From contig CAVZRA010000013.1 of NCBI GenBank assembly GCA_963777645.1, positions 86,514-150,513 of the forward strand: a stretch of 64,000 nt of DNA, written 5' to 3'. The notes beneath the pieces were generated by a model. It made no database searches. It was not told where the DNA came from and saw nothing but the letters and a program-made list of their open reading frames with translations. The position numbers and the translations under genes are program-made. The stretch is from an uncultured bacterium (GTDB lineage: Bacteria; Actinomycetota; Acidimicrobiia; Spongiisociales; UBA5794). Each line of letters starts with the position of its first letter. The first letter of the stretch is position 1. This document shows positions 1 through 64,000 of this stretch, one piece after another.

Positions 1-36
1 CACCCTCGACCGCGCCCTCGAGCTTCTCCAATAGCC

Positions 37-1182
37 GTGCTGCCTCTGTCCGGGATCCTCGTGGCCGATTTCTCGCGTGTGCTTGCCGCGCCGCTGGTCA
101 CCATGCAGCTCGCCGATCTCGGAGCCGACGTGATCAAGGTCGAGCGGCCCGGGCCAGGAGACGACACAAGGACTTGGGGACCCCCGTGGGCACCGGATGG
201 AACATCGACGTACTACCTGGGGCTCAACCGGGGCAAGCGCTCGGTGATCCTAGATCTCGACGACCAGACAGATCTCGAGCTCGCTCGACGACTCGCACGG
301 CGCGCCGACGTGATCGTTGAGAATTTTCGCACAGGCTTCATGGATGATTTGGGACTCGGCTACGAGAAGATCACCGCCGCCAACCCGGGCGTGGTCTACT
401 GCTCGATCTCGGGATTCGGAACGGAGGGCTCCACGTCCGGATTCCCCGGGTACGACCTGCTCGTGCAAGCAATGAGTGGAATCATGAGCATTACCGGCCC
501 CTCAGCTGAATCCCCCACCAAGATCGGCGCCGCCGTCGCCGACATGGTTGCTGGTCTCTATGCGACAATCGGGGTCATGGCCGCACTCTACGAACGCGCA
601 ACGACTGGATACGGCAAACGAGTCGAAGTGTCCCTGTTCGACGCGGCTCTCAACGCCCTGCTCAACCAGGGATCAGCATACTTGAATGCCGGGATCGTTC
701 CGACTGCCCAGGGCAATCGGCACCCGTCGATCGCCCCATATGAGGCATTCCGAGCAGCGGACCGCGAATTCGTCCTTGCCGCTGCCAACGACAAACTCTG
801 GCTGATCACGTGTCGGGTTCTCGGTCGCGACGACCTCGCCTCAGACGTCCGCTTTGTCACCAACGCCAAGCGGCGGGTCAATGTCGCCGCGCTCGTGAAC
901 GAACTCAACGCCTCCTTCGCCACCCAGCCCGCCGACTACTGGATCGAGCAGTTGCGTGCAGACGGCGTGCCTGCCGGACCGATCAACCACATCGACGAAG
1001 CGTTCGAGTGGGCGACCGCCGCAGGTATCGACGCGAGCGTCACATACGAAGCGACCGGGGCCAGCGTCGTCAGGTCGCCTATCCGGATCGAAGGTAACCC
1101 GACCACCTCTCCCATCCCACCACCCGATCTCGACGAACAGGGAGACGCCATCAGGAAATGGCTGTCTCAGGAGAGTCCCTGA
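37..1182 (+). CDS. Class III CoA-transferase (CaiB/BaiF family)
   Basis: 381-aa ORF with a GTG start. The N-terminus 'GILVADFSRVLAAPLVTMQLADLGADVIKVE' and 'DVIVENFR' are typical of family III CoA-transferases. Confidence 0.8.
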   Translation: MLPLSGILVADFSRVLAAPLVTMQLADLGADVIKVERPGPGDDTRTWGPPWAPDGTSTYYLGLNRGKRSVILDLDDQTDLELARRLARRADVIVENFRTGFMDDLGLGYEKITAANPGVVYCSISGFGTEGSTSGFPGYDLLVQAMSGIMSITGPSAESPTKIGAAVADMVAGLYATIGVMAALYERATTGYGKRVEVSLFDAALNALLNQGSAYLNAGIVPTAQGNRHPSIAPYEAFRAADREFVLAAANDKLWLITCRVLGRDDLASDVRFVTNAKRRVNVAALVNELNASFATQPADYWIEQLRADGVPAGPINHIDEAFEWATAAGIDASVTYEATGASVVRSPIRIEGNPTTSPIPPPDLDEQGDAIRKWLSQESP

Positions 1183-1766
1183 TCGCCCAGCGCCCGTTCA
1201 TAGTCGGAACGAGTATTGATGTCGACCGGCGCCATCATGGGGAACGGGATGCCGAGCACATCACCGGCAGCGGACTCGAGGAATCGCCAGACACCGTGCG
1301 GTCCCTCGACGTTCGCCGCCTTGCGCAGCGCTTCTGCCGAGAAGAGCAACGGGTGGGCAGGCCCATCGGTGTAGACCGACCACGCTGCCCACGGCTTGTG
1401 CTGATGCCATTCGTCCACCAGCCTGTTGATCATCGTGGTGGTGACACCGGGCATGTCGGCGAGGAGCACAACGACGGCGGCACACTCCCCCAGCGCCGTG
1501 GCGCCGGTGTGGAACGAGGACATGTTCCCCGACTCGAAGTGCGGGTTGTGAACGGTCTCAGCCCGTCCCCCGGCAACCTCGGCAGCGACTTCATCGGCTC
1601 GATGCCCGGTAATGACCACAATGCGGTCTAGATGAGAAGCCTCCGCGGCGGCAACGGTCACGGCAACCACGGTGCGCGCTCCAAGTGGGAGCAGCTGCTT
1701 GGGAAGCGACCCATCCATCCGCTCCGAAAGGCCCGCCGCCAGCACCATTCCCCCGACGTCACACAT
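1167..1766 (-). CDS. mocA: MobA/MocA-like nucleotidyltransferase (YgfJ-family molybdenum hydroxylase accessory protein)
   Basis: 'MVLAAGLSERMDG..PKQLLPLG' is an NTP-transferase N-terminus, followed by 'LLADMPGV'. ATG 1766 has an AAGG-type RBS about 7 nt upstream; ATG 1748 or 1811 are also possible. The gene is divergent from yqeB. Confidence 0.75.
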   Translation of the reverse strand: MCDVGGMVLAAGLSERMDGSLPKQLLPLGARTVVAVTVAAAEASHLDRIVVITGHRADEVAAEVAGGRAETVHNPHFESGNMSSFHTGATALGECAAVVVLLADMPGVTTTMINRLVDEWHQHKPWAAWSVYTDGPAHPLLFSAEALRKAANVEGPHGVWRFLESAAGDVLGIPFPMMAPVDINTRSDYERALGDQGLS

Positions 1767-1990
1767 CACATCGCCTTCATGCCAGCACGAGAGCAGACCT
1801 GCAGACTGCACCCCGTGATCTCTCCGTTGCGAGCCGAACGATAATCGTGAAGGGTGGCAGCTTCGGTGTCACTACGTGTCCGGGCCATGGAGCCAACTAG
1901 TCTATGGGACCGCCCCGGAATACGTCGTCGGCGACGGGCGTCAACCAGGACGCAACACCGTGACATTCGCCGCTTGGGGAAGGAGCATCG

Positions 1991-2800
1991 ATGTTGTTCG
2001 GCGACCATCTCGTCGTGTTTCGAGGAGGAGGCGATCTCGCCACGGGGGCGATCTACCGCCTACGGCATGCCGGTTTCCCCGTGCTCGTGCTGGAACTACC
2101 GCAACCGCACGCGATCCGACGTAGCGTCGCAGTTGCCACCGCCGTTGTTGACGGAAGGGCTCTGATCGAGGATCTCGATGCCATTCTCATCGACGATATC
2201 GACGAGGCGCTCGAGGTCGCTCGCTCTGGCGCCGTTCCCGTGCTCGTCAGCCCGGTGTTGCTCCAGCTCCCCTGGCAACCCTCGGTCGTCATCGATGCCC
2301 GTCATGTCAAGGTGAATGTCGATACGACCATCAACGACGCCCCGCTGGTAATCGGTCTCGGCCCCGGCTTCACGGCCGGATTTGATTCTCATGCTGTGAT
2401 CGAGACCATGCGCGGCCACTTCCTGGGAAGGGTCATCTGGGAGGGCGCGCCAAGCGACAACCCCGCCCAGCTCGACCTGCCGGGCACAAAGCCATCGGAG
2501 CGGATCGTGAGGGCACCCACATTCGGCATCCTCAGTTGGAAGGTCGCCATCGGTGATTTCGTCGGCACCGGCGACGTGCTCGGCGACATAAACGGGGTCC
2601 CGGTGCGGTCCCGGCTCGGTGGTGTGGTGCGGGGACAACTTCCTGCAGGCTATGAGGTCGAGTGGAATTGGAAGATCGCCGAGGTCGACCCGCACGCCGA
2701 TACGAGTGCCTGTTTCGAGATCTCCTACGAGGCTCTAGCCGTCGGTGGTGGCGTAGTCGAGGCGGTGCTCACCTGGCTCAACGAGCCCACGTCCCGGTGA
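1991..2800 (+). CDS. yqeB: YqeB-family selenium-dependent molybdenum hydroxylase system protein
   Basis: 269 aa, with a GGAG RBS before ATG 1991. 'VVFRGGGDLATGAIYRLRHAGFPVLVLE' and the overall length match my recollection of the YqeB/EF2563 family. The gene is followed by yqeC with a GTGA overlap. Confidence 0.75.
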   Translation: MLFGDHLVVFRGGGDLATGAIYRLRHAGFPVLVLELPQPHAIRRSVAVATAVVDGRALIEDLDAILIDDIDEALEVARSGAVPVLVSPVLLQLPWQPSVVIDARHVKVNVDTTINDAPLVIGLGPGFTAGFDSHAVIETMRGHFLGRVIWEGAPSDNPAQLDLPGTKPSERIVRAPTFGILSWKVAIGDFVGTGDVLGDINGVPVRSRLGGVVRGQLPAGYEVEWNWKIAEVDPHADTSACFEISYEALAVGGGVVEAVLTWLNEPTSR

Positions 2801-3522
2801 TTTCCCTCGAGCGGCTCCTCGGGATCGGTGGTCACGAGCTGGTTTCGCTCATCGGGGGTGGTGGCAAGTCAACCCTCCTGTTTGCCCTCGGAGACGAGCT
2901 CGCAGGCAGGGGAGCACGGGTCATCCTCACCACAACTACGAAGATGGGCAGGGAACAAGCGCTCACCGCTCCGGTGATTTGCTGGTCGGCGGAGATGGAG
3001 TGCGCCACAGATGCGCTTGCCGGTGACGGCCCCGTGATGCTGGTGACCGGGGGCGACGACCACAAGGTCACAGGTCCGTCGCCCGATGTCGTCGACCGGC
3101 TGTTCGCCGAATCTGGTGCCGACTATGTCATCGTCGAGGCCGATGGCTCCAGAGGAAGGCCGCTGAAGGCGCCGGCCGCACACGAACCGGTGGTACCGGC
3201 GACGACAACGATGGTCGTTATCTTGATGGGCATCGACGCGATCGGCAAGCCACTTGCGGAGGCGACCCATCGCGTCGAGCAGGCCATCGCATTCAGTGGC
3301 CTGCTCCCGCACCACGTGCTAACCGTTGCGGACTGTGCCCACATACTCACCCACCCGAACGGGCTGCTGCGGGCATGCCCGGAAGCGGCGAGAGTCGTCA
3401 TCGGGATAACCAAGGTCGGCCAGACGGAGCAGGCGATTGCCGCCGAGTTGCGTCGGCGGCTACTCGACCACCCGCGTATCTCCGATGTCGTCGTGTTCGG
3501 GCGACCCATGCGCCCGTCGTGA
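2797..3522 (+). CDS. yqeC: YqeC-family selenium cofactor biosynthesis / hydroxylase accessory protein
   Basis: P-loop 'LIGGGGKSTLLFAL' and 'DYVIVEADGSRGRPLKAP'. GTG 2797 overlaps the yqeB stop (GTGA). The upstream extension of the tracked ORF (from 2662) lies inside yqeB and is rejected. Confidence 0.75.
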   Translation: MISLERLLGIGGHELVSLIGGGGKSTLLFALGDELAGRGARVILTTTTKMGREQALTAPVICWSAEMECATDALAGDGPVMLVTGGDDHKVTGPSPDVVDRLFAESGADYVIVEADGSRGRPLKAPAAHEPVVPATTTMVVILMGIDAIGKPLAEATHRVEQAIAFSGLLPHHVLTVADCAHILTHPNGLLRACPEAARVVIGITKVGQTEQAIAAELRRRLLDHPRISDVVVFGRPMRPS

Positions 3523-3538
3523 CAAAAGAGGGCCCCTG

Positions 3539-6202
3539 CTAGCCGAACGCTCTTCTCAGGAAGGCTGCCATCTGGCCACGAGTGACGTAGCTGGTAGGGC
3601 AGAACCGGTCATTCGCAGGTGGATTGCAGCCCCTGGTAATACCGGCGGTTGCCAGTTTCTCGATGCTCGACTCGAAAGCCAAACCGTCATCGTCAACGAA
3701 GTCATGAGACCCCTGATCACTGAGACCCAGTGCTCTCACCAGGAAGGCCGCCATCTGGCCACGAGTCACGTAGCGGTTGGGGCAGAACCGGTCATTGGCC
3801 GGTGGGTTACAGCCTGCGGTAACCGCGGCAACAGCTAGCTTGTCGATCGCCGCCTCGAAAACCGAACCGTCGTCGTCGACGAAGTAGTCACCGGCACCGG
3901 CATCGGCATACCCGAGCGCACGGACCAGGAATGCGGCCATCTGGCCACGAGTCACGTAACTGTCGGGGCAGTACCGGTCATTGGCCGGTGGGTTACAGCC
4001 ATGAGTGATCCCCGAGCCGGAAAGCCAATCAATGTCCTCCTCGAAGATCAACCCACCCGTATCGATGAAACCCCGGGCTGTTGTGAACGTCGCGGCAGGG
4101 CCAATCGTCTGCTGCTCACCGGAATCAAATGCCTCGACCTCGAAGCGGTACGTGGTGTTCGGCAAGAGACCGGCGACGGTTGCGGTGGTGGCCGTCGTGG
4201 TCTTCACCGCCGTCCCATCCAGATACACCCGATACCCGGCGACCCCGTAGTCGTCTACAGCCGCGGGCCAGGCCAGGGTGATCTGGTCCTTGCGGATACT
4301 CGGCGCCCGCAGCGTCGCGCTCGGCCAGGTAGGCGGATCCGAGATATCGCCAACATCGGAGACGGCGAGACTCAGGGTGCCCGTTGCACCGCTGGAGCCG
4401 CTCGCCTGCACCCAGTAGGTATGGCCGGGGAACACGTCGGCGCTGACCCGGGCGCTTGTGTGGCCTGCGATGTCGTCGTTGCAGGCAAGGGCGGTCAACG
4501 CATCGACCGTCGCGCCCTCGTACAAACCGAGGATCGTGTCAAAGTCACTCCCTGCAGTGTCGATTGTCATCTCGGTCCTGTAGCCGGGCTCGAGGCGATA
4601 CCAGACGGTGGCACCGATGTTATCGACGACACCATCGCTCGGATCGAGACATCGCCGTGGCTCCCCCGACTGCATCGTCGCCCGCACCGTCGACGCCGAT
4701 AAGGAGATCGGAGAGGTCAGCAAAACCGCCTCTTCGAACGGATCATTCTCGGGCCAGGGCAGGTCGAGCCGCGAGAGCGCGTCGGCGACGTCGAGCCTGG
4801 CAATCGACCACGAAGCCGCCGGGATCTCCACCGGCGAGTACTTGATGGCGGCGAGGATGTCTTCCACACCAGCGCTTGGCTTTGCCTCCTTGAGGAGCGC
4901 CCACGCACCCGCAACATGTGGGGCTGCCATCGACGTGCCGTTGTAGCTGGCCCATCCGCCCGGCACCGACGAGTAGATCATCGACCCGGGGGCGATCACA
5001 TCGACCATCTCGCCGATGTTGGAGAAGTCCGAGCGCTCATCGGCTTTGGTGCTGCTGGCGACGGTGACCGCGGTCGAGATACACCCCGGTGCGCTGACAC
5101 CGTCGTTGGCATAGCCGTTGCCTGCGGCGATGACCGTGGCGACACCTGCGCCGAGCAGGTTGTCGATTGCCAGCTTGCGGACGTCCGTGTCACAGGCGGA
5201 CGGGTAGGTCGTCGTACCACCGATGCTCATGTTCACCGAAGCGATGTTGTACGTGTCGCGCACGGCATAGACATACTCGAGCGCCGCCAGCTGGTCGGCG
5301 GTGTAGGCGGCGGCGCCGCCGCCCACATCCGAGAACACCTGGACTGCGACGATATCGGCACCGGGTGCCACTCCGGAAAGACCCGGCGAGTCATAGCCGG
5401 CGGCGATCCCGGCCACATGCGTACCGTGCGGGCAATTGACAGTATCGAAGAGACACGGAGCGGCCGATCCAGGCCCGTGGACGCTTGTCTTCTCGCCGGG
5501 GCAGTCGCCGCCACTGCTGAAACAGGCCTCACCAACAACCCGGCCCGACAGAAATGCGTGGGTACTGTCGACACCGGTGTCGACGATTGCCACCGACTGT
5601 CCTGCACCGTCGTATCCGAGGTCCCACACGTCTGGAGCGTTGATGAGCGGCACCGACTCGCTGAGCACAGCGGTATCGAGCTCATCGAGTTGCACCGTGG
5701 CCGCAAGACCCGACGCCCGCAGACTCGCCAGCGCGGCCGGGTCGAGCTCCAGAGCCAGAGCCGGTATGTACCGGTAGCGGTGCAACACCTTGTAGCCGGC
5801 TGTTCCGAGTGCGCCGATCACCTGTTGCTGCCTTGCATCGATCGTGTCCGCCTGTGACACACGCTCAACGGTTTCGAGCAACTGCCCGGGTGCCCATCGC
5901 ATCTGGAGAGTGACGATCACACGCACTGTCCCATCACGCGTTGCGACGCCGGCGAGCTGGTCGAAACTGTCCGCTGCCGCCACATCGAACCGTGTGTCAC
6001 TGGTCAAGCTCTCACGGCTGATCGCAGACTCTGGCTTGATCACGTCGCCCCCTGGCATCGGCCGGGCAGCGTCAGCCGGCCCAGCCACACCGACCGTGGC
6101 CCCGCCCACGATCAGGAGGACGACGCCGACAACCCCGATAGCTCCGCCGCTACGTTGAGAAATCCGACCCAATCCTTCCCTCCTGAACAGACGTGGGAGC
6201 AT
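3539..6202 (-). CDS. Secreted S8 subtilisin-like serine protease with FN3-like segment and three C-terminal SLH-like wall-anchor repeats
   Basis: Catalytic motifs 'VAIVDTGVDSTH', 'HGTHVAGIAAG' and 'GTSMAAPHVAGAWALL'. There is an N-terminal TM/signal segment. Three repeats of about 60 aa have the form 'GITxGCNPPANDR(F/Y)CPxxYVTRGQMAAFLxRA'. Confidence 0.85.
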   Translation of the reverse strand: MLPRLFRREGLGRISQRSGGAIGVVGVVLLIVGGATVGVAGPADAARPMPGGDVIKPESAISRESLTSDTRFDVAAADSFDQLAGVATRDGTVRVIVTLQMRWAPGQLLETVERVSQADTIDARQQQVIGALGTAGYKVLHRYRYIPALALELDPAALASLRASGLAATVQLDELDTAVLSESVPLINAPDVWDLGYDGAGQSVAIVDTGVDSTHAFLSGRVVGEACFSSGGDCPGEKTSVHGPGSAAPCLFDTVNCPHGTHVAGIAAGYDSPGLSGVAPGADIVAVQVFSDVGGGAAAYTADQLAALEYVYAVRDTYNIASVNMSIGGTTTYPSACDTDVRKLAIDNLLGAGVATVIAAGNGYANDGVSAPGCISTAVTVASSTKADERSDFSNIGEMVDVIAPGSMIYSSVPGGWASYNGTSMAAPHVAGAWALLKEAKPSAGVEDILAAIKYSPVEIPAASWSIARLDVADALSRLDLPWPENDPFEEAVLLTSPISLSASTVRATMQSGEPRRCLDPSDGVVDNIGATVWYRLEPGYRTEMTIDTAGSDFDTILGLYEGATVDALTALACNDDIAGHTSARVSADVFPGHTYWVQASGSSGATGTLSLAVSDVGDISDPPTWPSATLRAPSIRKDQITLAWPAAVDDYGVAGYRVYLDGTAVKTTTATTATVAGLLPNTTYRFEVEAFDSGEQQTIGPAATFTTARGFIDTGGLIFEEDIDWLSGSGITHGCNPPANDRYCPDSYVTRGQMAAFLVRALGYADAGAGDYFVDDDGSVFEAAIDKLAVAAVTAGCNPPANDRFCPNRYVTRGQMAAFLVRALGLSDQGSHDFVDDDGLAFESSIEKLATAGITRGCNPPANDRFCPTSYVTRGQMAAFLRRAFG

Positions 6203-7425
6203 ACCGTCGACGGGTACCGCACCTTCTCTACTATGACCGGGTGCGCTTGCTCATCCGCCTTGCCGTCGTGTTCATGGTATCGACCGCTTTCAGCCCTCTG
6301 TTGAGCGCGGCGGCGGCACTACCGCCGGGCGGGACCTTCGTCGATGACGACGCATCGCAGCACCAGGGGGCAATCGAAGCCATCTCAGCAGCAGGTATCA
6401 CCTACGGGTGCAACCCGCCGGACAACGACCGATTCTGCCCGAACGATCCGGTCACGAGAGGGCAGATGGCGGCGTTCCTGGCACGCGCCCTCGACCTTTC
6501 GTCGGCGCCGCAGGCGGGTTTCACCGACACCGCCGACTCAGTGTTCTCAACCGATATCGACAGGCTCGCCGCAGCAGGCATCACCTACGGGTGCAACCCG
6601 CCGGAGAACGACCGATTCTGCCCGAACGATCCGGTCACGAGAGGGCAGATGGCGGCGTTCCTGGCACGCGCCCTGAAAATCCCGGTCGTCGTCGGTGACA
6701 CGTTCATCGATATCGATGGCTCGCCGTTCCGGGGAGCCATCGCGGCCATCCACGGCGCCGGGCTCACGACCGGGTGTAATCCCCCGGAGAACGACCGATT
6801 CTGCCCGAACGATGCGATTTCCCGGGCGCAGATGGCGACTTTTCTCAGTCGTGCGCTCGATCTCACCCCGATATCGGTCACCCCGAGGCGATACCAGGTA
6901 GCGGTGATCGGTCGGGATGGGTGGGGAGCTGCGCCGCCGCGCGGTACATTTGCCCCCAACGAGATCGAGCACATCACGATCCACCACTCCGACACGTCGG
7001 GCGGCGTAACAGGGCCGGCACAGTTCCGTTCGTGGCAGCAGTGGCACTTCCACCTTGGTTGGCCCGACATCGCATATCACTTCATCATCGGGCGCGATGG
7101 GAAGGTCTATGAAGGTCGGCCGTACACCGCCGTCGGCGATACCGCCACCGAATACGACCCGACCGGCCACCTCCTGATCGTCCTCGAGGGTGACTTCAAC
7201 ATCGAAACACCGACCGATGCTCAGCTCGAGATGTTGGCGGAGATGGTCGCCTGGGGCTCGATGCAGTTCAATGTGGACGTGGCGACGATCCAGGGCCATC
7301 GCGATCTCGCCGCGACCAGTTGCCCGGGGGACAACCTCTATGCACGCATCACCGACGGCTCGATCGCAGGGCGGGCAGCAGAGATCCTCGCCGCAGGTGG
7401 CATCACCCTCGACGTGCAGCCGTAA
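6193..7425 (+). CDS. Cell-wall amidase (amidase_2/PGRP domain) with three N-terminal SLH-like repeats
   Basis: Signal-like N-terminus and three 'GITYGCNPPxNDRFCPNDxxTRGQMAAFLARAL' repeats. The C-terminal motifs are 'ITIHHSDT', 'WPDIAYHFIIGRDGKVYEGR' and 'GHRDLAATSCPG'. The start is ambiguous: GTG 6193 overlaps the protease start, and in-frame GTG 6241 is also plausible. Confidence 0.8.
   Translation: MGAYRRRVPHLLYYDRVRLLIRLAVVFMVSTAFSPLLSAAAALPPGGTFVDDDASQHQGAIEAISAAGITYGCNPPDNDRFCPNDPVTRGQMAAFLARALDLSSAPQAGFTDTADSVFSTDIDRLAAAGITYGCNPPENDRFCPNDPVTRGQMAAFLARALKIPVVVGDTFIDIDGSPFRGAIAAIHGAGLTTGCNPPENDRFCPNDAISRAQMATFLSRALDLTPISVTPRRYQVAVIGRDGWGAAPPRGTFAPNEIEHITIHHSDTSGGVTGPAQFRSWQQWHFHLGWPDIAYHFIIGRDGKVYEGRPYTAVGDTATEYDPTGHLLIVLEGDFNIETPTDAQLEMLAEMVAWGSMQFNVDVATIQGHRDLAATSCPGDNLYARITDGSIAGRAAEILAAGGITLDVQP
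6388..6674 (+). repeat. Near-identical 104-bp direct repeat (6388-6491 and 6571-6674, 183-bp period) inside the amidase gene
   Basis: The two copies differ at 2 of 104 positions by my alignment (t/c at 6396, c/g at 6426). They encode SLH-like repeats 1 and 2. Confidence 0.8.
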
Positions 7426-7443
7426 CGCATCGCCGTTGCATCG

Positions 7444-7836
7444 TCACGGATCGACCAGATCGCCCGGATCCGGCGGCACGTCGACCGCATATCGCTCCAG
7501 CACCCCCAGGGGAACGATGTCGAGCACATTCTCATGGGTGGCGGCAAGGACTACAGGGGAGGCAGCACCGTCGAGGTGAGCGCGCAACCAGTTAGGCGCG
7601 GTGACGCACCACCTGTCGCCCGGCTCGAGACCCGGGAAGTGATACTCGGGCATCGGGGTGATCAGATCGTTGCCAATCCGCCTCTGATGCTCGAGAAATT
7701 CCCGGCTCACGACGGCGCAGATGGTGTGGCTGCCCCGATCGCCGGGACCGGTGCGACACGATCCGTCCCGAAACCAGCCGGTCAGGGGATCCATGCTGCA
7801 CTGCTCCAGCTCCCCACCGATGACGTTCTTCTCCAT
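7444..7836 (-). CDS. DUF2237 family protein
   Basis: 'GGELEQCSMDPLTGWFRDGSCRTGPGDRGSHTICA...FLEHQRRIGNDL' resembles DUF2237. The ATG at 7836 removes an Arg/Ser-rich unlikely N-terminal extension. Confidence 0.65.
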   Translation of the reverse strand: MEKNVIGGELEQCSMDPLTGWFRDGSCRTGPGDRGSHTICAVVSREFLEHQRRIGNDLITPMPEYHFPGLEPGDRWCVTAPNWLRAHLDGAASPVVLAATHENVLDIVPLGVLERYAVDVPPDPGDLVDP

Positions 7837-7912
7837 ATGGCGATTCAGGCTATCAGCACCCGTGATCGACAGTTCGCCACTGAGCGATAATGGCTGAAAT
7901 AGGAGGTACACA

Positions 7913-8224
7913 ATGAGCGTCGTCAAGATAAACGCGATCTCGGTTCCCGAGGGTGCCGGGAGCGAGCTGGAGAAGCGGTTCGCCGCCCGTTTGGGCGCGG
8001 TTGAGAATATGCCGGGATTCGAGGGTTTCGAGCTCCTGCGCCCCACCAAGGGTGAAGATCGCTACTTCGTATACACCCGCTGGACCACAGAGAAGGACTT
8101 TCAGAACTGGCTCAACTCCCAGCAGTTCCAACACGGGCACACCGGCGACGCCAATGCATCGGAGCGACCGCCGGTCAGCTCGGGCTCTGCCCTTCTCGAG
8201 TTCGAGGTCGTTGAGCGAGTGTGA
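7913..8224 (+). CDS. Antibiotic-biosynthesis-monooxygenase (ABM) fold protein, IsdG/MhuD-like
   Basis: 103 aa, with a GGAGG RBS before ATG 7913. 'GFEGFELLRP...YFVYTRWTTEKDFQNW' is typical of ABM domains. Confidence 0.7.
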   Translation: MSVVKINAISVPEGAGSELEKRFAARLGAVENMPGFEGFELLRPTKGEDRYFVYTRWTTEKDFQNWLNSQQFQHGHTGDANASERPPVSSGSALLEFEVVERV

Positions 8225-8241
8225 GCAACCGCAAGTAGCAG

Positions 8242-8718
8242 CTACAGCGACTGGATGTAGGCGATGAGGGCGTTGATGTCATCATCGGTGAGCGTATCCC
8301 CAAACGTCTGCGGCATGATGTCCGGGCTGAACCCCGCAACGATATCGGCGTTCGGGTCAACAATCGACTGGCGGAGATAGGCAGCGTCGCGCGTCGCGCC
8401 GAGCCCCTTCCAGCTAGGCCCGGTGCCATCAACACCGTTCGTCGAGTGGCAGGCAACACAACCGTTGCTGGTCGCAAGCTCCTCGCCCATCGCCACGAGC
8501 GGATCGACAACAACGGGTTCACTGTTCACAGGTGCGGTCGTCGGCGAGCTCAAGACCTCGTCGACGGCAGGTATCACTGCGCTGGCCGCACCGATGACAA
8601 TCAGCGCCACCAAAGCACCCCCGGCCAGACCAAAGATGGCGCCGAACAGTAAGTAAGACCTGTGCGTCTCTTTCTCGGGAGCCGCCTCGACACTGTCTGG
8701 GACGCCGTTCTCTGTCAT
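8242..8718 (-). CDS. Membrane-anchored class I c-type cytochrome
   Basis: Single CXXCH motif ('CVACHS') and an N-terminal TM helix 'LLFGAIFGLAGGALVALIVIGAA'. ATG 8718 is preceded by a GGAG RBS. Confidence 0.75.
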   Translation of the reverse strand: MTENGVPDSVEAAPEKETHRSYLLFGAIFGLAGGALVALIVIGAASAVIPAVDEVLSSPTTAPVNSEPVVVDPLVAMGEELATSNGCVACHSTNGVDGTGPSWKGLGATRDAAYLRQSIVDPNADIVAGFSPDIMPQTFGDTLTDDDINALIAYIQSL

Positions 8719-8852
8719 GTGCTCTCCACCGCCGTTGCCGGGACTCAACGCGGCAGAGAATAGTGCTGCTCGATGTGTCGTCCTTCAGACCTCGCACCGC
8801 GTCGAAACGATTAGGGTTCGTGTTGCTCAGGCTACGACACGAGGATGTGCCT

Positions 8853-8954
8853 ATGACCGAAAGAGGCAAGCGGGAATCACTCCTTCTCGGCGTGATCGCC
8901 GGTGCCATCATCGCCATCGTGATCGTGGTGCCCCTGATTGCCTTGAACCTCTGA
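8853..8954 (+). CDS. Possible 33-aa single-TM small protein
   Basis: ATG 8853 lies 8 nt after GAGGA. The product 'MTERGKRESLLLGVIAGAIIAIVIVVPLIALNL' is one hydrophobic helix. There is no homology support. Confidence 0.25.
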   Translation: MTERGKRESLLLGVIAGAIIAIVIVVPLIALNL

Positions 8955-9244
8955 GCAGAGGCCCGTCACAGCTCGGCGAGCGGGGCAAACCAGGCGAGTC
9001 CACGGGTCCCCCCTCGGATCCCGTGAACTCATTTCTCGGCACTAGCCCTGCCGATTCCGGACAGGCCTGCACTCTTAGCGGTACAGTCACCCACTACGCC
9101 TGACCGTTGACCCATCCGCATGGTAAACGCAGATACGTGCATATCAAGTTGATGACACAGAGACCGACACACGGCTGGCCATCAATAGCCAACACGATTC
9201 GACGGAGCGGCGCCCAAGCGAGCAGAATCAGCTGCTTATCGAGA

Positions 9245-9271
9245 ACCACTCACCGAGGACCACTCACCGAG
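9245..9271 (+). repeat. Tandem 13-bp direct repeat ACCACTCACCGAG x2 just upstream of padR
   Basis: Copies at 9245-9257 and 9259-9271. The repeat ends 15 nt before the TTG start at 9286. Confidence 0.6.
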
Positions 9272-9285
9272 AACCAGGAGACGAC

Positions 9286-9654
9286 TTGAGACGCAAAGCA
9301 GGCACCAGCCTGGTACGCAACGAGCTCCGCTTGCTACTAACCGCGGCGGATTTGCTGACTGCAGGTACCGAGCGGTTCCATGGCTACGATCTGGCTCGCA
9401 ACCTCGCGGCAACCGAGCAGTCGGGCTCACTCATGTCACAACCGACGCTCTATCGATCCCTTCGCCGTCTCGAAGAGCGTGGTGCCCTCACGAGCGAGTG
9501 GGAGAGCCTGGAAGATGCTTCGGCGAACGGGCGCGAAGGACGCCCCCGCCGCTATTACCGGATCACAAACGCAGGCATCGAACTGGCCGAGGCCGAGTTG
9601 CAGATCCACCAGCTTCGCTGGGTGGGAGGCAGGTTGGTGCCGGCGACCAGCTAA
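9286..9654 (+). CDS. PadR-family transcriptional regulator
   Basis: Winged-helix signature 'GYDLARNL...QPTLYRSLRRLEERGALTSEWE...GRPRRYYRITNAG'. TTG start. Confidence 0.85.
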   Translation: MRRKAGTSLVRNELRLLLTAADLLTAGTERFHGYDLARNLAATEQSGSLMSQPTLYRSLRRLEERGALTSEWESLEDASANGREGRPRRYYRITNAGIELAEAELQIHQLRWVGGRLVPATS

Positions 9655-9670
9655 GGGGACGAGTCTGATC

Positions 9671-10462
9671 ATGGAAGCACTGGCACAGGGACGGATATCG
9701 CTTGCAGTTGGTATTGCGCGGGCGCTCACCCGCGTGCTCTCCTGGGGAATGGAACCACAAAGGCGGGCCCGATTCGTGTCGGAGTGCTACACCGACTGGG
9801 AGTTGATGTCCCGAGATTTTGGGCCACACCGTGTACTGGGGCGTGCCATGCGTGGGATACCGACTGCATTGCTCGGACGTATGGACGATCACGACCTGAC
9901 TGCGGTCCCGACCTCGCTCGTGCTGGTGCTCATCTCCGTAGCCACCGGCGGTATGGGCCTGATGGATCACACCTATCCGGCGGATGTGAGGAGGTGGATC
10001 GTGCTCAGTGCCTTGAGCCTTACCGTCGGAAGCATCATATTCATGCGCACCCCGCGGTGCATCGATGTCCGCAGGTTGCGCTGGCCTGTGCTCGCTCTCG
10101 CCGTCGGGGTTCTCGGGATAGCCGCCAACATGCCAACGGCGACCGATTGGCCATACGACTACCCCTACATGAATCCCAGGCTCAGTGACGGCCTTACTGT
10201 CGGCGGTTTCGTTGCCGTCGCCCTCGGATGTCTCGTCTTCGCATTGGCGTCTACAACAGTTGCGGGGCGGCGCAAAATGGTGCTGGGCGGCGGAGCCATT
10301 GCGGTGACCGGCATCGTCGTGTTCGGCACCGGACAGATCGTTTGGGGGGTCGTGGCTGCCCCAGTCGACCTGACCATCACGATCACCGCGATCGGCGCCG
10401 GGCTCGGATCATATGCCCTCGCCCACGTACTCCCCCGGCTGCGTCACCTCGAGATGCGGTGA
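9671..10462 (+). CDS. Multi-pass membrane protein of unknown function (PadR-associated)
   Basis: ATG 9671 follows the padR stop. There are several hydrophobic helices. The longer tracked form (from 9380) overlaps padR out of frame and is rejected. Confidence 0.55.
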   Translation: MEALAQGRISLAVGIARALTRVLSWGMEPQRRARFVSECYTDWELMSRDFGPHRVLGRAMRGIPTALLGRMDDHDLTAVPTSLVLVLISVATGGMGLMDHTYPADVRRWIVLSALSLTVGSIIFMRTPRCIDVRRLRWPVLALAVGVLGIAANMPTATDWPYDYPYMNPRLSDGLTVGGFVAVALGCLVFALASTTVAGRRKMVLGGGAIAVTGIVVFGTGQIVWGVVAAPVDLTITITAIGAGLGSYALAHVLPRLRHLEMR

Positions 10463-10473
10463 CGATGTCGTCA

Positions 10474-10491
10474 GCCTCCGGACCAGGAGGC
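10474..10491. terminator. GC hairpin between convergent genes
   Basis: GCCTCC-GGACCA-GGAGGC, a 6-bp stem with a 6-nt loop. It lies in the 66-bp gap between convergent stops and has no clear T-tract. Confidence 0.3.
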
Positions 10492-10528
10492 AACCAACGC
10501 CGGTGGGTGATTGTTTCGTTGGACCGCG

Positions 10529-11257
10529 TCACGGCTGCTCGACGAGCGTGTCCCAGCACTCCGGGGTCGTGAACACGCCGAGCATCTCAGGTGACGTAGG
10601 TACCTGAAGCTCCAGGGTCATCTGCGAATAGGTGACGGTACCGGTCACGGCATCGCTCGCCGCGTCATAGTGCGCAGCCACAGTGCCCGGCTCGTCGAGC
10701 TTTACGGGTGTCGTCCCCGCGGTCGACGTCACCGACGCCGACACCGGCACCTCGCCCGCGATCGTCTGGGTCGCCGGATCGTAGCGCAGAACCGAGCCAC
10801 CCGCCGAGGTGGGCTCCCTGCGGCTATCGCGCACAAAGCCATACGTCTCGATGTCCCCGTTGTCCCTCGTGAGGAAAGCGCTGCCGTACAGGTACATCGG
10901 CCCGCCATCGACAGGAAACTGGATCTGTACGACGTTCCACGCATAGAGAGTGTTGTCGACGATCTCTCCCCCGTTTGGCACCTGGTGATCGGTGAAGTTG
11001 GAGAACCAGCCTTCACCGGCGACGTAGTCGGCTGGCACTTGCTCGCAGCTCGCAGCCGTCGTAGCCGTCGCCGTGGTCTGCGATCCACCCGTTGTGCCCG
11101 GGGCGGTCTGGGTCGTCCCGGCCGCTTCTGTCGAGGTCGTCGTGTCGCCGGCAGCGAGCGTCGTCTCGGCGACGGTGTCCCCACCACTTGCCGCTATCAA
11201 GGCGATGACCACAGCCGCGAGGACGACACCAATCCCCACCAAGATCCACCGTTGCAT
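10529..11257 (-). CDS. Membrane-anchored/secreted Thr-rich protein of unknown function
   Basis: N-terminal TM 'WILVGIGVVLAAVVIALIAA', a Thr/Ala-rich linker, then a roughly 170-aa domain with two Cys. No family recognised. Confidence 0.5.
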   Translation of the reverse strand: MQRWILVGIGVVLAAVVIALIAASGGDTVAETTLAAGDTTTSTEAAGTTQTAPGTTGGSQTTATATTAASCEQVPADYVAGEGWFSNFTDHQVPNGGEIVDNTLYAWNVVQIQFPVDGGPMYLYGSAFLTRDNGDIETYGFVRDSRREPTSAGGSVLRYDPATQTIAGEVPVSASVTSTAGTTPVKLDEPGTVAAHYDAASDAVTGTVTYSQMTLELQVPTSPEMLGVFTTPECWDTLVEQP

Positions 11258-11327
11258 GACGATCTCCTCCCTCTCCGGTGATTCCTCGGGTCGCGAATCT
11301 TACCGGAGAGGGTGCGGATGTGGCTGG

Positions 11328-14300
11328 CTATTCCTGGTAGCCCGGGTGACCGACCTTGGTGCCTTCACCACCCGCCATCGGCAGGTGAGGCATCGATCCC
11401 TCGAGGCCCCGCCACAGCGCATACATCTGGGCCGCAGGCTCGAGTGTGAGTATCTGCCCGGCAACGGCTCCCGTCCCCGGCTGCGCCGAGACAAGCGCAA
11501 GCGTTTCGTTCTCGAGGGTGGCCTGGAGCGACGGTGCCGAGTATTCGACCTTGCCGTTGATCGCCAGACGATGGGTCTCACCGTCGAAACGGCCTTCGAT
11601 GACGGAGGTGTCGCCATCGTTTGTGATCCAGAAGGCGTTGTCCTTCTCCGCCTCGAAGTCGGGACGATGCAGGTACAGCCTCGGCTTGTCGCGATACGGG
11701 TCGCCCGAAGTGGGGCATGCGGTGACACAGTTGCCGCACTCGTTGCAGAAGTCGGTGAGCACCGCAATCTGGAGCGACTGGTCCACACGGAACGGCCCCA
11801 TTTCCCCCACTGTCACCCCGCCGTCGCCAACCGCCAGTGCCGGTAGCTGTGCACGGAACGGCGACATCTGATATGTCATCAACGCCATGTTCGGGCACAC
11901 CCCGACACATAGGCTACAAATCGTGTCGCAGTCGAGACAGCGTGATGCCTCTGCCTGCGCTTCGGCATCGGTGAAGGTATGCAACGTCTCGTCGAAATTG
12001 TCTCTCACGTCGAGCGGTGTGTGCCGCACCGGAACCCTGTACTCACGATGCGCCCTGCGGGTCACCATGTCCGAGAGGCTCAGCTCGAGCGGCTTCCAGG
12101 TGGCGGGCATCGGCACCGGAATGCCCGAGGCAGCCTCGATGATGGCTGCGGCAACGGCCTTGCCGTCTGCGGCCGCCTTGACGATCGATGCGGGACCGGC
12201 GGCAGCCACGTCGCCACCGGCGTATACGCCGGGGATGGTCGTCTGGTGGGTCTTCGGGTCGACGACGATGTAACCACGCGAGGTCAGTTCCGGCTCGTCG
12301 TCGCCAAAGAAGTCGAGCAGCGAGTACTGGCTGATCGCCAGAATCAGCGTGTCCAGCTCGATTTCGAACTCCGAGTCCGGCACGTCGAACGGGATCTTCC
12401 TGCCGGAAGCATCACGGTCCCCCCGGTACTCGGTCTTGGTGCAGACGAGGCCCTTGAGCTTGCCGTCTTCAACGTGGATCGAACGCGGGTTGGCAAGCTC
12501 GACGAACTTGACACCCTCGGCAAGCGACTCGTGGATCTCCTCGCGGTCGGCAGGCATCTGGTCGATGCTCCGCCGGTAGATGAGAGAGGTCTCTGTTGCC
12601 CCGACCCGCCATGATGAGCGAACACAGTCCATGGCGGTGTCGCCGGCACCGACAACACCGACGCGCGGACCGACGGGCATAGGATGCCCCTCGCGAACGC
12701 TGCGCAGGAACGCCAGAGCATCGATGACACCTTCGGCGTCCTCGCCCTCAAAGCCGAGATGCTTGGGGAGCTGAGCGCCAACCGCGACGAAGGTGTAGTT
12801 GTAGCCCTGGTCGCGAAGATCGGTCAGCGTGAAGTCACGGCCTGCCTTCATGTTGTACTTGATCTCGACCCCGAGGTCATCGAGCGCCTGCAGGTCCTGG
12901 TCGATCTTCGACTGCGGGATCCGATACTCCGGGATGGCGCCACCGACCATGCCACCCGCATAGGGGTAGGCCTCGAAGATGGTGACGGACAGCCCGGCTT
13001 CCCCCAACTCACGACCGGCCGCAATGCCGGCAGGGCCGGCGCCGATGATCGCCACCTTGCCGGGCATCCCCGACGCTTTCGTGACACCGCTCGAGGTCTC
13101 GTGCTCCATGATGAAGCGCTTCATCTCACGGATTGCAAGCGGCTCGTCGAGGTGGGTTCGAATACAGGTGGTTTCGCAGAGGTGGTCGCAGACCCGGCCG
13201 AGAATGGACCCGAGCGGGTTATCGGCACGCACGATCGACACGGCCTTGTCGAAATCGCCCTCACGGACTGCACGCATGTATGCGGGAACATCCTGATCGA
13301 TCGGGCATTCATCGACACAGGGTGCCTGGATACAGTCGAATAGGTGCAGCTCGCGTTCGGTCTTGGAGCGATCGGTACGGAACGAGCCCTTCAGATAGCG
13401 CCAGTCAGTGCGCACGAAGCTCGCATACTGGCGGAGGTTGACCCGCTTCAGAGCGTTGAGAGTCAGCCTGACCAGATCTGCGGCTCGCTCTTCGTCGAAG
13501 CCATGGTCCCGAGCCCACGTCTCGATTGCGGCCAGCGGCGATTGCCCGTCGCTCACCGAGCGCAGCGCCTCACCCAGGGAGACTACCTGGTCTGTGGTCA
13601 GGTTCAGCCCGCTCTCGGTGAGGGCGCCGTAGGTGAGGATGCCTGCGAAGTCGGCCATGTTCTCCTGCTGCAGCGCCGTGTTTGCAATGAACTCGGCGAG
13701 ATTTGCGGCACCGGCCTTGTCGAGAGCGTTGTTCAACTCTTCGATGTACTGCGGAAGACGCAGGTAGCCGCCGGTCTTGAGCAGATCGGAGCAGACCGTG
13801 ATCGTCTTCATCCCCGCTCGCAACAGATCGGAGACATTGAACGCGTCGGCGCCACCCGCATAGGACAACAGCAGATCACCTTTGAACTCCTCGGAGATCC
13901 GCAGCGCCAGGTTGCTGGTGACGGCATGCAGCGCCCGACCCGACAGGTACATCATCTCGTCGGACTCGAACACGGTGCGGTGATTCTCCACCTCGAGCGT
14001 GTTGGTCAGCTTGAGCCCGAAAGTGAGCCCGTTGGTCCTGGCGACCCGCCGCAGATTATGGAACATCGGGACCGCATCGACGTACTTGAGGTCGTGGCCA
14101 AATGCCTCGTCGGGAACGGGGATGTCGGTAAAGCCGAGGTCGTCGTTGATGATGCCACGCACCCGGTCGGCACCGAGCAGGGTCGGGTTGCACTTCACCG
14201 ACGTGTGGATCTTCCGCTCATTCAACAGGTAGAGGACTATCTGCTCGATCTCGTCCGGTGGGCATCCGTGCATCGTCGAAAGGGTGATGGTGTCGGACAC

Positions 14301-14906
14301 GGTGTCGGGGATGGCGATGTCCCGGATCTCCGGGTACCTGCGGGCAACGATGTCGACGTACTGCTGCTTGTATGCCGAAGCATCGGCCATGGCGTCGAAG
14401 TACCACTGCACGTTCGGCTTCTTGATGCCCTCGAGGTTGTAGCCGACAGACATGTTGAAGATCATCCCGGGAAAGTCACCCGGGAAGCCCAGCTTCTTGT
14501 GCAGCGCATGAATCAGCACCCAGGCGCGCAGATACTCGTCGAATGATTCGAAAATCTTGAGCTCCTGCGACCACTCGACGTTGTATCCCTCGTCTTCCAG
14601 ATCGATGCACGGCTTGTTGACGTCGAGCTCATCCAGGGTCTGGACGGTCTTCAGCTCGAGGAACCGGGCGCCGACGAGCCAGGACACAATGATGTTCTGC
14701 GCCATCTGGGTGTGCGGGCCTGCGGCGACACCAAACGGTGTCTCCAGGAGCTTGCCGTACTTCTCAAAACGGAAACGATCGTCTACCGACGGTACGAAGA
14801 ACGAAGACCGGGGAATACCAAAGATCGAGTCCTTTTCCTCGAGCTCGGTGAACACCCAGTCTGTGAGCTGTTCCATCGTGATGGGATGGAAGCGGTCCGA
14901 CATCAT
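11328..14906 (-). CDS. ygfK: YgfK-like Fe-S/flavin oxidoreductase (DHOD-like barrel + GltD-like FAD/NAD(P) domains + 2x[4Fe-4S])
   Basis: ATG 14906 has a GGAG RBS and lies 7 nt after the ssnA stop. The N-terminus 'FGVAAGPHTQMAQNIIVSWLVGARFLELKTVQ' is collinear with E. coli YgfK as I recall it. Dinucleotide folds are 'VAIIGAGPAGIAAG' and 'VGVVGAGDTAMDC'. Ferredoxin motifs are 'CLDCDTICSLCVGVCP' and 'CNECGNCVTACP'. Confidence 0.85.
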   Translation of the reverse strand: MMSDRFHPITMEQLTDWVFTELEEKDSIFGIPRSSFFVPSVDDRFRFEKYGKLLETPFGVAAGPHTQMAQNIIVSWLVGARFLELKTVQTLDELDVNKPCIDLEDEGYNVEWSQELKIFESFDEYLRAWVLIHALHKKLGFPGDFPGMIFNMSVGYNLEGIKKPNVQWYFDAMADASAYKQQYVDIVARRYPEIRDIAIPDTVSDTITLSTMHGCPPDEIEQIVLYLLNERKIHTSVKCNPTLLGADRVRGIINDDLGFTDIPVPDEAFGHDLKYVDAVPMFHNLRRVARTNGLTFGLKLTNTLEVENHRTVFESDEMMYLSGRALHAVTSNLALRISEEFKGDLLLSYAGGADAFNVSDLLRAGMKTITVCSDLLKTGGYLRLPQYIEELNNALDKAGAANLAEFIANTALQQENMADFAGILTYGALTESGLNLTTDQVVSLGEALRSVSDGQSPLAAIETWARDHGFDEERAADLVRLTLNALKRVNLRQYASFVRTDWRYLKGSFRTDRSKTERELHLFDCIQAPCVDECPIDQDVPAYMRAVREGDFDKAVSIVRADNPLGSILGRVCDHLCETTCIRTHLDEPLAIREMKRFIMEHETSSGVTKASGMPGKVAIIGAGPAGIAAGRELGEAGLSVTIFEAYPYAGGMVGGAIPEYRIPQSKIDQDLQALDDLGVEIKYNMKAGRDFTLTDLRDQGYNYTFVAVGAQLPKHLGFEGEDAEGVIDALAFLRSVREGHPMPVGPRVGVVGAGDTAMDCVRSSWRVGATETSLIYRRSIDQMPADREEIHESLAEGVKFVELANPRSIHVEDGKLKGLVCTKTEYRGDRDASGRKIPFDVPDSEFEIELDTLILAISQYSLLDFFGDDEPELTSRGYIVVDPKTHQTTIPGVYAGGDVAAAGPASIVKAAADGKAVAAAIIEAASGIPVPMPATWKPLELSLSDMVTRRAHREYRVPVRHTPLDVRDNFDETLHTFTDAEAQAEASRCLDCDTICSLCVGVCPNMALMTYQMSPFRAQLPALAVGDGGVTVGEMGPFRVDQSLQIAVLTDFCNECGNCVTACPTSGDPYRDKPRLYLHRPDFEAEKDNAFWITNDGDTSVIEGRFDGETHRLAINGKVEYSAPSLQATLENETLALVSAQPGTGAVAGQILTLEPAAQMYALWRGLEGSMPHLPMAGGEGTKVGHPGYQE

Positions 14907-14913
14907 CACCCTC

Positions 14914-15936
14914 CTAGAGCTTGGCGTGCAGTCTCTCGGCTTGTTCTCTTGCCTTGGCGCGGACCTCGTCCGCATCTACGCGAGTTGGCTTTCCATCCTT
15001 GAAGACGACTTCGCCGTCGACCTTGACCTCGACGGGGTGGACCCCGGGAGTAAACGCCAGGTGCCACGGATCCATCGGGTCGTACGACCAGGTGACCTCG
15101 TCATTGCGAGCTTCGGGCACGATGTTCCAGCCCTCTTCGAGCCATGACCACGCCGGGTCGGGCCCGACGGTGACGTCAACGGAACGCTGCATCACGTAGG
15201 CGAGACGGAACGACTCGATCATGTTGGCGCCGATCCCGTCGGTCCCCAAAGCAACCGGATTGCTGAACCGGGCGGGGTCTGCGTAGCCAACACCATTGTT
15301 GAGGTTCGATCGTGGATTGTGCAGGATCGTCCCCTTCAGGTTGTGATCGGTCGGTAAGTGAACACAGTGGCTGAGCAGCCAATTATCCTCGGTGAGCCCT
15401 TCGAGACGTTGCGGAGCATCGACATCGCCGATTCCCTCGCAAACATGGATGTGGACTCCGACACCCAGATCTCTGGCAAGACCGGCAGCGGCCTCGAGCG
15501 ATTCGTCGGTGCAGGTGAACGCTGCATGGACCCCGACCAGAGCCTTGTTGCCTTCTTTGACGAAGCGCTCATTCTCCGCCAGCCCCCGCCTGGCTCCATC
15601 TGCACCGTGCCTGTCGGTGATCCCGTATGCGGTGAGAACACGTACCCCGACCTCTTCGCACGCCTCCTTGATGACCGACAGCGAGCCCTCGATGGCGCTC
15701 GGCGTCTCGTTGTGGTCGACGATGGCGGTGGTCCCCGCTTCGAGTGCCTCCAGTGCCCCGAGCCGGGCCGAAGCACGCAGCATGTCGAGGTCGAGCGCCA
15801 CATCGAGTCGCCACCAAACCTGCTCCAGGATTTCCTGGAAGTTGGTTGCCACCTTCGGGGGCGCAGGCATGCCCCGCGCCAGTTCCGAGTAGAGATGGTG
15901 ATGGGCACATACGAGACCGGGAGTTGTTGCCGTCAT
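14914..15936 (-). CDS. ssnA: SsnA-like amidohydrolase (N-terminally short form)
   Basis: 'GLVCAHHHLYS...WWRLDVALD...AIVDHNETP...HIHVCEG' is collinear with E. coli SsnA from about residue 55 onward. The ORF starts right at the HxH metal motif. Confidence 0.8.
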   Translation of the reverse strand: MTATTPGLVCAHHHLYSELARGMPAPPKVATNFQEILEQVWWRLDVALDLDMLRASARLGALEALEAGTTAIVDHNETPSAIEGSLSVIKEACEEVGVRVLTAYGITDRHGADGARRGLAENERFVKEGNKALVGVHAAFTCTDESLEAAAGLARDLGVGVHIHVCEGIGDVDAPQRLEGLTEDNWLLSHCVHLPTDHNLKGTILHNPRSNLNNGVGYADPARFSNPVALGTDGIGANMIESFRLAYVMQRSVDVTVGPDPAWSWLEEGWNIVPEARNDEVTWSYDPMDPWHLAFTPGVHPVEVKVDGEVVFKDGKPTRVDADEVRAKAREQAERLHAKL

Positions 15937-15956
15937 GCGATCCTTCCCTTCAGACT

Positions 15957-18539
15957 TCAGATTTTCGACTGGATATCAACAGGCTCGTGGACACCCATCG
16001 GTACCTGTGTTCGCCACTTCCCGTCTACTTCGTGAAGCGCGGCTGCGACCGCACCCGCGGTCGGTACCAAGCCTATCTCACCGACGCCCTTGATTCCGTA
16101 AGGGGATCTCGGTTGCGGAACCTCGACGATAATCGACTCGACATCGGGCATGTCCTTGGCCCGAAGAATGCCCAAGCTGCGCAACGTCTTCTTGATAGGC
16201 CGCGCGTCGTCATCAGTGGGAAACTCCTCAGTCAGGGCATATCCCAAACCCATGTGCACGGCACCTTCGATCTGACCCTGCACCAGGGTGGGATTGACAG
16301 CTTTGCCAACGTCGTGCGCGGCAAGGACCTTCTCTATCTTGCCGGTTTTCGGGTCAGCGATGACCATCTGCGCAGCATATCCGAATGCGGAATGGACAAT
16401 CGGATTCTCGACACCGTCCTCGAGCGCATTGGTCCAATCTACGCGGTATTCGCCCTGGTAGTCGATGCCCGGCTGCTGACCGTTCTCATTGGCCACCCGG
16501 CAAGCGTCTTTTACGCCTCCCGCCGCCATCAGAGTGCCCCTTGACCCGGTCGTCTGCCCGGCTCCGAGTTCGCGGTTCGTGTCAGAGGTGATCCTGATCC
16601 GAGCCGGGTCTACCCCTAGCTCCTCTGCGGCCACCTGGATCGCCACTGTATGCACACCCTGCCCCATCTCAGTCCAGCAGTGTTGTACTTCTACGGTACC
16701 GTCCTCTTCGAACCGAACAACAGCTCGGGAGATCTCCACGAAGCCGTTGCCGAGCCCTGAATTCTTGATCCCTAGCCCGATCCCGACGGCCTTCCCACTG
16801 GCCTTCGCGGCTTCGTAGGCAGGCTTGAGAGCTTCGAGGCACTCGGTGGCTCCTCGACAGCCATCGTCCATGATCTGACCGGGTCCCCAGACGACGCCCG
16901 GCGTGACTACATTGCGAAACCGCATCTCCCAGCCGCTGATCCCGACAGCATGTGCGAGTCGATCGATTGTCCCCTCCATCGCAAACTGTGCCTGGTTTGC
17001 ACCAAATCCTCTGAAGGCACCCCCGACCGGGTTGTTGGTCCGCACAGCCACAGCCTCTACGTCGACATTGTCGACCACGTACGGTCCGCACATGTGCCCG
17101 GCGGCACGTTCCAGCACCTTCATCCCGACCGAGGCATACGGCCCAGAGTCACCGATCATCCGGGACCGTAGCGCCGTCAGCTTGCCCAGTTCGTCGCATC
17201 CGGCCCACACCTCGATCTCAATAGGGTGTCGCTTGTCGTGAACCCTGAAGGATTCTTCACGAGATAGCGTGCATTTGACCGGTCGCTGGAGCAGGTATGC
17301 CGCAAGTGCAGTCTGACCCTGATTTGACATGTCTTCTTTGCCACCGAAAGCGCCCCCATTCGATACCAATTCGACTACGACTTGCAGTGGCTCAATCCCG
17401 AGTAGAGAAGCAATCTGATCACGATCGTCCCATATCCCTTGCCCGCCGGAGTAGACATGAAGTCGTCCCGTCTTGTCTGGCATGGCGAGGGTGGATTCCG
17501 GCTCGAGAAACGCATGTTCCACTCGCTGCGTTTTGAAGACCTCGTGGAGGGTGTGTGTCGAAAAAGCCAGCGCCGCATCAACATCGCCACGCTGGTACTT
17601 CGACGTTGAGAGCACATTGCCGTCCAGGCCCCAAACCGCATCCTCATCGGACGCCAGCGCGGTCCTGACATCGGCAAACGGCACGAGCACGTTGTACTCG
17701 ACGTCGATGAGCTCGGTGGCGGCCCTAGCCTGACGACGCGTCTCCGCCACAACGATTGCCAGGACATCTCCGTAGTATGACGTCCTCCCGCCCTCGGGAA
17801 TGAACACGGGCCAGTCTTTGTGGATCATCCCCACGCGGAGCTTTCCCGGGACGTCCGCGGCAGTGAACACTGCTACAACACCATCGGCAGCTTCGGCACG
17901 GCCGGTATCGATTCGTAGCACATCGGCGCGAGCGTGTTCGGTGAGTCTCAAGGCACCGTGCAGGAGGCCAGCAGGCCGGAGATCGTCGACATAGCCGCGA
18001 TCACCCAGGGCGAGGTCCATGGCTTCGTATTTGACGCCGTTCTTGCCAACCGCGCCCGGCAAACTCAGCGGCGCTACTGATCCGGAGGCCAACATCTCAA
18101 CAGCATCCAAGATCTTGGTATACCCGGTGCACCGACAGAGGTGAGCCCCCAAACGACCGGCCGCAATCTCCGACGTTACGCCTGCTGGGCCCTTCTGGTC
18201 GAATAGTGCCTTTGTTCGCACCATGATGCCGGGTGTACAGAATCCACACTGGAGGGCGCCGGTGACCGCAAAGGCTGACGCCAACCGGTCCCGCTCGGCA
18301 GGATCAAATCCTTCAAGAGTGGTCACCTCAGCGTCAGCAGCCTTTTCCATGCTGACAAGACAGCTCTGGATGGCTTTACCATTGAGCAGGACCGTGCATG
18401 CCCCACATTGGCCAGAGGGCGAGCAACCGTCCTTGGGTGAAGTCACGTCGAGCTCGTCGCGCAATGCCGAAAGCAGGTGGGGGTGGTCCGCGGCGACAGC
18501 AACCGACGCACCGTTTACGGTCATGCTCACTTTTGGCAT
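15957..18539 (-). CDS. Fused [2Fe-2S]x2 / molybdopterin-binding hydroxylase (XdhD / selenium-dependent XDH / Mop-like), no FAD domain
   Basis: 'CSPSGQCGACTV' and 'CGFCTPG...CRCTGY' are followed by an MoCo domain ('GGAFGGKED', 'FRGFGANQ', 'PYGIKGVGE'). ATG 18539 lies 6 nt after GGGAGG. Confidence 0.85.
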   Translation of the reverse strand: MPKVSMTVNGASVAVAADHPHLLSALRDELDVTSPKDGCSPSGQCGACTVLLNGKAIQSCLVSMEKAADAEVTTLEGFDPAERDRLASAFAVTGALQCGFCTPGIMVRTKALFDQKGPAGVTSEIAAGRLGAHLCRCTGYTKILDAVEMLASGSVAPLSLPGAVGKNGVKYEAMDLALGDRGYVDDLRPAGLLHGALRLTEHARADVLRIDTGRAEAADGVVAVFTAADVPGKLRVGMIHKDWPVFIPEGGRTSYYGDVLAIVVAETRRQARAATELIDVEYNVLVPFADVRTALASDEDAVWGLDGNVLSTSKYQRGDVDAALAFSTHTLHEVFKTQRVEHAFLEPESTLAMPDKTGRLHVYSGGQGIWDDRDQIASLLGIEPLQVVVELVSNGGAFGGKEDMSNQGQTALAAYLLQRPVKCTLSREESFRVHDKRHPIEIEVWAGCDELGKLTALRSRMIGDSGPYASVGMKVLERAAGHMCGPYVVDNVDVEAVAVRTNNPVGGAFRGFGANQAQFAMEGTIDRLAHAVGISGWEMRFRNVVTPGVVWGPGQIMDDGCRGATECLEALKPAYEAAKASGKAVGIGLGIKNSGLGNGFVEISRAVVRFEEDGTVEVQHCWTEMGQGVHTVAIQVAAEELGVDPARIRITSDTNRELGAGQTTGSRGTLMAAGGVKDACRVANENGQQPGIDYQGEYRVDWTNALEDGVENPIVHSAFGYAAQMVIADPKTGKIEKVLAAHDVGKAVNPTLVQGQIEGAVHMGLGYALTEEFPTDDDARPIKKTLRSLGILRAKDMPDVESIIVEVPQPRSPYGIKGVGEIGLVPTAGAVAAALHEVDGKWRTQVPMGVHEPVDIQSKI

Positions 18540-18560
18540 TGATACCTCCCAGCCAAAGAA

Positions 18561-18577
18561 TATTGATCTGCTCAATG
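18561..18577. promoter_or_regulatory. Operator-like palindrome site A: TATTGA-TCTGC-TCAATG
   Basis: 11 of 12 matches to TATTGA-N5-TCAATA. It lies 22 nt upstream of the xdhD-like start. Confidence 0.5.
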
Positions 18578-18683
18578 ATGTCGGCCTGTTTACAAAATGT
18601 CAAGTTCAACCGCCGTCAACCCCGAGGGCTACCAGGATCTCCCTGGCGCCTGGCTTGCAGTTCGCACAAGGCCATGCCACAAT

Positions 18684-18700
18684 TATTGATCATATCAATA
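18684..18700. promoter_or_regulatory. Operator-like palindrome site B: TATTGA-TCATA-TCAATA (perfect)
   Basis: Perfect 6-5-6 inverted repeat 38 nt upstream of the folD ATG. Confidence 0.55.
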
Positions 18701-18737
18701 CAGCAGTGATGTGGACCACGACGAAAGGGAGCCAAGA

Positions 18738-19604
18738 ATGGCAGCTGAGATCCTCTCCGGTCGCGACGTTGCAGCCGTTGTGAAGGAGGAGGTTGCCACC
18801 CGGGTGGCGGCGCTGAACCAACAGGGCAAGTCCGTCGGCTTAGCCACCGTTCTAGTGGGCGATGACCCGGCGTCAAAGATATACGTGCGCAACAAGCATC
18901 GAGCGGCGAAGCAGGTCGGCATGTTGTCGTTTGACTACACATTGCCCAGCGGTACCACCCAAGAGGCAGTGGAATCGCTGGTGGCACAGTTGAACGCAGA
19001 CGAGAAGATCGATGGAATGATCGTGCAACTCCCCCTGCCCGACCACCTCGACGGCCGTAGGGCGGTTCAGGCGGTTGCGCCAGCCAAGGATGCCGACGGA
19101 CTCCACCCACACAACCTCGGACTGCTCGTGCTCGATGAGCCAGGGCCGCAACCGGCAACACCGAGCGGGATCATGCGGATCCTCGACCACTATGCCATCA
19201 CAACTGCCGGCAAACGGGCCGTGGTCGTCGGCCGATCTTTCCTCGTCGGTCGCCCCATCGCCATCATGCTCGCCAGGAAAGGTGTGGATGCAACGGTGAC
19301 ACAGGCCCATTCCAGGACGCCCGAGTTGGACTCACTTCTCCGCACTGCCGACATCCTGGTGGTCGCGGCGGGCCGACCGGGCCTCGTCAACGCCCAAGAC
19401 GTAAAGCCGGGAGCGGTCGTCATTGACGTCGGCACCAATCGAACCGACGACGGATTGGTTGGCGATGTCGACTTTGCCACGGTAGCGGAGGTGGCCGGTG
19501 CAATCACACCAGTTCCCGGTGGCGTCGGCCCCATGACCATCGCCTCCCTCCTCGCAAACACGGTTGCCGCTGCCGAGCGGTCGAACGAAGGGCGCCACGT
19601 GTGA
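18738..19604 (+). CDS. folD: Bifunctional 5,10-methylene-THF dehydrogenase / methenyl-THF cyclohydrolase
   Basis: 'ATVLVGDDPASKIYVRNKHRAAKQVGM', 'DGMIVQLPLP' and 'PGGVGPMT'. ATG 18738 has a GGGAG RBS. Confidence 0.9.
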   Translation: MAAEILSGRDVAAVVKEEVATRVAALNQQGKSVGLATVLVGDDPASKIYVRNKHRAAKQVGMLSFDYTLPSGTTQEAVESLVAQLNADEKIDGMIVQLPLPDHLDGRRAVQAVAPAKDADGLHPHNLGLLVLDEPGPQPATPSGIMRILDHYAITTAGKRAVVVGRSFLVGRPIAIMLARKGVDATVTQAHSRTPELDSLLRTADILVVAAGRPGLVNAQDVKPGAVVIDVGTNRTDDGLVGDVDFATVAEVAGAITPVPGGVGPMTIASLLANTVAAAERSNEGRHV

Positions 19605-20944
19605 GGGATTCCATTTCTGCATTCATGGATGACGTGAGACAGCGCAGCGCTGGCGAAGCCGAATTCCATCAGGCTGTTAGGGAGGTCGTCGAGTCGATCT
19701 ATCCGATTCTCGACGAGTACCCGACGATACGAGAGGCGAAGGTCCTCGAACGTATGGTTGAACCCGAGCGCGTAATCATGTTCCGGGTGCCCTGGGTCGA
19801 CGACGCCGGCGCGGTTCAGATAAACCGCGGATTCCGGGTCGAGGTCAACAGCGCCATCGGTCCCTACAAGGGCGGGCTGCGGTTCCACCCCAGCGTCAAC
19901 CTTGGGATCCTGAAGTTTCTGGGATTCGAACAAGTCTTCAAGAATGCTCTCACGACACTTCCAATGGGTGGGGCCAAAGGTGGCTCGGATTTTGATCCGA
20001 AGGGCAAGAGCGAGATGGAGGTCATGCGCTTCTGCCAGTCTTTCATGAACGAACTCTGGCGCCATATCGGTGCTCGTACCGATGTGCCGGCAGGTGACAT
20101 CGGTGTCGGGGGCCGGGAAATCGGCTACCTGTTTGGCCAATACAAGAGACTGTCCAACAAGTTCGCCGGTGTCCTTACCGGCAAAGGCCCCGGCTGGGGA
20201 GGAAGTCTGATCCGACCTGAGGCCACGGGATACGGGACCATCTACTTCGCCGAGGAGATGCTCAGCGTCAAGAACGACAGCATCTACCAGAAGACTTGTC
20301 TGGTCTCGGGCTCGGGAAATGTTGCCCAATACGCTGTCGAGAACATCAACCGCATCGGCGGCAAGGCCGTGACTCTGTCCGACTCCGATGGCTACGTATA
20401 CGACAAAGATGGGATAGACGACGAGAAATTGGCGTGGGTCATGGACCTCAAGAACATCCGTCGCGGAAGGATCTCTGAGTACGCCGACAGATACGGCGTT
20501 GATTACTACAAAGGTGAGCGTCCTTGGGCGGTCGAGGGCGCGGACTGCGCTTTTCCTTGTGCGACTCAGAACGAGGTGAGCCTCGAAGACGCAAAACGCC
20601 TGATCACCAACAAAGTGGTCCTTGTTGCCGAAGGCGCCAACATGCCGACAGTGCCGGACGGCGTGCATATGTTCCAGCACGAGGGCATCTTGTTCGCCCC
20701 CGGCAAGGCAGCCAACGCCGGCGGTGTCGCCACCAGCGGACTCGAGATGGCACAGAACGCGGGGCACACCTCTTGGGATCGCGACACGGTCGACCGGAAA
20801 CTCCGCGACATCATGGTGAACATCCACAAGAACGTCTACAGCGCCGCCGCTGCCCACGACGCACCCGGCGACTATGTCAGGGGTGCCAACATCGCCGGCT
20901 TCCTCAAGGTGGCCGACGCAATGCTGGCCCAGGGCGTGGTGTAG
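19601..20944 (+). CDS. gdhA: NADP-type glutamate dehydrogenase
   Basis: Collinear with E. coli GdhA ('GPYKGGLRFHPSVNLGILKFLGFEQVFKNALTTLPMGGAKGGSDFDPKGKS'). GTG 19601 overlaps the folD TGA. Confidence 0.9.
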   Translation: MRDSISAFMDDVRQRSAGEAEFHQAVREVVESIYPILDEYPTIREAKVLERMVEPERVIMFRVPWVDDAGAVQINRGFRVEVNSAIGPYKGGLRFHPSVNLGILKFLGFEQVFKNALTTLPMGGAKGGSDFDPKGKSEMEVMRFCQSFMNELWRHIGARTDVPAGDIGVGGREIGYLFGQYKRLSNKFAGVLTGKGPGWGGSLIRPEATGYGTIYFAEEMLSVKNDSIYQKTCLVSGSGNVAQYAVENINRIGGKAVTLSDSDGYVYDKDGIDDEKLAWVMDLKNIRRGRISEYADRYGVDYYKGERPWAVEGADCAFPCATQNEVSLEDAKRLITNKVVLVAEGANMPTVPDGVHMFQHEGILFAPGKAANAGGVATSGLEMAQNAGHTSWDRDTVDRKLRDIMVNIHKNVYSAAAAHDAPGDYVRGANIAGFLKVADAMLAQGVV

Positions 20945-21000
20945 CAACGAATCGGGTACGCCCACGATCGGCAAGAATGCGACCAGCAGCGGAGGAACAA

Positions 21001-21375
21001 ATGACAAGAAAGACGGTTGGCTACTTCGAGGGAACAGATTCAACGCTGCTAACCAACCTCATCTGCAATGGCTACGACACACTTCCAGTCTCGAACGGAG
21101 TAGACCATCACGGCAAGTCCGCATACCTCATAAACGACAAGGAGAAGTACGATCTCCTTGTCGGGTATGTACACAAGTTGTACCACCCGGACCGGCTAGG
21201 CCTTCCCTACCAAAGGCTCTTCCATATTTGCAACACCTATGGAATCCCCGTCTTGATTGAGGTCCCCGCCGCTCTACAAGAAATGGCCAGGGCTCTCATG
21301 CCCGAGGCACCAGACATCGTCGAATTCCTCGACCCCGCCGACATACTCAACCGGACTATGGAACTTCTTGGATAA
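21001..21375 (+). CDS. Hypothetical 124-aa protein
   Basis: ATG 21001 directly follows GGAGGAACAA. No family recognised. G+C is about 52% by hand count, which appears lower than the flanks. The tracked ORF from 20524 overlaps the gdhA 3' end and is rejected. Confidence 0.5.
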   Translation: MTRKTVGYFEGTDSTLLTNLICNGYDTLPVSNGVDHHGKSAYLINDKEKYDLLVGYVHKLYHPDRLGLPYQRLFHICNTYGIPVLIEVPAALQEMARALMPEAPDIVEFLDPADILNRTMELLG

Positions 21376-21418
21376 CCCGGCCCCACCACCTGCGACAACC
21401 GTCCTCTTGAGCTGTGCC

Positions 21419-22057
21419 ATGCTCGAGCCCTACCTGACCCCACTTCTCGACGGCGGTATGCCCGCCACGTTCTTCGACCTCGGCCTACACGACAACCCGA
21501 CCCGGATGCGGCCGGCCCTCCAGGACCAACTGGACGCACTTGCCGAGCCCACCACGGTCCTCATCGGGTACGGATTGTGCGGCAACGGCGTGGTAGGCCT
21601 CGAGGCCGGACCACATACCCTGATCCTGCCCAAAGCCCACGATTGCATCGGCATGGCCTACGGTTCGGCCGAAGCCCACGCTGCAGCGATCAAGGCTAAT
21701 CCCGGTACCTATTACGTAACCAGGGGCTGGATCGGGACCGGGAACGATCCCCTCGAACAGTACGAACGATATGTCGAGCAGTACGGCGAGAAACGAGCCG
21801 ACCGCGTGGTCGAGGCGTTCTACGGTCACTACGACAGGGTCTGCCTAATCGCGTTCTCGGAAGAAGAACTGGCCGATGTCAGGCCGTTGGCAGCCCCCGT
21901 GGTTCAATGGTTCCAGGATCGATGGCAGCTTGAATACGTCGAGAAGGTCGGAGAGTCTTCTTTCATCGAGCGCCTCGTGACCGAACAGCGGAAGACACCC
22001 GATGAATTTGTAATCGTTGATCCCGGCGGCACGGTCACAATGGAGATGTTCCTCTAA
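21419..22057 (+). CDS. DUF1638 domain protein
   Basis: 'VLIGYGLCGNG...LILPKAHDCIGM...YYVTRGW' is typical of DUF1638. The start is ATG 21419, or TTG 21407. Confidence 0.65.
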   Translation: MLEPYLTPLLDGGMPATFFDLGLHDNPTRMRPALQDQLDALAEPTTVLIGYGLCGNGVVGLEAGPHTLILPKAHDCIGMAYGSAEAHAAAIKANPGTYYVTRGWIGTGNDPLEQYERYVEQYGEKRADRVVEAFYGHYDRVCLIAFSEEELADVRPLAAPVVQWFQDRWQLEYVEKVGESSFIERLVTEQRKTPDEFVIVDPGGTVTMEMFL

Positions 22058-22061
22058 GCGG

Positions 22062-22096
22062 GGCCACGCCAACGTTGTGGCCGGCCCGGTTGGGCC
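22062..22096. terminator. Two short GC hairpins in a convergent gap
   Basis: GGCCAC...GTGGCC at 22062-22082 and GGCCC-GGTT-GGGCC at 22083-22096, between the stops at 22057 (+) and 22130 (-). Confidence 0.3.
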
Positions 22097-22129
22097 CGCC
22101 ACAGACCCCCAGGCGACCCTCAACCATTG

Positions 22130-24349
22130 TTACCCCAGGGCAATATCCTGCGGCAATACCGGTGTCCGCGTCAGAGCCCGGCCGGTGGCATCCCGGATCG
22201 CTGCAACAACCGCAGGCGTGGCTGAGATAGTCGGCGGCTCACCTATCCCCTTGGCGCCGAACGGTCCCCAGTGGTCGGGCTCTTCCACAAAACGCACCTC
22301 TATATGGGGCGCATCGAGGAAGGTTGGCAACAGGTAGTCGGTGAAGTTCGCATTGAGGATCTTGCCGTCGTCGATCACGAGCTCTTCGAGAACAGCAAGG
22401 CCAACGCCCTGCATCGTTCCACCCTCGATCTGGCCGACAGCCGCTATCGGGTTGAGCACCTTCCCGACATCCTGGACTGTGTCGATCTGAACCACCCGCA
22501 CCAGCCCCAGCTCCGGGTCCACATCTACAACCGCCCGATGCGCCGCAACGGCAAACCCGGCGTGCATGTCACCCTGACCGTTCTCGTCGGGCGGAAAGGT
22601 CTCTGGATGACGAAACCGAATCTCATGTTTTGCAACGTCAGTTGCGCAGATCTCGCTACGAGCAACAATCAGATTGCCGTCGCGCCACGCTCCTTCTTCA
22701 CTGAGATCGTCTGCGCCAAAACGCTCGAGGATCTTGTCCCTGAGCTCAGTCGCCGCGTGGAAGACGGCACCACCGGTCATCTGCGTCTGGCGTGACGCCG
22801 ACGTTGAGCCTGAGGAGCCGATACGGGACGTGTCGCTCCACACAACGTCCACTCGCTCGATTCCAAGAACAGAACGAGCTATCTGCTGGAGAATGGTGAC
22901 CAAACCCTGGCCGACTTCGACGGCGGCGGTGTGAACCTCCACTCCCACCTCCGTGAGAACCACGCGGACGTCGGCGTAATCATCGAAGCCCTCCGAAAAC
23001 GCCAGGTTCTTCAGGGTGACCCCGTAGCCAATCCCCCGCTTGACGTGGCTGGCGCCGGTCGTCAGCCCCGTACCACCAGGGAGATGGCGCGGATCATCGG
23101 ATTCCAACGGTTCGGGCAGGGGCATGGAGGCCAGTTCATCAATGACTCTGGTGGTCGGCAGCGAACCCTCGATAATCTGACCGGTCGTCGAGTTCGGTTG
23201 CCCGGCCTCCAGCGCGTTGCGTCGACGCAGCTCGAGTGGATCAATCCCGAGTTCAGCGGCCAAGCGATCCATCTGGGCCTCATGGGCGAATGCCGACTGA
23301 ACACACCCAAAGCCGCGCATCGCCCCGGCGGGCGGGTTATTGGTCTTGGCCGCCACAGCATCGACCACAACGTTGTCACAAACGTATGGACCGACCGCAA
23401 AGTATGCGGCGTTGAAAGTCACCGCGTTCGAGGTCGCGTGATAGGGACCGCCATCGAGAATGATCTTCGCTTCGACCTTGACCAGCTTGCCATCACGATT
23501 GGCTTCGTGGCGGAACCACATCTTGGCTGGATGACGATGCACATGGCCGACGAAGCCTTCCGCACGGTCGAACATCATCTTCACCGGACGACCGGTCCGT
23601 AAAGCCAGCATGCACAAGTGGATATGCATGCTCATGTCTTCTCGCGCACCGAAGGCCCCACCCATGCCGACCGGATGACACCGCACTTGCTCAGGCTCGA
23701 GTGCCAGACACGGATATATCTGGGCATGATCCTCGTGGACCCACTGGCTCGTAGCATGAAGATCAACGCCACCTTCGCCATCCGGAATAGCCAAGCCCGC
23801 CTCGTTACCCAGCGGAGCCTGATCCTGCTGTCCGACTTCGTAGTATCCCTCTACGACAACGTCGCCGACTGCGTTCGGATCACCGCGGCGCATCCGGGGC
23901 CGGCAGGTAACCGAGTCGAGCTTGTCGGCAAGTTCCGAATCCACAAGCGGTTCCAACACTTCGTATTCAACGAGAATGGCGGCAACCGCACGTTGTGCGG
24001 TTCTTGGATCGTCGGCGGCGACGATGGCCACCGGTTCACCCCAGAACTGCGTCTGCTCTGACGCGAGGACGGGCTGATCCTGGACCGCCTGGCCAAAGAA
24101 CGGTTTTCCGGGTACGTCTTCGTGGGTCAACACGGCGTGAACTCCCGTCATGGCCAACGCCGGAGTGGTATCCAACTTCGTGATTCGAGCTCGTGGGTAC
24201 GGGCTGCGCAGAGTTGCGCCCCACAACATGCCATCCATGTGAAGGTCCGAAGCGTATGCAAAACGACCGCGCACCTTCAAGAGCCCGTCGGGCCGGAGCG
24301 GCGAAGTGCCTACACCATCTCTCACTCTCGTCTTTGCGAATGTCGTCAT
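22130..24349 (-). CDS. Xanthine-dehydrogenase-family molybdopterin-binding large subunit
   Basis: 'VRGRFAYASDL', 'GGAFGAREDM', 'RGFGCVQSAF' and 'PFGAKGIGE'. ATG 24349 overlaps the FeS-subunit stop (ATGA). Confidence 0.85.
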   Translation of the reverse strand: MTTFAKTRVRDGVGTSPLRPDGLLKVRGRFAYASDLHMDGMLWGATLRSPYPRARITKLDTTPALAMTGVHAVLTHEDVPGKPFFGQAVQDQPVLASEQTQFWGEPVAIVAADDPRTAQRAVAAILVEYEVLEPLVDSELADKLDSVTCRPRMRRGDPNAVGDVVVEGYYEVGQQDQAPLGNEAGLAIPDGEGGVDLHATSQWVHEDHAQIYPCLALEPEQVRCHPVGMGGAFGAREDMSMHIHLCMLALRTGRPVKMMFDRAEGFVGHVHRHPAKMWFRHEANRDGKLVKVEAKIILDGGPYHATSNAVTFNAAYFAVGPYVCDNVVVDAVAAKTNNPPAGAMRGFGCVQSAFAHEAQMDRLAAELGIDPLELRRRNALEAGQPNSTTGQIIEGSLPTTRVIDELASMPLPEPLESDDPRHLPGGTGLTTGASHVKRGIGYGVTLKNLAFSEGFDDYADVRVVLTEVGVEVHTAAVEVGQGLVTILQQIARSVLGIERVDVVWSDTSRIGSSGSTSASRQTQMTGGAVFHAATELRDKILERFGADDLSEEGAWRDGNLIVARSEICATDVAKHEIRFRHPETFPPDENGQGDMHAGFAVAAHRAVVDVDPELGLVRVVQIDTVQDVGKVLNPIAAVGQIEGGTMQGVGLAVLEELVIDDGKILNANFTDYLLPTFLDAPHIEVRFVEEPDHWGPFGAKGIGEPPTISATPAVVAAIRDATGRALTRTPVLPQDIALG

Positions 24350-24810
24350 CCGCTCATCTCCTCTGCCAGGGCTTCGAGACCACGGAGAATGGCACCGTAT
24401 CCGGTGCACCGGCAAATGTTCCCCGACAGTGCCTCCCGAATCGTGTCATCACTCGGATGTGGGTTCTCTCCGAAGAGGTGCGCTGCCGCTACGACGAAGC
24501 CTGGTGTGCAAAAGCCGCATTGGACCGCACCGGCGTTGATCAGTGCTCTCTGGACGACGTTCAGTTCCCGATCGGACGAGAGTCCCTCGATCGTGGTGAT
24601 TTCGGAGTTCTCGCAATCTGCTGCCATGACGAGACATGACGTCACCAACGACCCATCGAGGATTACCGAGCATGAACCGCACTCCCCCTGCTCACACGCG
24701 TTCTTCGATCCGGGAAGACCCAGCTGCTCGCGCAGCACCTCGAGTAGGCTCTCGGGACCTGTCACCACCGCGTTGCGCATCTCGTCGTTGACCTTCATGT
24801 TGACAATCAT
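24346..24810 (-). CDS. (2Fe-2S)-binding small subunit of Mo hydroxylase
   Basis: 'CEQGECGSCSV', 'CGFCTPG' and 'CRCTGY'. ATG 24810 overlaps the FAD-subunit stop (ATGA). Confidence 0.85.
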   Translation of the reverse strand: MIVNMKVNDEMRNAVVTGPESLLEVLREQLGLPGSKNACEQGECGSCSVILDGSLVTSCLVMAADCENSEITTIEGLSSDRELNVVQRALINAGAVQCGFCTPGFVVAAAHLFGENPHPSDDTIREALSGNICRCTGYGAILRGLEALAEEMSG

Positions 24811-25634
24811 TGCGCCAGGCACCTTTCAAGTAAACGACGGGCCAATACCCCGGAAGCATGGCGGCGATAGGCTTCGGTGGAGCGATGGTCGGTAATCGGC
24901 TGCACCTCCTCGGAAACCGTTCTGGCGAACTCTTCGAGCAGTTCCGCCGACGGCGCCGGGTTGCCCGAGATGAGGGCTTCCGCTCGGCGGGCCCGCAGCG
25001 GCGTCGTGGCTACCGAACCGAGGGCGACGCGCACCGACCCGTTCTCGGCTCTCATGACACAGGCAGACACGGTCGAGATAACCATCGCACTACGCTGACC
25101 GATCTTGCCAAAATGCTGATTCGATGGGATGTCTTCCGGCACCATGACGGCGACTATCAATTCGTCGGCCTCGAGGGCATTGCGTTTGACCCCGGTGAAG
25201 AAAGCGTCCCACGGAATGAGACGCGTTCCTCTCGCCTTGGAATAGACCTCTATCTCGGCCTCGGCGGCGGCCAACCACGGAAGACCATCTCCGGCGGGGC
25301 TCGAGGTGCCGATATTGCCGCCAATCGTGCCCGCGGCGCGGATCTGAGGAGACCCAACGGTGCGGGCGGCCTGGGCGAGAGCCTGATGGGAACAGCCCTC
25401 AAGACGAGCCCAGGTCACCCCGGCTCCGATACGGCGGTCGGTGTATTTCGCCAACTCATCAACCTTGCGGAGCCCTATGACATGCTCGGGCGAGAAGCGT
25501 CCGAAATTGACCTCCACCATGAGGTCGGTTCCACCAGCGAGCAAGGATGCGTTTGGGTCGCTGGCCTTGGCAGAGGCTGCCTCGTCGAGTGACGTTGGTC
25601 GACTGAACTCCACCGATTCCTCCTTACCAGTCAC
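24807..25634 (-). CDS. FAD-binding medium subunit of Mo hydroxylase (CoxM/XdhB-like)
   Basis: 'LLAGGTDLMVEVNF' and 'GTIGGNIGTSSPAGD'. GTG start at 25634. Confidence 0.85.
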   Translation of the reverse strand: MTGKEESVEFSRPTSLDEAASAKASDPNASLLAGGTDLMVEVNFGRFSPEHVIGLRKVDELAKYTDRRIGAGVTWARLEGCSHQALAQAARTVGSPQIRAAGTIGGNIGTSSPAGDGLPWLAAAEAEIEVYSKARGTRLIPWDAFFTGVKRNALEADELIVAVMVPEDIPSNQHFGKIGQRSAMVISTVSACVMRAENGSVRVALGSVATTPLRARRAEALISGNPAPSAELLEEFARTVSEEVQPITDHRSTEAYRRHASGVLARRLLERCLAQ

Positions 25635-25644
25635 CGTCTGGGAG

Positions 25645-25661
25645 TATTGACTGTTTCAATA
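25645..25661. promoter_or_regulatory. Operator-like palindrome site C: TATTGA-CTGTT-TCAATA (perfect; flanks G...C)
   Basis: Perfect inverted repeat 11 nt upstream of the FAD-subunit start, in the divergent region shared with the FNT gene. Confidence 0.55.
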
Positions 25662-25753
25662 CTAGCTGGCGAACGACTAGTCCATCCAGCTTGCCCCTCA
25701 AATCATGAATGCAGTCCCGCCGAGCTTGATCCTCGTCTCGCAAAGGTTAGAAT

Positions 25754-25770
25754 TATAGTTTCTATCAATA
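25754..25770. promoter_or_regulatory. Operator-like site D: TATAGT-TTCTA-TCAATA
   Basis: 10 of 12 matches with a perfect right half. It lies just upstream of the RBS of the FNT gene. Confidence 0.35.
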
Positions 25771-25785
25771 ATCGGGAGAGATTCG

Positions 25786-26655
25786 ATGACCCAACAGTTG
25801 TCCAGCCAACCTACGCTCGACGCGCTCGTTCCACCTGATATGGCTCAGAAGGCTGAAGATATCGGGGTGGCCAAGGTCAATCTGAACCCGGCAAGCTTGT
25901 TTGCTCTGGCGGTACTGGCCGGTGCCTTCATAGCCCTCGGAGCCATCTTTGCTACCACAGTCACCACCGGTGCCGGTACACTTCCATTCGGAGTCGCCAA
26001 AGTGCTCGGGGGTCTGGCCTTCAGTCTTGGCCTGATCCTCGTAATCGGCGCCGGCGCCGAACTATTCACTGGCAACAACCTGATCGTGATGGCATGGGCC
26101 GGTGGGAAGGTCTCAACCCGGCGCCTCATGTACAACTGGATCGTTGTCTACGTTGGCAACTTTGTCGGCTCAATCGTGACTGCCTACATGATGTTCTTGA
26201 GCCGCCAGTACCTCTTCGCCGATGGGGCTGTTGGTCTCAACGTCCTCAAGACCGCGACCGCAAAGACAAGTCTCGATTTCGGGCAAGCCATCGTGCTTGG
26301 AATCTTCTGTAACGCACTCGTGTGCCTCGCTGTATGGCTTTCGTTCAGCGCCCGAACGCTTACCGACAAGATCCTGGCGGTCATATTCCCTATCACCGCG
26401 TTTGTCGCTGCCGGCTTCGAGCACTCCGTCGCCAACATGTATTTCATCCCAACGGGCCTGTTCGTGAAGTCAGGGGCGATCGATGAATTCTGGAAGACAA
26501 CCGGAACTGCGGCATCCGACTTCGGCAATCTGACCTGGGGTAGATTCCTGACCGCAAACCTACTCCCGGTGACAATAGGCAACACCATCGGTGGAGTTGC
26601 ACTGGTTGGTCTCGTGTATTGGTTCATCTATCGCCGTCCGCAGACCTCGACTTGA
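25786..26655 (+). CDS. Formate/nitrite transporter (FNT) family channel
   Basis: 'AELFTGNNL' and 'GFEHSVANMYF' are FNT signatures, and there are six hydrophobic segments. Substrate (formate, nitrite or other) cannot be assigned from sequence. Confidence 0.85.
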   Translation: MTQQLSSQPTLDALVPPDMAQKAEDIGVAKVNLNPASLFALAVLAGAFIALGAIFATTVTTGAGTLPFGVAKVLGGLAFSLGLILVIGAGAELFTGNNLIVMAWAGGKVSTRRLMYNWIVVYVGNFVGSIVTAYMMFLSRQYLFADGAVGLNVLKTATAKTSLDFGQAIVLGIFCNALVCLAVWLSFSARTLTDKILAVIFPITAFVAAGFEHSVANMYFIPTGLFVKSGAIDEFWKTTGTAASDFGNLTWGRFLTANLLPVTIGNTIGGVALVGLVYWFIYRRPQTST

Positions 26656-26676
26656 CCCACCGCGTACACGATGAGA

Positions 26677-26693
26677 TATTGTTGTGATCAATG
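26677..26693. promoter_or_regulatory. Operator-like site E: TATTGT-TGTGA-TCAATG
   Basis: 10 of 12 matches. It lies in a 290-bp gap between convergent stops with no convincing gene downstream. Confidence 0.3.
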
Positions 26694-26944
26694 TTGGGCA
26701 AAGGGTCCTGGGGCGGAATCGTTCCATTCGCGTCGCGCCGGCGGTCCGGGATGCACATCATTCGATGATGAGCGCGTCACACCGGAACAGTCGCTCAGTG
26801 CGGCTTTGGACCGGATCGCCGACTCCGCAGAGCAAGCCCTCGATATGGGCGCAATCGACATACTCGTTGGTATCACGTGAATGAACGCTCAGCTCAGGAG
26901 GATCGTGATAGGCAGCAACGCTTGCAACAGATCGCGCTCTGAGA

Positions 26945-28075
26945 TTAGGAGTCCTCAGTTGGCTCGACGTTACCCTCGACCACGATCTCACCCGTGCGGA
27001 TCTTCTCAGCGATCTCGGCAACGGTCGCACGCACGTCCTCGGGAACCAGGGCCTCGTTGAGTGGAGCGATCTCACAGCCACCATCAGCGAGGAGAAACAC
27101 GATCCGCTCCATTGGAGCGTCATACGGCGTGCCATTGGTCTCATGATCCCACCACGTGTCGATCAGTGACCCGAGCGCCGGATCCCACCTCGCCACCGAG
27201 CTCGTGATAACGGTCTCGGGATAGACAGACTCCTGGTCAGTGAAATCACCGACGCCGAGGACTCCAGCACTGCTGGCAGCCTCGAGCGACCCAAAACTGG
27301 AGGCGTAGATTACGTCGGCGCCCCCCGTAATCTGTGCCGCGGCCGCCTCTCGAGCCGTCGGCGGATCGAACCAACTCTCGATGTAAGTCATCAACATCTC
27401 GACATCGGGGTTGACGGATCGAGCACCGTCGATGAAAGCGTTGGTCGTCAGGTTGACGTTCGGGAACGGAAACGCGGCCACGGCGCCGATCTTGTTCGTC
27501 TCCGTCAACAAACCGGCGGCAACACCGCCCAGATAGGTGCATTCATGGTTGAAGACGTCGATCCAATATCCGTTGCCGCCGGTGGGCTCGTTACCCGAGC
27601 CCGAATAGACAAACATCGTCTCCGGGTAATCATCCTTGACGGGTGCGATCGCATCGGAAAATGTGCTGTGGCCCAGGATGATGTCGTATTTGCCCGAGGC
27701 CGCCAGATCCCTAACCACTCGCTCGGCATCGGTCGCCGCGATGTTCTCGAACGTCTCGTAGCTGATATCGAGGTTGTGCGGCCGAGATTCCACCGCTCGA
27801 TCCAGGGCCGCCACCATGGTCGAGTTCCACGGCTCTTCGAGCACACTGCCAATGAACATCGCGATCCTCAGCGACTCGGGACCATCGGTTGCGGCAGGTG
27901 CTTCCGACGACACGGGGCTCGCCTCTGTCGTCGACACCGCCGTCGTAGTGCTCGACGAGGCTGTCGTAGTGCTCGACGAGGCTGTCGTAGTGCTCGACGA
28001 GTCGCCACAAGCGGCCAGCATCAGCGCCAGCACAACACTGAGAGCCAAAAACACAGCTCTTCGTCCTGTCATCAT
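26945..28075 (-). CDS. BMP/PnrA-family ABC substrate-binding lipoprotein (nucleoside-type), orphan copy
   Basis: ATG 28075 has a GAGGAG RBS. The lipobox is 'LMLAACG', followed by a Ser/Thr linker and a BMP-family body paralogous to 39140 and 57296. Confidence 0.85.
   Translation of the reverse strand: MMTGRRAVFLALSVVLALMLAACGDSSSTTTASSSTTTASSSTTTAVSTTEASPVSSEAPAATDGPESLRIAMFIGSVLEEPWNSTMVAALDRAVESRPHNLDISYETFENIAATDAERVVRDLAASGKYDIILGHSTFSDAIAPVKDDYPETMFVYSGSGNEPTGGNGYWIDVFNHECTYLGGVAAGLLTETNKIGAVAAFPFPNVNLTTNAFIDGARSVNPDVEMLMTYIESWFDPPTAREAAAAQITGGADVIYASSFGSLEAASSAGVLGVGDFTDQESVYPETVITSSVARWDPALGSLIDTWWDHETNGTPYDAPMERIVFLLADGGCEIAPLNEALVPEDVRATVAEIAEKIRTGEIVVEGNVEPTEDS
27942..28001. repeat. 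21-bp tandem repeat x2.9 (gtcgtagtgctcgacgaggct)
   Basis: Units at 27942, 27963 and 27984. They encode the 'SSSTTTA' x3 linker after the lipobox Cys. Confidence 0.85.
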
Positions 28076-28173
28076 GTTTGGTACTCCTCTTCGTCCCATC
28101 ATCGTGTCCGATCCTCCAAATGCTGTCTCCGATTGTCTCTGGCGTTGACGCGCCCTGGGGCTCGGAACTGTTG

Positions 28174-29586
28174 TCAATTCCGGAACGTTCGCCATGGTTC
28201 GAGTAGCCCCTCAAACCCCGCGGCAGCAACGAGGCCGGCAGCGCTCGCCCTGGTTTCTTCGAAGACAGCGTCCTCGTCAACGAGGGTGCATCTGCCGTCT
28301 TCGAGGATGACCTTGCCACCAACGACCGTATACGCGACGTCAGCCGGAGAAGCCGAGTAGACAACCGCAGCAACCGCCCGGTGAAGCGGGGTGTGATGGG
28401 GCCCCGACAACTTCACTACAGCCATGTCGGCCAATCGACCCGGTGCCAGGAAGCCTGATTCGATGCCTAGAAAGGCGGCACCCTCGCGGGTGGCCAGCTC
28501 GATAGCCTCCTCCCCGTTGGAGACTGTCGTTTCCTGGTTGTGCACACGCTGCAGCAGCACGGACTGCTTCATACATGAGAACATGTCGAGACGGTGACCG
28601 CTGCCGCCATCGAGGCCGAGACCGACCTTTGCCCCTGCGCCTCGAAGATCGCGCAACCGCATCACCCCGAGTCCCATGTACTGGTGCGAGATGGGGCAAT
28701 AGGCAACTCCGGTTCCCGTCGCCCCGACCCGTTCCACTTCGCGATCATCAAGGAATATCCCATGGGCGAGGGTGGCCCCATCGCCCAAGAGACCCTGGTC
28801 GTAAAGCCAATCGGCCGGCCGGACACCATACTCGTCGAGGTAGTACACCGGATCGGTGCTGGCTTCCGAGCAATGAGTATGCCAGCCGGTTCCACTCTCC
28901 CGAGCAAGGTCAACCGAGGCACGCATCAGATCCTGGTCAACATAGATGACATTCACCGGGGCCGGCCACACACCAACCTGAGAGCCCGGTGGACGCTCCT
29001 CAATGCACTCGCGGGTAATAGCCAATTCATCGGCCGCCGAATAGCAGAAGATCTCCCCGGCAAGATTGTGACGCCGGGCGATATCGGTCGGATCGCCCAT
29101 GATTCCGCGGGCCACCGCCCCACGCAGCCCAACCTCCTCGATCGACGTGGCGACCCCGAGCGTCGCCACGGCATCGGTGGGTGCATAGTGGTGATCGAGA
29201 ACGGCAGTCACCCCGGAATGTGCGGCCTCGATGGCTCCCAGCTTGGCGCCCAAGACGGCATCGGCTGGAGTGATCGCATCCGCAAGGGGCCATATGAATC
29301 CTGACAACCATGGCCACAGCTCCATGCCTTCGCCCAGGCCCCGCATCAGGTACTGGAACAGATGCTGGTGGGTGTCGACAAAACCCGGCAACACCACCAT
29401 CCCGGCCGTATCAATCCGACGATTCGCCTGCCATCCGGAAAAATCCTCGGCCGGGCCTACTGCAACGATCCGGTCACCAGTCACCGCAACCGCACCAGGA
29501 TCAAAGACGTGCCTTGCGTCATCGACGGTCACCACGGAGCCGCCGATCAGGAGAAGCTCACACCGGTCGGTATCGTCGGGCCTCAA
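28174..29586 (-). CDS. TRZ/ATZ-family amidohydrolase (guanine/8-oxoguanine/MTA-deaminase-like)
   Basis: 'VLPGFVDTHQHLFQ' and 'WHTHCSE'. TTG 29586 is preceded by GGAGGAGGAG. The tracked ATG at 29661 would place operator-like site F2 inside the gene. Confidence 0.75.
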   Translation of the reverse strand: MRPDDTDRCELLLIGGSVVTVDDARHVFDPGAVAVTGDRIVAVGPAEDFSGWQANRRIDTAGMVVLPGFVDTHQHLFQYLMRGLGEGMELWPWLSGFIWPLADAITPADAVLGAKLGAIEAAHSGVTAVLDHHYAPTDAVATLGVATSIEEVGLRGAVARGIMGDPTDIARRHNLAGEIFCYSAADELAITRECIEERPPGSQVGVWPAPVNVIYVDQDLMRASVDLARESGTGWHTHCSEASTDPVYYLDEYGVRPADWLYDQGLLGDGATLAHGIFLDDREVERVGATGTGVAYCPISHQYMGLGVMRLRDLRGAGAKVGLGLDGGSGHRLDMFSCMKQSVLLQRVHNQETTVSNGEEAIELATREGAAFLGIESGFLAPGRLADMAVVKLSGPHHTPLHRAVAAVVYSASPADVAYTVVGGKVILEDGRCTLVDEDAVFEETRASAAGLVAAAGFEGLLEPWRTFRN

Positions 29587-29614
29587 AGCTCCTCCTCCAA
29601 GAATCGGCGGGCAA

Positions 29615-29631
29615 TATTGATGATAGTAATA
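29615..29631. promoter_or_regulatory. Operator-like site F2: TATTGA-TGATA-GTAATA
   Basis: 10 of 12 matches with a perfect left half. It lies 29 nt upstream of the proposed TTG start of the amidohydrolase. Confidence 0.35.
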
Positions 29632-29718
29632 CCGGATGGTCCGGACCGCAACCCCCGCCAAGCACCGACTGGTACACCGCGATCCGGTCCCTCAGTCTCG
29701 AGAACGAGATCCACGAGA

Positions 29719-29735
29719 AATTGCTTGTATCAATA
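29719..29735. promoter_or_regulatory. Operator-like site F: AATTGC-TTGTA-TCAATA
   Basis: 10 of 12 matches with a perfect right half. It lies 71 nt upstream of the serA TTG start. Confidence 0.35.
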
Positions 29736-29805
29736 TTTCGGACTACTTTGGCCCGAGGCCTTGGCCACTCAATGCACCTAGGAAATCACGACAAAGGTTG
29801 CCCTC

Positions 29806-31026
29806 TTGAAGATCCTCTTTGCCGATTCTTTCGATAAGTCCGCGCTCGCCACGCTCCAAGCGCACGGGCACGAATGCAGGTCCGAGCCTGGCTTGACCGC
29901 AGACGACCTCCCAACAGCGTTGGGCGGTGCCGACGCTCTGGTGGTGCGAAGCACCAAGGTAACGGCAGCGGCGCTGGAATCATCAGATTCGCTGCGACTC
30001 ATCGTACGCGCAGGCGCCGGAACCAACACAATCGATAAGCAGACTGCGGCCAATCGGGGGATCTATGTGTGCAATACCCCCGGCAAGAACGCGGTCGCGG
30101 TTGCCGAACTGACAATGGCGCTCCTGCTGGCGATAGATCGCAGGCTTCCCGACAATGTTGCTGCGCTGCGCGACGGACGATGGGACAAGAAGAGGTTCGC
30201 CAAGGCCCAAGGTCTGTTCGGCAAAACAATGGGCATCATCGGCCTGGGAGCAATCGGCCTCGAAGTAGCGGTCCGGGCCAAGGCCTTTGGGCTCGACGTA
30301 CTGGTGATCGCCAAAGATCGGCCCGCCCCGACAGTGAAGCGCATCGAAGAAATCGGGATCCGGGTAGTCGATAACCTCGACGAGCTATTGGCCAGTAGCG
30401 ATATCGTCTCCATTCACGTCCCGCTGAGCGAGGCTACCCATCATCTGGTGGATACCGCCTTCCTGGGCAAGCTACGCGACGGGGCGTGGATAATCAACAC
30501 GTCGCGCGGAGACATCGTCGACGGACCGGCACTGCTGGAAGCAGTCGAAAATCGCGGCATGGCAGCCGGCCTTGACGTATATCCCGACGAACCGTCCTCT
30601 GGCCAGGCGGATTTTGAATCGGAACTTGCTCAACACCCGGCCATCTACGGCACTCACCATATTGGTGCCTCTACGGAGCAGGCACAGCAAGCAATTGCCG
30701 ACGAGGTCGTCGAAATCATCCAAGCCTTCGAGAACGGTCGGGTTCTGAACTCGGTCAACACCGAAACACATCCGGTCGGCTCTACAACGTTGGTCGTCCG
30801 CCACCGCGACCGGGTTGGTGTGCTCTCCTCCGTTCTTGCTCTCCTGAAGAACGCGGGCATCAACATCGAACAGATGGAGAATGCAATCTTTGCAGGCGCC
30901 AACGCGGCGTGTGCCACCCTCCATGTTGCGGGGTCCGTTGACGCAGATCTGTTGAATCTCATCTCCGCACAGGACGGCATCATCCAAGCCATTGCACGAG
31001 AAAAGAGCGGAAGAACCAAACCATGA
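29806..31026 (+). CDS. serA: D-3-phosphoglycerate dehydrogenase-type 2-hydroxyacid dehydrogenase with C-terminal ACT-like domain
   Basis: 'RAGAGTNTID' and 'GIIGLGAIGLEVA' (NAD fold). The C-terminal segment of about 80 aa is ACT-like. TTG start. The gene is followed by serC with an ATGA overlap. Confidence 0.8.
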   Translation: MKILFADSFDKSALATLQAHGHECRSEPGLTADDLPTALGGADALVVRSTKVTAAALESSDSLRLIVRAGAGTNTIDKQTAANRGIYVCNTPGKNAVAVAELTMALLLAIDRRLPDNVAALRDGRWDKKRFAKAQGLFGKTMGIIGLGAIGLEVAVRAKAFGLDVLVIAKDRPAPTVKRIEEIGIRVVDNLDELLASSDIVSIHVPLSEATHHLVDTAFLGKLRDGAWIINTSRGDIVDGPALLEAVENRGMAAGLDVYPDEPSSGQADFESELAQHPAIYGTHHIGASTEQAQQAIADEVVEIIQAFENGRVLNSVNTETHPVGSTTLVVRHRDRVGVLSSVLALLKNAGINIEQMENAIFAGANAACATLHVAGSVDADLLNLISAQDGIIQAIAREKSGRTKP

Positions 31027-32102
31027 GAATCTTCAACTTCAGCGCCGGCCCATGCACGCTTCCCCTTCCCGTCCTCGAAGCCGTTCAAGCCGAGTTCGTC
31101 GATTACCGGGGCTCGGGAATGTCGATGGTGGAAATGAGCCACCGCACCGCCCCATACGACGAGGTGCATCAAAGCGCCACTGGCCTGGCCAGAGAGCTCT
31201 ATGGCGTCCCCGATGGCTTCGACGTCATCTTTGTCCAGGGAGGAGCGACGATGCAGTTCGGCATGGTGCCGATGAACCTGCTCGCCGACGGCTCACGAGG
31301 TGCGTACGTTGACACGGGTATATGGGCCACCAAGGCATTCAGGGACGGCTCCCACCACGGTGACGTCTACACCGCGTGGAGTGGCGCCGACCTCGCATAC
31401 TCCAGGGTCCCCTCGTCTGACGAGATTTCTGTTGCAGGCAACACTCGGTACCTCCATATCACCAGCAACGAGACAATCGGTGGAGTTCAGTTCAAGGAGT
31501 GGCCTGAAGTTCCGGTTCCACTGGTCGCCGACATGTCGTCGGACTACATGAGCCGCCCGATTCCTTGGGAGAAATTCGATCTCGTATACGGCGGAGTCCA
31601 GAAGAACCTGGCGCCTGCGGGGGCAGCTCTGGTGTTCATCCGCCGTAGCATTCTCGAGGAAACCAATAGAAACCTCGCGTCATATTTCCGATACGACATA
31701 CATGCGAGCAAGGACTCGATGTACAACACCCCACCAGTGTTTCCCATTTATGTGATGGAAAAAGTATTGCGCTGGATGAAGGACCAGGGCGGTCTCTCCG
31801 CAATGGAAACGGCCGCTAATCAACGCGCCGAACTCATCTACAGCACAATCGACGGAAGCGATGGTTTCTACACCAACCCGATCGATCCTGTCTGTAGGTC
31901 CAATATGAATGTCGTGTTCCGGATCGCAAACAACGATCTCGAATCCCGGTTCGTGGCCGAGGCGGCTGCCAGGGGTATGTCGGGCCTGAAGGGTCACCGT
32001 AGCGTTGGTGGCTGTCGCGCCTCGATCTACAACGCGATGCCGCAGGCCGGAGCCGAGGCATTGTGTGACTTCATGTTGAACTTCCAGCGTGCCGCTGGCT
32101 GA
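31023..32102 (+). CDS. serC: Phosphoserine aminotransferase
   Basis: 'FNFSAGPCTLPLPVLE...MSHRT' and 'GGCRASIYNAMP' are typical SerC motifs. Confidence 0.9.
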   Translation: MRIFNFSAGPCTLPLPVLEAVQAEFVDYRGSGMSMVEMSHRTAPYDEVHQSATGLARELYGVPDGFDVIFVQGGATMQFGMVPMNLLADGSRGAYVDTGIWATKAFRDGSHHGDVYTAWSGADLAYSRVPSSDEISVAGNTRYLHITSNETIGGVQFKEWPEVPVPLVADMSSDYMSRPIPWEKFDLVYGGVQKNLAPAGAALVFIRRSILEETNRNLASYFRYDIHASKDSMYNTPPVFPIYVMEKVLRWMKDQGGLSAMETAANQRAELIYSTIDGSDGFYTNPIDPVCRSNMNVVFRIANNDLESRFVAEAAARGMSGLKGHRSVGGCRASIYNAMPQAGAEALCDFMLNFQRAAG

Positions 32103-32108
32103 GCCCCG

Positions 32109-33290
32109 GTGGACATTCGGCCTCTCGATATCATGCTGGTGGATCCCGAGGTCGCGCCACAGGTGGCGGTGCCGGCGTACGACCTATTGTCAACGGCGGA
32201 TCGCCATCGCATCCTGTCGGGTGAACCCCTCAGCTTCCTCAACGCAATCAGGCTTCCCGAGGATTACCGACAGGGTATTGAGCGTGGAGCCGATCGTCAT
32301 CTGCGGGACTCTCAAACCGCGCTCCGGCGCATGGTCGCCGATGGGGTGTTCCGACGGACTGGTGGACCATCCCTGTTCATCTATCGGCTGACGACCGAGA
32401 ACCACCAGCAGACCGCGGTCGTAGCCGCCGTTCCGGTGCAGGCGTACAACGAAGGATTGGTTCTACGCCATGAAGAAACGCGAGATGAGAAGCTGGCCGG
32501 GCTGCGCAGCTACATCGAGAACGTCAAAGCAAGTTCATCTCCAGTGTGTCTCGCATATCGGCCGGTTCCGGAGATCGACGAGCTAGTCGCCACCATCGTC
32601 TCGAGGGAGCCTGAAGTCGACTTTGTCGCGTATACCGGGACTCGTCAGGAGATCTGGACGATTACAGATATTGTGATCGTCGGCCAGATCATCGGGCTGT
32701 TTCGTGACGTTCCACGGATGTACATAACCGATGGCCACCATCGCGCCGCCGCAACCGCCTGCGTCGACCCGGAATCCACCATTCTGGCGGCGATCTTCCC
32801 AACCGACCAGCTCCAGCTGGTGGCCTACCATCGCTGCCTACGCGATCTGGGTACCGAGACCACGGCCGGTCTCCTCGGACGACTGGCTGAAGCGTTTGAC
32901 ATAGAGACCCGTCCAGCCACCGAGAGACCCCCGGCTCCGGCGCCCGGCAAGATCGTGATGTGCCTGGATGGCAATTGGCACCAACTCACTCGTCGCGACA
33001 ACGCTGACGATCTCGATGTCGTCGTGCTACAGGACCGTATTCTCGACCGTATATTGGGCGTCGCTGACCCGCGCTCCGACCCAAGACTTGCGTGTGTGAC
33101 TTCGCGCATCGATGCAGACGCAATAGGAAGATGGGTCAACAACGGGGTGTACGACGTCGCCTTCCTGCTGCATCCGATGTCTCTGGATCAACTAATGGCC
33201 GCCTCCGAAGCCGGTTCCATGCTTCCGCCTAAGTCGTCTTGGTTCACTCCCAAGGCAGGCTCCGGGATCTTCCTACGGTTTGACGGATAG
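32109..33290 (+). CDS. DUF1015 domain protein
   Basis: 393 aa with a GTG start. 'YITDGHHR' and the overall layout match DUF1015, which I recall as commonly linked to serA/serC. Confidence 0.7.
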   Translation: MDIRPLDIMLVDPEVAPQVAVPAYDLLSTADRHRILSGEPLSFLNAIRLPEDYRQGIERGADRHLRDSQTALRRMVADGVFRRTGGPSLFIYRLTTENHQQTAVVAAVPVQAYNEGLVLRHEETRDEKLAGLRSYIENVKASSSPVCLAYRPVPEIDELVATIVSREPEVDFVAYTGTRQEIWTITDIVIVGQIIGLFRDVPRMYITDGHHRAAATACVDPESTILAAIFPTDQLQLVAYHRCLRDLGTETTAGLLGRLAEAFDIETRPATERPPAPAPGKIVMCLDGNWHQLTRRDNADDLDVVVLQDRILDRILGVADPRSDPRLACVTSRIDADAIGRWVNNGVYDVAFLLHPMSLDQLMAASEAGSMLPPKSSWFTPKAGSGIFLRFDG

Positions 33291-33514
33291 CCGCCGCAGC
33301 ATTCACCGGCATGGTCTCGACGTAGGATCCGTACCGGCCCCTGCTGGAACCGACGTCCTGTGGTTCAAAACTACGTCGCGCCTTGACGAGATCGATGCGG
33401 CACTCAGCGCCTCATCGAGGACGGAAGCAACCGTGCCGGTATGGCCGCGTTGCTGCTCCTGCAGATCGCACCAAAGCGGTTCAGAGTAGATGCGAACTTG
33501 TCAGCAGATGTGAA

Positions 33515-33531
33515 TATTGATACAGTCAATG
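33515..33531. promoter_or_regulatory. Operator-like site G: TATTGA-TACAG-TCAATG
   Basis: 11 of 12 matches. It lies 51 nt upstream of the corrinoid-protein ATG at 33582. Confidence 0.5.
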
Positions 33532-33581
33532 TCGGGAATTTAGTGCATTCCGATTCGACGCTCAGTAAGGAGAGAGGTCCC

Positions 33582-34295
33582 ATGACAGCACAGGAGATAC
33601 TCAACGGCCTGAAGCAGGCCGTAGTCGACGGAGACGAGGGCGATGCTGCTGCGTTTGCTGCGCAGGCAATCGAAGCCGAGATCAAGCCAATGGAAATCAT
33701 CCAGGGTGCAATCAACCCTGCGATGGACGAAGTCGGCCAGGCGTTTGAAGACGGTGATGCCTACCTCCCCGAGCTGATCCTCGCCGGTGATGCCGCAAGG
33801 GCCGCCCTCGATTTGATCATTCCAACCATCTCGGCAGACGATCTCGAAGGAGCTGTACAAGGAACCGTCGTCATCGGCACCATCTACGGCGATGCCCATG
33901 ACATCGGCAAGAACATCGTGTCTGCGATCCTGGCGGCGCATGGCATCAAAGTCATTGACCTCGGGATCAACGTCTCACCCAAGCAGTACATCGAAGCAGC
34001 AATCGCCGAAGATGCGGACATAATCGCCATCTCGTCGCTAATCACCACATCGCTGCCATATCACCGAGAGGTCATCAACACGCTTACCGATCGTGGCGAA
34101 CGCGACAAGTTCTTTGTCATCGTCGGCGGCGGTCCCGTCACCCCGGAGTGGACCGCGCAGATCGGCGCGGACGGCTATGGCCGTGACGCTCGAGACGCGG
34201 CACTCGTCGTAACCCAGTTACTAGAAGGGCTTGCCGCAGGAAACACAGCGCCGCTCGCCAAACCGGTGCTCGTCGGCGTACTGGAGCACGGTTAG
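33582..34295 (+). CDS. Cobalamin-binding corrinoid protein (MtmC/MtgC-like), cassette 1
   Basis: A four-helix cap is followed by the B12-binding motifs 'GDAHDIGKN' (DxHxxG), 'SSLITTS' and 'VIVGGGPV'. ATG 33582 follows AAGGAGAGAGG. Confidence 0.85.
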   Translation: MTAQEILNGLKQAVVDGDEGDAAAFAAQAIEAEIKPMEIIQGAINPAMDEVGQAFEDGDAYLPELILAGDAARAALDLIIPTISADDLEGAVQGTVVIGTIYGDAHDIGKNIVSAILAAHGIKVIDLGINVSPKQYIEAAIAEDADIIAISSLITTSLPYHREVINTLTDRGERDKFFVIVGGGPVTPEWTAQIGADGYGRDARDAALVVTQLLEGLAAGNTAPLAKPVLVGVLEHG

Positions 34296-34437
34296 GAGTC
34301 TGGTCGACAATCGTCATGGCGACTCGCAGCCGCAACGAAACCCGCGATCTGTCCCTGCACCGATAACCCTGAACCGAGGATATCCAACACACTCCTAGGA
34401 AGCGGAGAAACCAATATGAAGAACAAGCCAGACATCC

Positions 34438-35802
34438 TTGAGATCCTGCAGCCGCGCCCAGACCGGCGAGTACTGCACCCAGAAACAATGGGACACCAAA
34501 AAGATCCCGCTAACAATTCGCAACATACTCAAGGAACACGGCCTGCAGAAGACGTGTGACATGGAGAACCCTGTCAACACGGACATGGAACTCGCCGACA
34601 AGTTCTACGCAGCCGGCTATCAGGCGGCTTTGGAACTCGGCTACCTGTGCACAGACACCGACCGCATCATCAGCGTGTCCAAAGAGGAACTCGACAGCGC
34701 GCTGAAGCATGCACCGGCTGAACTCACGGTTGGCGAAGGAAAGGATGCAACGGTTCTCAAGGCAAGGACGCCTTCCGATCCCTATCCGATGAAGGCTGCG
34801 ACATCTCTGGGGATCACCCTGTCGGAAGATATCTACGCGGACATGGCTTTCTTGATTGCGAGTGAACCCGAGGTGGACATCCTCGAAGCTGGTTCGCTTA
34901 CGACGGTTCACGGCTATGAGGTGCTGTCAGGGACACCGATTGAGACCCGGATGGGCTACGAGCACGGTGTTATGCATCGCGAGGCCCGCCGCAAGGCCGG
35001 TCGGCCGGGTATGGGAGGAATGGGAAGCATCAGTGCCATCACCGAATATGGGCAGTTCGGTGCCTATGGAACGCCAGGCGGCTTCCGCAACACCGACCTT
35101 GCTCTGATTCTCTTCCCATCTGAGATGAAGGTCGACTACCGCACACTGCACAAGGTCGTCCACACCCTCAACATGGGTGGAATCATGAAATGTGACTCCC
35201 CCGGAATGATCGGCGGCATGCCCGGCCCGGCCGAAGGCGCCGTCGTCTCCAGCATTGCCTGTGCACTGCTTTCGTACGCCATTCTGCAAACCCATGTCGG
35301 TGGAGGCGAGATATACGACGTCCGGTACCTCGCCACCGTCAACCGCGAAGGACTCTGGGCTCTCAGCATGACGAACCAAGCGCTGAGCCGTAACACTCAT
35401 ACGTTGGTCCACAACATCTCCAACCAGGTTTCTGGTCCCGGCACCGAGAACTTGCTTCGTGAGATCGCCGCTGGAGTATCGATAATTGCAGCGTCCGGCG
35501 CCTCGCTGACCACGGGGCCCCGCAGCGCTGGTGGCAAGCTCAACGACTTTGTCACTCCGCTCGAGTGTCGCTTCCTTGCCGAGGTGGCGCACGCCGCATC
35601 AGCTATGGAACTCAGCAAGGTCAATGAAGTCGTCAAGGCTCTGTTGCCCAAGTATGAGGACTCGATCAAGGACCCGGACCTGGGTGTGCCGTTCCAGAAG
35701 GCCTACAACATGGAGACGCTCGAGCCAACTCCAGAATGGGAAGCAGCGTACCGCAAGGTCAAGGCCGAGTGCATCGAGCTCGGGATTCCACTCGACGCTT
35801 GA
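34438..35802 (+). CDS. MtmB-family (monomethylamine-methyltransferase-like) methyltransferase without pyrrolysine, copy 1
   Basis: Collinear with archaeal MtmB as I recall it ('GEYCTQKQWDTKKIP', 'GYLCTDTDRI', 'AGRPGMGGMG', 'SGPGTE'). There is no in-frame TAG. The tracked ORF starts at TTG 34438. The likely true N-terminus 'MKNKPDILEILQ' starts at ATG 34416 in frame -1 relative to the body, which implies one extra base near 34452. Confidence 0.8.
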   Translation: MRSCSRAQTGEYCTQKQWDTKKIPLTIRNILKEHGLQKTCDMENPVNTDMELADKFYAAGYQAALELGYLCTDTDRIISVSKEELDSALKHAPAELTVGEGKDATVLKARTPSDPYPMKAATSLGITLSEDIYADMAFLIASEPEVDILEAGSLTTVHGYEVLSGTPIETRMGYEHGVMHREARRKAGRPGMGGMGSISAITEYGQFGAYGTPGGFRNTDLALILFPSEMKVDYRTLHKVVHTLNMGGIMKCDSPGMIGGMPGPAEGAVVSSIACALLSYAILQTHVGGGEIYDVRYLATVNREGLWALSMTNQALSRNTHTLVHNISNQVSGPGTENLLREIAAGVSIIAASGASLTTGPRSAGGKLNDFVTPLECRFLAEVAHAASAMELSKVNEVVKALLPKYEDSIKDPDLGVPFQKAYNMETLEPTPEWEAAYRKVKAECIELGIPLDA

Positions 35803-35837
35803 TCCGGTGAAGTCCTGAGATTGGAGATCCAGCAGAT

Positions 35838-36689
35838 ATGAAGACAACGATCACCAGCCGTTCCAAGAGCGTTGCGATCGATACCGACGGTCCCGTCACC
35901 ATGATCGGTGAGAAGATCAACCCGACCGGTCGCAAACGTTTGGCGGCGGCATTGACGGAGGGAGATCTCGACTACGTCGTCGGTCTGGCAGTACGTCAGG
36001 TCAATGACGGGGCCGACATCATCGACATCAATGTTGGTGTGCCCGGACTCGATGAAGTCAAGGCCATGCGCGACGTCGTCGCCGCTGTCACGGATGCAGT
36101 GGATGTTCCGCTGTGTCTTGACTCACCAAGCCATGAGTCCGTAGCGGCTGGTCTTGCCGCCTGTCAAGGTCGTCCCCTGATCAATTCGGTCAGGGGCGAG
36201 GAAACTTCGATGAACGAGATCCTGCCGCTCGTCAAGGAGTACGACGCCTCAGTCATCGCACTCCTTCTGGACGAGGATGGAATCCCGGAAACGGCCGAGG
36301 CGCGAGTTGCGGTTGCCAAGAAGATCATCGACAGAGCCGATTCCATGGGAATCCCGCTCGAGAGCATCGTCATTGATCCGCTCGTGCTCACAGTGGGATC
36401 GGATAGCAACGCCGGCAAAATCACGCTCGACACCATTGAAATGCTGACAGCCGAATACGGCATCAACATCAATCTCGGTGCCAGCAATGTGTCGTTTGGG
36501 CTTCCGGATCGTCATACGCTCAATCAGGCGTTCCTGGGACTGGCAATCGGTGCAGGAGCTTCGTGCCTCATCACCGATGTAGCCAAGATGGCTCCAACAA
36601 TCCACGCCGCCGATCTCCTGCGCGGCCGCGACAACCACGGGATGAGATACATCAAGTACTTCCGGGCCCACGCCCCCAAGGACGACTGA
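35838..36689 (+). CDS. Methyl-THF:corrinoid methyltransferase (pterin-binding, MtgA/AcsE/MetH-domain-like)
   Basis: 'IGEKINPTGRKRL', 'DIIDINVG', 'PLINSV' and 'GASNVSFGLP' are typical of the pterin-binding barrel. Confidence 0.85.
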   Translation: MKTTITSRSKSVAIDTDGPVTMIGEKINPTGRKRLAAALTEGDLDYVVGLAVRQVNDGADIIDINVGVPGLDEVKAMRDVVAAVTDAVDVPLCLDSPSHESVAAGLAACQGRPLINSVRGEETSMNEILPLVKEYDASVIALLLDEDGIPETAEARVAVAKKIIDRADSMGIPLESIVIDPLVLTVGSDSNAGKITLDTIEMLTAEYGININLGASNVSFGLPDRHTLNQAFLGLAIGAGASCLITDVAKMAPTIHAADLLRGRDNHGMRYIKYFRAHAPKDD

Positions 36690-36694
36690 CAACT

Positions 36695-37375
36695 ATGGCC
36701 GTACGGCGAGGCTGGGTGCTCGAATACGACGTCGATGACGTCGTACGCAGCCAGTCCGCCGATCCGGCTGCCATTCGAGTTCGTCGACCAAAGCTGATCG
36801 AGCTATCCGAGCGAGCGCTCGACGAGGGACGCACCCTCATCGAGCCCCTGGTGTTGATGAAGCGAATCCCTGTCGAGAGAAGTCGACACAACCGGATTAC
36901 GCTCGCAGACGGTAACCACCTTTCCGGGCCGCTCATCACAGAGCACCTTGGTGGTGCTGACGAGATTGTGGTCCTGCTGTGCACAATCGGAGACAAGCTC
37001 GGCAGACGCGCACTCGCCAAGAGCGAAGCGAACGTGAGCTATGGCTTTGCCCTCGATGCCGTCGGATCGGCAGCGGTCTATTCCCTCAACGCGGCCGCAT
37101 GCAACGTTATCGAACAGGAGGCGATCAGCGCAGGGCTCCAAACCAGCCTTCCCCTCAGCCCGGGGATGGAGGGGTGGGGTGTTGACCCGGGACAGCGCGA
37201 GCTTTTCGAGCTGATCGACGCAGACGAAGTAGGCGTGACCCTCTCCCCCACGCTGGAAATGAGGCCACTGAAGTCTCTCTCCGCCGTCATCGGTGTCGGC
37301 GCCGACATCGCCACCAAGGGAGCCATCTGTGACTACTGCGCGCTGCACGACACCTGCCGCCACCGCATCGCCTAA
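36695..37375 (+). CDS. Stand-alone MetH activation-domain-like protein (Met_synt_B12)
   Basis: 'LSPGMEGWGVDPGQRELFELIDADEVGVTLSPTLEMRPLKSLSAVIGVG' resembles the AdoMet-binding reactivation domain. The C-terminal Cys cluster is 'CDYCALHDTC'. Confidence 0.65.
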   Translation: MAVRRGWVLEYDVDDVVRSQSADPAAIRVRRPKLIELSERALDEGRTLIEPLVLMKRIPVERSRHNRITLADGNHLSGPLITEHLGGADEIVVLLCTIGDKLGRRALAKSEANVSYGFALDAVGSAAVYSLNAAACNVIEQEAISAGLQTSLPLSPGMEGWGVDPGQRELFELIDADEVGVTLSPTLEMRPLKSLSAVIGVGADIATKGAICDYCALHDTCRHRIA

Positions 37376-37405
37376 CAAGGATTCAGCAAACAGGATGGGA
37401 CAACA

Positions 37406-37978
37406 ATGACGAAGCCGGAAGCCTTCGAGGCCCAGACCGAGGCTCTTCGCTTCGGTGACCGCAAGGAGAAGGGAATCTGGAGGAAGATCAGGTTCCTTAT
37501 TCAGGATCACCCGACACCGTTGGTGTGGACTTGGAAGCTGGCCGAGGCCATCCTCAAACGTATGGGCGGTCTGTTCGAAAAGGTGGGAGTCAAGCGTGCG
37601 TCGCGCTGGACGAAGCCTATCGAAGAGCTTGTCAAAAAGCCGCTCTTTGACTGTCAGATGTGCGGTCAGTGCATCCTCCATTCCACCGGCATGACCTGCC
37701 CCATGACTTGCCCGAAACAACTCCGCAATGGCCCATGTGGCGGGGTTCGCATGGATGGCAAGTGTGAGGTCAAGCCGGAGGCCGATTGCATCTGGGTGAA
37801 AGCCATCGAACGGTCGGCTAAGACGAGCTACTCGCTAGAGATCGGCAAGCTCAATCCCCCTGTTGATTGGCAACTGCACAAGGCAGCATCCTGGGTGACC
37901 ATGGCAATCGGGCGCGATCAGGTGGTCACCGGAAGCGGCAGCGGCCCACACCACGCTTCGGAGGTCATCTCCTCGTGA
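37406..37978 (+). CDS. metV: MetV (methylene-THF reductase C-terminal-domain, Cys-rich subunit)
   Basis: 'CQMCGQCILHSTGMTCPMTCPKQLRNGPCGG' matches the MTHFR_C zinc-ribbon-like motif. Confidence 0.75.
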   Translation: MTKPEAFEAQTEALRFGDRKEKGIWRKIRFLIQDHPTPLVWTWKLAEAILKRMGGLFEKVGVKRASRWTKPIEELVKKPLFDCQMCGQCILHSTGMTCPMTCPKQLRNGPCGGVRMDGKCEVKPEADCIWVKAIERSAKTSYSLEIGKLNPPVDWQLHKAASWVTMAIGRDQVVTGSGSGPHHASEVISS

Positions 37979-38955
37979 CAACACCCCAGAACCAACCTTC
38001 GGGAAACATTGCCCCCTCGCAGAGTCGTCTCGCTCGCGTCCTCCAAGCAGGTCACTTTGCTCTTACTCTCGAGATCTCACCACCGGTCGGCCCCAACCGG
38101 GCGGCAGTCGATAGCCAGATCAAGCTGCTATCTGACTACGCCGATGCCTTCAATGTCACCGACAATCAATCAGCCCGAGTGCACGCCTCGAGCCTTGCGG
38201 TGAGCATCATGCTGAAGCAGGCGGGACTCGATCCCATACTCCAGGTGACCTGCCGCGACCGCAACCGGTTGGGTATCCAATCCGACCTGCTTGGCGCATC
38301 GATGTACGGCATCACTAATGTCCTCGCCCTCAGCGGAGACGCCCCCATATGGGGGGATCATCCGCAGACAAAGGGAGTCTTCGAGATCGACTCGATCAAT
38401 CTGGTCCGGATCTTGCGCATGATGCGCGACGACCAGGTTTTCGAAAACGGCAAAGGGATCCCCAAGATCGCTCCTGAGTACTTCATCGGTGCCGCAGCCA
38501 ACCCGTTTGCTCCTCCGCATGACTTTCGACCGGTTCGGCTGGCCAAGAAGATCGCAGCCGGAGCCGACTTCATCCAGACCCAATTGGTCTACAACGTGCC
38601 TCGCTTCCGAGAATATATGCGGCGCGTCGTTGACATGGGTCTTCACGAGAAGACTGCCATTCTGGCCGGAGTCGGCCCAATTCGGTCGGCACGAGGCGCC
38701 GAGTTCATGAAGAACGAGGTTGCCGGGATGGACATCCCGGACGAGATCGTCTCCCGTATGAAGGGCCTCGACAAAGAGAAGGCAGCGGAGGAAGGCGTCA
38801 ACATCTGCATCGAGATCGCTGAAGAAGTACGCCAGATCGAGGGCGTGCGCGGCCTCCACGTGATGGCAGTTTCGTGGGCCTCGATCCTTCCCGAGTTGGT
38901 GACCCGTCTTGGACTTCATCCCAGACCGGATGTCTCGCTGGAGACCGCAACTTGA
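37975..38955 (+). CDS. metF: Methylenetetrahydrofolate reductase
   Basis: 'FALTLEISPP', 'NVTDNQSA', 'TCRDRN' and 'NVLALSGD'. GTG 37975 overlaps the metV stop (GTGA). Confidence 0.85.
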   Translation: MTTPQNQPSGNIAPSQSRLARVLQAGHFALTLEISPPVGPNRAAVDSQIKLLSDYADAFNVTDNQSARVHASSLAVSIMLKQAGLDPILQVTCRDRNRLGIQSDLLGASMYGITNVLALSGDAPIWGDHPQTKGVFEIDSINLVRILRMMRDDQVFENGKGIPKIAPEYFIGAAANPFAPPHDFRPVRLAKKIAAGADFIQTQLVYNVPRFREYMRRVVDMGLHEKTAILAGVGPIRSARGAEFMKNEVAGMDIPDEIVSRMKGLDKEKAAEEGVNICIEIAEEVRQIEGVRGLHVMAVSWASILPELVTRLGLHPRPDVSLETAT

Positions 38956-38986
38956 TCCTCGAGTCGTGGAACCGGCTACCCGCTCG

Positions 38987-39003
38987 TATTGACAGTACCA
39001 ATA
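38987..39003. promoter_or_regulatory. Operator-like site H: TATTGA-CAGTA-CCAATA (flanks G...C)
   Basis: 11 of 12 matches, upstream of the BMP lipoprotein gene at 39140. Confidence 0.5.
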
Positions 39004-39139
39004 CTCAAACTCTAGCCTTAGACCTACTAGACCGATTCATATGCGCAAGACACCCTCTCCAGTTCATCGGCACAGGCCGTCTCGGAGAGACCCAAAAGCA
39101 CATACCCGGTCGCTACAACCAAGGAGGAGAGGCGTGACC

Positions 39140-40216
39140 ATGAAGCGAATCGCAATCGTTTTGGTGGCCTTGGCCCTGGCAGTAACTGCCTGTGGAGGAG
39201 ACAACGAACCGTCAGAAACAACTGTCACCCCGGGTACCGAGACGACAGCAGCTACTGCCGAGACAACTGCCGCCCCGGATACCGCGACGACGGCAACGAC
39301 TGCGGAAACCGGTATCCGAGTCGCCCTGGTAACGCCGGGCGAGATCAATGACTTGTCGTGGAACCAGGTGATGTACGAGGGCGCAGAAGCTCTCAAGGCC
39401 GAGGGTCTGATCAGTGACTTTTCGTACACCGAACTGGTACCGGAGGGAGATGCCGAGCGAGCGATTCGTGGCTATGCCGAGGACGGCTATGACCTCATCG
39501 TCGCCCACTCATTCGGATATGGAGAAACGGCATTGGCCGTCGCCGCCGACTTTCCCGATACCGCATTTGCCTGGGCAGGCGGCATCGAAGGTCAAACCGG
39601 CAACCTCGCCGACTATGCACAGCCTTTCTACGAGGCCTATTACCTTGCTGGAATCCTTGCTGGTGGCGTCACGAAGACTGATGTGCTCGGCGGAGCCGGT
39701 GGCTTCGACATACCGGTTTGTCACTCGCTGATCGAAGCGTTCTACCTTGGCGCCCAGGAAGTCAACCCGGCTGTGCGCGGCGTAACAGCATACGTTGGCG
39801 ACTGGATTGACGTCGTCAAAGCCAAGGAAGCCGCAAGTGCTGCGGCGGCCGACGGCGCTGATGTGTTTGCAGCCTGCGGTGAAGGTCCTGTCCTGGGCCA
39901 GATCGAGCTGGCGAAGGAGCAGGGACTTTATGCCATCGGCTATGTCGGTGACATGTCATCCCTTGCCCCAGCCTCCGTCCTGGCCTCAGTGACATGGAAC
40001 ACCAAAGAACTCCTGCGGCCGATGATCGAGGACGTCATGGCCGGCACATTCACACCGGCGAAGTATTACTCAGTCGGCGTTGCAGACGACGGATTGATTG
40101 TGAAGATCAACCCCGAGCTCGAAGGTGATATCAGTCAAGCCGCCATGGATCTGTATACCCAGCGTCTCCAGGAGATCAAGGACGGGACATTCACGGTTCC
40201 ATTCATAACGGAATAG
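39140..40216 (+). CDS. BMP/PnrA-family ABC substrate-binding lipoprotein
   Basis: ATG 39140 follows AAGGAGGAGAGG. The lipobox is 'LAVTACGG', followed by a Thr/Ala-rich linker and a BMP-family body. Confidence 0.85.
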   Translation: MKRIAIVLVALALAVTACGGDNEPSETTVTPGTETTAATAETTAAPDTATTATTAETGIRVALVTPGEINDLSWNQVMYEGAEALKAEGLISDFSYTELVPEGDAERAIRGYAEDGYDLIVAHSFGYGETALAVAADFPDTAFAWAGGIEGQTGNLADYAQPFYEAYYLAGILAGGVTKTDVLGGAGGFDIPVCHSLIEAFYLGAQEVNPAVRGVTAYVGDWIDVVKAKEAASAAAADGADVFAACGEGPVLGQIELAKEQGLYAIGYVGDMSSLAPASVLASVTWNTKELLRPMIEDVMAGTFTPAKYYSVGVADDGLIVKINPELEGDISQAAMDLYTQRLQEIKDGTFTVPFITE

Positions 40217-40232
40217 TAGAACCCAGCCTGTC

Positions 40233-41716
40233 TTGACACAAATACCCCTACACGAAACGGATACCCCGGCCATCACGGTGACCGGGGTATCCCGACACTT
40301 TGGGCTCGTGCGAGCATTGTCCGACGTGAGCCTGGAGTGCCGCTACGGTGAGGTCCTTGCCATCCTGGGCGAAAACGGGGCAGGCAAGACAACGCTGATG
40401 AGGATCCTCGCCGGCTTGGATCAAGCCAGCTCCGGTCAGCTTCTCAAACGTTCCGAGCCCTACCGACCTCGCTCTCCGCGTGACGCGGTCAGTGCCGGAG
40501 TCACGCTGGTCCAGCAGCATTTTGCGCTGGTTCCAACGATGACCGCCGCAGAGAATATCCTCCTATTCCGCAGCCAACGCCGGATGCGTACGACCCGCGA
40601 TAAGGCTGCAAGCGATCTGGAAGCACTGTCGGCTCGACTTGGATTCAAGATCGATTCCGACAAGACCCGTTGGCGAGATGTCCGTGGGCGCACGGCAACG
40701 GCTGGAGTTACTGCGAGCCCTCGACTCCAATCCAGATGTATCTGCTCCTCGATGAGCCAACCGCGGTCCTGACCGATGCAGAATCCGATTCTCTTCTGGA
40801 GATCGTGCGGAGTCTTGCTCATGACGACAACCGATCAATTGTCTTCATCACGCACAGGCTCCGTGAAGTCGTCAAAGCTGCGGATCGCGTCGTCGTGCTG
40901 CGCAATGGCAGAGTCGTTGCACCCGGCGCACCCGTTGGTGAGCGGACAGCTGCAGAACTAGCGGGAGAGATGGTGGGCTCGGACGTCCACGATGCGATCC
41001 GCACGGCACAGCGTCTCGGCAAACCACGTCTGATCCTCGACGGGCTAACCGCCGCCGAAGTCGGTCCGATCAGCCTGATCGTCCACGAGGGAGAGGTGCT
41101 CGGAATTGCAGGCGTCGGCGGCAACGGCCAGACCGAACTCGAGGCGGTTTTGATCGGAGCCAGGCATTGCACCGGCGGAAAGGCCGACTTCGACGGAATC
41201 AGCTTGGCGGACATTCACCCGCGCCATCGCATCGCCAGCAACATCGCTGTACATCCCATCCGACCGCGACAAGACCGCACTCGTCGGGCCAATGCGCTGC
41301 GACGAGAACCTTCTGCTCGGGCGCACTACCCGCCTGGCGCGGCGTCACCGAGAAAGCGAAACCCCTTATGGACGAGTGGTCGGTGATTGGGTTGCCCGAG
41401 TTGGCGGCAAATGCCTTGTCAGGAGGCAACGCTCAAAAGCTGGTTGCCGCCCGTGAGATGGAAGGCGGCCCGGCATTGATACTTGCCTTCCAACCCACCC
41501 GTGGACTTGATCCGGGAGCCACCGCCTTCTCTACGCCAGGCTCTGCTCGACATGACTGCTGCAGGCAGCGCCGTTCTGTGGGTCTCCGCTGATCTCGACG
41601 AGCTTCTCTCGGTCTCCGATCGGATCATGGTCATGTTCTCAGGCAGCATCGCAGGCGAGTTCGAGCCACCGTTCGACCGTGGCGCGATTGGTCTCGCTAT
41701 GGCAGGTATGACATGA
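40233..41716 (+). pseudogene. Two-domain ABC ATPase (nucleoside/sugar type) interrupted by about 5 frameshifts
   Basis: Homologous segments run in frames 0,1,2,0,1,2 ('GENGAGKTTL', 'VGEMSVGARQRLELLRAL', 'LLLDEPTAVL', 'GVGGNGQTEL', 'YIPSDRDK', 'LSGGNAQK', '[10 protein letters not shown]'). The shifts are near 40668, 40741, 41249, 41340 and 41530, and each is resolved by deleting one base. The intact paralog is at 58480. Confidence 0.8.
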
Positions 41717-42852
41717 CCGTCGACGAATCGCACACTGACCCGCAACCACCTGCCGACGGTTTGACCAACTCGCTGCTACATCGCGGACTGCAATCTGGAG
41801 TATTCATCGTCCTTGGATCCGTCACGGCTGCACTACTGGTCGGGGCAATCCTCATCTTGTGGGTCGGGGAGAATCCTCTCAATGTCTATCGGGTCATCTT
41901 CACCGAATCCCTACTCAAGGCTACGGGCTGGCGTGACACGCTCATCCAGGCAACGCCTCTTGGCATCATCGGTCTTGGGCTTGCATTTGGCTTCCGGGCG
42001 GGCGTCTGGAACATCGGGGCAGAGGGACAGCTGATCGTTGGCACAGTCACGGCCATCGCCGTCGTTGGCCCGATGCGCGATCTGCCGGGCATCATCGTCA
42101 TTCCTGCCGGGCTTCTTGCTGCGATGGTGGGGGGTGCAGCCTGGGGAGCGGTGGCAGCATATCTTCATGTCAAGTTTGCGGTAAACGCTGTGATCGCAAC
42201 ATTACTGATGGTCTTCATCGCCGAACCGTTGCTCAACTGGGCAATCCGGGTCCCGTTGAAGGACCCGGCAACGTTCCTCCCGCAGAGCCGCACCGTAGGC
42301 AACGGGGCATTGCCCGAGATCTTCAACACGAACATGCATGTCGGGATCCTGGCACTCTTCGTGTTGGTTCCAGTCGCAGCCTGGGCAATGAACTACTCTC
42401 GGTTTGGCTACCTCGTACGCGCCCACGGGGCTAACCGTTATGCGGTCTACGCCAACGAAAGCCGGCCCGGCCGTCTTCCGTTCATTCTTCTCGCCCTCGG
42501 TGGATCCCTCGCCGGTGCAGCGGGATTCATCCAGCTGGCTGGAGTCCAGATGCGGGTTGGCAGTGGTACCGCCGCCGGGTTCGGCTTTACCGCGATCATC
42601 GTTGCCATTCTCGGTCGTAACCGTCCGGTTGGCGTGTTCTTGGCTGCCATCGGCCTTTCAGCGATGCTGGTAGGAGCAGAGGCAGCGCAACGCCTGCTCG
42701 GACTGCCGGTTGCGCTCACCCAATCGATCCAACCGATCATCGTGATATTCGTAGTTGCCGGTGAAGCCTTCAGTGCGCGTGCGCTGAAACGAGAGGCTGA
42801 ACGGGTAGCGGCAATCGCCGCAATCCAACTAGGAGCCGGGGCCCAGATATGA
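41713..42852 (+). CDS. ABC transporter permease (BMP-type system)
   Basis: 379 aa and multi-pass. It is paralogous to 60042-61187. ATGA overlap with the upstream ATPase reading frame. Confidence 0.85.
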
Positions 42853-43803
42853 TCCTTGGCCAAACCGACATCGTCTCGATCGCATTTTGGGCAACCGTGC
42901 TCGCCGCAGGAGTACGTCTTGCTGTCTCCGTCGGAATGGCTGCACTGGGTGAGATGATCAACGAAAGAGCCGGTGTACTCAACCTGGGTCTCGAGGGCGT
43001 CATGCTCATCGCTGGCTTCGCCGGGTTCGCTGCATCTTTCGAATCCGGCTCGCCATGGCTCGGTCTTGGAGTTGGATTCATCGTCGGGGGCCTGGTCGGT
43101 GCGCTATTCGCCTTCTTGGTCGTGGTACTTAGAGCCGACCAGGTCGTGACGGGCCTCGCTCTCACTCTTTTCGGTATCGCATTCACTGCTTTCCTGAATC
43201 GCGAGATCTATGGCGGCGGCAGTACCCCGCCACGGGCTCCTAAGCCGGGCGTGTGGGAGATTCCGATCTTGAAGAACATCCCGATTCTTGGCGAAGGATT
43301 GTTTAGCCAATCCCAGGTGGCGTATCTCGCAATCCTGATCACCGTGCTCCTTGTCGTGTACTTGCGGCGTAGCTACTGGACAATCGTGCTGGACGCGGTC
43401 GGAGAAGAGCCCCGAGCCGCTGACGCGGCCGGTCATTCCGTAGTAGTCGTTCGGTTTATCGCCACCGTTGCCGGCTCTTGTTTGGCTGGTCTTGCCGGAG
43501 CCCTTCTCATCGTCGGCCAACTCGGATTCTTCAACACCAACATCACCGCAGGGCGTGGCTTCATCGCCGTGGCCCTGGTTATCTTCGGTCGATGGCGACC
43601 GGGAGGCATCGCGCTCGGAGCGCTCCTGTTTGGCGCCCTCGACGCTCTTGCAGTTCCGCTTCCAAACTCTCGACACCGCTATCCCGTTCGAATTCTTTAT
43701 CGCGCTGCCCTTCGCCGTCACACTCATCGCCGTGGCGTTCGGCGCCAAGAGAGCCCGCGAACCATCTGCCCTCACAATCCCGTTCTTCCGAGAAACGGAA
43801 TAG
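42849..43803 (+). pseudogene. ABC transporter permease with one frameshift near 43650
   Basis: Frame 0 is good through 'GALLFGALDAL'. The true C-terminus 'QFRFQTLDTAIPFEFFIALPFAVTLIAVAF...' continues in frame +1 and ends at 43803. Compare the intact paralog, 'FLDGLQLSLQAVGFDLPYQLLLALPF'. Confidence 0.75.
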
Positions 43804-43867
43804 ACGGCCAATGCGTGGCAAGTTCGATACAAGACACGGAATCGACCAACATGACGGAGGGTACACA

Positions 43868-44621
43868 ATGGGAAAGCTAGAGGGACGGGTCGCGATAGTC
43901 ACCGGCGGTGCCGGTGTGATTGGTACCGCATATTGCAAAGGGTTCGCAGCAGAAGGTGCCGCCGTCGTGGTAGCAGATATGGCAGACGCGATCCGGGTTG
44001 GTTGCCGAGCTGAAGGCGGCCGGGCATCAGGCTCTGGCAGTGAAAGTCGATATCTCGGATGCCGCTTCGACTGAGGCAATGGCTAAGACGGTACTTGATG
44101 AATTTGGCAGGATTGATGATCTTGGTCGAACAACGCTGCCTTCTTCAAGTCCGTCACCCGTGGACCGTTCGAAGAAATCTCGGTCGAAGAGTGGGACCTG
44201 ACGATGGCGGTCAACGTGCGGGGCCCCTGGCTGTGCTGCAAGAGCAGTGCTACCGGCGATGAAGAAACAGGGTCACGGCCGAATAATCAACATCTCATCC
44301 AACGTCGTGTGGAAAGGAGTCCCCGGGTTCCTGCACTACACAACCTCGAAATCAGCCCTGCTCGGCTTCACCCGGGCCATGGCTCGCGAAGTCGGCGAGT
44401 TTGGTATCACCGTCAACAATGTGGCACCTGATTTCATCCCGGATGACGCGTTGCGCGCCCACCAGCCGGGCAACGAGGATGCCGTAAATGCACAACGTGC
44501 CATCAAGCGCACCTCCGTGCCCGAGGACATGGTGGGAACCGTTCTCTACCTGTCGAGCGATGACGCTTCGTTCGTCACGGGTCAGGCGATCTTGGTCAAC
44601 GGCGGCGCCTTCATGTATTGA
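43868..44621 (+). pseudogene. SDR-family oxidoreductase (FabG-like) interrupted by 3-4 frameshifts
   Basis: 'GRVAIVTGGAGVIG' (frame 2), 'VAELKAAGHQALAVKVDISD' (frame 0), 'NNAAFF...MAVNVRGPW' (frame 2) and 'GRIINISS...YTTSKSAL' (frame 0). Extra bases lie near 43997, 44124/44128 and 44246. Confidence 0.75.
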
Positions 44622-44651
44622 CCCCTAGGTGCCGTTCGTGATGTCCCAAAT

Positions 44652-44668
44652 GTTTGATATGATCAATA
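44652..44668. promoter_or_regulatory. Operator-like site I: GTTTGA-TATGA-TCAATA
   Basis: 10 of 12 matches with a perfect right half. It lies 23 nt upstream of the Rieske oxygenase ATG. Confidence 0.4.
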
Positions 44669-44690
44669 CTCCAAGTCGAGGAGGGACAGG

Positions 44691-45771
44691 ATGACTGAGG
44701 TCGCGCAAGGCATCGACGTAGACGTCTCGGAATTGGTAAACGAGCTGGACGAAGCGGGCGAAGAGCGGCTGTACCAGTCGCTCCACTACTTCTGGCATCC
44801 GGTGATGTTCGCCGAAGACCTCGGCGAACATCCGCAGCGAGTCGTCCTACTCGACAAGACCGTGGCCATTGCCCGCCTTCAAGGGAAGGTCCATGCGTTC
44901 TACGACCTTTGTATGCACCGCGGTGCCGCAATCTCACTCGGCGAGGTGGATGACGGATGTATTCGCTGCCCCTATCACGGATGGAAATACGATGCGACCG
45001 GGCAGTGCGTCGAGATCCCATCTCGCCCACAACTCTCACGTCTCACCCACGCCAAACTGACGCCATACCTCTGCGAAGAGCGCTATGGCATCATCTGGGT
45101 CAGCCTCACTGACAAGCCATACTTCGACATCCCCGAGCTGCATCAATGGGACGATCCGCAATTCCGATTCATCCGCGGTCCCGTCACAGAGTGGCGATGC
45201 TCCTCACCGCGGCGTCTGGAGAATTACGTCGACTTCGGGCACTTCTCGTGGGTGCACGACGGTTTTCTCGGGTCACGAGAGAATCCCGAGGTGACCGACC
45301 ACGACGTTTCGATGGAAGACGGCGAAATGCGCGTGACGCCAAACCGTCCACGAACCAGTGACCGGCAAGTTCAAGGCCCACCTGGGGGCCGCCGGCGAGA
45401 TGATCACCGCCCTGAACGTCTATCGAGTGTTCCTCCCCCACGCGGTGAACCTCGACCGCCACTTCGATGGCGGCGGACGCTACATCCTGTTCATGGCGCC
45501 GTCGCCGGTCGGCAGGAAACAGACCAGGAGTTTCTGGTACATCGGCCGCAACTATGCGACCGAGCCAGAACATGACGCTGAGTTCCTGGACTTCGAGCTC
45601 CAGATCCTCGAGCAAGACAAACCGGTAGTGGAGTCGCAGCGGCCCGAGCAGCTGCCGTTGGACCTGACCAAGGAGCTACATATCAAGGTAGCCGACAAGA
45701 TCTCCCTGAACTATCGACGAGCTCTGATCCGGATCGCCGACGAACTGAGCCCGGCAACAGAAGACGACTAA
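44691..45771 (+). pseudogene. Rieske [2Fe-2S] non-heme-iron oxygenase alpha subunit (about 360 aa, VanA/NdmA-size class) with one frameshift near 45339
   Basis: Rieske motif 'CMHRG...CPYHGWKY'. Frame 0 is good through 'GEMRVT', and the C-terminal catalytic part continues in frame +1 ('QTVHEPVTGKFKAH...YILFMAPSPV'). Confidence 0.75.
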
Positions 45772-45808
45772 TCGGCATATCGCCGACATCTGGAAAGGAG
45801 TAATAGCG

Positions 45809-47242
45809 ATGAGCTTGGCTTCTGACTTGGGCACATGTGACCTGCTACTCGACGGTGGGGTCGTCATCACTATCGATGACGCCAAGCGCGTTATCGACAA
45901 CGGTGGGGTCGCGATCAAGGGTGACCGAATCGTTGCGGTTGGCGACTCGGCGGAGTTGGCCGCATATCGCCACGACGCGACTCGGATAGTCGACTGTAGC
46001 AACAGAGTCATCATGCCCGGCCTCACCGACGGCCACACCCACCTGTTCCAAACGTTGGGACGAGGTATGGGTGACGGGCTCAGTCTTGTACCCTGGCTTC
46101 GTCGATTCATGTTCCCCTACGCGAAAACCATCTCTGGTGACGTAGCGGCGGCAGGCGCTCGGCTCGGCGCCCTCCAGGCGGCCCTATCCGGTACGACCGT
46201 CGTAGTCGACAATCACTATGGCCCAACAGACACATCCACCACACTCGCAGTCGCCGCAGGGATTGAGAGCGTCGGCATTCGTGGTGCGGTTGCCCGCGGC
46301 ATCTTCGGAAAACCCAACCGCGGTGGTGAGATCATGGGAGTTGCACCAGAGCTCTTCCCCTGGACAAACGACGAAGAGCTCGCCATTACCAAGGAATGTA
46401 TCGATGCCAGACCGGCGGGGTCCAAGGTGGAGATCTGGCCGGGTCCCGAGAATGTCGTGTACGTAACGCCAGAACTGATCGCCGGATCAGCCGAGCTAGC
46501 CGAGAATGCGGGTGTTCGCTGGCACATGCACTGCTCCGAATCATCGTCCGAGATCGAATTCTTCGAGTCGATATTCGGTATACGGCCGGTTGCCTGGCTG
46601 GCTCGAGAAGGCCTACTGACCCATAGGACCACACTGGCCCACGCCATCTGGCTCGATGACGACGAGGTGTCGGCACTCGGCGAGAACCATTCCACCACAG
46701 TCCACAATCCCGTCTCGAACCAATATCTCGCCTCGGGAGTGATGCGTCTCCAGCCGCTGCAGAGCGCCGGGGCGAATGTTGCGCTCGGCACCGACGGCAT
46801 CGCCGTTACCGGACAGGACATGTTCGAGGCGATGAAGGCAGGGACGTTGCTCCATCGAGTCCACCACCTGGATCCAGAAGCAACAACCGTAGAGCAGTTC
46901 ATTGAGATCGCGGCAGCAGGCGGCTCGGCGATGACCGGCATCGATGCCGGAACGCTGACGCCAGGTCGTCTTGCCGACATCGTCGTTGTCGATGTCGACA
47001 AGGTTCGTCACACCCCATGGAACCGCCCGGTAGCATCCATCGTCCACTGCGGAAGAGCGGCGGACGTCGACATGACAATCGTGGGCGGCGAGATCATTGT
47101 CGAAAACGGCAAGTCAACTCAGGTCGATGAGGACGAAGTCCGTGCGACCGCCACGGAAGCGGCAGAGCGACTCATCGCCGATGCCGATCTTTCGGGACTT
47201 ACCCGGGGCTGGTTCTCGCCGAACGCCCATCACCAGCAGTAG
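45809..47242 (+). CDS. TRZ/ATZ-family amidohydrolase (paralog of 28174-29586)
   Basis: 'MPGLTDGHTHLFQ' and 'WHMHCSE'. AAGGAG RBS before ATG 45809. Confidence 0.85.
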   Translation: MSLASDLGTCDLLLDGGVVITIDDAKRVIDNGGVAIKGDRIVAVGDSAELAAYRHDATRIVDCSNRVIMPGLTDGHTHLFQTLGRGMGDGLSLVPWLRRFMFPYAKTISGDVAAAGARLGALQAALSGTTVVVDNHYGPTDTSTTLAVAAGIESVGIRGAVARGIFGKPNRGGEIMGVAPELFPWTNDEELAITKECIDARPAGSKVEIWPGPENVVYVTPELIAGSAELAENAGVRWHMHCSESSSEIEFFESIFGIRPVAWLAREGLLTHRTTLAHAIWLDDDEVSALGENHSTTVHNPVSNQYLASGVMRLQPLQSAGANVALGTDGIAVTGQDMFEAMKAGTLLHRVHHLDPEATTVEQFIEIAAAGGSAMTGIDAGTLTPGRLADIVVVDVDKVRHTPWNRPVASIVHCGRAADVDMTIVGGEIIVENGKSTQVDEDEVRATATEAAERLIADADLSGLTRGWFSPNAHHQQ

Positions 47243-47258
47243 CGGAGGGAAAACAGCG

Positions 47259-48071
47259 ATGACCACCAAGACGCCGAGTGTTAGGCACCTCTACACAACC
47301 GGAGCCTCCGAGAATCGTTTGCATTACATCGATTTTGGTGGAACCGGCCGGCCGCTGATCGCCATGCATGGCGTTACCGGAAACGCTTGGAATTGGTACA
47401 AGGTGGCAGAGGGACTGACCGATCGCCGACACGTCTATGCGCTCGATTTCCGGGGCTACGGTGAAAGCCAATGGTCATCCGAGGGCGCCTACACCACGTC
47501 CGACCATGTTGCTGATCTGGGCGCTGTACTCGACTCGCTTGGGGCGCCCGTCGTAGACCTCATCGGATCGTCATGGGGTGCGCTAGTAGCAATCCAATAC
47601 GCCGCAGAGAGCCCCGATCGTGTTGGCCAGCTAGTCGTGGTCGACGTTGAGGCATCCTTCGCCCAGGGAGAAACCGATCTCTTCCCACGCCCGACGAGCT
47701 ATGCCGGCATCAACGAGGTAGCTGCCGGAGAAGCCCAACGCAACCCGAATGCCACCCCCGAAATGGTGGCAATGATGACTGCGACTTGCTACACCCCCGG
47801 AGCTGAAGGCACCCTCGTGCCAAAGCACGATCCGTACTTCTTCAAGCGATGGCCGTTTCGCTCAGACGACCACTGGGAGCTGCTCGAGACGATAAAGGCA
47901 CCAACTCTGCTACTCCACGCAGCCAGCAGCTTTGTCAACGGTGCAACCATGGAGAAGATGGCAGACCGAATCCCCAACGCACTCCTCGTTGAGATTGCCG
48001 AGAGTGGCCACGCCGTACCCGTGGAGAACCCTGCTGGAATCGTCGCCGCCGCAGCCTCGTTCCTCGAATAG
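47259..48071 (+). CDS. Alpha/beta-fold hydrolase
   Basis: 'LIAMHGVTGNAWNW' and the nucleophile elbow 'GSSWG'. ATG 47259 follows GGAGGGAAAACAGCG. Confidence 0.8.
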   Translation: MTTKTPSVRHLYTTGASENRLHYIDFGGTGRPLIAMHGVTGNAWNWYKVAEGLTDRRHVYALDFRGYGESQWSSEGAYTTSDHVADLGAVLDSLGAPVVDLIGSSWGALVAIQYAAESPDRVGQLVVVDVEASFAQGETDLFPRPTSYAGINEVAAGEAQRNPNATPEMVAMMTATCYTPGAEGTLVPKHDPYFFKRWPFRSDDHWELLETIKAPTLLLHAASSFVNGATMEKMADRIPNALLVEIAESGHAVPVENPAGIVAAAASFLE

Positions 48072-48097
48072 CAGGGATCACCAGAACCTCGACTCTA

Positions 48098-48114
48098 TAT
48101 TGCTTAGATCAATA
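48098..48114. promoter_or_regulatory. Operator-like site J: TATTGC-TTAGA-TCAATA
   Basis: 11 of 12 matches. It lies 83 nt upstream of the second corrinoid-protein gene. Confidence 0.5.
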
Positions 48115-48196
48115 TTCATGTAGTAGGCTACGGGCAGATGGCTGATGAACCTATGGACAGCCCCATGTAGAAGCCTTCGAGTCAAGGAGCCAAGCA

Positions 48197-48895
48197 ATGG
48201 GTAGCCCAAATGAGTACGAGAGCCTCAGGCAGGCGATCCTGGAGGGGGACGAGCAAGCAGCGGCTGCAATCGGCCACGAAGTGGCCGCCGCCGCTGAGAA
48301 CCCTCTCGGTGCCGTAGAAGTCGCCTCCAATGTGATCCGAGAAGTTGGCGACAAGTTCGGAACAGGAGAGCTATTCCTTCCCGAAATGGTGCTGGCCGCT
48401 GAGGCAATGCAGGCTTTCATGGCCGAAGTCTCCGCTCGACTCGAAGCAGAGGCCGGTGAGGGCGGCAGCCGGAAACGCGGCAAAGTGGTAATTGGGACCG
48501 TACAGGGCGACATCCATAGTATTGGAAAGAACATCGTTGCAACCATGCTGGGCGCGGCCGGCTATGAGGTTGTCGACCTCGGCGTCAATGTGGGCCCCAT
48601 GGAAGCGATCCAGGCCGCCGAGAAAAGCGGCGCATCTTTCATCGGTCTATCGGCTCTAATGACGACGTCCATGCCGTATCAAAAGGAAGTCGTTGACCTC
48701 CTCAACGAGCTCAACCAGCGAGACGATTTCTTCGTCCTCATCGGCGGTGGACCGGTCACACGAGAGTACGCCGACGACATAAACGCCAACGGTTGGGCAG
48801 CGGATGCAGCGGCAGCCGTGCAAGTGTGCGATCGGCTCGCTTCGGGCGATACCACGCCTTCCGACACCAATCTCGTCTACGTAGTGGCGGAGTGA
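48197..48895 (+). CDS. Cobalamin-binding corrinoid protein, cassette 2
   Basis: 'GDIHSIGKN' (DxHxxG), 'SALMTTS' and 'VLIGGGPV'. AAGGAG RBS. Confidence 0.85.
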   Translation: MGSPNEYESLRQAILEGDEQAAAAIGHEVAAAAENPLGAVEVASNVIREVGDKFGTGELFLPEMVLAAEAMQAFMAEVSARLEAEAGEGGSRKRGKVVIGTVQGDIHSIGKNIVATMLGAAGYEVVDLGVNVGPMEAIQAAEKSGASFIGLSALMTTSMPYQKEVVDLLNELNQRDDFFVLIGGGPVTREYADDINANGWAADAAAAVQVCDRLASGDTTPSDTNLVYVVAE

Positions 48896-48898
48896 ACA

Positions 48899-50281
48899 AT
48901 GAAACTTGAACGTATTTTGGACGTGCTGGACCGCGCTCACAACGGGCCGGTCTACAAGGAACGCGAATTCAACCTGAACGTGGTCGCGAGCACCATCGCC
49001 GCCAAGGTCAAGAAGTTTGGCCTCGCCGGGACTGTCGATACTGAGAACCCCATCGGGAGCAACGACGAGCTCGCCGACCGTTTCTATCAGGCGGGTTTCG
49101 AAGCTGCAGTGGAGATCGGTCTCCTCTGCGGCGACACGAATCGGGCGATTCGCTTCAACGCAGAAGAACTCCAGGGACTAGTCGATGAGGCACCCAGTGA
49201 GTTCTGGCTTGGCGAAGGCGACCAGAGAGTCCATTTTCAGCATCGCGGGCTGAACGACCCCACGACGCCGGTATGGACGGTACCGCTCAGCATTGTGGTG
49301 TCCGAGGACATCTTTGTCGATATGGTCCACGGCCTGGCCGCGATCGATGTCGTCGATTGCCTCGAAGGGCCTTCCCTGGAAACTGTCTACGGACGGCCGC
49401 TTCGTTCCGGATCACCGTACGAACATCTTGCGGGCCGGTATCAGGCCGATCTGATGTACGAGGGGATCAAGAGAGCAGGGCGAGTCGGAATGCCGATGGA
49501 TGCCATCGGCTCATCGACAACGCACTACGGGCTCCTGGGAGGCTATGGCGTTGAGGGTGGATACCGCCCCAAGTACGACCTTGTGACCATCCTGTCCATC
49601 GGCGATTTCTGGACCTCTTACGAGTCGCTCTTCAAGCTGACCCAGGTGTATGTTGCCGGTGGCGAACACATCTCAGCGTCATCCTGGGTGATGCTCGGCG
49701 GCTATGCCGGCGGCCCGGAAGGCACCGCGGTCGCCTCGGTCGCCTACACACTTCTCATGTACGCAGTGTTCCAGGGATCACGAGGCGGCGTGCCTCCGTT
49801 TGATATCTCCTATATGGGTAACTCTGGCAGACGGGCGCAATGGGCATTGAGTGTTTCCAACCAGGCGATCACACGTAACACCAACAACGTATATCACTCG
49901 ATCGCCAACCAGGTGGCGGGTCCCGGCACCGAAATGCTGCTCTACGAGAGCTTGGTCGGAATGACCACCATGGCTGTCACCGGTGTCACCAATGTCGTCG
50001 GGACTCGCTCCGCAGGCGGCCGGCTCACCGACTACCTGACACCTCTCGAGCACCAGTTCGCCGGCGAGGTCTTCAAGGCCGCAGCCGGGCTGAGCCGCGA
50101 GCAAGGTAATGAGATCGCCAGGAAGTTCATCCCCAAGTACGAAGATCAACTCGTCGCCAAGCCAGACGGGCGCTCCTTCCAGGAGCTATACGACATCGAC
50201 ACGCTGACACCGATTCCCGAGTGGCAAGCCATGTACGACAAGGTGAAGCAAGAAGCAATCGACGCAGGTCTACCGCTCTAG
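48899..50281 (+). CDS. MtmB-family methyltransferase without pyrrolysine, copy 2 (divergent paralog)
   Basis: 460 aa with no in-frame TAG. It is collinear with copy 1 and with archaeal MtmB ('ADRFYQAGFEAAVEIGLLCGDTNR', 'AGRVGMPMD', 'AGPGTEMLLYES', 'LTPIPEWQAMYDKVKQEAIDAGLPL'). Confidence 0.8.
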   Translation: MKLERILDVLDRAHNGPVYKEREFNLNVVASTIAAKVKKFGLAGTVDTENPIGSNDELADRFYQAGFEAAVEIGLLCGDTNRAIRFNAEELQGLVDEAPSEFWLGEGDQRVHFQHRGLNDPTTPVWTVPLSIVVSEDIFVDMVHGLAAIDVVDCLEGPSLETVYGRPLRSGSPYEHLAGRYQADLMYEGIKRAGRVGMPMDAIGSSTTHYGLLGGYGVEGGYRPKYDLVTILSIGDFWTSYESLFKLTQVYVAGGEHISASSWVMLGGYAGGPEGTAVASVAYTLLMYAVFQGSRGGVPPFDISYMGNSGRRAQWALSVSNQAITRNTNNVYHSIANQVAGPGTEMLLYESLVGMTTMAVTGVTNVVGTRSAGGRLTDYLTPLEHQFAGEVFKAAAGLSREQGNEIARKFIPKYEDQLVAKPDGRSFQELYDIDTLTPIPEWQAMYDKVKQEAIDAGLPL

Positions 50282-50353
50282 GAGTTCCTATCCTCGGACC
50301 TATCTCGCTCAAAGCACGACTACGGTGCGTGAACGCCATTCAGAGGGCTTCCT

Positions 50354-52424
50354 ATGGATGAAACGACACGCACCGAGTCATTTACCCTGGTCTTTCAACC
50401 TTCCGGCGCTCGAGGAAAGGTCGAGGCTGGGACCAGTATTAGACGTGCGGCAACCGACCTCGGAGTGGAGATCGAGAGCATCTGCGCCGACGCTGCCACC
50501 TGCGGCAAGTGCCGGGTCTTGATCGAAGACGGCCACTTTGGCAGCATTACCTCGTCACCGGACCATGCTTCCGAGATGCGATCCACCGAGGAGTTGTGGA
50601 TCACCAAACGGGCCAAGACCTGGGTCAAGATGGGTCTCGACCCCGACCGCCTGCGGCTGTCGTGCCAGGCCAAAGTCCAAGGGGACATGGTGGTGTTTGT
50701 CCCTGAGTCAAGCCGGGGCAACCGACAGATCATTCGTAAGGCCGCAACCGACCGCCACATCGAAATCCACCCCGCTGTTCGGCGCTACTACCTGGAGCTA
50801 GACCCGGCAACACTCGAAGACCCTCTTGGAGATCTCGAACGGGTCTCCCGAAGTCTGGTGGCAGCCATGACAAGGATCCACGGTAAGCCGGGCTGGGTCG
50901 AACCCGATCCCAACGACATCTGGTTCGATTTCCCCGTCATCCGGACGATGGGTGCCGTCATTCGCGAGGCCGATTGGAAGGTGTCGCTAACGGTATGGCA
51001 GAACCGCGAGGTTATCGACATTCGGCCTGGATACAGCGAGGACCTATACGGGATCGCCGTTGATGTCGGTAGCACCGCGATTGCCATCTACATCTGCAAT
51101 CTCATCACGGGTGAGGTGGTTGACACCGATTCGATGATGAATCCACAGACCGCGTTTGGCGACGACATCATGTCCCGCATGACCTATGAGAATGAGCACG
51201 AAGACGGTCTCGCCATCCTTCATGATGCCGTATTGTCGGGGCTCAGCAAGCTGATCGCTAGAGCTCTACGAGCCAACCGCATCAAGGCAATTGATGTTCA
51301 TGAATTGACTGTGGTCGGCAACACAACCATGCAGCATCTGCTGCTCGGAATCTCCACCAAGTACCTCAGCACAGTGCCGTTTGTCCCGACCTCGCATCGT
51401 GCCTTCGACATCAAGGCTCGCGATCTGCCGATCGTGGCCAACCCCAACGCCAACATCCACGTTCTACCGATCGCGGCCAGCTTTGTCGGCGCCGATGCGA
51501 TGGCAGTTGCCATCGCAGAAGAGCCGCACAAGCAAGACGAGATCCTGCTCATTATCGACATTGGGACCAACGCTGAGCTCATCGCCGGAAACCGCGAGCG
51601 ACTGGTGTGTACATCAACACCTACCGGGCCGGCGTTCGAGGGTGCTCACATAGAATATGGCATGCGAGCGGCAGACGGCGCTCTGGAGCGGATCGAGATC
51701 GATCCGGAGACTTTCGAACCGCGTTACCGGGTTATCGGGACCAAGGGTTGGGGACCGGACCAGCTCGAGAGTGACGAACCAACCGATCGACGGCGGCCCG
51801 GTCAAAGGCATTTGTGGCTCCGCAATCATCGACGGCGTCGCCGAGATGTTCCGGACAGGGATCATCACACCACGCGGCCATTTCAACAAGGACCTGGACT
51901 CGGAGCGGATCCGCCAGGGTGAGCTGGGCTGGGAATACGTGGTGGCGTGGGCTGACGAGACCTCGATCGGCAGGGATATCCCGATCACACTGGACGATGT
52001 GCGTCAGATCCAACTAGCCAAGGCCGCCCTGTATACGGCTTCGCACATACTGCTCAGAGAATTAGGCGTCACGACCCCGGACAAAATCATTCTGGCCGGC
52101 GCCTTTGGCTCCCATATCGACAAGACCCGGGCAATGATCCTCGGTATGATCCCCAACTGCCCGCTTGATCGAGTGTTCTCAGTCGGAAACGCCGCAGGCG
52201 ATGGTGCTCGAATCGCCCTTCTCAACCGATACAAGCGACTCGAGGCTCAGGAGATAGCTCGAACCATCACCCGCGTTGAGCTGCCCGTCGACCCGGACTT
52301 TCAAAGCGAATACATGCAGGCGCTCAACTTCCCCCACATGGTGCACGAGTTCACCTCGATCGCCGATCTCATCCCTGCCTACAAGGCCGACCCGATGGCA
52401 GCAAAGCTCAGCAACTCTCGCTAA
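50354..52424 (+). pseudogene. RamA/RACE-type corrinoid reductive activase (N-terminal 2Fe-2S ferredoxin + ASKHA ATPase) with one frameshift near 51780
   Basis: N-terminal 'CGKCRV...LSCQA'. The ASKHA part is 'GIAVDVGSTAIA' and 'IDIGTNAEL'. Frame 2 is good to about 'GWGPDQLES', then frame 0 continues with 'PIDGGPVKGICGSAIIDGVAEMF...FGSHID...GNAAGDGA'. Confidence 0.75.
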
Positions 52425-52496
52425 GCGATTTCAAATACGCTTTCGCCATCCGTACGCGGCAACTATTCAAGGGCACCCTAGAACGACGGTGGTGAG

Positions 52497-53093
52497 CTAA
52501 CGAATAAAAACCGCGCAGTGCCATTTCCCGTGTTGTGCCACCCGTGTGGCCGACCCGACGGGATAGGTGTAGGCGTCACCTGCCTCGAGCTCAACCGTGT
52601 CGTAACCGCTCAGAGCGACGGAAATCGATCCATCCAGGACGTAGATCATCTCTTCGCCCTCGTGGGCAAGTTCGCAACCCGATTCGGCGCCCTCTTCTGC
52701 CGTAATGAGATTCGTCTCGACGTGATGGTGGGCCCCCTCGACGAGGAAGTAAGCACACGCTCCATGCCCCAGTTGGTAACGGCGGGTGGCCGCACCCCGT
52801 ACCAGGCTCACCTCAGTCGAGACGGCGGGCTGGAGCAGGACTTGCGCCGATGTTCCGAGTGCGGCGGCAACCTGATGCAACGCCAGGAGACTCGGCATCG
52901 CCTTGCCATTCTCCAACTGGCTGAGAAATGGCTGTGACAAGCCACACATGTCGGCTAATTGTTGGAGCGTGAGACCTCGAGCCTTGCGATGCTCTCGGAG
53001 CGCCTGACCGAGTGACACCGCCAACTCATCACCGTCCACCGACACAGCGGCAGAGGCATCATTACCAGATTGTGGGTCTTGTTGTGTGATCAT
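52497..53093 (-). CDS. XRE-family HTH regulator with C-terminal cupin domain
   Basis: 'LGQALREHRKARGLTLQQLADMCGLSQPFLSQLENGK' is the HTH, and the cupin region is 'HEGEEMIYVLDGSI'. ATG 53093 avoids an Arg-rich extension and an overlap with the upstream gene. Confidence 0.8.
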   Translation of the reverse strand: MITQQDPQSGNDASAAVSVDGDELAVSLGQALREHRKARGLTLQQLADMCGLSQPFLSQLENGKAMPSLLALHQVAAALGTSAQVLLQPAVSTEVSLVRGAATRRYQLGHGACAYFLVEGAHHHVETNLITAEEGAESGCELAHEGEEMIYVLDGSISVALSGYDTVELEAGDAYTYPVGSATRVAQHGKWHCAVFIR

Positions 53094-53098
53094 ATCAG

Positions 53099-53115
53099 TA
53101 TCGACTATACCAATA
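53099..53115. promoter_or_regulatory. Operator-like site K: TATCGA-CTATA-CCAATA
   Basis: 10 of 12 matches. It lies 6 nt upstream of the XRE-cupin ATG, which suggests a leaderless transcript or autoregulation. Confidence 0.4.
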
Positions 53116-53202
53116 CCCCGGCCACTCCGCGATTGCTCGAATCGAAGAAGTCTACCGGTGTCGAGTTGGTCAGCCGATCTCGCCAACTGTCCGGTCGAGC
53201 GC

Positions 53203-55519
53203 CTACTCCCGTGCCGCAATAGCCGTCGCCAGCCGCTGAGGCGTGATCGGAATCTGAGTTATCGCAATGCCAGCGGCGTCTGCAACTGCGTTCGCAATCG
53301 CGGGACCTGGACCGAGGATGGGATGTTCCCCGATGCCTTTGGCGCCGAATGGACCCAACGCATCAGGCACCTCGATCAGGGAGGTCTTTATCCGAGGCAT
53401 GTCGAGGATCGTGGGTAGTCGATAGTCAACGAGATTGGGGTTCAGGATTCGTCCATCCTCGATCATCACCTCTTCCCAAAGGCTACCGCCGAGACCCTGA
53501 GCGATGGCTCCTTCGATCTGGCCTACCAAGGCCATCGGGTTTATAGCCTTGCCGACGTCGTGGGACGCGGTATAGCCAAGGATCGTCACCTGACCGGTCT
53601 GTGGATCGATTTCGACCTCGGCGATGTGGGTCCCGAATCCAAATGTCGGGTAAAGGCCTTCGGCGAACCCACCGCCAATTGGCTCATCGTGGTGACCATA
53701 GGCCGACCATGAGCCAACGCCAATCAGTGGTCCACCAAATCCATAGATCGAGGTTTCTGCTACAGCCTGTAACGTCATCCCGACTTCGGGTTCCGATCGC
53801 TTGTAGGCGCGCCCTCCCGAGACGGTGATGTCACTCTCCCGGCATCCCAACGCTCGAGCCGCACATTCCGCGATCTTGGCATAGAGGTCCTCACTCGCCA
53901 GCCGCACGGCGCTCCCGTTGTCGAAGACGGTTCGGCTTGCAATCGAGCCGAGGTCAAACGCGGTGTGATCGGAATCGGGGGCGGCCACCGAGATTTGATT
54001 CATAGACACTCCGAGCACTTCGGCAGCAATCTGAGATAGAACCGTGTGTGTCCCGGTTCCGATTTCAACGGCAGCCGTCGTGATCGAAATTGTCCCGTCC
54101 TCGGCGAGATGAACATTTGCCGAAGACGACAGCAAGCCGACCGTCTTGACAACATTTGCGATACCGATACCCCGATTGGGACCGAGCTTGCCCTTCTTGT
54201 CCCAGTAGCCAGAATTGTCTAGCGCCTGCTCCATCGTCTCTCTGATATGCACATCATGAAGCGTTGCTCCAGAAATCAATTCGTCCCCGTTAGCCACCAG
54301 GTTCGCCAATCGCAGCTCAGCAGGGTCAATGGCCAACTCCTTAGCCATGGCATCGAGATGGGTCTCGAGCGCAAACACCGCTTGAATCGTGCCATACCCG
54401 CGCATACAGCCGTGGTCGGGGTTGTTGGTATAGACCGCGCGGGTCCTCACCTTCCAGTTGGGAAACCGGTAGACCCCCTCCGATGAACTCAGCGCATGAC
54501 TAGCCGTGCCTATCACGTGGTCGGAGAACCCCCCGGCATCGGCAACGATATCGATATCTCCACCGGTCAACCTACCGTCGCGAGTAGCGCCGAGCTTCAC
54601 CCTGATACTGAACGGAGCTCGGCCGTTGGCCGCAATGAACTCTTCGCTCCGCGTCATCGCCAGCCGAACGGGCAGTCCCGTCTTCAGAGCTAGTAGCGCA
54701 GTCAATGGTTCCAGATTGCTCTTGAGCTTTCCTCCGAAACCTCCTCCGCATTCGAGCGGTACTACTTTGACCTCACCCATCGACATCCCTAGCGCCATCG
54801 CCAATTCCGCATGGCACACGCTCAGTTGCTGGGTAGCAGTCCAAACGGTGAGACGGCCCCGGTGGTCAAAACCCGCTACGCATGCGTGCGGTTCGATGGG
54901 CGCTTGATTGATGGCGCCGGTTCGGTACACACGTTCCAAGACAACGTCAGACTCCGCAAAGGCCTTGTCGACGTCGCCCCGTTCCAACTGGGCTTCCATG
55001 CATACGTTCCCGTACCTGATGTACGGAAAGACCGCTGCATAGTCGGCAAGGTCGGGATGCAACTGGGGAGCGTCGTGCGCCAGTGCGGCATCGGTATCCA
55101 ATATGGGCTCACGGTCCTCGTAGGTAACCGCGATGAGACCGAGAGCCTGCTCTGCGACGCTTTCACTCACTGCAGCAACAGCAGCAACGCGATCGCCGAT
55201 GTACTTGACCTCGCCCTTAGCAAGGATCGTCTTGTCCTTCAGGTAGATCCCGTAGCGGGTATCTGGGGCATCGTCACCGGTGATGACGGCTTTGACGCCG
55301 GGAAGAGCGAGAGCCTTGCTGACGTCGATATCGACAATGCGTGCGTACGGCCTATCGCTGAAGAGGATCTTGGCATGCAACATGCCCGTCAGGTAAAAGT
55401 CGGTGCTGTACTTGGAGGCTCCAGTGACTTTGGCAATGCTGTCGATCTCTGGTCACCGACTTGCCGACGACCTTGTACTCGGGCTTCGATACCTGCTTGT
55501 GTGTTTTCGAGGTGGTCAT
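53203..55519 (-). pseudogene. Xanthine-dehydrogenase-family molybdopterin-binding large subunit with one frameshift near 55447
   Basis: ATG 55519 overlaps the FeS-subunit stop (ATGA) and encodes 'MTTSKTHKQVSKPEYKVVGKSVTR'. Deleting one base at about 55447 joins it to 'IDSIAKVTGASKYSTDFYLTGMLHAKILFS...'. The uninterrupted ORF is 53203-55383. Confidence 0.8.
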
Positions 55520-55989
55520 TGTTCGCCCTCGGCCATCAAGAGTGCCGCCGTGTTGACCGCAGAAATGATCGATCCGTAGCCGGTGCACCGACACAGGTTC
55601 CCGGCGAGACCAGCACGAATCTGATCTTCGGTCGGATGAGCCTCTTCGGCCAGTAGCGCCGCTGACATCATGATCATGCCAGGGGTGCAATAGCCGCATT
55701 GCGCTGCCCCAAAGTCGACGAAGCCCTGCTGGACCGGGTGCAGGCCTGACTCCCCCGCAAGCCCTTCAACCGTCATAATCTCCTTGCCCTGGGCCGTTGC
55801 GGTCAGGACAAGGCAACTGGTTACAGGGCGCCCGTCGAGCAACACTGTGCATGCCCCGCAGTCCCCCGTCGCACATCCCTTCTTGGACCCGGTGAGACCT
55901 AGAGTCTCCCGCAGGGTATCAATGAGCAGCGCGCCGGGCTCTGCTACTACATCTCGGATCTCTCCGTTGACGTGAAGATTGATCTCCAT
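55516..55989 (-). CDS. (2Fe-2S)-binding small subunit of Mo hydroxylase
   Basis: 'CATGDCGACTV', 'CGYCTPG' and 'CRCTGY'. Confidence 0.85.
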   Translation of the reverse strand: MEINLHVNGEIRDVVAEPGALLIDTLRETLGLTGSKKGCATGDCGACTVLLDGRPVTSCLVLTATAQGKEIMTVEGLAGESGLHPVQQGFVDFGAAQCGYCTPGMIMMSAALLAEEAHPTEDQIRAGLAGNLCRCTGYGSIISAVNTAALLMAEGEQ

Positions 55990-55991
55990 GC

Positions 55992-56870
55992 CTACGCCTC
56001 CTTCTGCTTGCCGACGCGCTCACCGAGATCGACAAGCAGGCGGGCCACCAATCGCTCGATCATCTTCTTTCGATAATCTGCGCTGCCACGCACGTCGCTG
56101 ATCGGTGAGATCCCGGCTGCCGCCACCCGAGCGGCTTCCTTCGCAAGAGCCAAGTCCATCTTTGCCGAGCCGTTGATGACTTCCTCTGCCGCTGTCGCCC
56201 GTATTGGTGTTGGGGCCACAGCGCCCAGGCCGATCCGAGCGTGCAGACCTGCTGGTTCTTGCCAAAGCGCCACCGCGACACCAACAATCGCAAGGTCCAT
56301 CGCACGACGTGGGCTCAGCTTCGTGTAGGAAGCCACCGCACCGGGTGCCGGCCATGGCAGCCACAGTGCTTCAAGCATCTCGCCCCGATCGAGAACGGTC
56401 TTGCCAGGCCCTACGAAGAAGTCCTCTAGCAGGACGTTTCTACGACCGGCAGCAGATACGATGTGTACCTCGGCTTTGAGCACCAACAACGGGGCGACCG
56501 TATCCGCCGATGGCGAGGCGTTGCATATGTTGCCCCCGATGGTTGCCATGTTCCGTATCTGCGGGCCGGCAACCACAACCGCCCCCTCGGAAAGCACCGG
56601 GAACCGTTCTGCAATAACATCTGAAGCGAGTATGTCGACCAACCGCACCGCAGCCCCTATCCGCAACCCTTCGGGCTCCACAGCTATCTCACCAAGCTCG
56701 GCGACGCCGGTTATGTCCACCATCGTTATCTCGGACCCCGGCTGATCCCGGTACTTCAGAAGTAGATCGGTGCCGCCGGCTAAAAGGCGGGATTCGGTAT
56801 CACGATCGTCAATGATCGAAAGAAGATCTTCAAGCTGTGCTGGGCAAACGACTTCTCTGATCGAGGCCAT
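55992..56870 (-). CDS. FAD-binding medium subunit of Mo hydroxylase
   Basis: 'LLAGGTDLLLKY' and 'ATIGGNICNASPSAD'. The start is ATG 56870. Confidence 0.85.
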   Translation of the reverse strand: MASIREVVCPAQLEDLLSIIDDRDTESRLLAGGTDLLLKYRDQPGSEITMVDITGVAELGEIAVEPEGLRIGAAVRLVDILASDVIAERFPVLSEGAVVVAGPQIRNMATIGGNICNASPSADTVAPLLVLKAEVHIVSAAGRRNVLLEDFFVGPGKTVLDRGEMLEALWLPWPAPGAVASYTKLSPRRAMDLAIVGVAVALWQEPAGLHARIGLGAVAPTPIRATAAEEVINGSAKMDLALAKEAARVAAAGISPISDVRGSADYRKKMIERLVARLLVDLGERVGKQKEA

Positions 56871-56921
56871 GGGTTGCTCCCGACTTCGTGTCTCGGCTGC
56901 TAGCCGGCAGTCTACCGCGAA

Positions 56922-56938
56922 AATTGATTCCATCAATA
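56922..56938. promoter_or_regulatory. Operator-like site L: AATTGA-TTCCA-TCAATA
   Basis: 11 of 12 matches. It lies 52 nt upstream of the FAD-subunit start. Confidence 0.5.
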
Positions 56939-57034
56939 CAGGCTCATCAACACGGGCTCAACGACAGAATTCACACATCCAAGGACAACGAACCGCAACT
57001 AGATTATGTGCCCTCCCAGTTTTTGGTCTGCGAG

Positions 57035-57051
57035 TATTTGCATGATCAATA
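57035..57051. promoter_or_regulatory. Operator-like site M: TATTTG-CATGA-TCAATA
   Basis: 10 of 12 matches. It is the second site in the 425-bp divergent region between the Mo-hydroxylase and BMP/ABC operons. Confidence 0.35.
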
Positions 57052-57295
57052 TTTGTTGCGTAGATTCCTTCCAAGCGGGACGGGAGAGCCGTGCAGACGA
57101 CCGTTCGATTGGTGCAGTCGCATAGAAGGCTAGAGAGTCGCTGTTCGATGCGCGTGACCCGTCCTTCGGACCCGGCAACGACTTTTCGTCGGATGTCACC
57201 CATGTCCGCACCTCCCCCCATTTGTCCTTCCTTCGTGCATCCCTATCGGGTGCTTCGATCAGTTACACGTCAGAATTAGAGAAGGAGACCAGTAG

Positions 57296-58426
57296 ATGCG
57301 TTCGAGATTGATCAAGATCCTCGCCTTAGTTGCCGTGTTGTCGTTGTTCACAACAGCATGCGGCGGCGACGATGCCACCCCGACCACGAAAGCAACAACA
57401 GAGACAACCGCAGCCGGGACAGAGACAACCGCAGCCGGGACAGAGACAACCGCAGCCGGGACAGAGACAACCGCAGCTGCAACGGCGGACGGCCCAACTG
57501 AGGTCAACATTGCTGTTGTATTCGCAGGTGTGAAGGAAGAGCCGTGGTATGCCACGATGCTTGAAACGCTAGAGCGCATCAAGGCCAATAGCCCTCACGG
57601 TATGACGGTGAACTACGACTGGTTCGAAAGCATCGCGTATGCAGATGGTGAGAGAGTGATCGGCGAACTAGCTGCTTCGGGCAAGTACGACATCATCCTG
57701 GGCCACAGCCTCTTCGGTGAGTCCATCGCCCCGCTCAAGGATCAGTATCCGGAAATCCTGTTTGCGTTCTCCGGTTCGGGTAATGACGGAATCAGCGGTG
57801 GCAATGCATACTGGATCGACGCATACACCCACGAAGCCGCATATCTGTGCGGAATCGTGGCAGGAATGATGACCAAGTCGAACGTGATCTCAGCCGTCGC
57901 AGCCTTCCCATTTCCAAACGTGAATCTGCCTTTGAATGCATACATCGCAGGTGCTGAGTCGGTGAATCCCGACGTCAAGGCGCAGGTCACCTACATTGAG
58001 AGTTGGTTCGACCCGACCAAAGCGAAGGAATCAGCAATCGCTCAGATCGCGGCCGGATCCGACATCATCTATGCCGAACGTCTCGGCGTCTTTGAGGCGG
58101 CCGCAGAGAACGAAGGTGTGTATGCCTTTGGCCATTGGGCCGATCAGGCGGCCCTTGCTCCAGATGTGGTACTCACCAGTTCGCTCGCCCGTTGGGACCC
58201 AGCAATGAATTATCTAATCGATGCCTGGTATTCCCACGTGACTGAGGGCACCCCCTACGACGGCCCGCCAGATCGAATTGTGTTCTTGATGGCTGACGGA
58301 GGCACCGACCTGGCCGCCATGAGCGACCTGATCCCCGCCGATGTGCAGGCCGCCGTCACGGAAGCCAGAGACAAGATACTGAGCGGTGAACTCGTTGTGC
58401 CGATGAACGAGGCCCCGATCGAGTAA
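57296..58426 (+). CDS. BMP/PnrA-family ABC substrate-binding lipoprotein
   Basis: AAGGAGACC RBS. The lipobox is 'LFTTACGG', followed by the 'TETTAAG' x3 linker. The closest paralog in the window is 26945-28075. Confidence 0.85.
   Translation: MRSRLIKILALVAVLSLFTTACGGDDATPTTKATTETTAAGTETTAAGTETTAAGTETTAAATADGPTEVNIAVVFAGVKEEPWYATMLETLERIKANSPHGMTVNYDWFESIAYADGERVIGELAASGKYDIILGHSLFGESIAPLKDQYPEILFAFSGSGNDGISGGNAYWIDAYTHEAAYLCGIVAGMMTKSNVISAVAAFPFPNVNLPLNAYIAGAESVNPDVKAQVTYIESWFDPTKAKESAIAQIAAGSDIIYAERLGVFEAAAENEGVYAFGHWADQAALAPDVVLTSSLARWDPAMNYLIDAWYSHVTEGTPYDGPPDRIVFLMADGGTDLAAMSDLIPADVQAAVTEARDKILSGELVVPMNEAPIE
57398..57477. repeat. 21-bp tandem repeat x3.8 (acagagacaaccgcagccggg)
   Basis: Units at 57398, 57419, 57440 and 57461 (partial). 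They encode the lipoprotein linker. Confidence 0.85.
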
Positions 58427-58438
58427 CCATATTCAATA

Positions 58439-58468
58439 GTGAGGCCGGTCCATATGGACCGGCCTCAC
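58439..58468. terminator. 30-nt perfect palindrome (GTGAGGCCGGTCCAT|ATGGACCGGCCTCAC) between the binding-protein and ATPase genes
   Basis: Potential stem of about 13 bp, lying 13 nt after the stop at 58426 and 12 nt before ATG 58480. There is no T-tract. It is likely an intra-operon attenuator or mRNA-stability hairpin. Confidence 0.45.
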
Positions 58469-58479
58469 GGCAATTCTGG

Positions 58480-60045
58480 ATGAGAAGCATGACAGTCTTT
58501 CAGGAACCGCCGCCTCCGTTGCTGAGTGTTGAGCACGTAACAAAGCTCTTCCCCGACGTCGTTGCTAACGACGATGTAACCCTCGACGTCCTAGCAGGCG
58601 AGGTGTTGTGCCTTCTGGGCGAGAATGGGGCAGGCAAGACCACGCTTGCCGACATGCTCTACGGTGTCTATTCCCCCGATGATGGCCAGCTTCTCTTTCG
58701 CGGCGAGCCGCTCCAGCTCAGGAATCCTAGGGAAGCCATTCAGTCGGGCATCGGGATGGTGCACCAACATTTTGAGTTGGTGACCCCCATGTCAGCCCTC
58801 GAGAATGTCGTCATCGGGACGGAAGACGCTCGCTGGGCAAACCTGCCGGCAGCTCGAAAGAAACTCGAGGACTTGTGCGAGCAGTACGAAATCCATATTG
58901 ACCTCGACACCGAGGTCGGGCTGCTTTCCGTCGGTGAGCAGCAGTGGGTCGAGATCCTCAAGGCTCTTTACACCGGCGTCGAGTTGCTGATTCTCGACGA
59001 GCCGACGGCAGTCCTGACCCCGCAAGGGGTGCAGCGCCTGTTCAAGTTCTTGCGCGAGATGAAGCTGAACGGAGTCGGAATCGTGCTGATCACCCACAAA
59101 CTGTGGGAGGTGATGGAGATCTCAGACCGTGTCGCGGTCCTCCGCAAGGGGAAGCTCGTCGACATCGTCAATACGACGGAAACCGACAGCGCGGGTCTGG
59201 CAAGGCTCATGGTGGGCCGCGATGTGGTGCTGCGAGTCGACAAGGAGCTGGCAAAGGCTGGCCCGGTGATACTCCAGGTAGACAACATTGCAGCTCCCGG
59301 CAGATCAGAACGCGGAGCCCTTGAAGACGTGACATTTGATCTCCGAGAGGGAGAAATCCTTGGCCTTGCCGGCGTCTCCGGGAATGGGCAGGCCGCGCTA
59401 TTCGATGTTCTGGTTGGAGTCAACCCACCAACCAGGGGGACGATCCGCATTGCTGGTGTCGATACAACGCACGCCTCACCGAAGAAGATCGCAAGCAAGG
59501 GGCTGTCTGGCGTCCCTAGCGATCGAATCCGCCAGGGCCTGATGATGGATTTCCGCGTTCAAGAGAACTTGATCCTCGGACGCCACCGGTCATCCGACTT
59601 CGAATCGAGAGGCATGATCAACGGCCGGGCGATGCGCGAGTTCGCCGCCACCGCCATCAAAGAGTTTGAGATCAAGACACCCTCGGGACAGCTCACAACC
59701 CGGTTGTTGTCGGGCGGCAATCTACAGAAGGTCATCCTGGCGCGGGAGTTGATGGGCAACCCTCCTCGGGTACTGGTCATCCATCAACCGACGCGGGGTC
59801 TCGATATCGGAGCCAGCGAGTATGTACGGCGGCGTTTGGTCGCTGAGCGTGACCGTGGCGCAGGCGTGCTGCTCATCTCTGATGATCTTGATGAGATCTT
59901 CAACCTCTCTGATCGTGTGATCGTCATCTTCGAAGGCGCAATCATCGGCCAGGTCGACCCCGCCGAAGCGAACTACGAAGAGATCGGACTTTTGATGGCT
60001 GGAATCAGCAAGCGCAACCTCGGCGAAGGGGGGTCAAGCTCGTGA
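58480..60045 (+). CDS. Two-domain ABC ATPase (nucleoside/sugar type), intact
   Basis: Two Walker A motifs ('GENGAGKTTL', 'GVSGNGQAAL'), signature motifs 'LSVGEQQ' and 'LSGGNLQK', and 'LILDEPT'. Confidence 0.85.
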   Translation: MRSMTVFQEPPPPLLSVEHVTKLFPDVVANDDVTLDVLAGEVLCLLGENGAGKTTLADMLYGVYSPDDGQLLFRGEPLQLRNPREAIQSGIGMVHQHFELVTPMSALENVVIGTEDARWANLPAARKKLEDLCEQYEIHIDLDTEVGLLSVGEQQWVEILKALYTGVELLILDEPTAVLTPQGVQRLFKFLREMKLNGVGIVLITHKLWEVMEISDRVAVLRKGKLVDIVNTTETDSAGLARLMVGRDVVLRVDKELAKAGPVILQVDNIAAPGRSERGALEDVTFDLREGEILGLAGVSGNGQAALFDVLVGVNPPTRGTIRIAGVDTTHASPKKIASKGLSGVPSDRIRQGLMMDFRVQENLILGRHRSSDFESRGMINGRAMREFAATAIKEFEIKTPSGQLTTRLLSGGNLQKVILARELMGNPPRVLVIHQPTRGLDIGASEYVRRRLVAERDRGAGVLLISDDLDEIFNLSDRVIVIFEGAIIGQVDPAEANYEEIGLLMAGISKRNLGEGGSSS

Positions 60046-61187
60046 CAACTCCACCGCCGTCGGACACGTCTACTGATCCGCAACCTGGCCACACTCCGAC
60101 CAGCCTTCTGCAGCCCGGAGCAAGGTGGCGTTTTGAGAAGCGTCTCCATGTCGGGTGGAAGAGCGAAGCCGTGACCCTCGTGCTCGCCATTCTGGTCGCG
60201 GTCGGAATCAGCAGCTTTCTAATAATGGCTGCGGGTACCGGTGTCTGGGACGCATACAAAGCCCTGATCCAGGGTGCGATTGGATCCCGCCGCTCCATTC
60301 TGGAGAGTCTGGTACAGGCCACACCGTTGATTCTCACCGGGCTAGCTGCCGCCGTCGCCTTCCGCGCCAAAATATGGAATATCGGCGGTGAGGGTCAATT
60401 CTTCGCAGGTGCAATGGGAGCCTGGTGGATCGCCGACGCCGTCGGGAATACCCTCCCCCGATTCTTGATGCTCCCGCTCATTGTCCTTTTTGGAGCAATC
60501 GCCGGCGCCTTCTGGGGCGGTATTGCCGGGTTCTTGCGGGCACGCTACGGCACCAATGAAATAATCGTGACCGTGATGATGAACTTCATCATCCTGTTGA
60601 TCCTCTCCTGGCTTCTCGGTGGACCGTGGCGGTCACCCGACACGTTCTACTTCCAGACCGAGAAAATGCCCGAATCATCCTGGCTGCCGAGGTTCCTTGC
60701 TGACAGCAGACTGCACTGGGGATTCGGTATTGCCATCATTGCTGCGATCGCCGTATACATCCTCATATGGAAGACGCCTCTCGGGTTCGAGATCCGCGGG
60801 CTCGGCATCAACGCAGTAGCGGCGCGATTCAAAGGCATCAGCGTCGCTAGGACAATCATCGTCGTGATGCTGATCAGCGGAGCCTTGGCCGGTATCGCCG
60901 GCGCAGGCGAGGTGGGCGGTATTCATCACCGCCTCCAACTCGACATCTCGATCGGCTACGGCTTCACCGGCATCATCATCGCCCTCATCGGCAGACTCCA
61001 TCCCGCCGGTGTGGTCGCTGCAGCAATCGCTTTTGGGGCCCTCATCAACGGCGCAACCTTCATGCAGATCACTACAGGAACCCCGTCGGCACTCGTCGAT
61101 GTCATCCAGGGGCTTGTGCTGATAACGGTGCTCATCGGGGCAGTCGTAGTTCGATACCGTCTCCGGAGGCTCAGCCGCGATGAATGA
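60042..61187 (+). CDS. ABC transporter permease
   Basis: 381 aa and multi-pass. GTGA overlap with the ATPase. Paralog of 41713-42852. Confidence 0.85.
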   Translation: MTTPPPSDTSTDPQPGHTPTSLLQPGARWRFEKRLHVGWKSEAVTLVLAILVAVGISSFLIMAAGTGVWDAYKALIQGAIGSRRSILESLVQATPLILTGLAAAVAFRAKIWNIGGEGQFFAGAMGAWWIADAVGNTLPRFLMLPLIVLFGAIAGAFWGGIAGFLRARYGTNEIIVTVMMNFIILLILSWLLGGPWRSPDTFYFQTEKMPESSWLPRFLADSRLHWGFGIAIIAAIAVYILIWKTPLGFEIRGLGINAVAARFKGISVARTIIVVMLISGALAGIAGAGEVGGIHHRLQLDISIGYGFTGIIIALIGRLHPAGVVAAAIAFGALINGATFMQITTGTPSALVDVIQGLVLITVLIGAVVVRYRLRRLSRDE

Positions 61188-62127
61188 CGTCTTTACTCAG
61201 GCTTTTGTGATCGGTGTTCTCGCCACCGCGATCCGAATCGCGACTCCGCTGATCTTCGGGGCGGTCGGCGAACTCGTCGCCGAGAGCTCGGGAATCCTCA
61301 ACTTGAGCATCGAGGGTACGATGACTGTCGGTGCTCTTGCCGGCTTCGCCGTCGCCGGTGGTACCGACTCACTATGGCTCGGCATCGCCGGAGCAGTATT
61401 TGCAGGCGGTTTGATGGGCATGCTCATGGCTTTCATGTCCGCAACCGTCAAGGTCGACCAGATAGTTGCGGGATTGGCGCTCAATCTGTTTGGTGGCGGG
61501 CTCAGCTTCTTCCTGTTTCGGACGATCTTCTCCGACACCGCGTCCTCTGAGATTCCGACGGTCGGCGTGTTCACGGTTCCCCACCTCCCCGGGCTATCCG
61601 ATATTCCTTGGGCCGGCGAGATCGTATTCTCGCAACAATGGCTGACCTATATCGCCTTTCTCAGCGTCCCTCTCGTCTGGCTGTTTCTGAACAAGACCCG
61701 GTATGGACTAGAGCTGCGCAGCGTCGGCCACAACCCGGAAGCCTGCGATATGCGCGGCATCAGCGTGCAGCAAAAGCAATACTTCGCCACTGTCTTCGGC
61801 GGCATGATGGCCGGATTGGGTGGCGGCTTCCTGACTCTTTCAACGACAGGCTTGTGGTTCCCTGAGCTGATATCCGGGCGAGGTTGGATCGCGTTGGCCA
61901 TCGTTATCTTTGGCAACTGGCGGGTAACGTGGATTCTCGCCGGGGCGGTCTTCTTTGGCTTCCTCGATGGGCTGCAGCTTTCCCTCCAGGCCGTCGGCTT
62001 CGATCTGCCCTATCAGCTGCTCTTAGCCCTCCCATTCGTGCTGACGATTGTGGCGCTGGTAGTCAACAGAAGCCGCTCGAATGTTCCACTCTCGCTGGCT
62101 ATCCCGTACCATCGCGGACAGAGGTAG
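61180..62127 (+). CDS. ABC transporter permease
   Basis: 315 aa and multi-pass. It overlaps the upstream permease by 8 nt. It is the intact counterpart of 42849-43803. Confidence 0.85.
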   Translation: MNDVFTQAFVIGVLATAIRIATPLIFGAVGELVAESSGILNLSIEGTMTVGALAGFAVAGGTDSLWLGIAGAVFAGGLMGMLMAFMSATVKVDQIVAGLALNLFGGGLSFFLFRTIFSDTASSEIPTVGVFTVPHLPGLSDIPWAGEIVFSQQWLTYIAFLSVPLVWLFLNKTRYGLELRSVGHNPEACDMRGISVQQKQYFATVFGGMMAGLGGGFLTLSTTGLWFPELISGRGWIALAIVIFGNWRVTWILAGAVFFGFLDGLQLSLQAVGFDLPYQLLLALPFVLTIVALVVNRSRSNVPLSLAIPYHRGQR

Positions 62128-62274
62128 CCGTGTACAGGTATCAGGGCGATAGTCGCCCGAACATGGCTGCCAAGTATGGTTGCATAGGCCGATGAACCCG
62201 TGGTCGACTCGATGACGCTGAGTTCATGAGGCACAAGGCCAACGACGCCATCTCGCCGGGGCAACCTCCGGTTG

Positions 62275-63171
62275 TCACACCTGGGCGCTCACCGCAATGA
62301 GGATCACCCCGAAGACGACCAATCCGGCTCCGGTTGCCATCCGCAACGTGACATGTTCGATGTTGTGCAGTAGCACCCACGACAGCCCGACGACACCAAG
62401 CGGTTGCGCTGCAATGATAGGACCGACTGCAGAAACGGCCCCTCCCTCGAGGGCCTTGAACAGAGCCAGCAGTGCAGCAGCAATGCTGATGCCTGCCGCC
62501 ACCAGCCAACCCCAGCCAGCTCCGACCTTTATCTGACGCCGCAAACCGGGGACCGAAGCAGCTGCAACGGCCAAAATGGACAACATGCTCAACACTGCTA
62601 CCAGGGCGCCAAAGGCAGGGTGCGCAGTGTGCTTGAGCCCTGACTTGCGAAACAGATCCGAGACGGCAAATCCCACTCCGGCCAGCACCGGCAGCGGCAG
62701 CGCAGACCACCGCATCGCAGCCGAACGCGGTGCTGCGATGACCCGAGCCTGATCACTGGAAGACGGAGTCAACAGGACCCAAATGCCGGCTACCACGGTA
62801 ACGGCTCCAAGCACCTGCATCGCGTTGACGGTTTCGGAAAGCACTACCACACCGCCGGTAACGGCTATCAGCGGATACGCCGCAGTCTGGATCGGAATCG
62901 CAACCGATGGTCCCAATCGGTCCACTGCACCCAGCATCGAAAACCGCCCGATACCGTCGCCGACTAGACCGGCTGCAACGAACAGCCAGAATGCGTTTGC
63001 CGTTACGTTTTCGGGAGGATCGAAGAGGACCACAACCCCGAGGATGAACGCGGCCACGCTCGACGACAACAACAACGCAGTTAGAGCGTTCGTGTGCTGC
63101 AGCCCACGTTTGGCAAGGACGCTTCCCGCAGCAAAGGAGGCGGCAGCTATCACAGCGAGGAGAATGACCAT
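62275..63171 (-). CDS. EamA/DMT-family transporter
   Basis: 298 aa with about 10 hydrophobic helices in two EamA-like halves. Confidence 0.75.
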   Translation of the reverse strand: MVILLAVIAAASFAAGSVLAKRGLQHTNALTALLLSSSVAAFILGVVVLFDPPENVTANAFWLFVAAGLVGDGIGRFSMLGAVDRLGPSVAIPIQTAAYPLIAVTGGVVVLSETVNAMQVLGAVTVVAGIWVLLTPSSSDQARVIAAPRSAAMRWSALPLPVLAGVGFAVSDLFRKSGLKHTAHPAFGALVAVLSMLSILAVAAASVPGLRRQIKVGAGWGWLVAAGISIAAALLALFKALEGGAVSAVGPIIAAQPLGVVGLSWVLLHNIEHVTLRMATGAGLVVFGVILIAVSAQV

Positions 63172-63240
63172 GTTCCCACCTCGCTCTCGTGATCGTCGTC
63201 AGACGATAACGCGGTCCTCTGCGAAACAGCCGACACCAGC

Positions 63241-64000
63241 CTAAAAGAGACCGACAACGTTTCCTTCTCGGTCGATATCGACGTTCATGAAGGCTGGCCT
63301 TGTTCCCAGCCCCGGCATCGTCCTCATGGTGCCGATGATCGGATATATGAAACCCGCACCTACCGAGGCTCGTACCTCGCGGACGGGCATAACGTATCCG
63401 CTCGGCGCTCCCTTCAAGTTGGGGTCGTGGCTGATGCTGAGGTGGGTCTTAGCCATGCAGATCGGTAGATACCCGAATCCATTCTTCTCATAGCTGGCGA
63501 TCTGCTGGGTTGCCGTGTCACTGAGTTCAATGCCGGACGCGCCGTATATCTCGGTGGCGATCGTATTGATCTTCTCCTCTATGCTCTGATTGAGCGGATA
63601 CAGGAATTCGAACCTGGATTCCTGCTCGCAAGCTTCGACAACTGCCTCAGCCAGATCAACGCAACCGCGTCCACCGCCACCCCAGGGATCGGCAGCGACG
63701 GAGGCAAACGCTCCGTTCTCCATTGCCATTCGCTTCACAAGCTCGACCTCAGCCGACGTATCGGTTTGGAAGGTATTGACCGCCACCACTACCGGTATCC
63801 CGAACTTCCTAGCGTTGGTGATATGGGCAATGAGATTGACCATTCCCGCTCGGAGCAAAGAGAGATTCTCCTCTGTATAGACCTTGTCCAACGGCCTGCC
63901 GGGGACAACCCTCGGTCCCCCTCCGTGGGTCTTGAGAGCACGAATCGTGGCGACGAGCACGATGCAATCAGGGGCAAGGCCCGAAACCCGGCACTTGATA
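63241..64000 (-). CDS. fhs: Formate--tetrahydrofolate ligase, C-terminal part (gene runs off the window)
   Basis: 'VATIRALKTHGG', 'PICMAKT' and 'GFIYPIIGTMRTMPGL' are typical of FTHFS. The reading frame stays open upstream of the tracked Met to position 64000. Confidence 0.9.
   Translation of the reverse strand, partial: IKCRVSGLAPDCIVLVATIRALKTHGGGPRVVPGRPLDKVYTEENLSLLRAGMVNLIAHITNARKFGIPVVVAVNTFQTDTSAEVELVKRMAMENGAFASVAADPWGGGGRGCVDLAEAVVEACEQESRFEFLYPLNQSIEEKINTIATEIYGASGIELSDTATQQIASYEKNGFGYLPICMAKTHLSISHDPNLKGAPSGYVMPVREVRASVGAGFIYPIIGTMRTMPGLGTRPAFMNVDIDREGNVVGLF

Follow-up and report, generated by a model that had tools for sequence, protein, structure and literature searches.

Two gene blocks predicted to serve selenium-molybdenum cofactor maturation and reductive uric-acid degradation in an uncultured acidimicrobiial actinobacterium

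What do six marker genes of selenium-dependent molybdenum hydroxylases, arranged in two separate blocks, do in an uncultured Acidimicrobiia actinobacterium from soil or sediment, known from non-gut metagenomes? The window (the whole 64-kb stretch of DNA analysed here) contains all six as uninterrupted open reading frames, located where the preliminary description had placed them, and the reported separation by unrelated genes is confirmed, with a spacer of 7.8 kb (3539–11257). The probable, although far from certain, answer is that block A provides maturation of a selenium-molybdenum cofactor in this host, while block B encodes the upper steps of reductive uric-acid degradation through 2,8-dioxopurine. 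The features are as follows.

1167–1811, minus strand: mocA-like gene (block A)
1991–2800, plus strand: yqeB (block A)
2797–3522, plus strand: yqeC (block A)
3539–6202, minus strand: S8 peptidase with SLH and fn3 domains (spacer)
6193–7425, plus strand: SLH amidase (spacer)
7444–8049, minus strand: DUF2237 protein (spacer)
8242–8748, minus strand: c-type cytochrome (spacer)
within 9380–10462, plus strand: multi-pass membrane protein (spacer)
10529–11257, minus strand: Thr-rich anchored protein (spacer)
14903–11328, minus strand: YgfK, 1191 residues (block B, operon gene 3)
15936–14914, minus strand: SsnA-like amidohydrolase, short form, 340 residues (block B, operon gene 2)
18539–15957, minus strand: fused hydroxylase with two [2Fe-2S] domains and molybdopterin domains, TIGR03311-type, 860 residues, FAD domain absent (block B, first gene)
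22130–25634 and 53203–56936: other hydroxylases, each with its own FeS and FAD subunits

Families were assigned by HMM search against NCBIfam with model-specific cut-offs. YqeB scored 260 bits against TIGR03309 (cut-off 220), and YqeC scored 169.1 bits against TIGR03172 (cut-off 73.05) and 140 bits against PF19842; the marker identities proposed earlier thus hold, and these are not members of unrelated families. YqeB, with 269 residues, is a short form equivalent to the C-terminal half of the E. coli protein (42% identity to residues 267–529). The GTG start codon of yqeC shares bases with the yqeB stop codon (GTGA, 2797–2800). The selenium-cofactor trait is generally recognised by the joint presence of YqeB and YqeC (PMC2276186, PMC5029168). 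In C. difficile, growth on xanthine and urate requires YqeB, and ΔyqeC has no phenotype. The biochemistry of both proteins is still largely open, as had been stated for the whole marker set; for XdhD/XdhAC, YgfK and SsnA that statement is outdated.

The mocA-like gene is divergent from yqeB and has a matching placement in five relatives (L029, L031, L038, L042 and L046). Its earlier label, mocA/ygfJ-like, stands as to the MobA/MocA-type domain (PF12804, NTP_transf_3, 118 bits) but not as to TIGR03310, where 118 bits falls under the cut-off of 186.45. Judged by its domain it is a generic MobA/MocA-type nucleotidyltransferase, whose probable product is the molybdopterin cytosine dinucleotide cofactor.

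Block B is transcribed in the order hydroxylase, ssnA-like gene and ygfK, and a reading-frame check indicates that the ssnA stop overlaps the ygfK start. The hydroxylase begins with ATG at 18539, contains Fer2_2, Ald_Xan_dh_C, MoCoBD_1 and MoCoBD_2 domains, and keeps the catalytic Glu (GVGEIG) as well as the cysteine motifs for both FeS clusters. It had been called xdhD-like, a subfamily that is ruled out by a score of only 205 bits against the XdhD model TIGR03313 (cut-off 1101.9) and by the missing XdhD-specific GEG insertion (around E606 of E. coli). It is instead of the TIGR03311 type (Se_dep_XDH), with 817.6 bits, just under the cut-off of 830.45. No FAD subunit flanks the operon at either the divergent folD gene upstream or the 242-residue gene downstream, the latter having no FAD-domain match, in agreement with the reported lack of a YgfM-type subunit. 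This lack is not the anomaly it had seemed, as the clostridial fused enzyme XdhAC/DOPDH normally has no such subunit according to published work.

Two preprints of 2025 describe the fused hydroxylase as reducing urate to 2,8-dioxopurine in a SelD-dependent manner, YgfK as an NADPH-dependent 2,8-dioxopurine reductase in vitro that acts with SsnA, and SsnA as the ring-opening enzyme of the pathway (10.1101/2025.04.24.650524; 10.1101/2025.05.19.654654). With NADPH and YgfK alone, 2,8-dioxopurine was selectively converted, and ring-opened products appeared once SsnA was added. The C. sporogenes fused hydroxylase is inactive without SelD, NAD(P)H is not a direct donor to the clostridial fused enzyme, and the characterised pathway is strictly anaerobic. 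Since YgfK reduces 2,8-dioxopurine, the product of the hydroxylase, the preprints make it the next pathway enzyme, and its earlier designation as the electron partner of the hydroxylase is unsupported. By analogy, the fused hydroxylase of the window is predicted to be an XdhAC/DOPDH-type enzyme that interconverts urate and 2,8-dioxopurine and depends on selenium.

YgfK passes its family cut-off (TIGR03315, 915.6 bits against 835.3), and the earlier identification is upheld. It contains Fer4_20 and Pyr_redox_2 domains, is 45% identical to E. coli YgfK over residues 1–405 and 31% over 405–1003, and is about 160 residues longer. Residues 520–994 resemble NfnB, GltD and dihydropyrimidine dehydrogenase. 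By homology, the protein would have an FMN domain similar to the one in dihydropyrimidine dehydrogenase at its N-terminus, a GltD/NfnB-type module for FeS and FAD/NADPH in the centre, and a domain that binds two 4Fe-4S clusters at its C-terminus. With its function taken from the published work, it is predicted to be an NADPH:2,8-dioxopurine oxidoreductase.

With E. coli SsnA and YgfK as queries, the best matches in the window are the ssnA-like gene and ygfK. The SsnA models are also the top-scoring families for the SsnA-like protein (PRK07203, 255 bits; TIGR03314, 238 bits; next family, 82), so the earlier label stands in this respect, but the cut-offs of 444 and 455.5 were missed because this is a 340-residue short form, which covers only profile positions 57–334 of 441. 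The protein lacks some 55 residues at its N-terminus and a portion of the accessory β-sandwich, while every SsnA catalytic motif is retained and shared with the E. coli protein, and the structure model has an amidohydrolase fold. The best 120 homologues listed are 82–91% identical and nearly all 340–341 residues long; SsnA without the N-terminal segment is therefore a conserved form. By analogy, it is predicted to open the reduced purine ring by hydrolysis. With both the hydroxylase and SsnA below their equivalog cut-offs, substrate specificity could differ.

The window contains three molybdenum hydroxylases, as reported, including a PucD-type xanthine dehydrogenase. Selenium maturation of at least one of them can reasonably be inferred, as before; which one had been called unclear, and the prime candidate is now the fused TIGR03311-type enzyme, although the PucD-like enzyme may also be selenium-dependent. 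No residue signature was found that splits selenium- from sulfur-dependent enzymes, and the position of the DOPDH A1078T/S change, Thr in the hydroxylase and Ser in the PucD-like enzyme, does not discriminate. The window also encodes amidohydrolases that resemble 8-oxoguanine and guanine deaminases most closely, as well as binding proteins of the BMP family, a type that often binds nucleosides; this gene content fits a purine-catabolic setting. The reported absence of selD and of in-frame TGA candidates from the window is borne out: tblastn with E. coli SelD gave no match (E<1), and no in-frame TGA is convincing. Also absent from the 64 kb are tRNA genes, an XdhC-family chaperone and the lower-pathway genes hyuA, ygeW, ygeY, ygeX and yqeA. 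That selD and these lower-pathway genes are missing counts against the urate-pathway reading, as does the strictly anaerobic nature of the characterised pathway. Three genes elsewhere in the window are frameshifted.

The operon structure is conserved in relatives: the order hydroxylase-SsnA-YgfK was observed in 17 of 17 genome loci (those with at least 4 kb upstream of ygfK), and the trio recurs in metagenome-assembled genomes of Acidimicrobiia and Chloroflexota. The same spacer genes separate ygfK from yqeC in L003, L022, L029 and L042, and the split layout is kept among close relatives. In L002, a PadR regulator adjoins the homologue of the multi-pass membrane protein of the spacer. In nine relatives (L001, L009, L013, L016, L017, L019, L020, L023 and L026) the hydroxylase and ssnA, accompanied by ygfK in all except L001, lie near a YgeW-like carbamoyltransferase and/or a YqeA-type carbamate kinase, and L001, L009 and L019 also have PALP (YgeX-class) genes; these neighbours are lower-pathway enzyme classes. 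Most relatives have a ygfM-xdhD-xdhC module upstream of yqeB (11 have the xdhD module there), which is absent from the window and L029. The related contig L049 carries yqeB and, 1.7 kb away, a selD of the selenocysteine type, with an in-frame TGA.

The trio might instead form a paralogous pathway that draws on the enzyme families of the urate pathway but handles some other N-heterocycle, for example a further oxopurine or a compound of the pyrimidine-like or nicotinate type. This is unlikely; in its favour are the sub-cut-off scores of the hydroxylase (817.6 against 830.45) and SsnA (238 against 455.5), the truncated SsnA architecture and the non-gut habitat. The lower pathway of the relatives, which includes two PALP genes besides two or three OTCase-like ones and for which no HyuA or YgeY homologue was detected, points the same way, as does their separate XdhD-YgfM, the urate reductase in E. 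coli. This E. coli-type enzyme could be the true urate reductase in those relatives, which makes it less certain what the TIGR03311-type enzyme does. However, YgfK is above its equivalog cut-off, the SsnA-specific motifs are shared with E. coli, the carbamoyltransferase, carbamate kinase and PALP genes near the trio in relatives agree with lower-pathway chemistry for 2,8-dioxopurine, and the purine-related genes of the window fit purine catabolism.

It is quite unlikely that YgfK replaces YgfM as the FAD/FeS electron partner and that the operon encodes one multi-subunit hydroxylase, or, in a softer version, that YgfK both reduces 2,8-dioxopurine and passes NADPH electrons to the hydroxylase. 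In favour of this, the operon has neither an FAD subunit nor a ferredoxin, conservation across two phyla is limited to these three genes, and the clostridial enzyme has no known physiological donor. Fusion of a GltD/NfnB-like module to a formate dehydrogenase major subunit and to a deposited “molybdopterin oxidoreductase” in 8oh5_C and 9bov_A suggests that modules of this kind can be connected to molybdenum enzymes. Against this, YgfK needs only NADPH to convert 2,8-dioxopurine and yields ring-opened products with SsnA, its domain content resembles that of a dihydropyrimidine dehydrogenase in rearranged form, with four clusters that would serve its own FAD-to-FMN wire, and electron transfer from YgfK to the hydroxylase has no published demonstration. 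Moreover, ygfK is not adjacent in L001, and L012 has ssnA-ygfK with no hydroxylase match in the 1.4 kb of contig upstream. Very improbable is a locus of sulfido hydroxylases without selenium dependence, in which yqeB and yqeC would be remnants of a lost xdhD-ygfM-xdhC operon, as the missing module, the lack of an XdhC-family chaperone and selD in the window and the silent ΔyqeC mutant might suggest. Both genes are intact, above cut-off and coupled in a window with three frameshifted genes elsewhere; that they are intact and coupled although the xdhD module is absent implies another client enzyme. The module-less layout is shared with L029 at only about 72% nucleotide identity, which argues for selection, and the homologous C. 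sporogenes hydroxylase depends on SelD.

Compared by published description rather than by aligning proteins, the preferred 2,8-dioxopurine system is closest to XdhAC (DOPDH), YgfK (DOPOR) and SsnA of C. sporogenes (Liu et al. 2025, 10.1101/2025.04.24.650524). In both, the fused hydroxylase lacks FAD, YgfK and SsnA are encoded with it, YqeB/YqeC occur in the same genome, and the nearest solved relative of the molybdenum domain is the selenium-dependent nicotinate dehydrogenase. Unlike that system, the window belongs to an actinobacterium from non-gut metagenomes, its SsnA has 340 residues, and lower-pathway genes are not nearby. The E. coli ygeV-ygfT locus shares the six marker families and adjacent ygfK/ssnA (Li et al. 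2025, 10.1101/2025.05.19.654654; Haft & Self 2008, PMC2276186). Identities to the E. coli proteins are 32% for SsnA, 42% for the YqeB C-domain and 34% for YqeC. The E. coli hydroxylase, however, is XdhD-type (TIGR03313) with the FAD subunit YgfM and NADH, its YqeB carries an XdhC-like domain at the N-terminus, which the protein of the window lacks, and the gene order differs, the locus of the window being split.

Among solved structures, the hydroxylase is nearest to the aldehyde oxidoreductases of Desulfovibrio gigas and D. desulfuricans (1VLB, 1DGJ; 307 bits over the full length), which share the fused 2Fe2S-2Fe2S-Mo architecture without FAD but act on another substrate class and have no known selenium dependence; against NF045668, the model they match, it scores only 443 bits (cut-off 1100). 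These two aldehyde oxidoreductases use the cytosine dinucleotide cofactor. The FAD-less fused aldehyde oxidoreductase family can carry this cofactor (PMC2276186). The E. barkeri nicotinate dehydrogenase (PDB code 3HRD; 3hrd_A, 248 bits) has homologous molybdopterin-binding domains but a different subunit organisation with an FAD subunit. As in the selenium-dependent hydroxylases of purinolytic clostridia and E. barkeri, a labile selenium ligand on molybdenum is predicted in the enzyme of the window.

In the proposed mechanism, with substrates, selenium dependence and the hydroxylase electron donor assigned from homology and gene context, the MocA-like enzyme would convert molybdopterin to its cytosine-dinucleotide form, and YqeB and YqeC would place the labile selenium ligand, using selenophosphate from a SelD encoded outside the window. 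The translationally coupled operon of block B would then form the upper part of the reductive uric-acid pathway. The FAD-less hydroxylase, running “in reverse” with a donor encoded outside the operon, would remove the 6-oxo group from urate, yielding 2,8-dioxopurine. YgfK would reduce this with NADPH through FAD, FeS clusters and FMN, breaking aromaticity, and the short SsnA would at once hydrolyse the unstable product, opening the six-membered ring. New here are the Acidimicrobiia host, the occurrence of the trio in two phyla, the short, conserved SsnA, the split layout kept in close relatives, the lack of the ygfM-xdhD-xdhC module found in most relatives, and the selenocysteine-type selD close to yqeB on one related contig. 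The six marker genes are now largely explained by the recently solved anaerobic uric-acid pathway.

From the published biochemistry of XdhAC, YgfK and SsnA, the operon at 11.3–18.5 kb is predicted to be the upper module of the known 2,8-dioxopurine pathway. The system would be a variant of this pathway in a new lineage, with a compact SsnA that scores below the TIGR03314 cut-off and with the XdhD module lost. The six focal genes, all uninterrupted, are arranged in Block A, the putative selenium-cofactor genes, and Block B, a single minus-strand operon of the hydroxylase, ssnA-like and ygfK genes. Open-reading-frame listing and profile searches match the gene map of the preliminary description almost to the base.

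Focal genes of the two blocks, with scores against model cut-offs.
1167–1811, minus strand: mocA-like gene, MobA/MocA-type nucleotidyltransferase; TIGR03310 118.1 bits, cut-off 186.45; Pfam NTP_transf_3 (PF12804)
1991–2800, divergent from the mocA-like gene: yqeB; TIGR03309 260 bits, cut-off 220
2797–3522, same direction as yqeB: yqeC; TIGR03172 169.1 bits, cut-off 73.05
18539 (ATG) to 15957, minus strand: fused hydroxylase, first gene of the operon; TIGR03311 817.6 bits, cut-off 830.45
15936–14914, minus strand: ssnA-like gene, second in the operon, 340 aa; SsnA models 255 and 238 bits
14903–11328, minus strand: ygfK, third in the operon, 1191 aa; TIGR03315 (IPR017701) 915.6 bits, cut-off 835.3

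The comparative-genomics picture of 2008 (PMC2276186), on which the preliminary description relied, has been overtaken by later work on XdhAC, XdhD-YgfM, YgfK and SsnA. XdhAC from C. sporogenes has no FAD domain, does not use NAD(P)H and interconverts urate and 2,8-dioxopurine; the enzyme purified from a selD mutant is inactive, and its physiological electron donor was left open (10.1101/2025.04.24.650524). The E. coli enzyme for this step is XdhD, which works together with YgfM, an FAD subunit, and NADH (10.1101/2025.05.19.654654). YgfK, which had been taken for the redox partner of the hydroxylase, has the published role of the next enzyme of the pathway, an NADPH-dependent 2,8-dioxopurine reductase (10.1101/2025.04.24.650524; 10.1101/2025.05.19.654654). 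SsnA opens the reduced ring, and one study detected YgfK activity only in reactions coupled to SsnA. The lower-module genes hyuA, ygeW/uacY, ygeY, ygeX and yqeA were not found in the window by tblastn with the E. coli proteins (E<1e-3).

The fused hydroxylase contains FeS and Mo domains and no FAD domain. It lies slightly below the cut-off of TIGR03311, a model named “selenium-dependent xanthine dehydrogenase”, to which C. sporogenes XdhAC probably belongs, as inferred from an E. faecalis locus. The earlier label “xdhD-like” does not hold, as the XdhD model TIGR03313 gives 205 bits against a cut-off of 1101.9, and the GEG insertion around E606 of E. coli XdhD is absent from the alignment. The catalytic Glu (GVGEIG) and both [2Fe-2S] cysteine motifs are present. 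Over the full length, its nearest solved structures are fused aldehyde oxidoreductases from Desulfovibrio that lack FAD (307 bits), followed, for the Mo domain, by the selenium-dependent nicotinate dehydrogenase of E. barkeri (248 bits). At the active-site position compared with the 2,8-dioxopurine enzyme (bovine A1078T/S), the hydroxylase has Thr and the PucD-like enzyme of the window has Ser, which is not diagnostic, and the position of bovine F1009V is not reliably alignable with the hydroxylase.

As the preliminary description stated, no YgfM FAD subunit (TIGR03312 type) is found beside the operon. Upstream, the hydroxylase gene is adjoined by a divergent folD and then gdhA, and downstream of ygfK lies a 242-aa gene for a Thr-rich protein. 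The latter, one of the genes located between the blocks, was considered as a hidden YgfM-type subunit and rejected, as it has no family match and looks like a Thr-rich anchored protein. The absence of an FAD subunit is normal for this type of hydroxylase.

The ssnA-like gene follows the hydroxylase gene after a gap of 18 nt, and the ATG of ygfK overlaps its stop codon. A ygfK homolog in the related locus L002 is called at the same length as that of the window. Riboswitches, among them the Moco and purine types, were sought with Rfam and gave no match at gathering thresholds, and promoter and terminator scans revealed nothing beyond chance.

The SsnA models are far ahead of all other families for the second gene (255 and 238 bits, the next family 82), and the score of 238 bits with TIGR03314 (IPR017700) falls below the cut-off of 455.5 because only profile positions 57–334 of 441 are matched. 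Relative to E. coli SsnA, three segments are deleted: the N-terminal ~55 residues, an internal helical insert and part of the C-terminal β-sandwich. All catalytic and SsnA-specific motifs are kept in the alignment (HxH, WWRLD, DH, HIHxxE, HNxRSNxNNxVGY and LGTDGIG). The short form is not a frameshift artefact, because the catalytic motifs are intact and the 120 best-scoring homologs listed from several independent sources (JGI, ENA, NCBI, Logan) are nearly all 340–341 aa long and 82–91% identical; those of the 120 that are named come mostly from Acidimicrobiia. The AlphaFold model is of moderate quality (pLDDT 72, pTM 0.78, residues 208–264 below 50) and serves for the fold class only; it matches amidohydrolase deaminases, the TM score being 0.78 by query length and about 0.6 by the length of the targets, which are longer.

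SsnA (14914–15936) is 76–84% identical between Acidimicrobiia and Chloroflexota (loci L013–L026). At the same Chloroflexota loci the identity is 48–51% for the hydroxylase, 62–64% for YgfK and 74–76% for the N-terminal FMN domain of YgfK. Such slow evolution would accord with a tight complex of SsnA and YgfK for the handling of an unstable intermediate. Transfer of ssnA alone is another possible explanation. The gene order hydroxylase-SsnA-YgfK is found in 17 of the 17 loci with at least 4 kb of sequence upstream of ygfK.

These loci come from a YgfK genome scan that returned 24 in all. Where the record title names a taxon, YgfK identity is 65–84% for Acidimicrobiia and 62–64% for Chloroflexota and Limnocylindria, with the exception of L023, a partial match of 303 residues at 76%; the two closest loci are L022 (94%) and L003 (86%). 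At the DNA level, identity to the nearest genome loci is only 72–77%, and an exact-match search with the SsnA protein of the window gave no match in the collection searched. In several relatives the neighbors of the hydroxylase and ssnA genes include enzyme classes of the lower pathway: a carbamate kinase, carbamoyltransferases of the OTCase-like type (two or three) and two PALP enzymes. Except at L001, ygfK is also present in these neighborhoods. The lower-pathway variant is sited at L001 1–7000, L009 19000–23561 and L019 1–6100. No homolog of the hydantoinase HyuA or the M20 peptidase YgeY was detected in these neighborhoods, so that phosphorolysis may account for the removal of both ureido groups in those relatives.

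In Block A, YqeB exceeds the trusted cut-off of TIGR03309 and occurs together with YqeC, also above its cut-off. yqeC most likely starts with the GTG at 2797, a codon that overlaps the stop of yqeB (GTGA). The profile assignment that the preliminary description had called for thus places YqeB, YqeC and YgfK above NCBIfam equivalog cut-offs. The product of the mocA-like gene does not reach the YgfJ/MocA equivalog level of TIGR03310, and its sequence supports assignment only to the general MobA-like NTP-transferase family (PF12804). With the selenium-cofactor accessory (SDMH) set of Haft & Self 2008 and Peng et al. 2016 taken as the standard, yqeB and yqeC lie “in or near molybdenum hydroxylase loci”: Block A is 12.4 kb from the fused hydroxylase, and this linkage is kept in L003, L022, L029 and L042. 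The earlier interpretation, selenium maturation of a hydroxylase, is retained as plausible, while the XdhD label and the role of YgfK as partner that accompanied it are not.

The window contains no SelD (tblastn with E. coli SelD, E<1) and no tRNA genes, and a scan for in-frame TGA codons gave no hit under strict settings and, under loose ones, gene junctions and antisense noise only; the SelD and TGA results agree with what had been noted from the sequence. A selD gene does occur near yqeB in L049, a metagenomic contig with a YqeB 66% identical to that of the window, where the order is xdhD-like, xdhC, yqeB, mgtE (opposite strand) and selD. This selD (5203–6255; TIGR00476 361 bits) lies 1.7 kb from yqeB, starts with a GTG preceded by a good ribosome-binding site and carries a TGA in frame where the E. 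coli protein has Cys17 (HGAG-U-ACK). Close homologs of the L049 SelD are mostly called at 322–329 aa, a length that would fit truncation at this codon, the upstream codon having been inspected only in L049. In L049 the YqeB trait thus apparently stands alongside a SelD with selenocysteine, which would not be an “orphan” SelD. The mgtE-selD neighborhood is kept on the large contigs L070 and L071 (0.59 and 2.84 Mb), where a 59-aa gene call of the Rdx family, perhaps a truncated selenoprotein, is present as well.

Encoded in the 7.8-kb spacer are an S8 peptidase with SLH domains, an SLH amidase, DUF2237, a c-type cytochrome, a multi-pass membrane protein and the Thr-rich anchored protein; as described earlier, this content has no tie to the pathway. 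The S-layer homology (SLH) domains are on a subtilase and an N-acetylmuramoyl-L-alanine amidase of this Acidimicrobiia genome (3539–7425), which are kept in relatives between ygfK and yqeC. The split layout recurs with the same spacer genes in L003, L022, L029 and L042, and by this comparison it is a stable neighborhood, not a recent disruption.

In 11 relatives (L031, L038, L039, L042, L046, L047, L049, L005, L007, L018 and L025) yqeB is preceded by genes for a YgfM-like FAD subunit, an XdhD-like fused hydroxylase and an XdhC-family chaperone, and this three-gene module forms with yqeB and yqeC an operon divergent from mocA. Their XdhD-like protein is 36–37% identical to E. coli XdhD (about 600 bits) and has the GEG insertion. 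The module is missing in the window and in L029, where the mocA-yqeB gap is only 180 bp, and no ortholog of the XdhD-like gene is found among the three hydroxylases of the window. Hydroxylase 3 (53203–56936) was rejected as a relocated ortholog, being only 34% identical, whereas the XdhD-like gene reaches 36–37% with E. coli XdhD itself. The persistence of intact, coupled yqeB and yqeC genes in the absence of the module suggests that they serve another enzyme. The best candidate is the TIGR03311-type hydroxylase, and a second client may be the PucD-like dehydrogenase; SelD is required in C. sporogenes by the 2,8-dioxopurine enzyme and the xanthine dehydrogenase alike (10.1101/2025.04.24.650524). 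Growth of C. difficile on xanthine and urate requires selD and yqeB, and yqeC not detectably (PMC11448449).

The window contains three Mo hydroxylases, as had been counted: the fused one, the PucD-like one (22130–25634) and hydroxylase 3, the latter two each with its own FeS and FAD subunits. The PucD-like operon is accompanied by focA, a BMP-family binding protein and an amidohydrolase closest to 8-oxoguanine and guanine deaminases. The FocA-type formate channel (25786–26655; TIGR04060 308.6 bits, cut-off 290.1) lies directly beside it, a position that recalls the NCBIfam names “formate-dependent uric acid utilization” for E. coli AegA and YgfT. A one-carbon island (33441–38955, 48197–52424 and 63241–63960) encodes two MtmB-family methyltransferase homologs, uninterrupted and free of in-frame TAG codons, each accompanied by a corrinoid protein, together with a methyl-THF:corrinoid methyltransferase, MTHFR, an activase and the 3' part of formate-THF ligase.

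Three genes outside the focal set are broken. Hydroxylase 3 has a frameshift in its Mo subunit near 55445 (55380–55520, minus strand), where translation from the ATG at 55519 gives MTTSKTHKQVSKPEYKVVGKSVTR and the conserved sequence continues in a different frame as IDSIAKVTGASKY...; the long reading frame consequently begins only at 55383, ~30–45 N-terminal residues short. The RamA/AcsV-like corrinoid activase is split into overlapping reading frames at 50354–51922 and 51657–52424 (profile positions 2–441 and 435–626), and a two-domain ABC ATPase (40248–41713) changes frame near 40661–40742. For hydroxylase 3 the frameshift is either an assembly indel or the mark of a pseudogene. Three frameshifts within 64 kb suggest indel errors of the assembly; it is also possible that the three broken genes are real pseudogenes.

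A further proposal, improbable in our estimate, is that the trio would be a self-sufficient four-electron urate reducer, in which YgfK would both reduce 2,8-dioxopurine and feed electrons to the FAD-less selenium-dependent hydroxylase, while the short SsnA, docked on the FMN domain of YgfK, would trap the unstable intermediate. If true, the donor of electrons to the fused hydroxylase, the question left by the 2025 papers, would be answered, and the “gut” pathway would be extended to soil and sediment bacteria.

The reductive urate pathway, like its dependence on selenium, was established with gut Firmicutes and E. coli. The locus suggests that the same upper module and the YqeB/YqeC selenium markers are conserved in uncultured environmental Acidimicrobiia and Chloroflexota known from metagenomes. 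Because the compact SsnA does not reach the TIGR03314 cut-off, such genes would probably be overlooked in surveys in which IPR017700 defines SsnA, which bears on estimates of selenium-dependent purine breakdown outside guts. The minimal, barrel-only SsnA and the three-gene operon offer simple material for the study of the electron source of the FAD-less hydroxylase.

Follow-up and report, generated by a model that had tools for sequence, protein, structure and literature searches.

Some 51 kb of the genome of an uncultured Acidimicrobiia bacterium form a single gene-regulation unit that brings purine-degrading enzymes together with vitamin-B12-type demethylases. They lie in the window analysed here, the whole stretch of 64,000 nucleotides. 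The best-supported reading of this island, whose substrate is predicted from its sequence, is that it breaks down N-methylated heterocycles of the purine type and transfers their methyl groups to tetrahydrofolate (THF); we think it slightly more probable than the contrary that this is one repressor-controlled regulon for uptake and degradation of such compounds, feeding the THF C1 pool. The regulon as proposed comprises 13 transcription units in the window and a NUDIX-fhs-eamA operon just beyond it.

The unit is defined by a 17-bp palindrome, TATTGA-N5-TCAATA, present at 14 sites with two or fewer mismatches; 200 dinucleotide shuffles gave 0.6 such sites on average and never more than 4. The sites span 18.5 to 57.1 kb and nearly all lie within promoter regions; each of the 13 transcription units found from 11.3 to 62.1 kb has an operator in front, four divergent promoters each carry them in pairs, and the distance to the first gene is 5–80 nt in almost every case. 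Six further Acidimicrobiia genomes keep the sites at their orthologous promoters. A sequence-only reading of this DNA had proposed a shared operator motif and a co-regulated island. Co-regulation is indeed strongly supported, since an operator stands before every unit and 5 nt from the ATG of the sole regulator gene, and is conserved in the six genomes. That gene encodes a 198 AA XRE-cupin protein (identical to protein P0121) and is found in synteny in L083 and L084. Judged from sequence, the protein is likely the repressor of the island and, because of the operator just ahead of its own gene, autoregulated.

Each of the gene classes listed in the earlier reading was found in its place by domain or profile matches (table 1), including three xanthine dehydrogenase (XDH) family hydroxylases, two cassettes of corrinoid protein and MtmB-like methyltransferase (with a pterin-binding methyltransferase and RACo), FolD, GdhA, the FNT channel and MetV/MetF. 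Fhs is represented in the window by its C-terminal part; it and EamA are the distal genes of the NUDIX-fhs-eamA operon, which runs past the window end. The claim that Fhs lies under the shared operator holds for the site itself, a perfect copy some 1.5 kb past the end of the window, read from a metagenome contig (L081) that is 99.97% identical, but not within the window, as the promoter lies outside. Two members of the regulon were missing from the earlier list, a gene for a MetH activation-like protein and the serA-serC-DUF1015 operon (SerC scores 451.5 against a TIGR01364 cutoff of 443.6; the PGDH model for the serA-like gene is under its cutoff). The latter operon has no evident role in the methylpurine scheme, which counts against that scheme. 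Many single-base insertions in the window disrupt genes, namely those for an ABC ATPase, a permease, the SDR, the Rieske protein, RACo and the MtmB1 N-terminus; the frame changes in the ABC transporter genes were judged against UBA5794, and that in MtmB1 (1 bp, near 34451) against L082. Intact orthologues of the SDR (249 AAs) are present in L007 and L084, and of RACo (684 AAs) in L084. The frameshifts, too, count against the methylpurine scheme.

Table 1. Operators and genes of the island (window positions; L numbers are our own handles)
Feature	Position	Strand	Remarks
YgfK-type flavin/FeS reductase	11328..14975	-	TIGR03315; Fer4_20, Pyr_redox_2; true start probably near 14900
SsnA-like amidohydrolase, short	14914..15936	-	340 AAs; NF005540
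XdhD-like Mo hydroxylase	15957..18575	-	fused 2Fe-2S domain; TIGR03311
Operator	18561..18577		1 mismatch; xdhD side of divergent promoter
Operator	18684..18700		perfect; 10 nt ahead of folD start
FolD	18711..19604	+	THF_DHG_CYH domains
GdhA, glutamate dehydrogenase	19601..20944	+	ELFV_dehydrog domains
DUF1638 protein	21257..22057	+	PF07796; accessory frequent beside corrinoid proteins
XDH large subunit 1 (XDH-L1), PucD-like	22130..24415	-	TIGR03196
XDH 2Fe-2S subunit 1 (XDH-S1)	24346..24822	-	PucE/XdhC models, E 1e-50
XDH FAD subunit 1 (XDH-M1)	24807..25634	-	FAD_binding_5, CO_deh_flav_C
Operator	25645..25661		perfect; 10 nt ahead of XDH-M1 start
Operator	25754..25770		2 mismatches; 15 nt ahead of FNT start
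Formate/nitrite (FNT) channel	25786..26655	+	PF01226, E 9e-79
Operator-like site	26677..26693		2 mismatches; convergent intergene, no evident target; possibly a chance match
BMP1 binding protein	26945..28195	-	PF02608
TRZ/ATZ-type amidohydrolase 1	28174..29661	-	Amidohydro_1
Operator	29615..29631		2 mismatches; amidohydrolase 1 side
Operator	29719..29735		2 mismatches; serA side; orthologous sites in L009, L012
serA-like (ACT domain), serC, DUF1015	29806..33290	+	operon; profile matches, PF06245
Operator	33515..33531		1 mismatch; 5' of corrinoid protein 1; kept in L001, L007, L009, L011
Corrinoid protein 1	33582..34295	+	B12-binding, B12-binding_2; start from UBA5794 orthologue
MtmB-like methyltransferase 1 (MtmB1), non-Pyl	34416..35802	+	PF05369, E 1e-79
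Methyl-THF:corrinoid methyltransferase (MT2)	35838..36689	+	pterin-binding; NF005719 292 vs cutoff 259
MetH activation-domain-like protein	36695..37375	+	C-terminal CxxCx5C motif
MetV and MetF, methylene-THF reductase	37406..38955	+	PF12225, PF02219
Operator	38987..39003		1 mismatch; 5' of BMP2; kept in L007
BMP2 binding protein	39041..40216	+	PF02608
ABC ATPase, two permeases	40233..43880	+	ABC_tran, BPD_transp_2; several frameshifts in ATPase
SDR oxidoreductase	43868..44621	+	adh_short_C2; frameshifted
Operator	44652..44668		2 mismatches; 22 nt ahead of Rieske gene; kept in L007, L008, L084
NdmA/NdmB-like Rieske monooxygenase	44691..45768	+	frameshift ~45335
TRZ/ATZ-type amidohydrolase 2 (Amh2)	45809..47242	+
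Alpha/beta hydrolase	47097..48071	+	Abhydrolase_1
Operator	48098..48114		1 mismatch; 5' of corrinoid protein 2; kept in L084
Corrinoid protein 2	48197..48895	+	B12-binding domains
MtmB-like methyltransferase 2 (MtmB2), non-Pyl	48899..50281	+	PF05369, E 5e-67
RACo corrinoid reductive activase	50354..52424	+	RACo domains over two ORFs; one frameshift
XRE-HTH + cupin regulator	52497..53093	-	HTH_3, Cupin_2
Operator	53099..53115		2 mismatches; 5 nt ahead of regulator ATG
XDH-family set 2 (M2/S2/L2)	53203..56936	-	FAD, 2Fe-2S, Mo subunits
Operator	56922..56938		1 mismatch; XDH-M2 side
Operator	57035..57051		2 mismatches; BMP3 side
BMP3, ABC ATPase, two permeases	57296..62127	+
EamA transporter, Fhs C-terminal part	62275..64000	-

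The claim that the island degrades purine-like compounds gains support from YgfK, from the match of XdhD, YgfK and SsnA to the published reductive urate route, from the relatives of the Rieske enzyme and BMP2, and from the presence of yqeB and yqeC in the window. YgfK passes its equivalog cutoff (915.6 versus 835.3), the XdhD-like protein falls just below that of the Se-dependent XDH model (817.6 versus 830.45) and has a GGKE motif, and the SsnA-like protein is below its own (255 versus 444); UBA4744 also has a 340 AA SsnA-like form adjoining YgfK. XdhD, YgfK and SsnA are the first enzymes of the reductive uric acid pathway described in 2025, whose reductive branch requires four electrons (bioRxiv 10.1101/2025.05.19.654654); the downstream urate genes hyuA, ygeW, ygeY, ygeX and yqeA are absent from the window, which speaks against the purine reading. 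Large subunit 1 of XDH (713 versus a TIGR03196 cutoff of 784) retains the Glu802-equivalent (GARE) and the GEPP Glu. The two TRZ/ATZ-type amidohydrolases are 47% identical; the top NCBIfam match of the first is 8-oxoguanine deaminase, under cutoff, and Amh2 has atrazine chlorohydrolase as its nearest solved relative. The Rieske enzyme had been assigned to a size class that includes O- and N-demethylases, and the best PDB matches of its intact orthologue (Rieske and VanA_C domains) are the caffeine N-demethylases NdmB (2.6e-51) and NdmA (1.5e-49). An NdmD-type reductase is not present, a further point against the scheme.

All three predicted Bmp-family proteins were found, but no ABC genes go with BMP1. 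Their description as nucleoside-type binding proteins survives as a purine link and not as to nucleosides: the top PDB match of BMP2 is AtzT (E 4.6e-39), whose native ligand is guanine, a purine base, and relative to which BMP2 retains the aromatic sandwich with changed hydrogen-bonding residues. That BMP2 and Amh2 have their nearest solved relatives in the atrazine system could also mean that the substrate is an N-methyl heterocycle other than a purine, such as one of the N-methylpyridinium carboxylates trigonelline and homarine, a pterin or a triazine-like compound, the XDH-family enzymes then hydroxylating the demethylated ring. Known non-Pyl relatives do work on quaternary nitrogen, and the Mo subunit of set 2 (XDHL2), of the type that is the commonest XDH neighbour of MtmB homologues in other genomes, has Leu where xanthine enzymes typically have the Glu802-equivalent. 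Downstream nicotinate or picolinate genes are absent, however, and YgfK, XdhD, SsnA, the PucD-like XDH, the NdmA/B-like oxygenase and the guanine ligand of AtzT all argue for purines, so we regard a non-purine substrate as quite improbable.

The two MtmB homologues are 41% identical to each other, and both have Met aligned with Pyl202 of 1L2Q. Pyrrolysine is regarded as needed for methylamine activation. The MetH activation-like protein matches PDB 1J6R with profile A2 (E 9e-13), and 10 of its 14 family members give weak Met_synt_B12 matches; the DUF1638 gene follows the corrinoid protein gene in 8 of 9 Spirochaetota loci. MtqB, the only characterised non-Pyl MtmB, acts on tetramethylammonium and choline, with small, residual activity on methylamine (PMC13044021), and dichloromethane induces another member of the family (PMC9768040); both findings weigh against methylpurines as the substrate. 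The amidohydrolases might instead remove the exocyclic N-methylamino group of a purine (N6-methyladenine or N2-methylguanine, for instance), much as alkylamines are freed from triazines by AtzB and AtzC, and leave free methylamine for the MtmB homologues to demethylate despite their lack of pyrrolysine. The relationship of Amh2 to atrazine chlorohydrolase, the activity of MtqB on methylamine, small as it is, and the presence of TRZ/ATZ-class amidohydrolases in the vicinity of MtmB homologues at 39 of 60 loci, frequently as immediate neighbours, fit this route. It is nonetheless unlikely, given the Met at the pyrrolysine position, the merely residual nature of that activity, and an NdmA/B-like enzyme that points to ring N-methyl groups.

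Under the preferred reading, catabolism of N-methylated purines, purine-like bases would be imported by the BMP-type proteins and ABC transporters. Without oxygen, the N-methyl group would pass to the corrinoid proteins through the non-Pyl MtmB homologues and from there to THF through the pterin-binding methyltransferase, the cobalt being kept active by RACo and the MetH activation-like protein; with oxygen, the Rieske enzyme would remove it instead. MetVF, FolD and Fhs would oxidise methyl-THF to formate, which may cross the FNT channel, and GdhA may capture the ammonia. The ring would be deaminated by the amidohydrolases, hydroxylated to urate by the XDH-type enzymes, and reduced and opened by XdhD, YgfK and SsnA as in the 2,8-dioxopurine pathway. 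One methyl group oxidised to formate would yield four electrons, the demand of the reductive urate branch.

The proposal that methylated purine-like compounds are the substrates of the non-Pyl MtmB homologues now has independent comparative support. Of 60 loci of MtmB relatives, drawn from five phyla, 55 have an XDH, TRZ/ATZ amidohydrolase or BMP gene no more than 10 kb away, and 38 have one at 3 kb or less on the same strand, both being raw neighbourhood counts without a formal random-locus control. PucR, SsnA-like and PydA-like genes turn up in Bacillota loci, and carbamoyltransferase genes are found beside MtmB relatives there and in some Chloroflexota loci. These observations bear on the possibility that the island merely places two modules with no link to each other under a shared global regulator of nitrogen or C1 metabolism, with no purine-derived methyl group: a generic methylated-amine/C1 module in which MtmB-like enzymes act on choline-type quaternary amines (with MetVF, FolD, Fhs and SerA/SerC), and a separate one for purine catabolism. 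The MtqB precedent, SerA/SerC inside the regulon and the lack of XDH genes at some loci of MtmB2-type relatives favour such an arrangement. We consider it improbable, as the adjacency is at operon level in five phyla whose loci use other regulators (GntR or PucR), and the island transporters are of the BMP and not the betaine/choline type. The recurrence of the same pairing of purine enzymes and B12-type demethylases in five bacterial phyla points to an undescribed oxygen-free demethylation of purine-like compounds.

Searching the large ORFs of the window against Pfam and NCBIfam bears out the gene classes that the sequence-only reading had listed for the island (positions in the table below). 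There are genes for an XdhD-like Mo/2Fe-2S protein, a short SsnA-like amidohydrolase and YgfK, two more XDH-family FAD/2Fe-2S/Mo sets, two TRZ/ATZ-type amidohydrolases (47% identical to one another), three Bmp-family binding proteins (with the PF02608 fold found in all three), a Rieske/VanA_C oxygenase, and two pairs of corrinoid protein and MtmB-like methyltransferase (MtmB1 and MtmB2), plus a pterin-binding methyltransferase (MT2) and a RACo activase. FolD, GdhA, an FNT channel, MetV/MetF and the C-terminal part of Fhs are also encoded. An Rfam scan of the window at the gathering threshold found no riboswitch and no other RNA family. The GC content is 63–64% to the left of the island (1–12 kb) and 58–60% inside it (14–64 kb). 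Among the other features of the window, the hairpin in the BMP3 region resembles an intra-operon attenuator, the coding-looking stretch next to gdhA may be a small gene or a further frameshift, and the S8 subtilase and the amidase with SLH domains at the left are of note in an actinobacterial genome.

Positions of the features discussed, in window coordinates unless another contig or locus is named
Feature	Position	Strand	Remark
mocA/ygfJ-like cytidylyltransferase, yqeB, yqeC	1167–3522	minus (cytidylyltransferase)	8 kb left of the island, no operator; cell-envelope genes between
yqeB and yqeC	1991–3522		selenium-dependent Mo-hydroxylase maturation genes
S8 subtilase and amidase with SLH domains	3539–7425
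xdhD–ssnA–ygfK operon	18575 to 11328	minus
ygfK	11328–14975
ssnA-like gene	14914–15936
Coding-looking stretch	20945–21420		between gdhA and the DUF1638 domain; e.g. ATG at 21001
XDH set 1	25634–22130
Operator-like site	26677–26693		22 nt past the FNT stop codon, between convergent genes
serA-like, serC, DUF1015 operon	29806–33290		under the same operator
MtmB1 gene	34416–35802
Single-base insertions (vs UBA5794 or L082)	34451, 40664, 40741, 41187, 41249, 41349, 41529, 43647, 43987, 44119, 44127, 44239, 45335
MT2 gene	35838–36689
Gene for 226-aa protein	36695–37375		after the MT2 gene
BMP2 gene	39041–40216
Rieske gene	44691–45768
MtmB2 gene	48899–50281	plus
RACo domains	50354–52424		frameshifted
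Further frame break (RACo split)	51657–51922
Regulator gene	52497–53093	minus	actual start ATG at 53093, 5 nt from a site
XDH set 2	56936–53203
Perfect GC-rich hairpin	58445–58466		GGCCGGTCCATATGGACCGGCC; between the BMP3 and ABC ATPase genes
Stretch matched by JGI contig L081	60647–64000		99.97% identity
NUDIX–fhs–eamA operon	1–2312 of L081		about 1.5 kb past the right end of the window; perfect operator 6 nt before the NUDIX ATG
Methyltransferase genes beside XDH and amidohydrolase genes	2891–6554 of locus L004; 688–6126 of locus L084

The relatives of MtmB1 come mostly from Acidimicrobiia metagenome-assembled genomes. The nearest genome, that of Acidimicrobiia bacterium UBA5794, has a DNA identity of about 84–85% and is syntenic across 33.5–45.8 kb. 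Relative to UBA5794 or to the related locus L082, the coding sequence between 34 and 46 kb has at least 13 isolated single-base insertions, none of them in a homopolymer. These break the genes for the ABC ATPase, one permease, the SDR and the Rieske protein as well as the N-terminus of MtmB1, and the RACo gene is likewise split. The protein segments that flank each break stay conserved (mostly >80% identical), and unbroken orthologues of the disrupted genes occur in UBA5794 and in UBA4744. Because the breaks are isolated single-base insertions with conserved flanks, sequence error is at least as likely an explanation as pseudogenisation.

The operator motif that the sequence-only reading had seen shared among these genes also holds up. 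The palindrome TATTGA-N5-TCAATA, first read off intergenic regions, occurs 14 times in the window at no more than two mismatches, against a mean of 0.6 and a maximum of 4 in 200 dinucleotide shuffles, and all 14 occurrences lie between 18.5 and 57.1 kb. Four divergent promoters have two sites each, spaced 104–123 bp apart, and there is one site each upstream of the two corrinoid protein genes (CoP1 and CoP2), BMP2, the Rieske gene and the regulator gene. All 13 transcription units between 11.3 and 62.1 kb are headed by a site, usually 5–80 nt from the start codon, a spacing that would fit a repressor overlapping the core promoter. The regulator combines an XRE-HTH and a cupin domain; an identical 198-aa protein is present in public data, and its orthologues in two other Acidimicrobiia genomes occupy the same place, after the XDH-2 operon. 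Operator sites are kept at the orthologous promoters of six other Acidimicrobiia genomes, and they are not conserved at the orthologous loci of the other phyla compared. Beyond the right end of the window, contig L081 carries a NUDIX–fhs–eamA operon with a perfect site before it, and Fhs and EamA are therefore also members of the regulon. The NUDIX–Fhs pairing is seen again in GCA_027494075.1. No gene stands out as the target of the operator-like site behind the FNT gene, and the match may be due to chance. The regulon also includes the operon of serA-like, serC (whose product passes TIGR01364) and DUF1015 genes, for which no part in purine or methyl catabolism is evident; its layout and sites recur in the Acidimicrobiia loci L009 and L012.

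MtmB1 and MtmB2, which are 41% identical, match PF05369 across nearly the whole profile (E = 1.3e-79 and 5.4e-67, respectively), and the MtmB-like protein matches the MtmB structures 1L2Q/1NTH with E = 6e-55; no NCBIfam model matches either protein. Neither gene has an in-frame UAG (pyrrolysine) codon at the Pyl202 position, where the reading frame is continuous and the residue opposite Pyl202 of M. barkeri MtmB (X in 1L2Q) is a Met within GMGGMGS. A protein with B12-binding and B12-binding_2 domains is encoded immediately upstream of each. MT2 scores 292.3 with NF005719 (cutoff 259), and the RACo domains that are frameshifted here are intact in UBA4744. The 226-aa protein encoded after MT2 has no Pfam match of its own. 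Its C-terminal CxxCx5C motif is invariant, and when 14 homologues are combined into a profile, the T. maritima MetH activation-domain protein 1J6R is matched with E = 9e-13.

The sole characterised Pyl-free MtmB homologue is MtqB, whose substrates are tetramethylammonium and choline, and the function of the other homologues has "remained elusive" (2026, PMC13044021). Another Pyl-free member of the superfamily is induced on dichloromethane in 'Ca. Formimonas warabiya' (PMC9768040), a reminder of the functional diversity of the family. The island proteins can be likened to MtqB/MtqC of Methanococcoides methylutens by the PF05369 fold, the absence of pyrrolysine and the partner corrinoid protein. 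The acceptor side of MtqB, however, is coenzyme M in a setting of methylamine methanogenesis, whereas that of the island is THF-linked (pterin-binding MT2, MetVF, FolD, Fhs) and its setting is purine catabolism. In their combination of MT1, corrinoid protein, MT2 and activase leading to methyl-THF, the cassettes resemble the MttB-superfamily quaternary-amine:THF systems of anaerobes (MtgB, MtpB, MtcB, MtyB), but here MT1 is of the MtmB family and the neighbours are purine-type rather than betaine-type.

Relatives of MtmB1 and MtmB2, sought in one genome per species, gave 74 loci, and neighbourhoods were compared at 60 non-redundant loci of at least 10 kb from Acidimicrobiia, Chloroflexota, Verrucomicrobiota, Spirochaetota and Bacillota. 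In plain counts that have no random-locus baseline, an XDH-family subunit, a TRZ/ATZ/SsnA-type amidohydrolase or a Bmp protein is encoded no more than 10 kb away at 55 of the 60; by the same plain counting, two or more of these three classes are present at 38, XDH genes at 34, and a gene of one of the classes on the same strand within 3 kb at 38. The XDH large subunits beside MtmB homologues are mostly of the type of XDH-L2, the Mo subunit of XDH set 2. URO-D methyltransferases, GntR/UTRA regulators and CobW are other recurring neighbours; in Bacillota, the loci also contain PucR regulators, genes resembling ssnA and a reductase of the PydA/PreA kind, and four loci from Bacillota and Chloroflexota share carbamoyltransferases. 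With MtmB homologues and purine-type genes side by side in five phyla, an arrangement in which one regulator governs two unrelated modules is less well supported than a joint role of both in methylpurine catabolism. At two related loci (L004 and L084) methyltransferases of other types adjoin XDH and amidohydrolase genes by the same logic, namely an MttB-family gene with a corrinoid protein, URO-D with a corrinoid protein, and an S-methyl_trans gene.

The reductive uric-acid (2,8-dioxopurine) pathway, published in 2025, begins with the three enzymes XdhD, YgfK and SsnA: XdhD converts urate to isoxanthine by reduction, the other two jointly dearomatise and open the ring, and a net four-electron reduction is required (bioRxiv 10.1101/2025.05.19.654654). 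The island's YgfK scores 915.6 with TIGR03315 (cutoff 835.3). The XdhD-like protein scores 817.6 with TIGR03311 (Se-dependent XDH), just below the cutoff of 830.45, and only 205 with TIGR03313. The best models for the SsnA-like protein are those of SsnA (255 and 238 bits, cutoffs 444 and 455); it is a conserved 340-aa short form, shared with UBA4744, that lacks both ends of the 441-aa model. Like the reductive urate clusters of E. coli, C. difficile and C. sporogenes (XdhD/DOPDH, YgfK, SsnA, HyuA, YgeW, YgeY, YgeX, YqeA), the island has an operon of xdhD-like, ssnA-like and ygfK genes, with yqeB, yqeC and a mocA/ygfJ-like gene near it (YqeB scores 260 against a cutoff of 220, YqeC 169 against 73). 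Unlike in those clusters, SsnA is shorter, YgfK is longer (by about 150–180 aa than its 1012-position model), and the Pfam and NCBIfam scans found no hyuA, ygeW/uacY, ygeY, ygeX or yqeA among the window ORFs; these downstream genes may be elsewhere in the genome. The operon also differs in sitting among corrinoid methyltransferases and THF C1 enzymes, a setting reported for none of the published urate clusters. In XDH set 1 the FAD subunit and a PucE-like 2Fe-2S subunit adjoin the Mo subunit, XDH-L1, which scores 713 with the PucD model (cutoff 784) and keeps the GARE (Glu802-equivalent) and GEPP (catalytic Glu) motifs; XDH-L2 has Leu in the Glu802 position. The arginine of FRGFG was considered as the equivalent of XDH Arg880 and rejected, since its spacing equates it with Arg912.

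The intact orthologue of the Rieske protein has Rieske and VanA_C domains, and its closest solved structures are NdmB (E = 2.6e-51) and NdmA (E = 1.5e-49), with full-length alignments that span residues 25–347. NdmB and NdmA are the methylxanthine N3- and N1-demethylases. As in the NdmABCDE caffeine pathway of Pseudomonas putida CBB5, a full-length NdmB/NdmA-like oxygenase is thus found beside xanthine-dehydrogenase-type enzymes; unlike that pathway, the island has a single Ndm-like gene, which coexists with oxygen-independent corrinoid cassettes, and lacks NdmC/E. No NdmD-type partner reductase is encoded in the window, where the conserved neighbour of the Rieske gene is instead an SDR. The closest solved relative of BMP2 is AtzT; guanine co-purifies with this protein and is bound at about 110 nM. 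Compared with the AtzT–guanine complex, BMP2 retains the aromatic sandwich along with the Ser-Phe element and has Val, Cys and Glu in place of Glu165, Asn218 and Asn220, a pattern that would be compatible with a planar purine-like ligand with fewer N-H groups. A nucleoside ranks below a free base as the ligand, as the nearest solved relative of BMP2 is a guanine binder and domain scans of the window ORFs found no nucleoside phosphorylase, hydrolase or ribokinase. A non-purine N-methyl heterocycle such as trigonelline or homarine is less well supported as the substrate, and we infer that the substrate class of the island is N-methylated purine-type bases.

In the pathway that we propose, the BMP/ABC systems would import methylated purine-type bases, whose N-methyl groups would be removed by the MtmB-like enzymes when anoxic and by the Ndm-like Rieske enzyme when oxic. 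The methyl group would pass from the corrinoid protein through MT2 to THF, and MetVF, FolD and Fhs would oxidise it to formate, which would use the FNT channel. The amidohydrolases would deaminate the ring, the XDH enzymes would hydroxylate it to urate, XdhD, YgfK and SsnA would open it, and GdhA would take up the ammonia. The amidohydrolases might alternatively free methylamine that is then used by the MtmB homologues, a route less well supported than removal of the methyl group from the purine-type base by those homologues themselves. Oxidation of methyl to formate would release four electrons, equal to the four-electron need of the reductive branch. Our tentative proposal, which may well turn out to be wrong, is that the MtmB1/MtmB2 clade of five phyla N-demethylates methylpurines of the methylxanthine type in a corrinoid-dependent reaction, which would make it the missing counterpart of Ndm that works without oxygen, and that oxidation of THF-bound methyl powers reductive ring opening.

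Every component family of the island is already known. The literature searched describes neither a coupling of Pyl-free MtmB homologues to purine catabolism, nor its recurrence across phyla, nor a single-operator regulon that unites this coupling with the reductive urate pathway and the THF C1 branch, and it held nothing relevant linking MtmB homologues or corrinoid enzymes to xanthine dehydrogenase, methylxanthines or Acidimicrobiia. We know of no enzyme for the anaerobic N-demethylation of caffeine-type compounds. In a 2026 preprint, labelled N-methyl carbon of caffeine ends in methane in anoxic sediment, with no enzyme identified. Through the island and its relatives across five phyla, a large clade of orphan Pyl-free MtmB homologues gains a definite substrate class that can be put to the test, and the compact regulon (one palindrome, 14 promoters) is a ready handle for inducer discovery. 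The island would also extend the reductive urate pathway to environmental Actinomycetota and tie it to C1 metabolism, a link that would balance its redox demand.

Follow-up and report, generated by a model that had tools for sequence, protein, structure and literature searches.

A 47-kb gene island in the MAG of a marine, uncultured actinobacterium (Acidimicrobiia, UBA5794/Spongiisociaceae group) has a 17-bp palindrome in front of nearly all its operons. Which protein reads this palindrome, and what would its binding do there? The island was analyzed in a 64-kb stretch of DNA (the window) and contains three xanthine-dehydrogenase-type Mo-hydroxylases, three 8-oxoguanine/guanine-deaminase-type amidohydrolases, three Bmp/PnrA-type ABC importers, one Rieske oxygenase, two non-pyrrolysine MtmB-type corrinoid methyltransferase cassettes with RACo, a THF C1 branch (pterin methyltransferase, MetVF, FolD, and FTHFS), a formate channel, and serine-type genes. 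The regulon continues past 57 kb and is wider than the set given in the first-pass annotation of this DNA; a 15th site, which is perfect, lies just past the window end in front of NUDIX-FTHFS-EamA.

A palindrome confined to non-coding DNA

A pattern scan for TATTGA-N5-TCAATA allowing up to two mismatches returned exactly 14 matches in the window (two perfect, five with one mismatch, and seven with two), reproducing both the coordinates and the mismatch split first reported (Table 1). When a gene map was curated from Pfam and its start codons were adjusted to RBS and domain position, the 5,646 bases of non-coding DNA (57% GC, 8.8% of the window) contained all 14 and the 58 kb of coding sequence contained none, as had been claimed. 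Dinucleotide shuffles of the whole window gave a mean of 0.61 sites (maximum 3), and shuffles restricted to the non-coding segments gave a mean of 0.074 (maximum 2; analytic expectation 0.077), so that intergenic AT-richness does not explain the count and the earlier judgment that chance recurrence is very unlikely (14 sites against 0.08–0.6 expected) is borne out. The 14 sites score 20.4–29.7 bits with a PWM and the next best position in the 64 kb scores 10.1 bits, a gap that is partly circular because the PWM was derived from the same sites; the scan found no intermediate class between these scores and no matches left of 18.5 kb. The previous statement that no site occurs left of 15.9 kb thus stands for the sites themselves, but the genes at 10.5–15.9 kb are probably co-transcribed from the promoter at 18561. 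These minus-strand genes come after the xdhD-like gene, down to ~10.5 kb, with a 20-nt gap or overlaps.

Table 1. Operator sites of the window and the candidate regulator gene; L numbers denote related Acidimicrobiia loci, A numbers alignments.
Feature	Match; PWM score (bits)	Position	Gene or unit, coordinates, strand	Sites in relatives
Operator 18561..18577	1 mismatch; 23.9	21 nt upstream of ATG 18539	fused 2Fe-2S/Mo-hydroxylase (xdhD-like), 15957-18539, minus	L005 (1642)
Operator 18684..18700	perfect; 29.7	37 nt upstream of ATG 18738	FolD-GDH-DUF1638, 18738-22057, plus	36 nt upstream in L001/L053 (12214) and L006 (17220)
Operator 25645..25661	perfect; 25.8	31 nt upstream of GTG 25613	pucD-like Mo-hydroxylase M-S-L operon, 25613-22130, minus	
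Operator 25754..25770	2 mismatches; 24.1	15 nt upstream of ATG 25786	formate/nitrite transporter (FNT), from 25786	
Orphan operator 26677..26693	2 mismatches; 23.0	22 nt past FNT stop		
Operator 29615..29631	2 mismatches; 23.1	~28 nt upstream of probable TTG 29586	8-oxoguanine-deaminase-like amidohydrolase-Bmp, 29586-26945, minus	between orthologous amidohydrolase and Bmp genes: L007 (12140), L013 (18526), L022 (16398)
Operator 29719..29735	2 mismatches; 24.9	70 nt upstream of TTG 29806	SerA-like-class-V aminotransferase-DUF1015, 29806-33290, plus	
Operator 33515..33531	1 mismatch; 25.4	50 nt upstream of ATG 33582	corrinoid protein 1-MtmB-like-pterin methyltransferase-ORF226-MetV-MTHFR, 33582-38955, plus	
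Operator 38987..39003	1 mismatch; 22.9	37 nt upstream of Bmp2 ATG 39041	Bmp-ABC transporter-SDR, 39041-44621, plus	
Operator 44652..44668	2 mismatches; 23.5	22 nt upstream of ATG 44691	Rieske/VanA-like oxygenase-amidohydrolase-alpha/beta hydrolase, 44691-48071, plus	equivalent place in L003 (17489), L005 (18332), L056 (15995, 22 nt)
Operator 48098..48114	1 mismatch; 27.8	82 nt upstream of ATG 48197	corrinoid protein 2-MtmB-like-RACo, 48197-52424, plus	78-80 nt upstream in L054, L055; also L003, L005 (A3, A5)
Operator 53099..53115	2 mismatches; 20.4 (weakest)	5 nt upstream of ATG 53093	candidate regulator	
Operator 56922..56938	1 mismatch; 25.0	51 nt upstream of ATG 56870	third Mo-hydroxylase M-S-L operon, 56870-53203, minus	40-53 nt upstream in L053, L055, L056; L003 (5185; A4)
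Operator 57035..57051	2 mismatches; 24.1	244 nt upstream of Bmp3 ATG 57296	Bmp-ABC transporter, 57296-62127, plus	
Candidate regulator 52497..53093			198 aa, XRE-type HTH (HTH_3) + Cupin_2 (Pfam), minus	

Column counts extend the conserved unit to TATTGAT-N3-ATCAATA (7-3-7), with T or C at position 7 in all 14 sites, A at position 11 in 11 of 14, and two equally conserved halves whose centers are 10 bp apart. The palindrome first proposed is therefore retained, but with half-sites of seven rather than six bases and an N3 rather than N5 spacer. The G...C extension described at several sites is weak, since G occurs in 4/14 and C in 7/14; more often the flanks read A(A/G)...(C/T)T. The motif in this form was absent from the searchable literature, in agreement with the first reading of it as unpublished. 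Twelve sites lie 5–82 nt upstream of a start codon (6–85 nt had been stated for most), the exceptions being 26677, which has no ORF after it, and 57035. Four divergent promoter regions carry pairs of sites, as described before, with center-to-center spacings of 123, 109, 104, and 113 bp. Site 26677 lies between the stops of the convergent FNT and Bmp genes, facing the Bmp 3′ end; translations of 26694–26947 have no relatives in any locus, and the site controls no recognizable gene.

The related Acidimicrobiia loci were retrieved through the candidate regulator, so the co-occurrence of regulator and motif in them is partly by construction. The motif recurs at orthologous intergenic positions at FolD, NUDIX, Mo-hydroxylase M/Bmp3, Rieske, corrinoid protein 2, xdhD-like, and amidohydrolase/Bmp1 genes, and in four loci whose genes were called independently in the database all 14 matches of at least 15 bits are intergenic, while control loci (~143 kb, at least 60% GC) hold a single match of at least 13 bits. 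Conserved positioning in relatives had been named beforehand as a check, and distances to the start codon at orthologous promoters are near-identical (window/relatives: Rieske 22/22 nt, corrinoid protein 82/80/78, FolD 37/36, regulator 5/5, Mo-hydroxylase M 51/50/53/40). In alignments A2–A5 the motif forms a conserved island amid diverged spacers, site 44652 being the sole conserved intergenic block of A2, and at site 57035 even the deviant half-site TATTTGCA is conserved in orthologues, with TATTGAnnnTGCAAATA adjoining the Bmp3 orthologues in L001, L003, L005, L053, and L054 (A4). The fused Mo-hydroxylase at 15957–18539 falls near the Se-dependent XDH model.

These observations make it very improbable that the motif is something other than an operator, whether a chance AT-rich word of intergenic DNA, an alternative-sigma promoter element, a hairpin or terminator formed in RNA, a target of restriction-modification, or a short dispersed repeat. 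It does contain a −35-like TTGA and is AT-rich in a genome of 60% GC, but its non-coding surroundings, at 57% GC, yield almost no sites when shuffled; a sigma element would not be expected as a symmetric palindrome in both orientations at distances varying from 5 to 244 nt; RNA copies of the sites have folding energies of 0 to −6.1 kcal/mol, with no fold at all for five of them; a target of restriction-modification would also be expected within the 58 kb of coding DNA; unconserved flanks exclude a mobile repeat; and the motif is kept at orthologous positions across genomes. The proposal that it serves a dimeric transcription factor as operator and defines one regulon has thus come through comparisons of chance, coding against non-coding DNA, symmetry, orthologous-promoter position, and footprints.

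The candidate regulator

Since the motif precedes nearly all operons of the island and is conserved at the promoters of relatives, the XRE-cupin protein, the regulator suggested in the first-pass annotation, very probably binds it. This protein is the best candidate by association: Pfam finds no other DNA-binding domain between 15.9 and 63 kb, its gene is syntenic with the targets in all relatives, always adjoining Mo-hydroxylase L and RACo/MtmB genes, and a conserved site precedes its own start codon. Its homologues number 166, the closest being from Acidimicrobiia MAGs, and the recognition helix SQPFLSQLENG is invariant in 34 orthologues (46–77% identity), in parallel with the outer TATTG/CAATA, which is invariant in the motif variants of a distant group. 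The third Mo-hydroxylase operon runs into the regulator gene. The 3′ end of the regulator ORF looks frameshifted, replacing the conserved last 11 residues, and the +1 frame restores the family C-terminus ...RFLFVSSPPSF. This shift may reflect an assembly error or leave a defective protein here.

The center of site 53099 is TATAGT, a TANNNT −10 box, and a site 5–6 nt before the regulator ATG with an embedded TANNNT is found in six of seven close genomes (equivalent position in L001, L002, L003, L004, and L054 [20.6 bits, 5 nt]), with degenerate forms in L001 and L005 (5–9 bits) and no such site upstream of the regulator in the distant group. Because the site encloses a −10 box so close to the ATG, this arrangement suggests autoregulation of a leaderless mRNA.

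It is unlikely that a genuine operator is instead bound by another factor encoded elsewhere, such as a TetR-, GntR-, or LacI-type purine regulator, with the XRE-cupin protein controlling something else or only its own gene. The assignment is one of association, the window covers 64 kb of the genome, the TetR-family LuxR of Vibrio recognizes the half-site TATTGAT at a different spacing, a TetR gene lies beside the xdhD-like gene in L056, and a PadR-like gene occurs at 9286–9654. However, the TetR gene is found in that one locus only, and 9 kb separate the PadR gene, itself without a site, from the nearest one. The absence of another DNA-binding domain from the 47-kb island, the syntenic XRE-cupin gene with its positionally conserved site over its own −10, and the parallel between invariant helix and invariant outer bases also speak against another factor.

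Placement of the sites and mode of action

Four of the nine sigma70-like matches in 40 kb coincide with sites, each with its −10 in or just before the site, although promoter-like matches overall are not above chance and promoter prediction in Actinobacteria is poor, which leaves the operator-promoter geometry tentative. A minus-strand TTGACA-17-CATCAT at 18603–18575 runs with its −10 into site 18561; TTGATC-16-TAGAAT ends at 25753, directly before site 25754, which would therefore cover the expected transcription start; the −10 of TTGTCA-17-TACAGT is the center of site 33515; and TTGACC-17-GATATT at 26652–26680 overlaps the orphan site. The center of site 44652 is TATGAT, also a TANNNT box, and TTGACA of site 38987 could be a −35 with TAGCCT 18 nt downstream. 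By eye, the −10-like hexamer CACAAT adjoins site 18684. At corrinoid protein 2, the left half of site 48098 (TTGCTT) takes the −35 place 18 nt before a TANNNT conserved in five genomes, so that the operator covers −35 and spacer. Where promoters can be guessed, the sites thus appear to lie over −35, −10, or transcription start, which tentatively fits promoter occlusion as described for the local XRE-cupin repressors of Pseudomonas.

Sites 29719, 48098, and 57035, at 70–244 nt from start codons, would suit an activator too. That the XRE-cupin protein binds but activates, or acts in both directions, at least at these three sites, is distinctly unlikely. Promoter positions are predicted, and some XRE-family proteins, for example NceR, activate transcription, but at each promoter that can be proposed, 48098 included, the site lies across −35, −10, or start, and the characterized XRE-cupin factors are all inhibitors (PMC7901475).

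The preferred reading, with a probability of about 0.7, is that a homodimeric local transcription factor uses the motif as its operator; this factor would be a repressor, most probably the XRE-cupin protein, and would be released by an effector. Each HTH would read one TATTGAT half-site, and with half-site centers one helical turn apart both would bind on one face of the DNA. Operators placed over the −35, −10, or start of ~14 transcription units, and of at least one outside the window, would let the bound dimer block RNA polymerase, and the dimer would also repress its own leaderless gene. The cupin domain would bind a small molecule, presumably a pathway substrate or intermediate, whereupon the protein would be released and the whole island switched on.

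Comparison with known systems

Escherichia coli PuuR, the putrescine utilization repressor, has the same two-domain architecture and represses a catabolic island and its own gene; the ...SPPSF ending of the XRE-cupin family resembles PuuR ...TPTTF. The alignment to the NCBIfam PuuR model spans 5–175 of its 185 positions, close to the full length, but at 51.9 bits the protein is far under the equivalog cut-off of 211 and is therefore not a PuuR orthologue, and both pathway and operator differ.

The Vibrio LuxR/SmcR/HapR operator, TTATTGATA-N4-TATCAATAA, has an identical half-site core, TATTGAT/ATCAATA (PMC8034623). Its inverted repeats are separated by 3 bp more (9-4-9 versus 7-3-7), giving a different geometry, and LuxR is a TetR-family protein governing a Gammaproteobacterial quorum-sensing regulon; the likeness is most likely coincidental. 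The RDRM of Deinococcus DdrO is likewise palindromic and 17 bp long and is recognized by an XRE HTH dimer, and autoregulation is common among XRE-family regulators, but its sequence differs, DdrO has no cupin, and derepression occurs by proteolysis rather than by ligand (PMC6765133, PMC12565409).

Local XRE-cupin repressors with palindromic operators have already been described in Pseudomonas, where seven characterized factors are all local inhibitors, some autoregulated, that probably occlude promoters (PMC7901475). Both combine an N-terminal XRE HTH with a cupin sensor at the C-terminus, and the predicted likeness extends to dimer binding at palindromic operators, local control of neighboring small-molecule uptake and catabolism genes, and inhibition, probably by promoter occlusion, with instances of autoregulation (PMC7901475). 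In contrast, the Acidimicrobiia belong to another phylum, and recognition helix and operator sequence are different; the Pseudomonas members mostly have one or two targets versus at least 15 operators in ~50 kb here, a number comparable only to that of PauR (12 sites), whose targets are scattered. The TATTGAT-N3-ATCAATA island would therefore represent a further example of the local XRE-cupin repressor type.

Occurrence and layout of the palindrome

A pattern search of the whole window for TATTGA-N5-TCAATA with up to two mismatches returned 14 matches, exactly the positions listed in the first-pass annotation. In a gene map built from open reading frames and Pfam, with start codons mended where an ORF extension crossed a site and a ribosome-binding site and in-frame start stood downstream, all 14 fall within non-coding DNA (5,646 bases, 8.8% of the window, 57% GC) and none within the 58 kb of coding DNA. 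As far as the data reach, density in coding and non-coding DNA, on which that annotation had made its reading depend, is thus not equal. Shuffles of the whole window yielded a mean of 0.61 sites (maximum 3), and shuffles of the non-coding segments alone a mean of 0.074 (maximum 2; analytic expectation 0.077), the latter ruling out chance or AT-rich spacers as the source of the motif; the spacers are not especially AT-rich, and composition therefore does not explain the site count. Column counts define the conserved unit as TATTGAT-N3-ATCAATA, with equally conserved halves whose centers lie 10 bp apart, whereas the outer G...C extension proposed earlier proved weak; such a symmetric 7-3-7 palindrome would be compatible with binding by a dimer. 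With a symmetric position weight matrix (PWM), the 14 sites score 20.4-29.7 bits against 10.1 bits for the best remaining position in the 64 kb, a partly circular comparison; there is no intermediate class, and the same scan found no site left of 18.5 kb. As is characteristic of an operator, the motif is over-represented, confined to non-coding DNA and, in 13 of 14 cases, located upstream of a gene start.

Twelve sites lie 5-82 nt upstream of a start codon and another, 57035, lies 244 nt upstream, with paired sites 104-123 bp apart in four divergent spacers. Between 15.9 and 62.1 kb, every gene falls under one of the sites, each heading a co-directional gene run (see table) apart from the orphan at 26677. 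The minus-strand genes at 10.5-15.9 kb (encoding an amidohydrolase, a DPD-like flavoprotein, and a product of unknown type) come after the xdhD-like gene, spaced by 20 nt or overlapping, and probably belong to its unit. Symmetry, variable distance to the gene, and occurrence in both orientations rule out a sigma-factor promoter motif, and an RNA hairpin or element was rejected because Rfam 15 at its gathering threshold gave no match anywhere in the window and single-site folds were weak or absent.

The orphan site lies between two convergent genes, and neither a small gene nor a gene remnant in the form of a conserved ORF was found after it. It overlaps a promoter-like TTGACC-17-GATATT and faces a 250-nt non-coding stretch, beyond which comes the 3' end of a Bmp gene in antisense orientation. 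Expression of a small or antisense RNA may start there; alternatively, the site may be a relic.

Operator sites and other features of the island and its flanks, with positions in the window
Feature	Position	Unit headed or description
Site	18561	xdhD-like Mo-hydroxylase
Site	18684	FolD-GDH-DUF1638
Site	25645	pucD-like Mo-hydroxylase M/S/L
Site	25754	formate/nitrite channel (FNT)
Site	26677	none (orphan; region 26677-26944)
Site	29615	amidohydrolase-Bmp
Site	29719	SerA-aminotransferase-DUF1015
Site	33515	corrinoid protein - MtmB-like - pterin methyltransferase - ORF226 - MetV - MTHFR
Site	38987	Bmp-ABC transporter-SDR
Site	44652	Rieske-amidohydrolase-alpha/beta hydrolase
Site	48098	corrinoid protein - MtmB-like - RACo
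Site	53099	XRE-cupin gene
Site	56922	third Mo-hydroxylase M/S/L
Site	57035	Bmp-ABC transporter
15th site, beyond window end	about 65526-65542 (L043:11-27)	NUDIX-FTHFS-EamA; perfect TATTGATATGATCAATA
Sigma70-like matches at sites	18603-18575; 25726-25753; 26652-26680; 33498-33526	
Candidate regulator gene	52497-53093, minus strand	XRE-HTH + cupin
MtmB homologues	34438-35802; 48899-50281	
ORF226	36695-37375	226 aa
Conserved leader block	48140-48180	GGCTGATGAACCTATGGACAGCC
MocA/MobA-like nucleotidyltransferase	1167-1811	left flank
YqeC protein	2662-3522	left flank
PadR-like regulator	9286-9654	left flank
Genes after xdhD-like gene	10.5-15.9 kb, minus strand	
Break, ABC ATPase	40233-41592	
Break, SDR	43880-44621	split over three frames
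Break, Rieske	44691-45771	294 aa vs 359 in relatives
Break, RACo	50354-52424	split in two
Break, regulator	52497-52540	last 11 residues
Break, third Mo-hydroxylase large subunit	55384-55516	N-terminus

A 4.9-kb metagenome contig (L043), 99.97% identical to window 60647-64000, extends beyond the window end and carries the 15th site 6 nt upstream of a NUDIX hydrolase gene, by which the regulon is larger than the 14-site set. The NUDIX gene has a site in four other genomes (at 6 nt in L053 and 37 nt in L056, and also in L006 and L026), and in the last two it stands directly upstream of the regulator gene. A database protein (P0119) combines an XRE-HTH with a NUDIX domain.

The candidate regulator and conservation in related genomes

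The XRE-cupin gene encodes a protein of 198 aa with an N-terminal XRE HTH (HTH_3, 2e-14; HTH_31, 3.2e-13 in Pfam; PDB sequence matches to XRE HTH domains include 1Y9Q) and a C-terminal cupin (Cupin_2, 7.2e-9, 35.7 bits, cut-off 27.2), the last 11 residues being replaced in the window through a 3' frameshift. A 152-kb contig is the database source of the protein, whose closest named relatives come from Acidimicrobiia MAGs. It is no orthologue of PuuR, scoring 51.9 bits against the equivalog cut-off of 211 (NCBIfam NF007408). Its XRE HTH is the only DNA-binding domain that Pfam detects between 15.9 and 63 kb, and the PadR-like gene of the left flank carries no site, the nearest being 9 kb away. 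None of the 14 sites is more than 35 kb from the regulator gene, and they front enzyme and transporter operons, with a similar arrangement in relatives, where the regulator gene always stands between a Mo-hydroxylase L gene and RACo/MtmB or DUF1638/FolD genes; the relatives were gathered through the regulator, and this co-occurrence with the motif is therefore partly built in. By association, the XRE-cupin protein is the most probable binder of the sites. That a different factor binds the same operator appears unlikely; in its favor, Vibrio LuxR, a TetR protein, recognizes the same half-site with a spacing 3 bp wider (PMC8034623), the sole literature match to the motif and one that is regarded as coincidental.

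An alignment of 34 regulator orthologues, in all of which the predicted recognition helix SQPFLSQLENG is invariant, was used to scan species-representative genomes and yielded 26 Acidimicrobiia loci (UBA5794, BMS9Abin12, UBA4744, and Candidatus Spongiisocius/Spongiisociaceae) along with 16 unrelated controls; a metagenome scan with regulator peptide patterns, which were too specific, added one useful relative (L044, 56% identity). The motif occurs at orthologous promoters in at least 10 genomes, distant Spongiisociaceae variants included. In the close group (regulator 59-77% identical), it precedes FolD, the Rieske gene, corrinoid protein 2 (the first gene of the second MtmB-like cassette), and the xdhD-like gene, and a motif pair recurs between Bmp3 and Mo-hydroxylase M, down to the same deviant half-site TGCAAATA. 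Four further loci with independent database gene calls placed 14 of 14 matches of at least 15 bits in intergenic DNA, and their site-to-start-codon distances agree with those of the window (Rieske, 22/22 nt; corrinoid protein 2, 82/80/78 nt; FolD, 37/36 nt; regulator, 5/5 nt; Mo-hydroxylase M, 51/50/53/40 nt). In alignments of orthologous spacers, the motif stands as an island of identity within otherwise diverged sequence, and control loci of at least 60% GC (about 143 kb) contain a single match of 13 bits or more. Conservation upstream of orthologous operons, a check proposed with the first-pass annotation, is present as far as the data reach, with agreeing distances and footprints, and comparative genomics backs well its interpretation of the motif as the operator of a regulon, which is correct. 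A restriction-modification target was ruled out by, among other things, non-coding confinement and conservation, and a dispersed repeat by column counts and conservation among others.

In the distant group (regulator about 50% identical), the outer TATTG...CAATA is kept and the inner bases are changed (TATTACCAYCACCAATA and TATTGGCACCAGCAATA), with such sites in the divergent spacers between amidohydrolase/alpha/beta hydrolase and SDR-Rieske genes and between amidohydrolase and Bmp genes. GC-rich inner positions of this kind were seen in the Spongiisociaceae-type loci L007, L011, L013, L014, L018, L019, L021, and L025. The invariant helix would fit the invariant outer bases of both groups; since it is unchanged in the distant group, a different region of the protein may recognize the inner bases, or they may be sensed via DNA shape only.

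Promoter geometry and proposed repression by occlusion

In a generic sigma70 scan, the total of promoter-like matches was not above chance, and only coincidences with sites are therefore used here, as tentative: four of nine matches in 40 kb coincide with sites, the -10 lying inside or just before the site. A TANNNT hexamer occupies operator positions 7-12, in gene orientation, at the Rieske, NUDIX, corrinoid-protein-1 (first gene of the first MtmB-like cassette), regulator, and amidohydrolase-B sites, and the TATGAT of the Rieske site is conserved in four genomes. For corrinoid protein 2, the alignment of five genomes shows a TANNNT conserved in position 18 nt past the TTGCTT of the operator, which places the operator over the -35 and spacer; a similar position over the -35 is possible at the Bmp2, Bmp3, and Mo-hydroxylase-3 sites. 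A weak motif copy 5-6 nt before the regulator ATG is present in the window and in the related loci L001-L004 and L054, with TANNNT at its center in six of seven cases. Where the -10 box of an Actinobacterial promoter ends 10 nt before the ATG, the mRNA should be leaderless or nearly so, as would apply to the regulator, and an operator across the regulator's own -10 would correspond to the classical layout of negative autoregulation.

Several sites overlap predicted -35, -10, or start positions, and three lie far upstream. Overlap with core promoter elements fits repression by promoter occlusion, in which a regulator dimer on these operators would block transcription until the cupin domain binds an inducer, the regulator presumably sensing a substrate or intermediate of the pathway. 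Activation from the far-upstream sites, a reading that overlaps with the occlusion model, appears unlikely. Occlusion would also agree with the characterized Pseudomonas XRE-cupin factors, all of which are local inhibitors that act as dimers on palindromic sites and are sometimes autoregulated (PMC7901475). The island system shares their domain architecture and local targets and differs in phylum, operator sequence, and pathway controlled, as well as in its larger and more compact target set, with at least 15 operators and some 45 genes packed into about 50 kb. The operator sequence did not turn up in the searchable literature, a 2025 survey of XRE palindromes included, and the UBA5794 genomics paper makes no reference to purine, xanthine, corrinoid, or XRE genes.

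In the leader of the corrinoid protein 2 - MtmB - RACo unit, five genomes share a 23-nt block, GGCTGATGAACCTATGGACAGCC, which differs by one base in one of them; the leader around it diverges, and a CTCGAG further downstream is identical in all five. Structures predicted by RNAalifold are a GGCUG/CAGCC hairpin and another helix, which pairs CUC with the Shine-Dalgarno GAG; the leader has no Rfam match. It could be an RNA switch or the site of a second protein. A short upstream ORF is unlikely, since in the related locus L055 it would have to start with ACG.

A possible encoded pathway and the significance of the regulon

On the Se-dependent XDH model, the xdhD-like enzyme reaches 817.6 bits, slightly short of the cut-off of 830; the second Mo-hydroxylase is pucD-like, and the amidohydrolases most closely match 8-oxoguanine and 5'-deoxyadenosine deaminases. 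The other components include RACo, a pterin methyltransferase, MetVF, FolD, FTHFS, a formate channel, and Bmp importers. Both MtmB homologues are full-length without an in-frame amber codon and hence non-pyrrolysine, an unusual setting for a methanogen-type methyltransferase family in that this actinobacterium also encodes a Rieske oxygenase and cytochrome c. A recent study of a methanogen (PMC13044021) linked a non-pyrrolysine MtmB homologue to the demethylation of tetramethylammonium and choline. ORF226, between the pterin methyltransferase and MetV, has no Pfam match and is 59-68% identical in the related loci L006 and L026, which makes it a real gene of the methyl-THF cassette with function unassigned.

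A bolder reading, to which we give odds well short of even, is that the operators delimit one co-regulated, undescribed pathway of about 50 kb by which marine and sponge-associated Acidimicrobiia catabolize an N-methylated purine-like heterocycle. The compound would be taken up via Bmp/PnrA-type importers, N-demethylated by the MtmB-type corrinoid methyltransferases (with RACo reactivation) and the Rieske oxygenase, and hydroxylated on the ring by three xanthine-dehydrogenase-type Mo enzymes, possibly selenium-dependent; deaminase-type amidohydrolases would then open the ring, and the methyl and formimino carbons would be oxidized through THF (MetVF, FolD, and FTHFS) to formate for export. The effector pool might in addition be influenced by the NUDIX hydrolase of the regulon, which some genomes have fused with or next to the regulator. 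The MocA/MobA-like nucleotidyltransferase and YqeC genes of the left flank, accessory genes typical of (seleno-)Mo-hydroxylase maturation, and the PadR-like gene carry no motif. Seven frameshift-like breaks within about 16 kb of the island are either assembly indel errors or pathway decay in this strain.

To our knowledge, no transcriptional regulation has been described for UBA5794/Spongiisociaceae, and the operator, candidate repressor, and about 15 promoters constitute a concrete, testable regulon in this uncultured, environmentally widespread order. Sharing of the operator provides independent evidence for a single pathway behind what is a puzzling combination of purine-type Mo-hydroxylases, non-pyrrolysine MtmB corrinoid methyltransferases, THF C1 enzymes, a formate channel, and serine genes, and since the cupin effector should be a substrate or intermediate, the search for the substrate is narrowed. 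The finding overturns no current view; it would extend the local-repressor paradigm of the XRE-cupin family from Pseudomonas to Actinobacteria, with an unusually large and tightly clustered target set, and the repressor-operator pair could become a biosensor or inducible switch. The finding is valuable chiefly as an entry point to an undescribed pathway of uncultured Acidimicrobiia.
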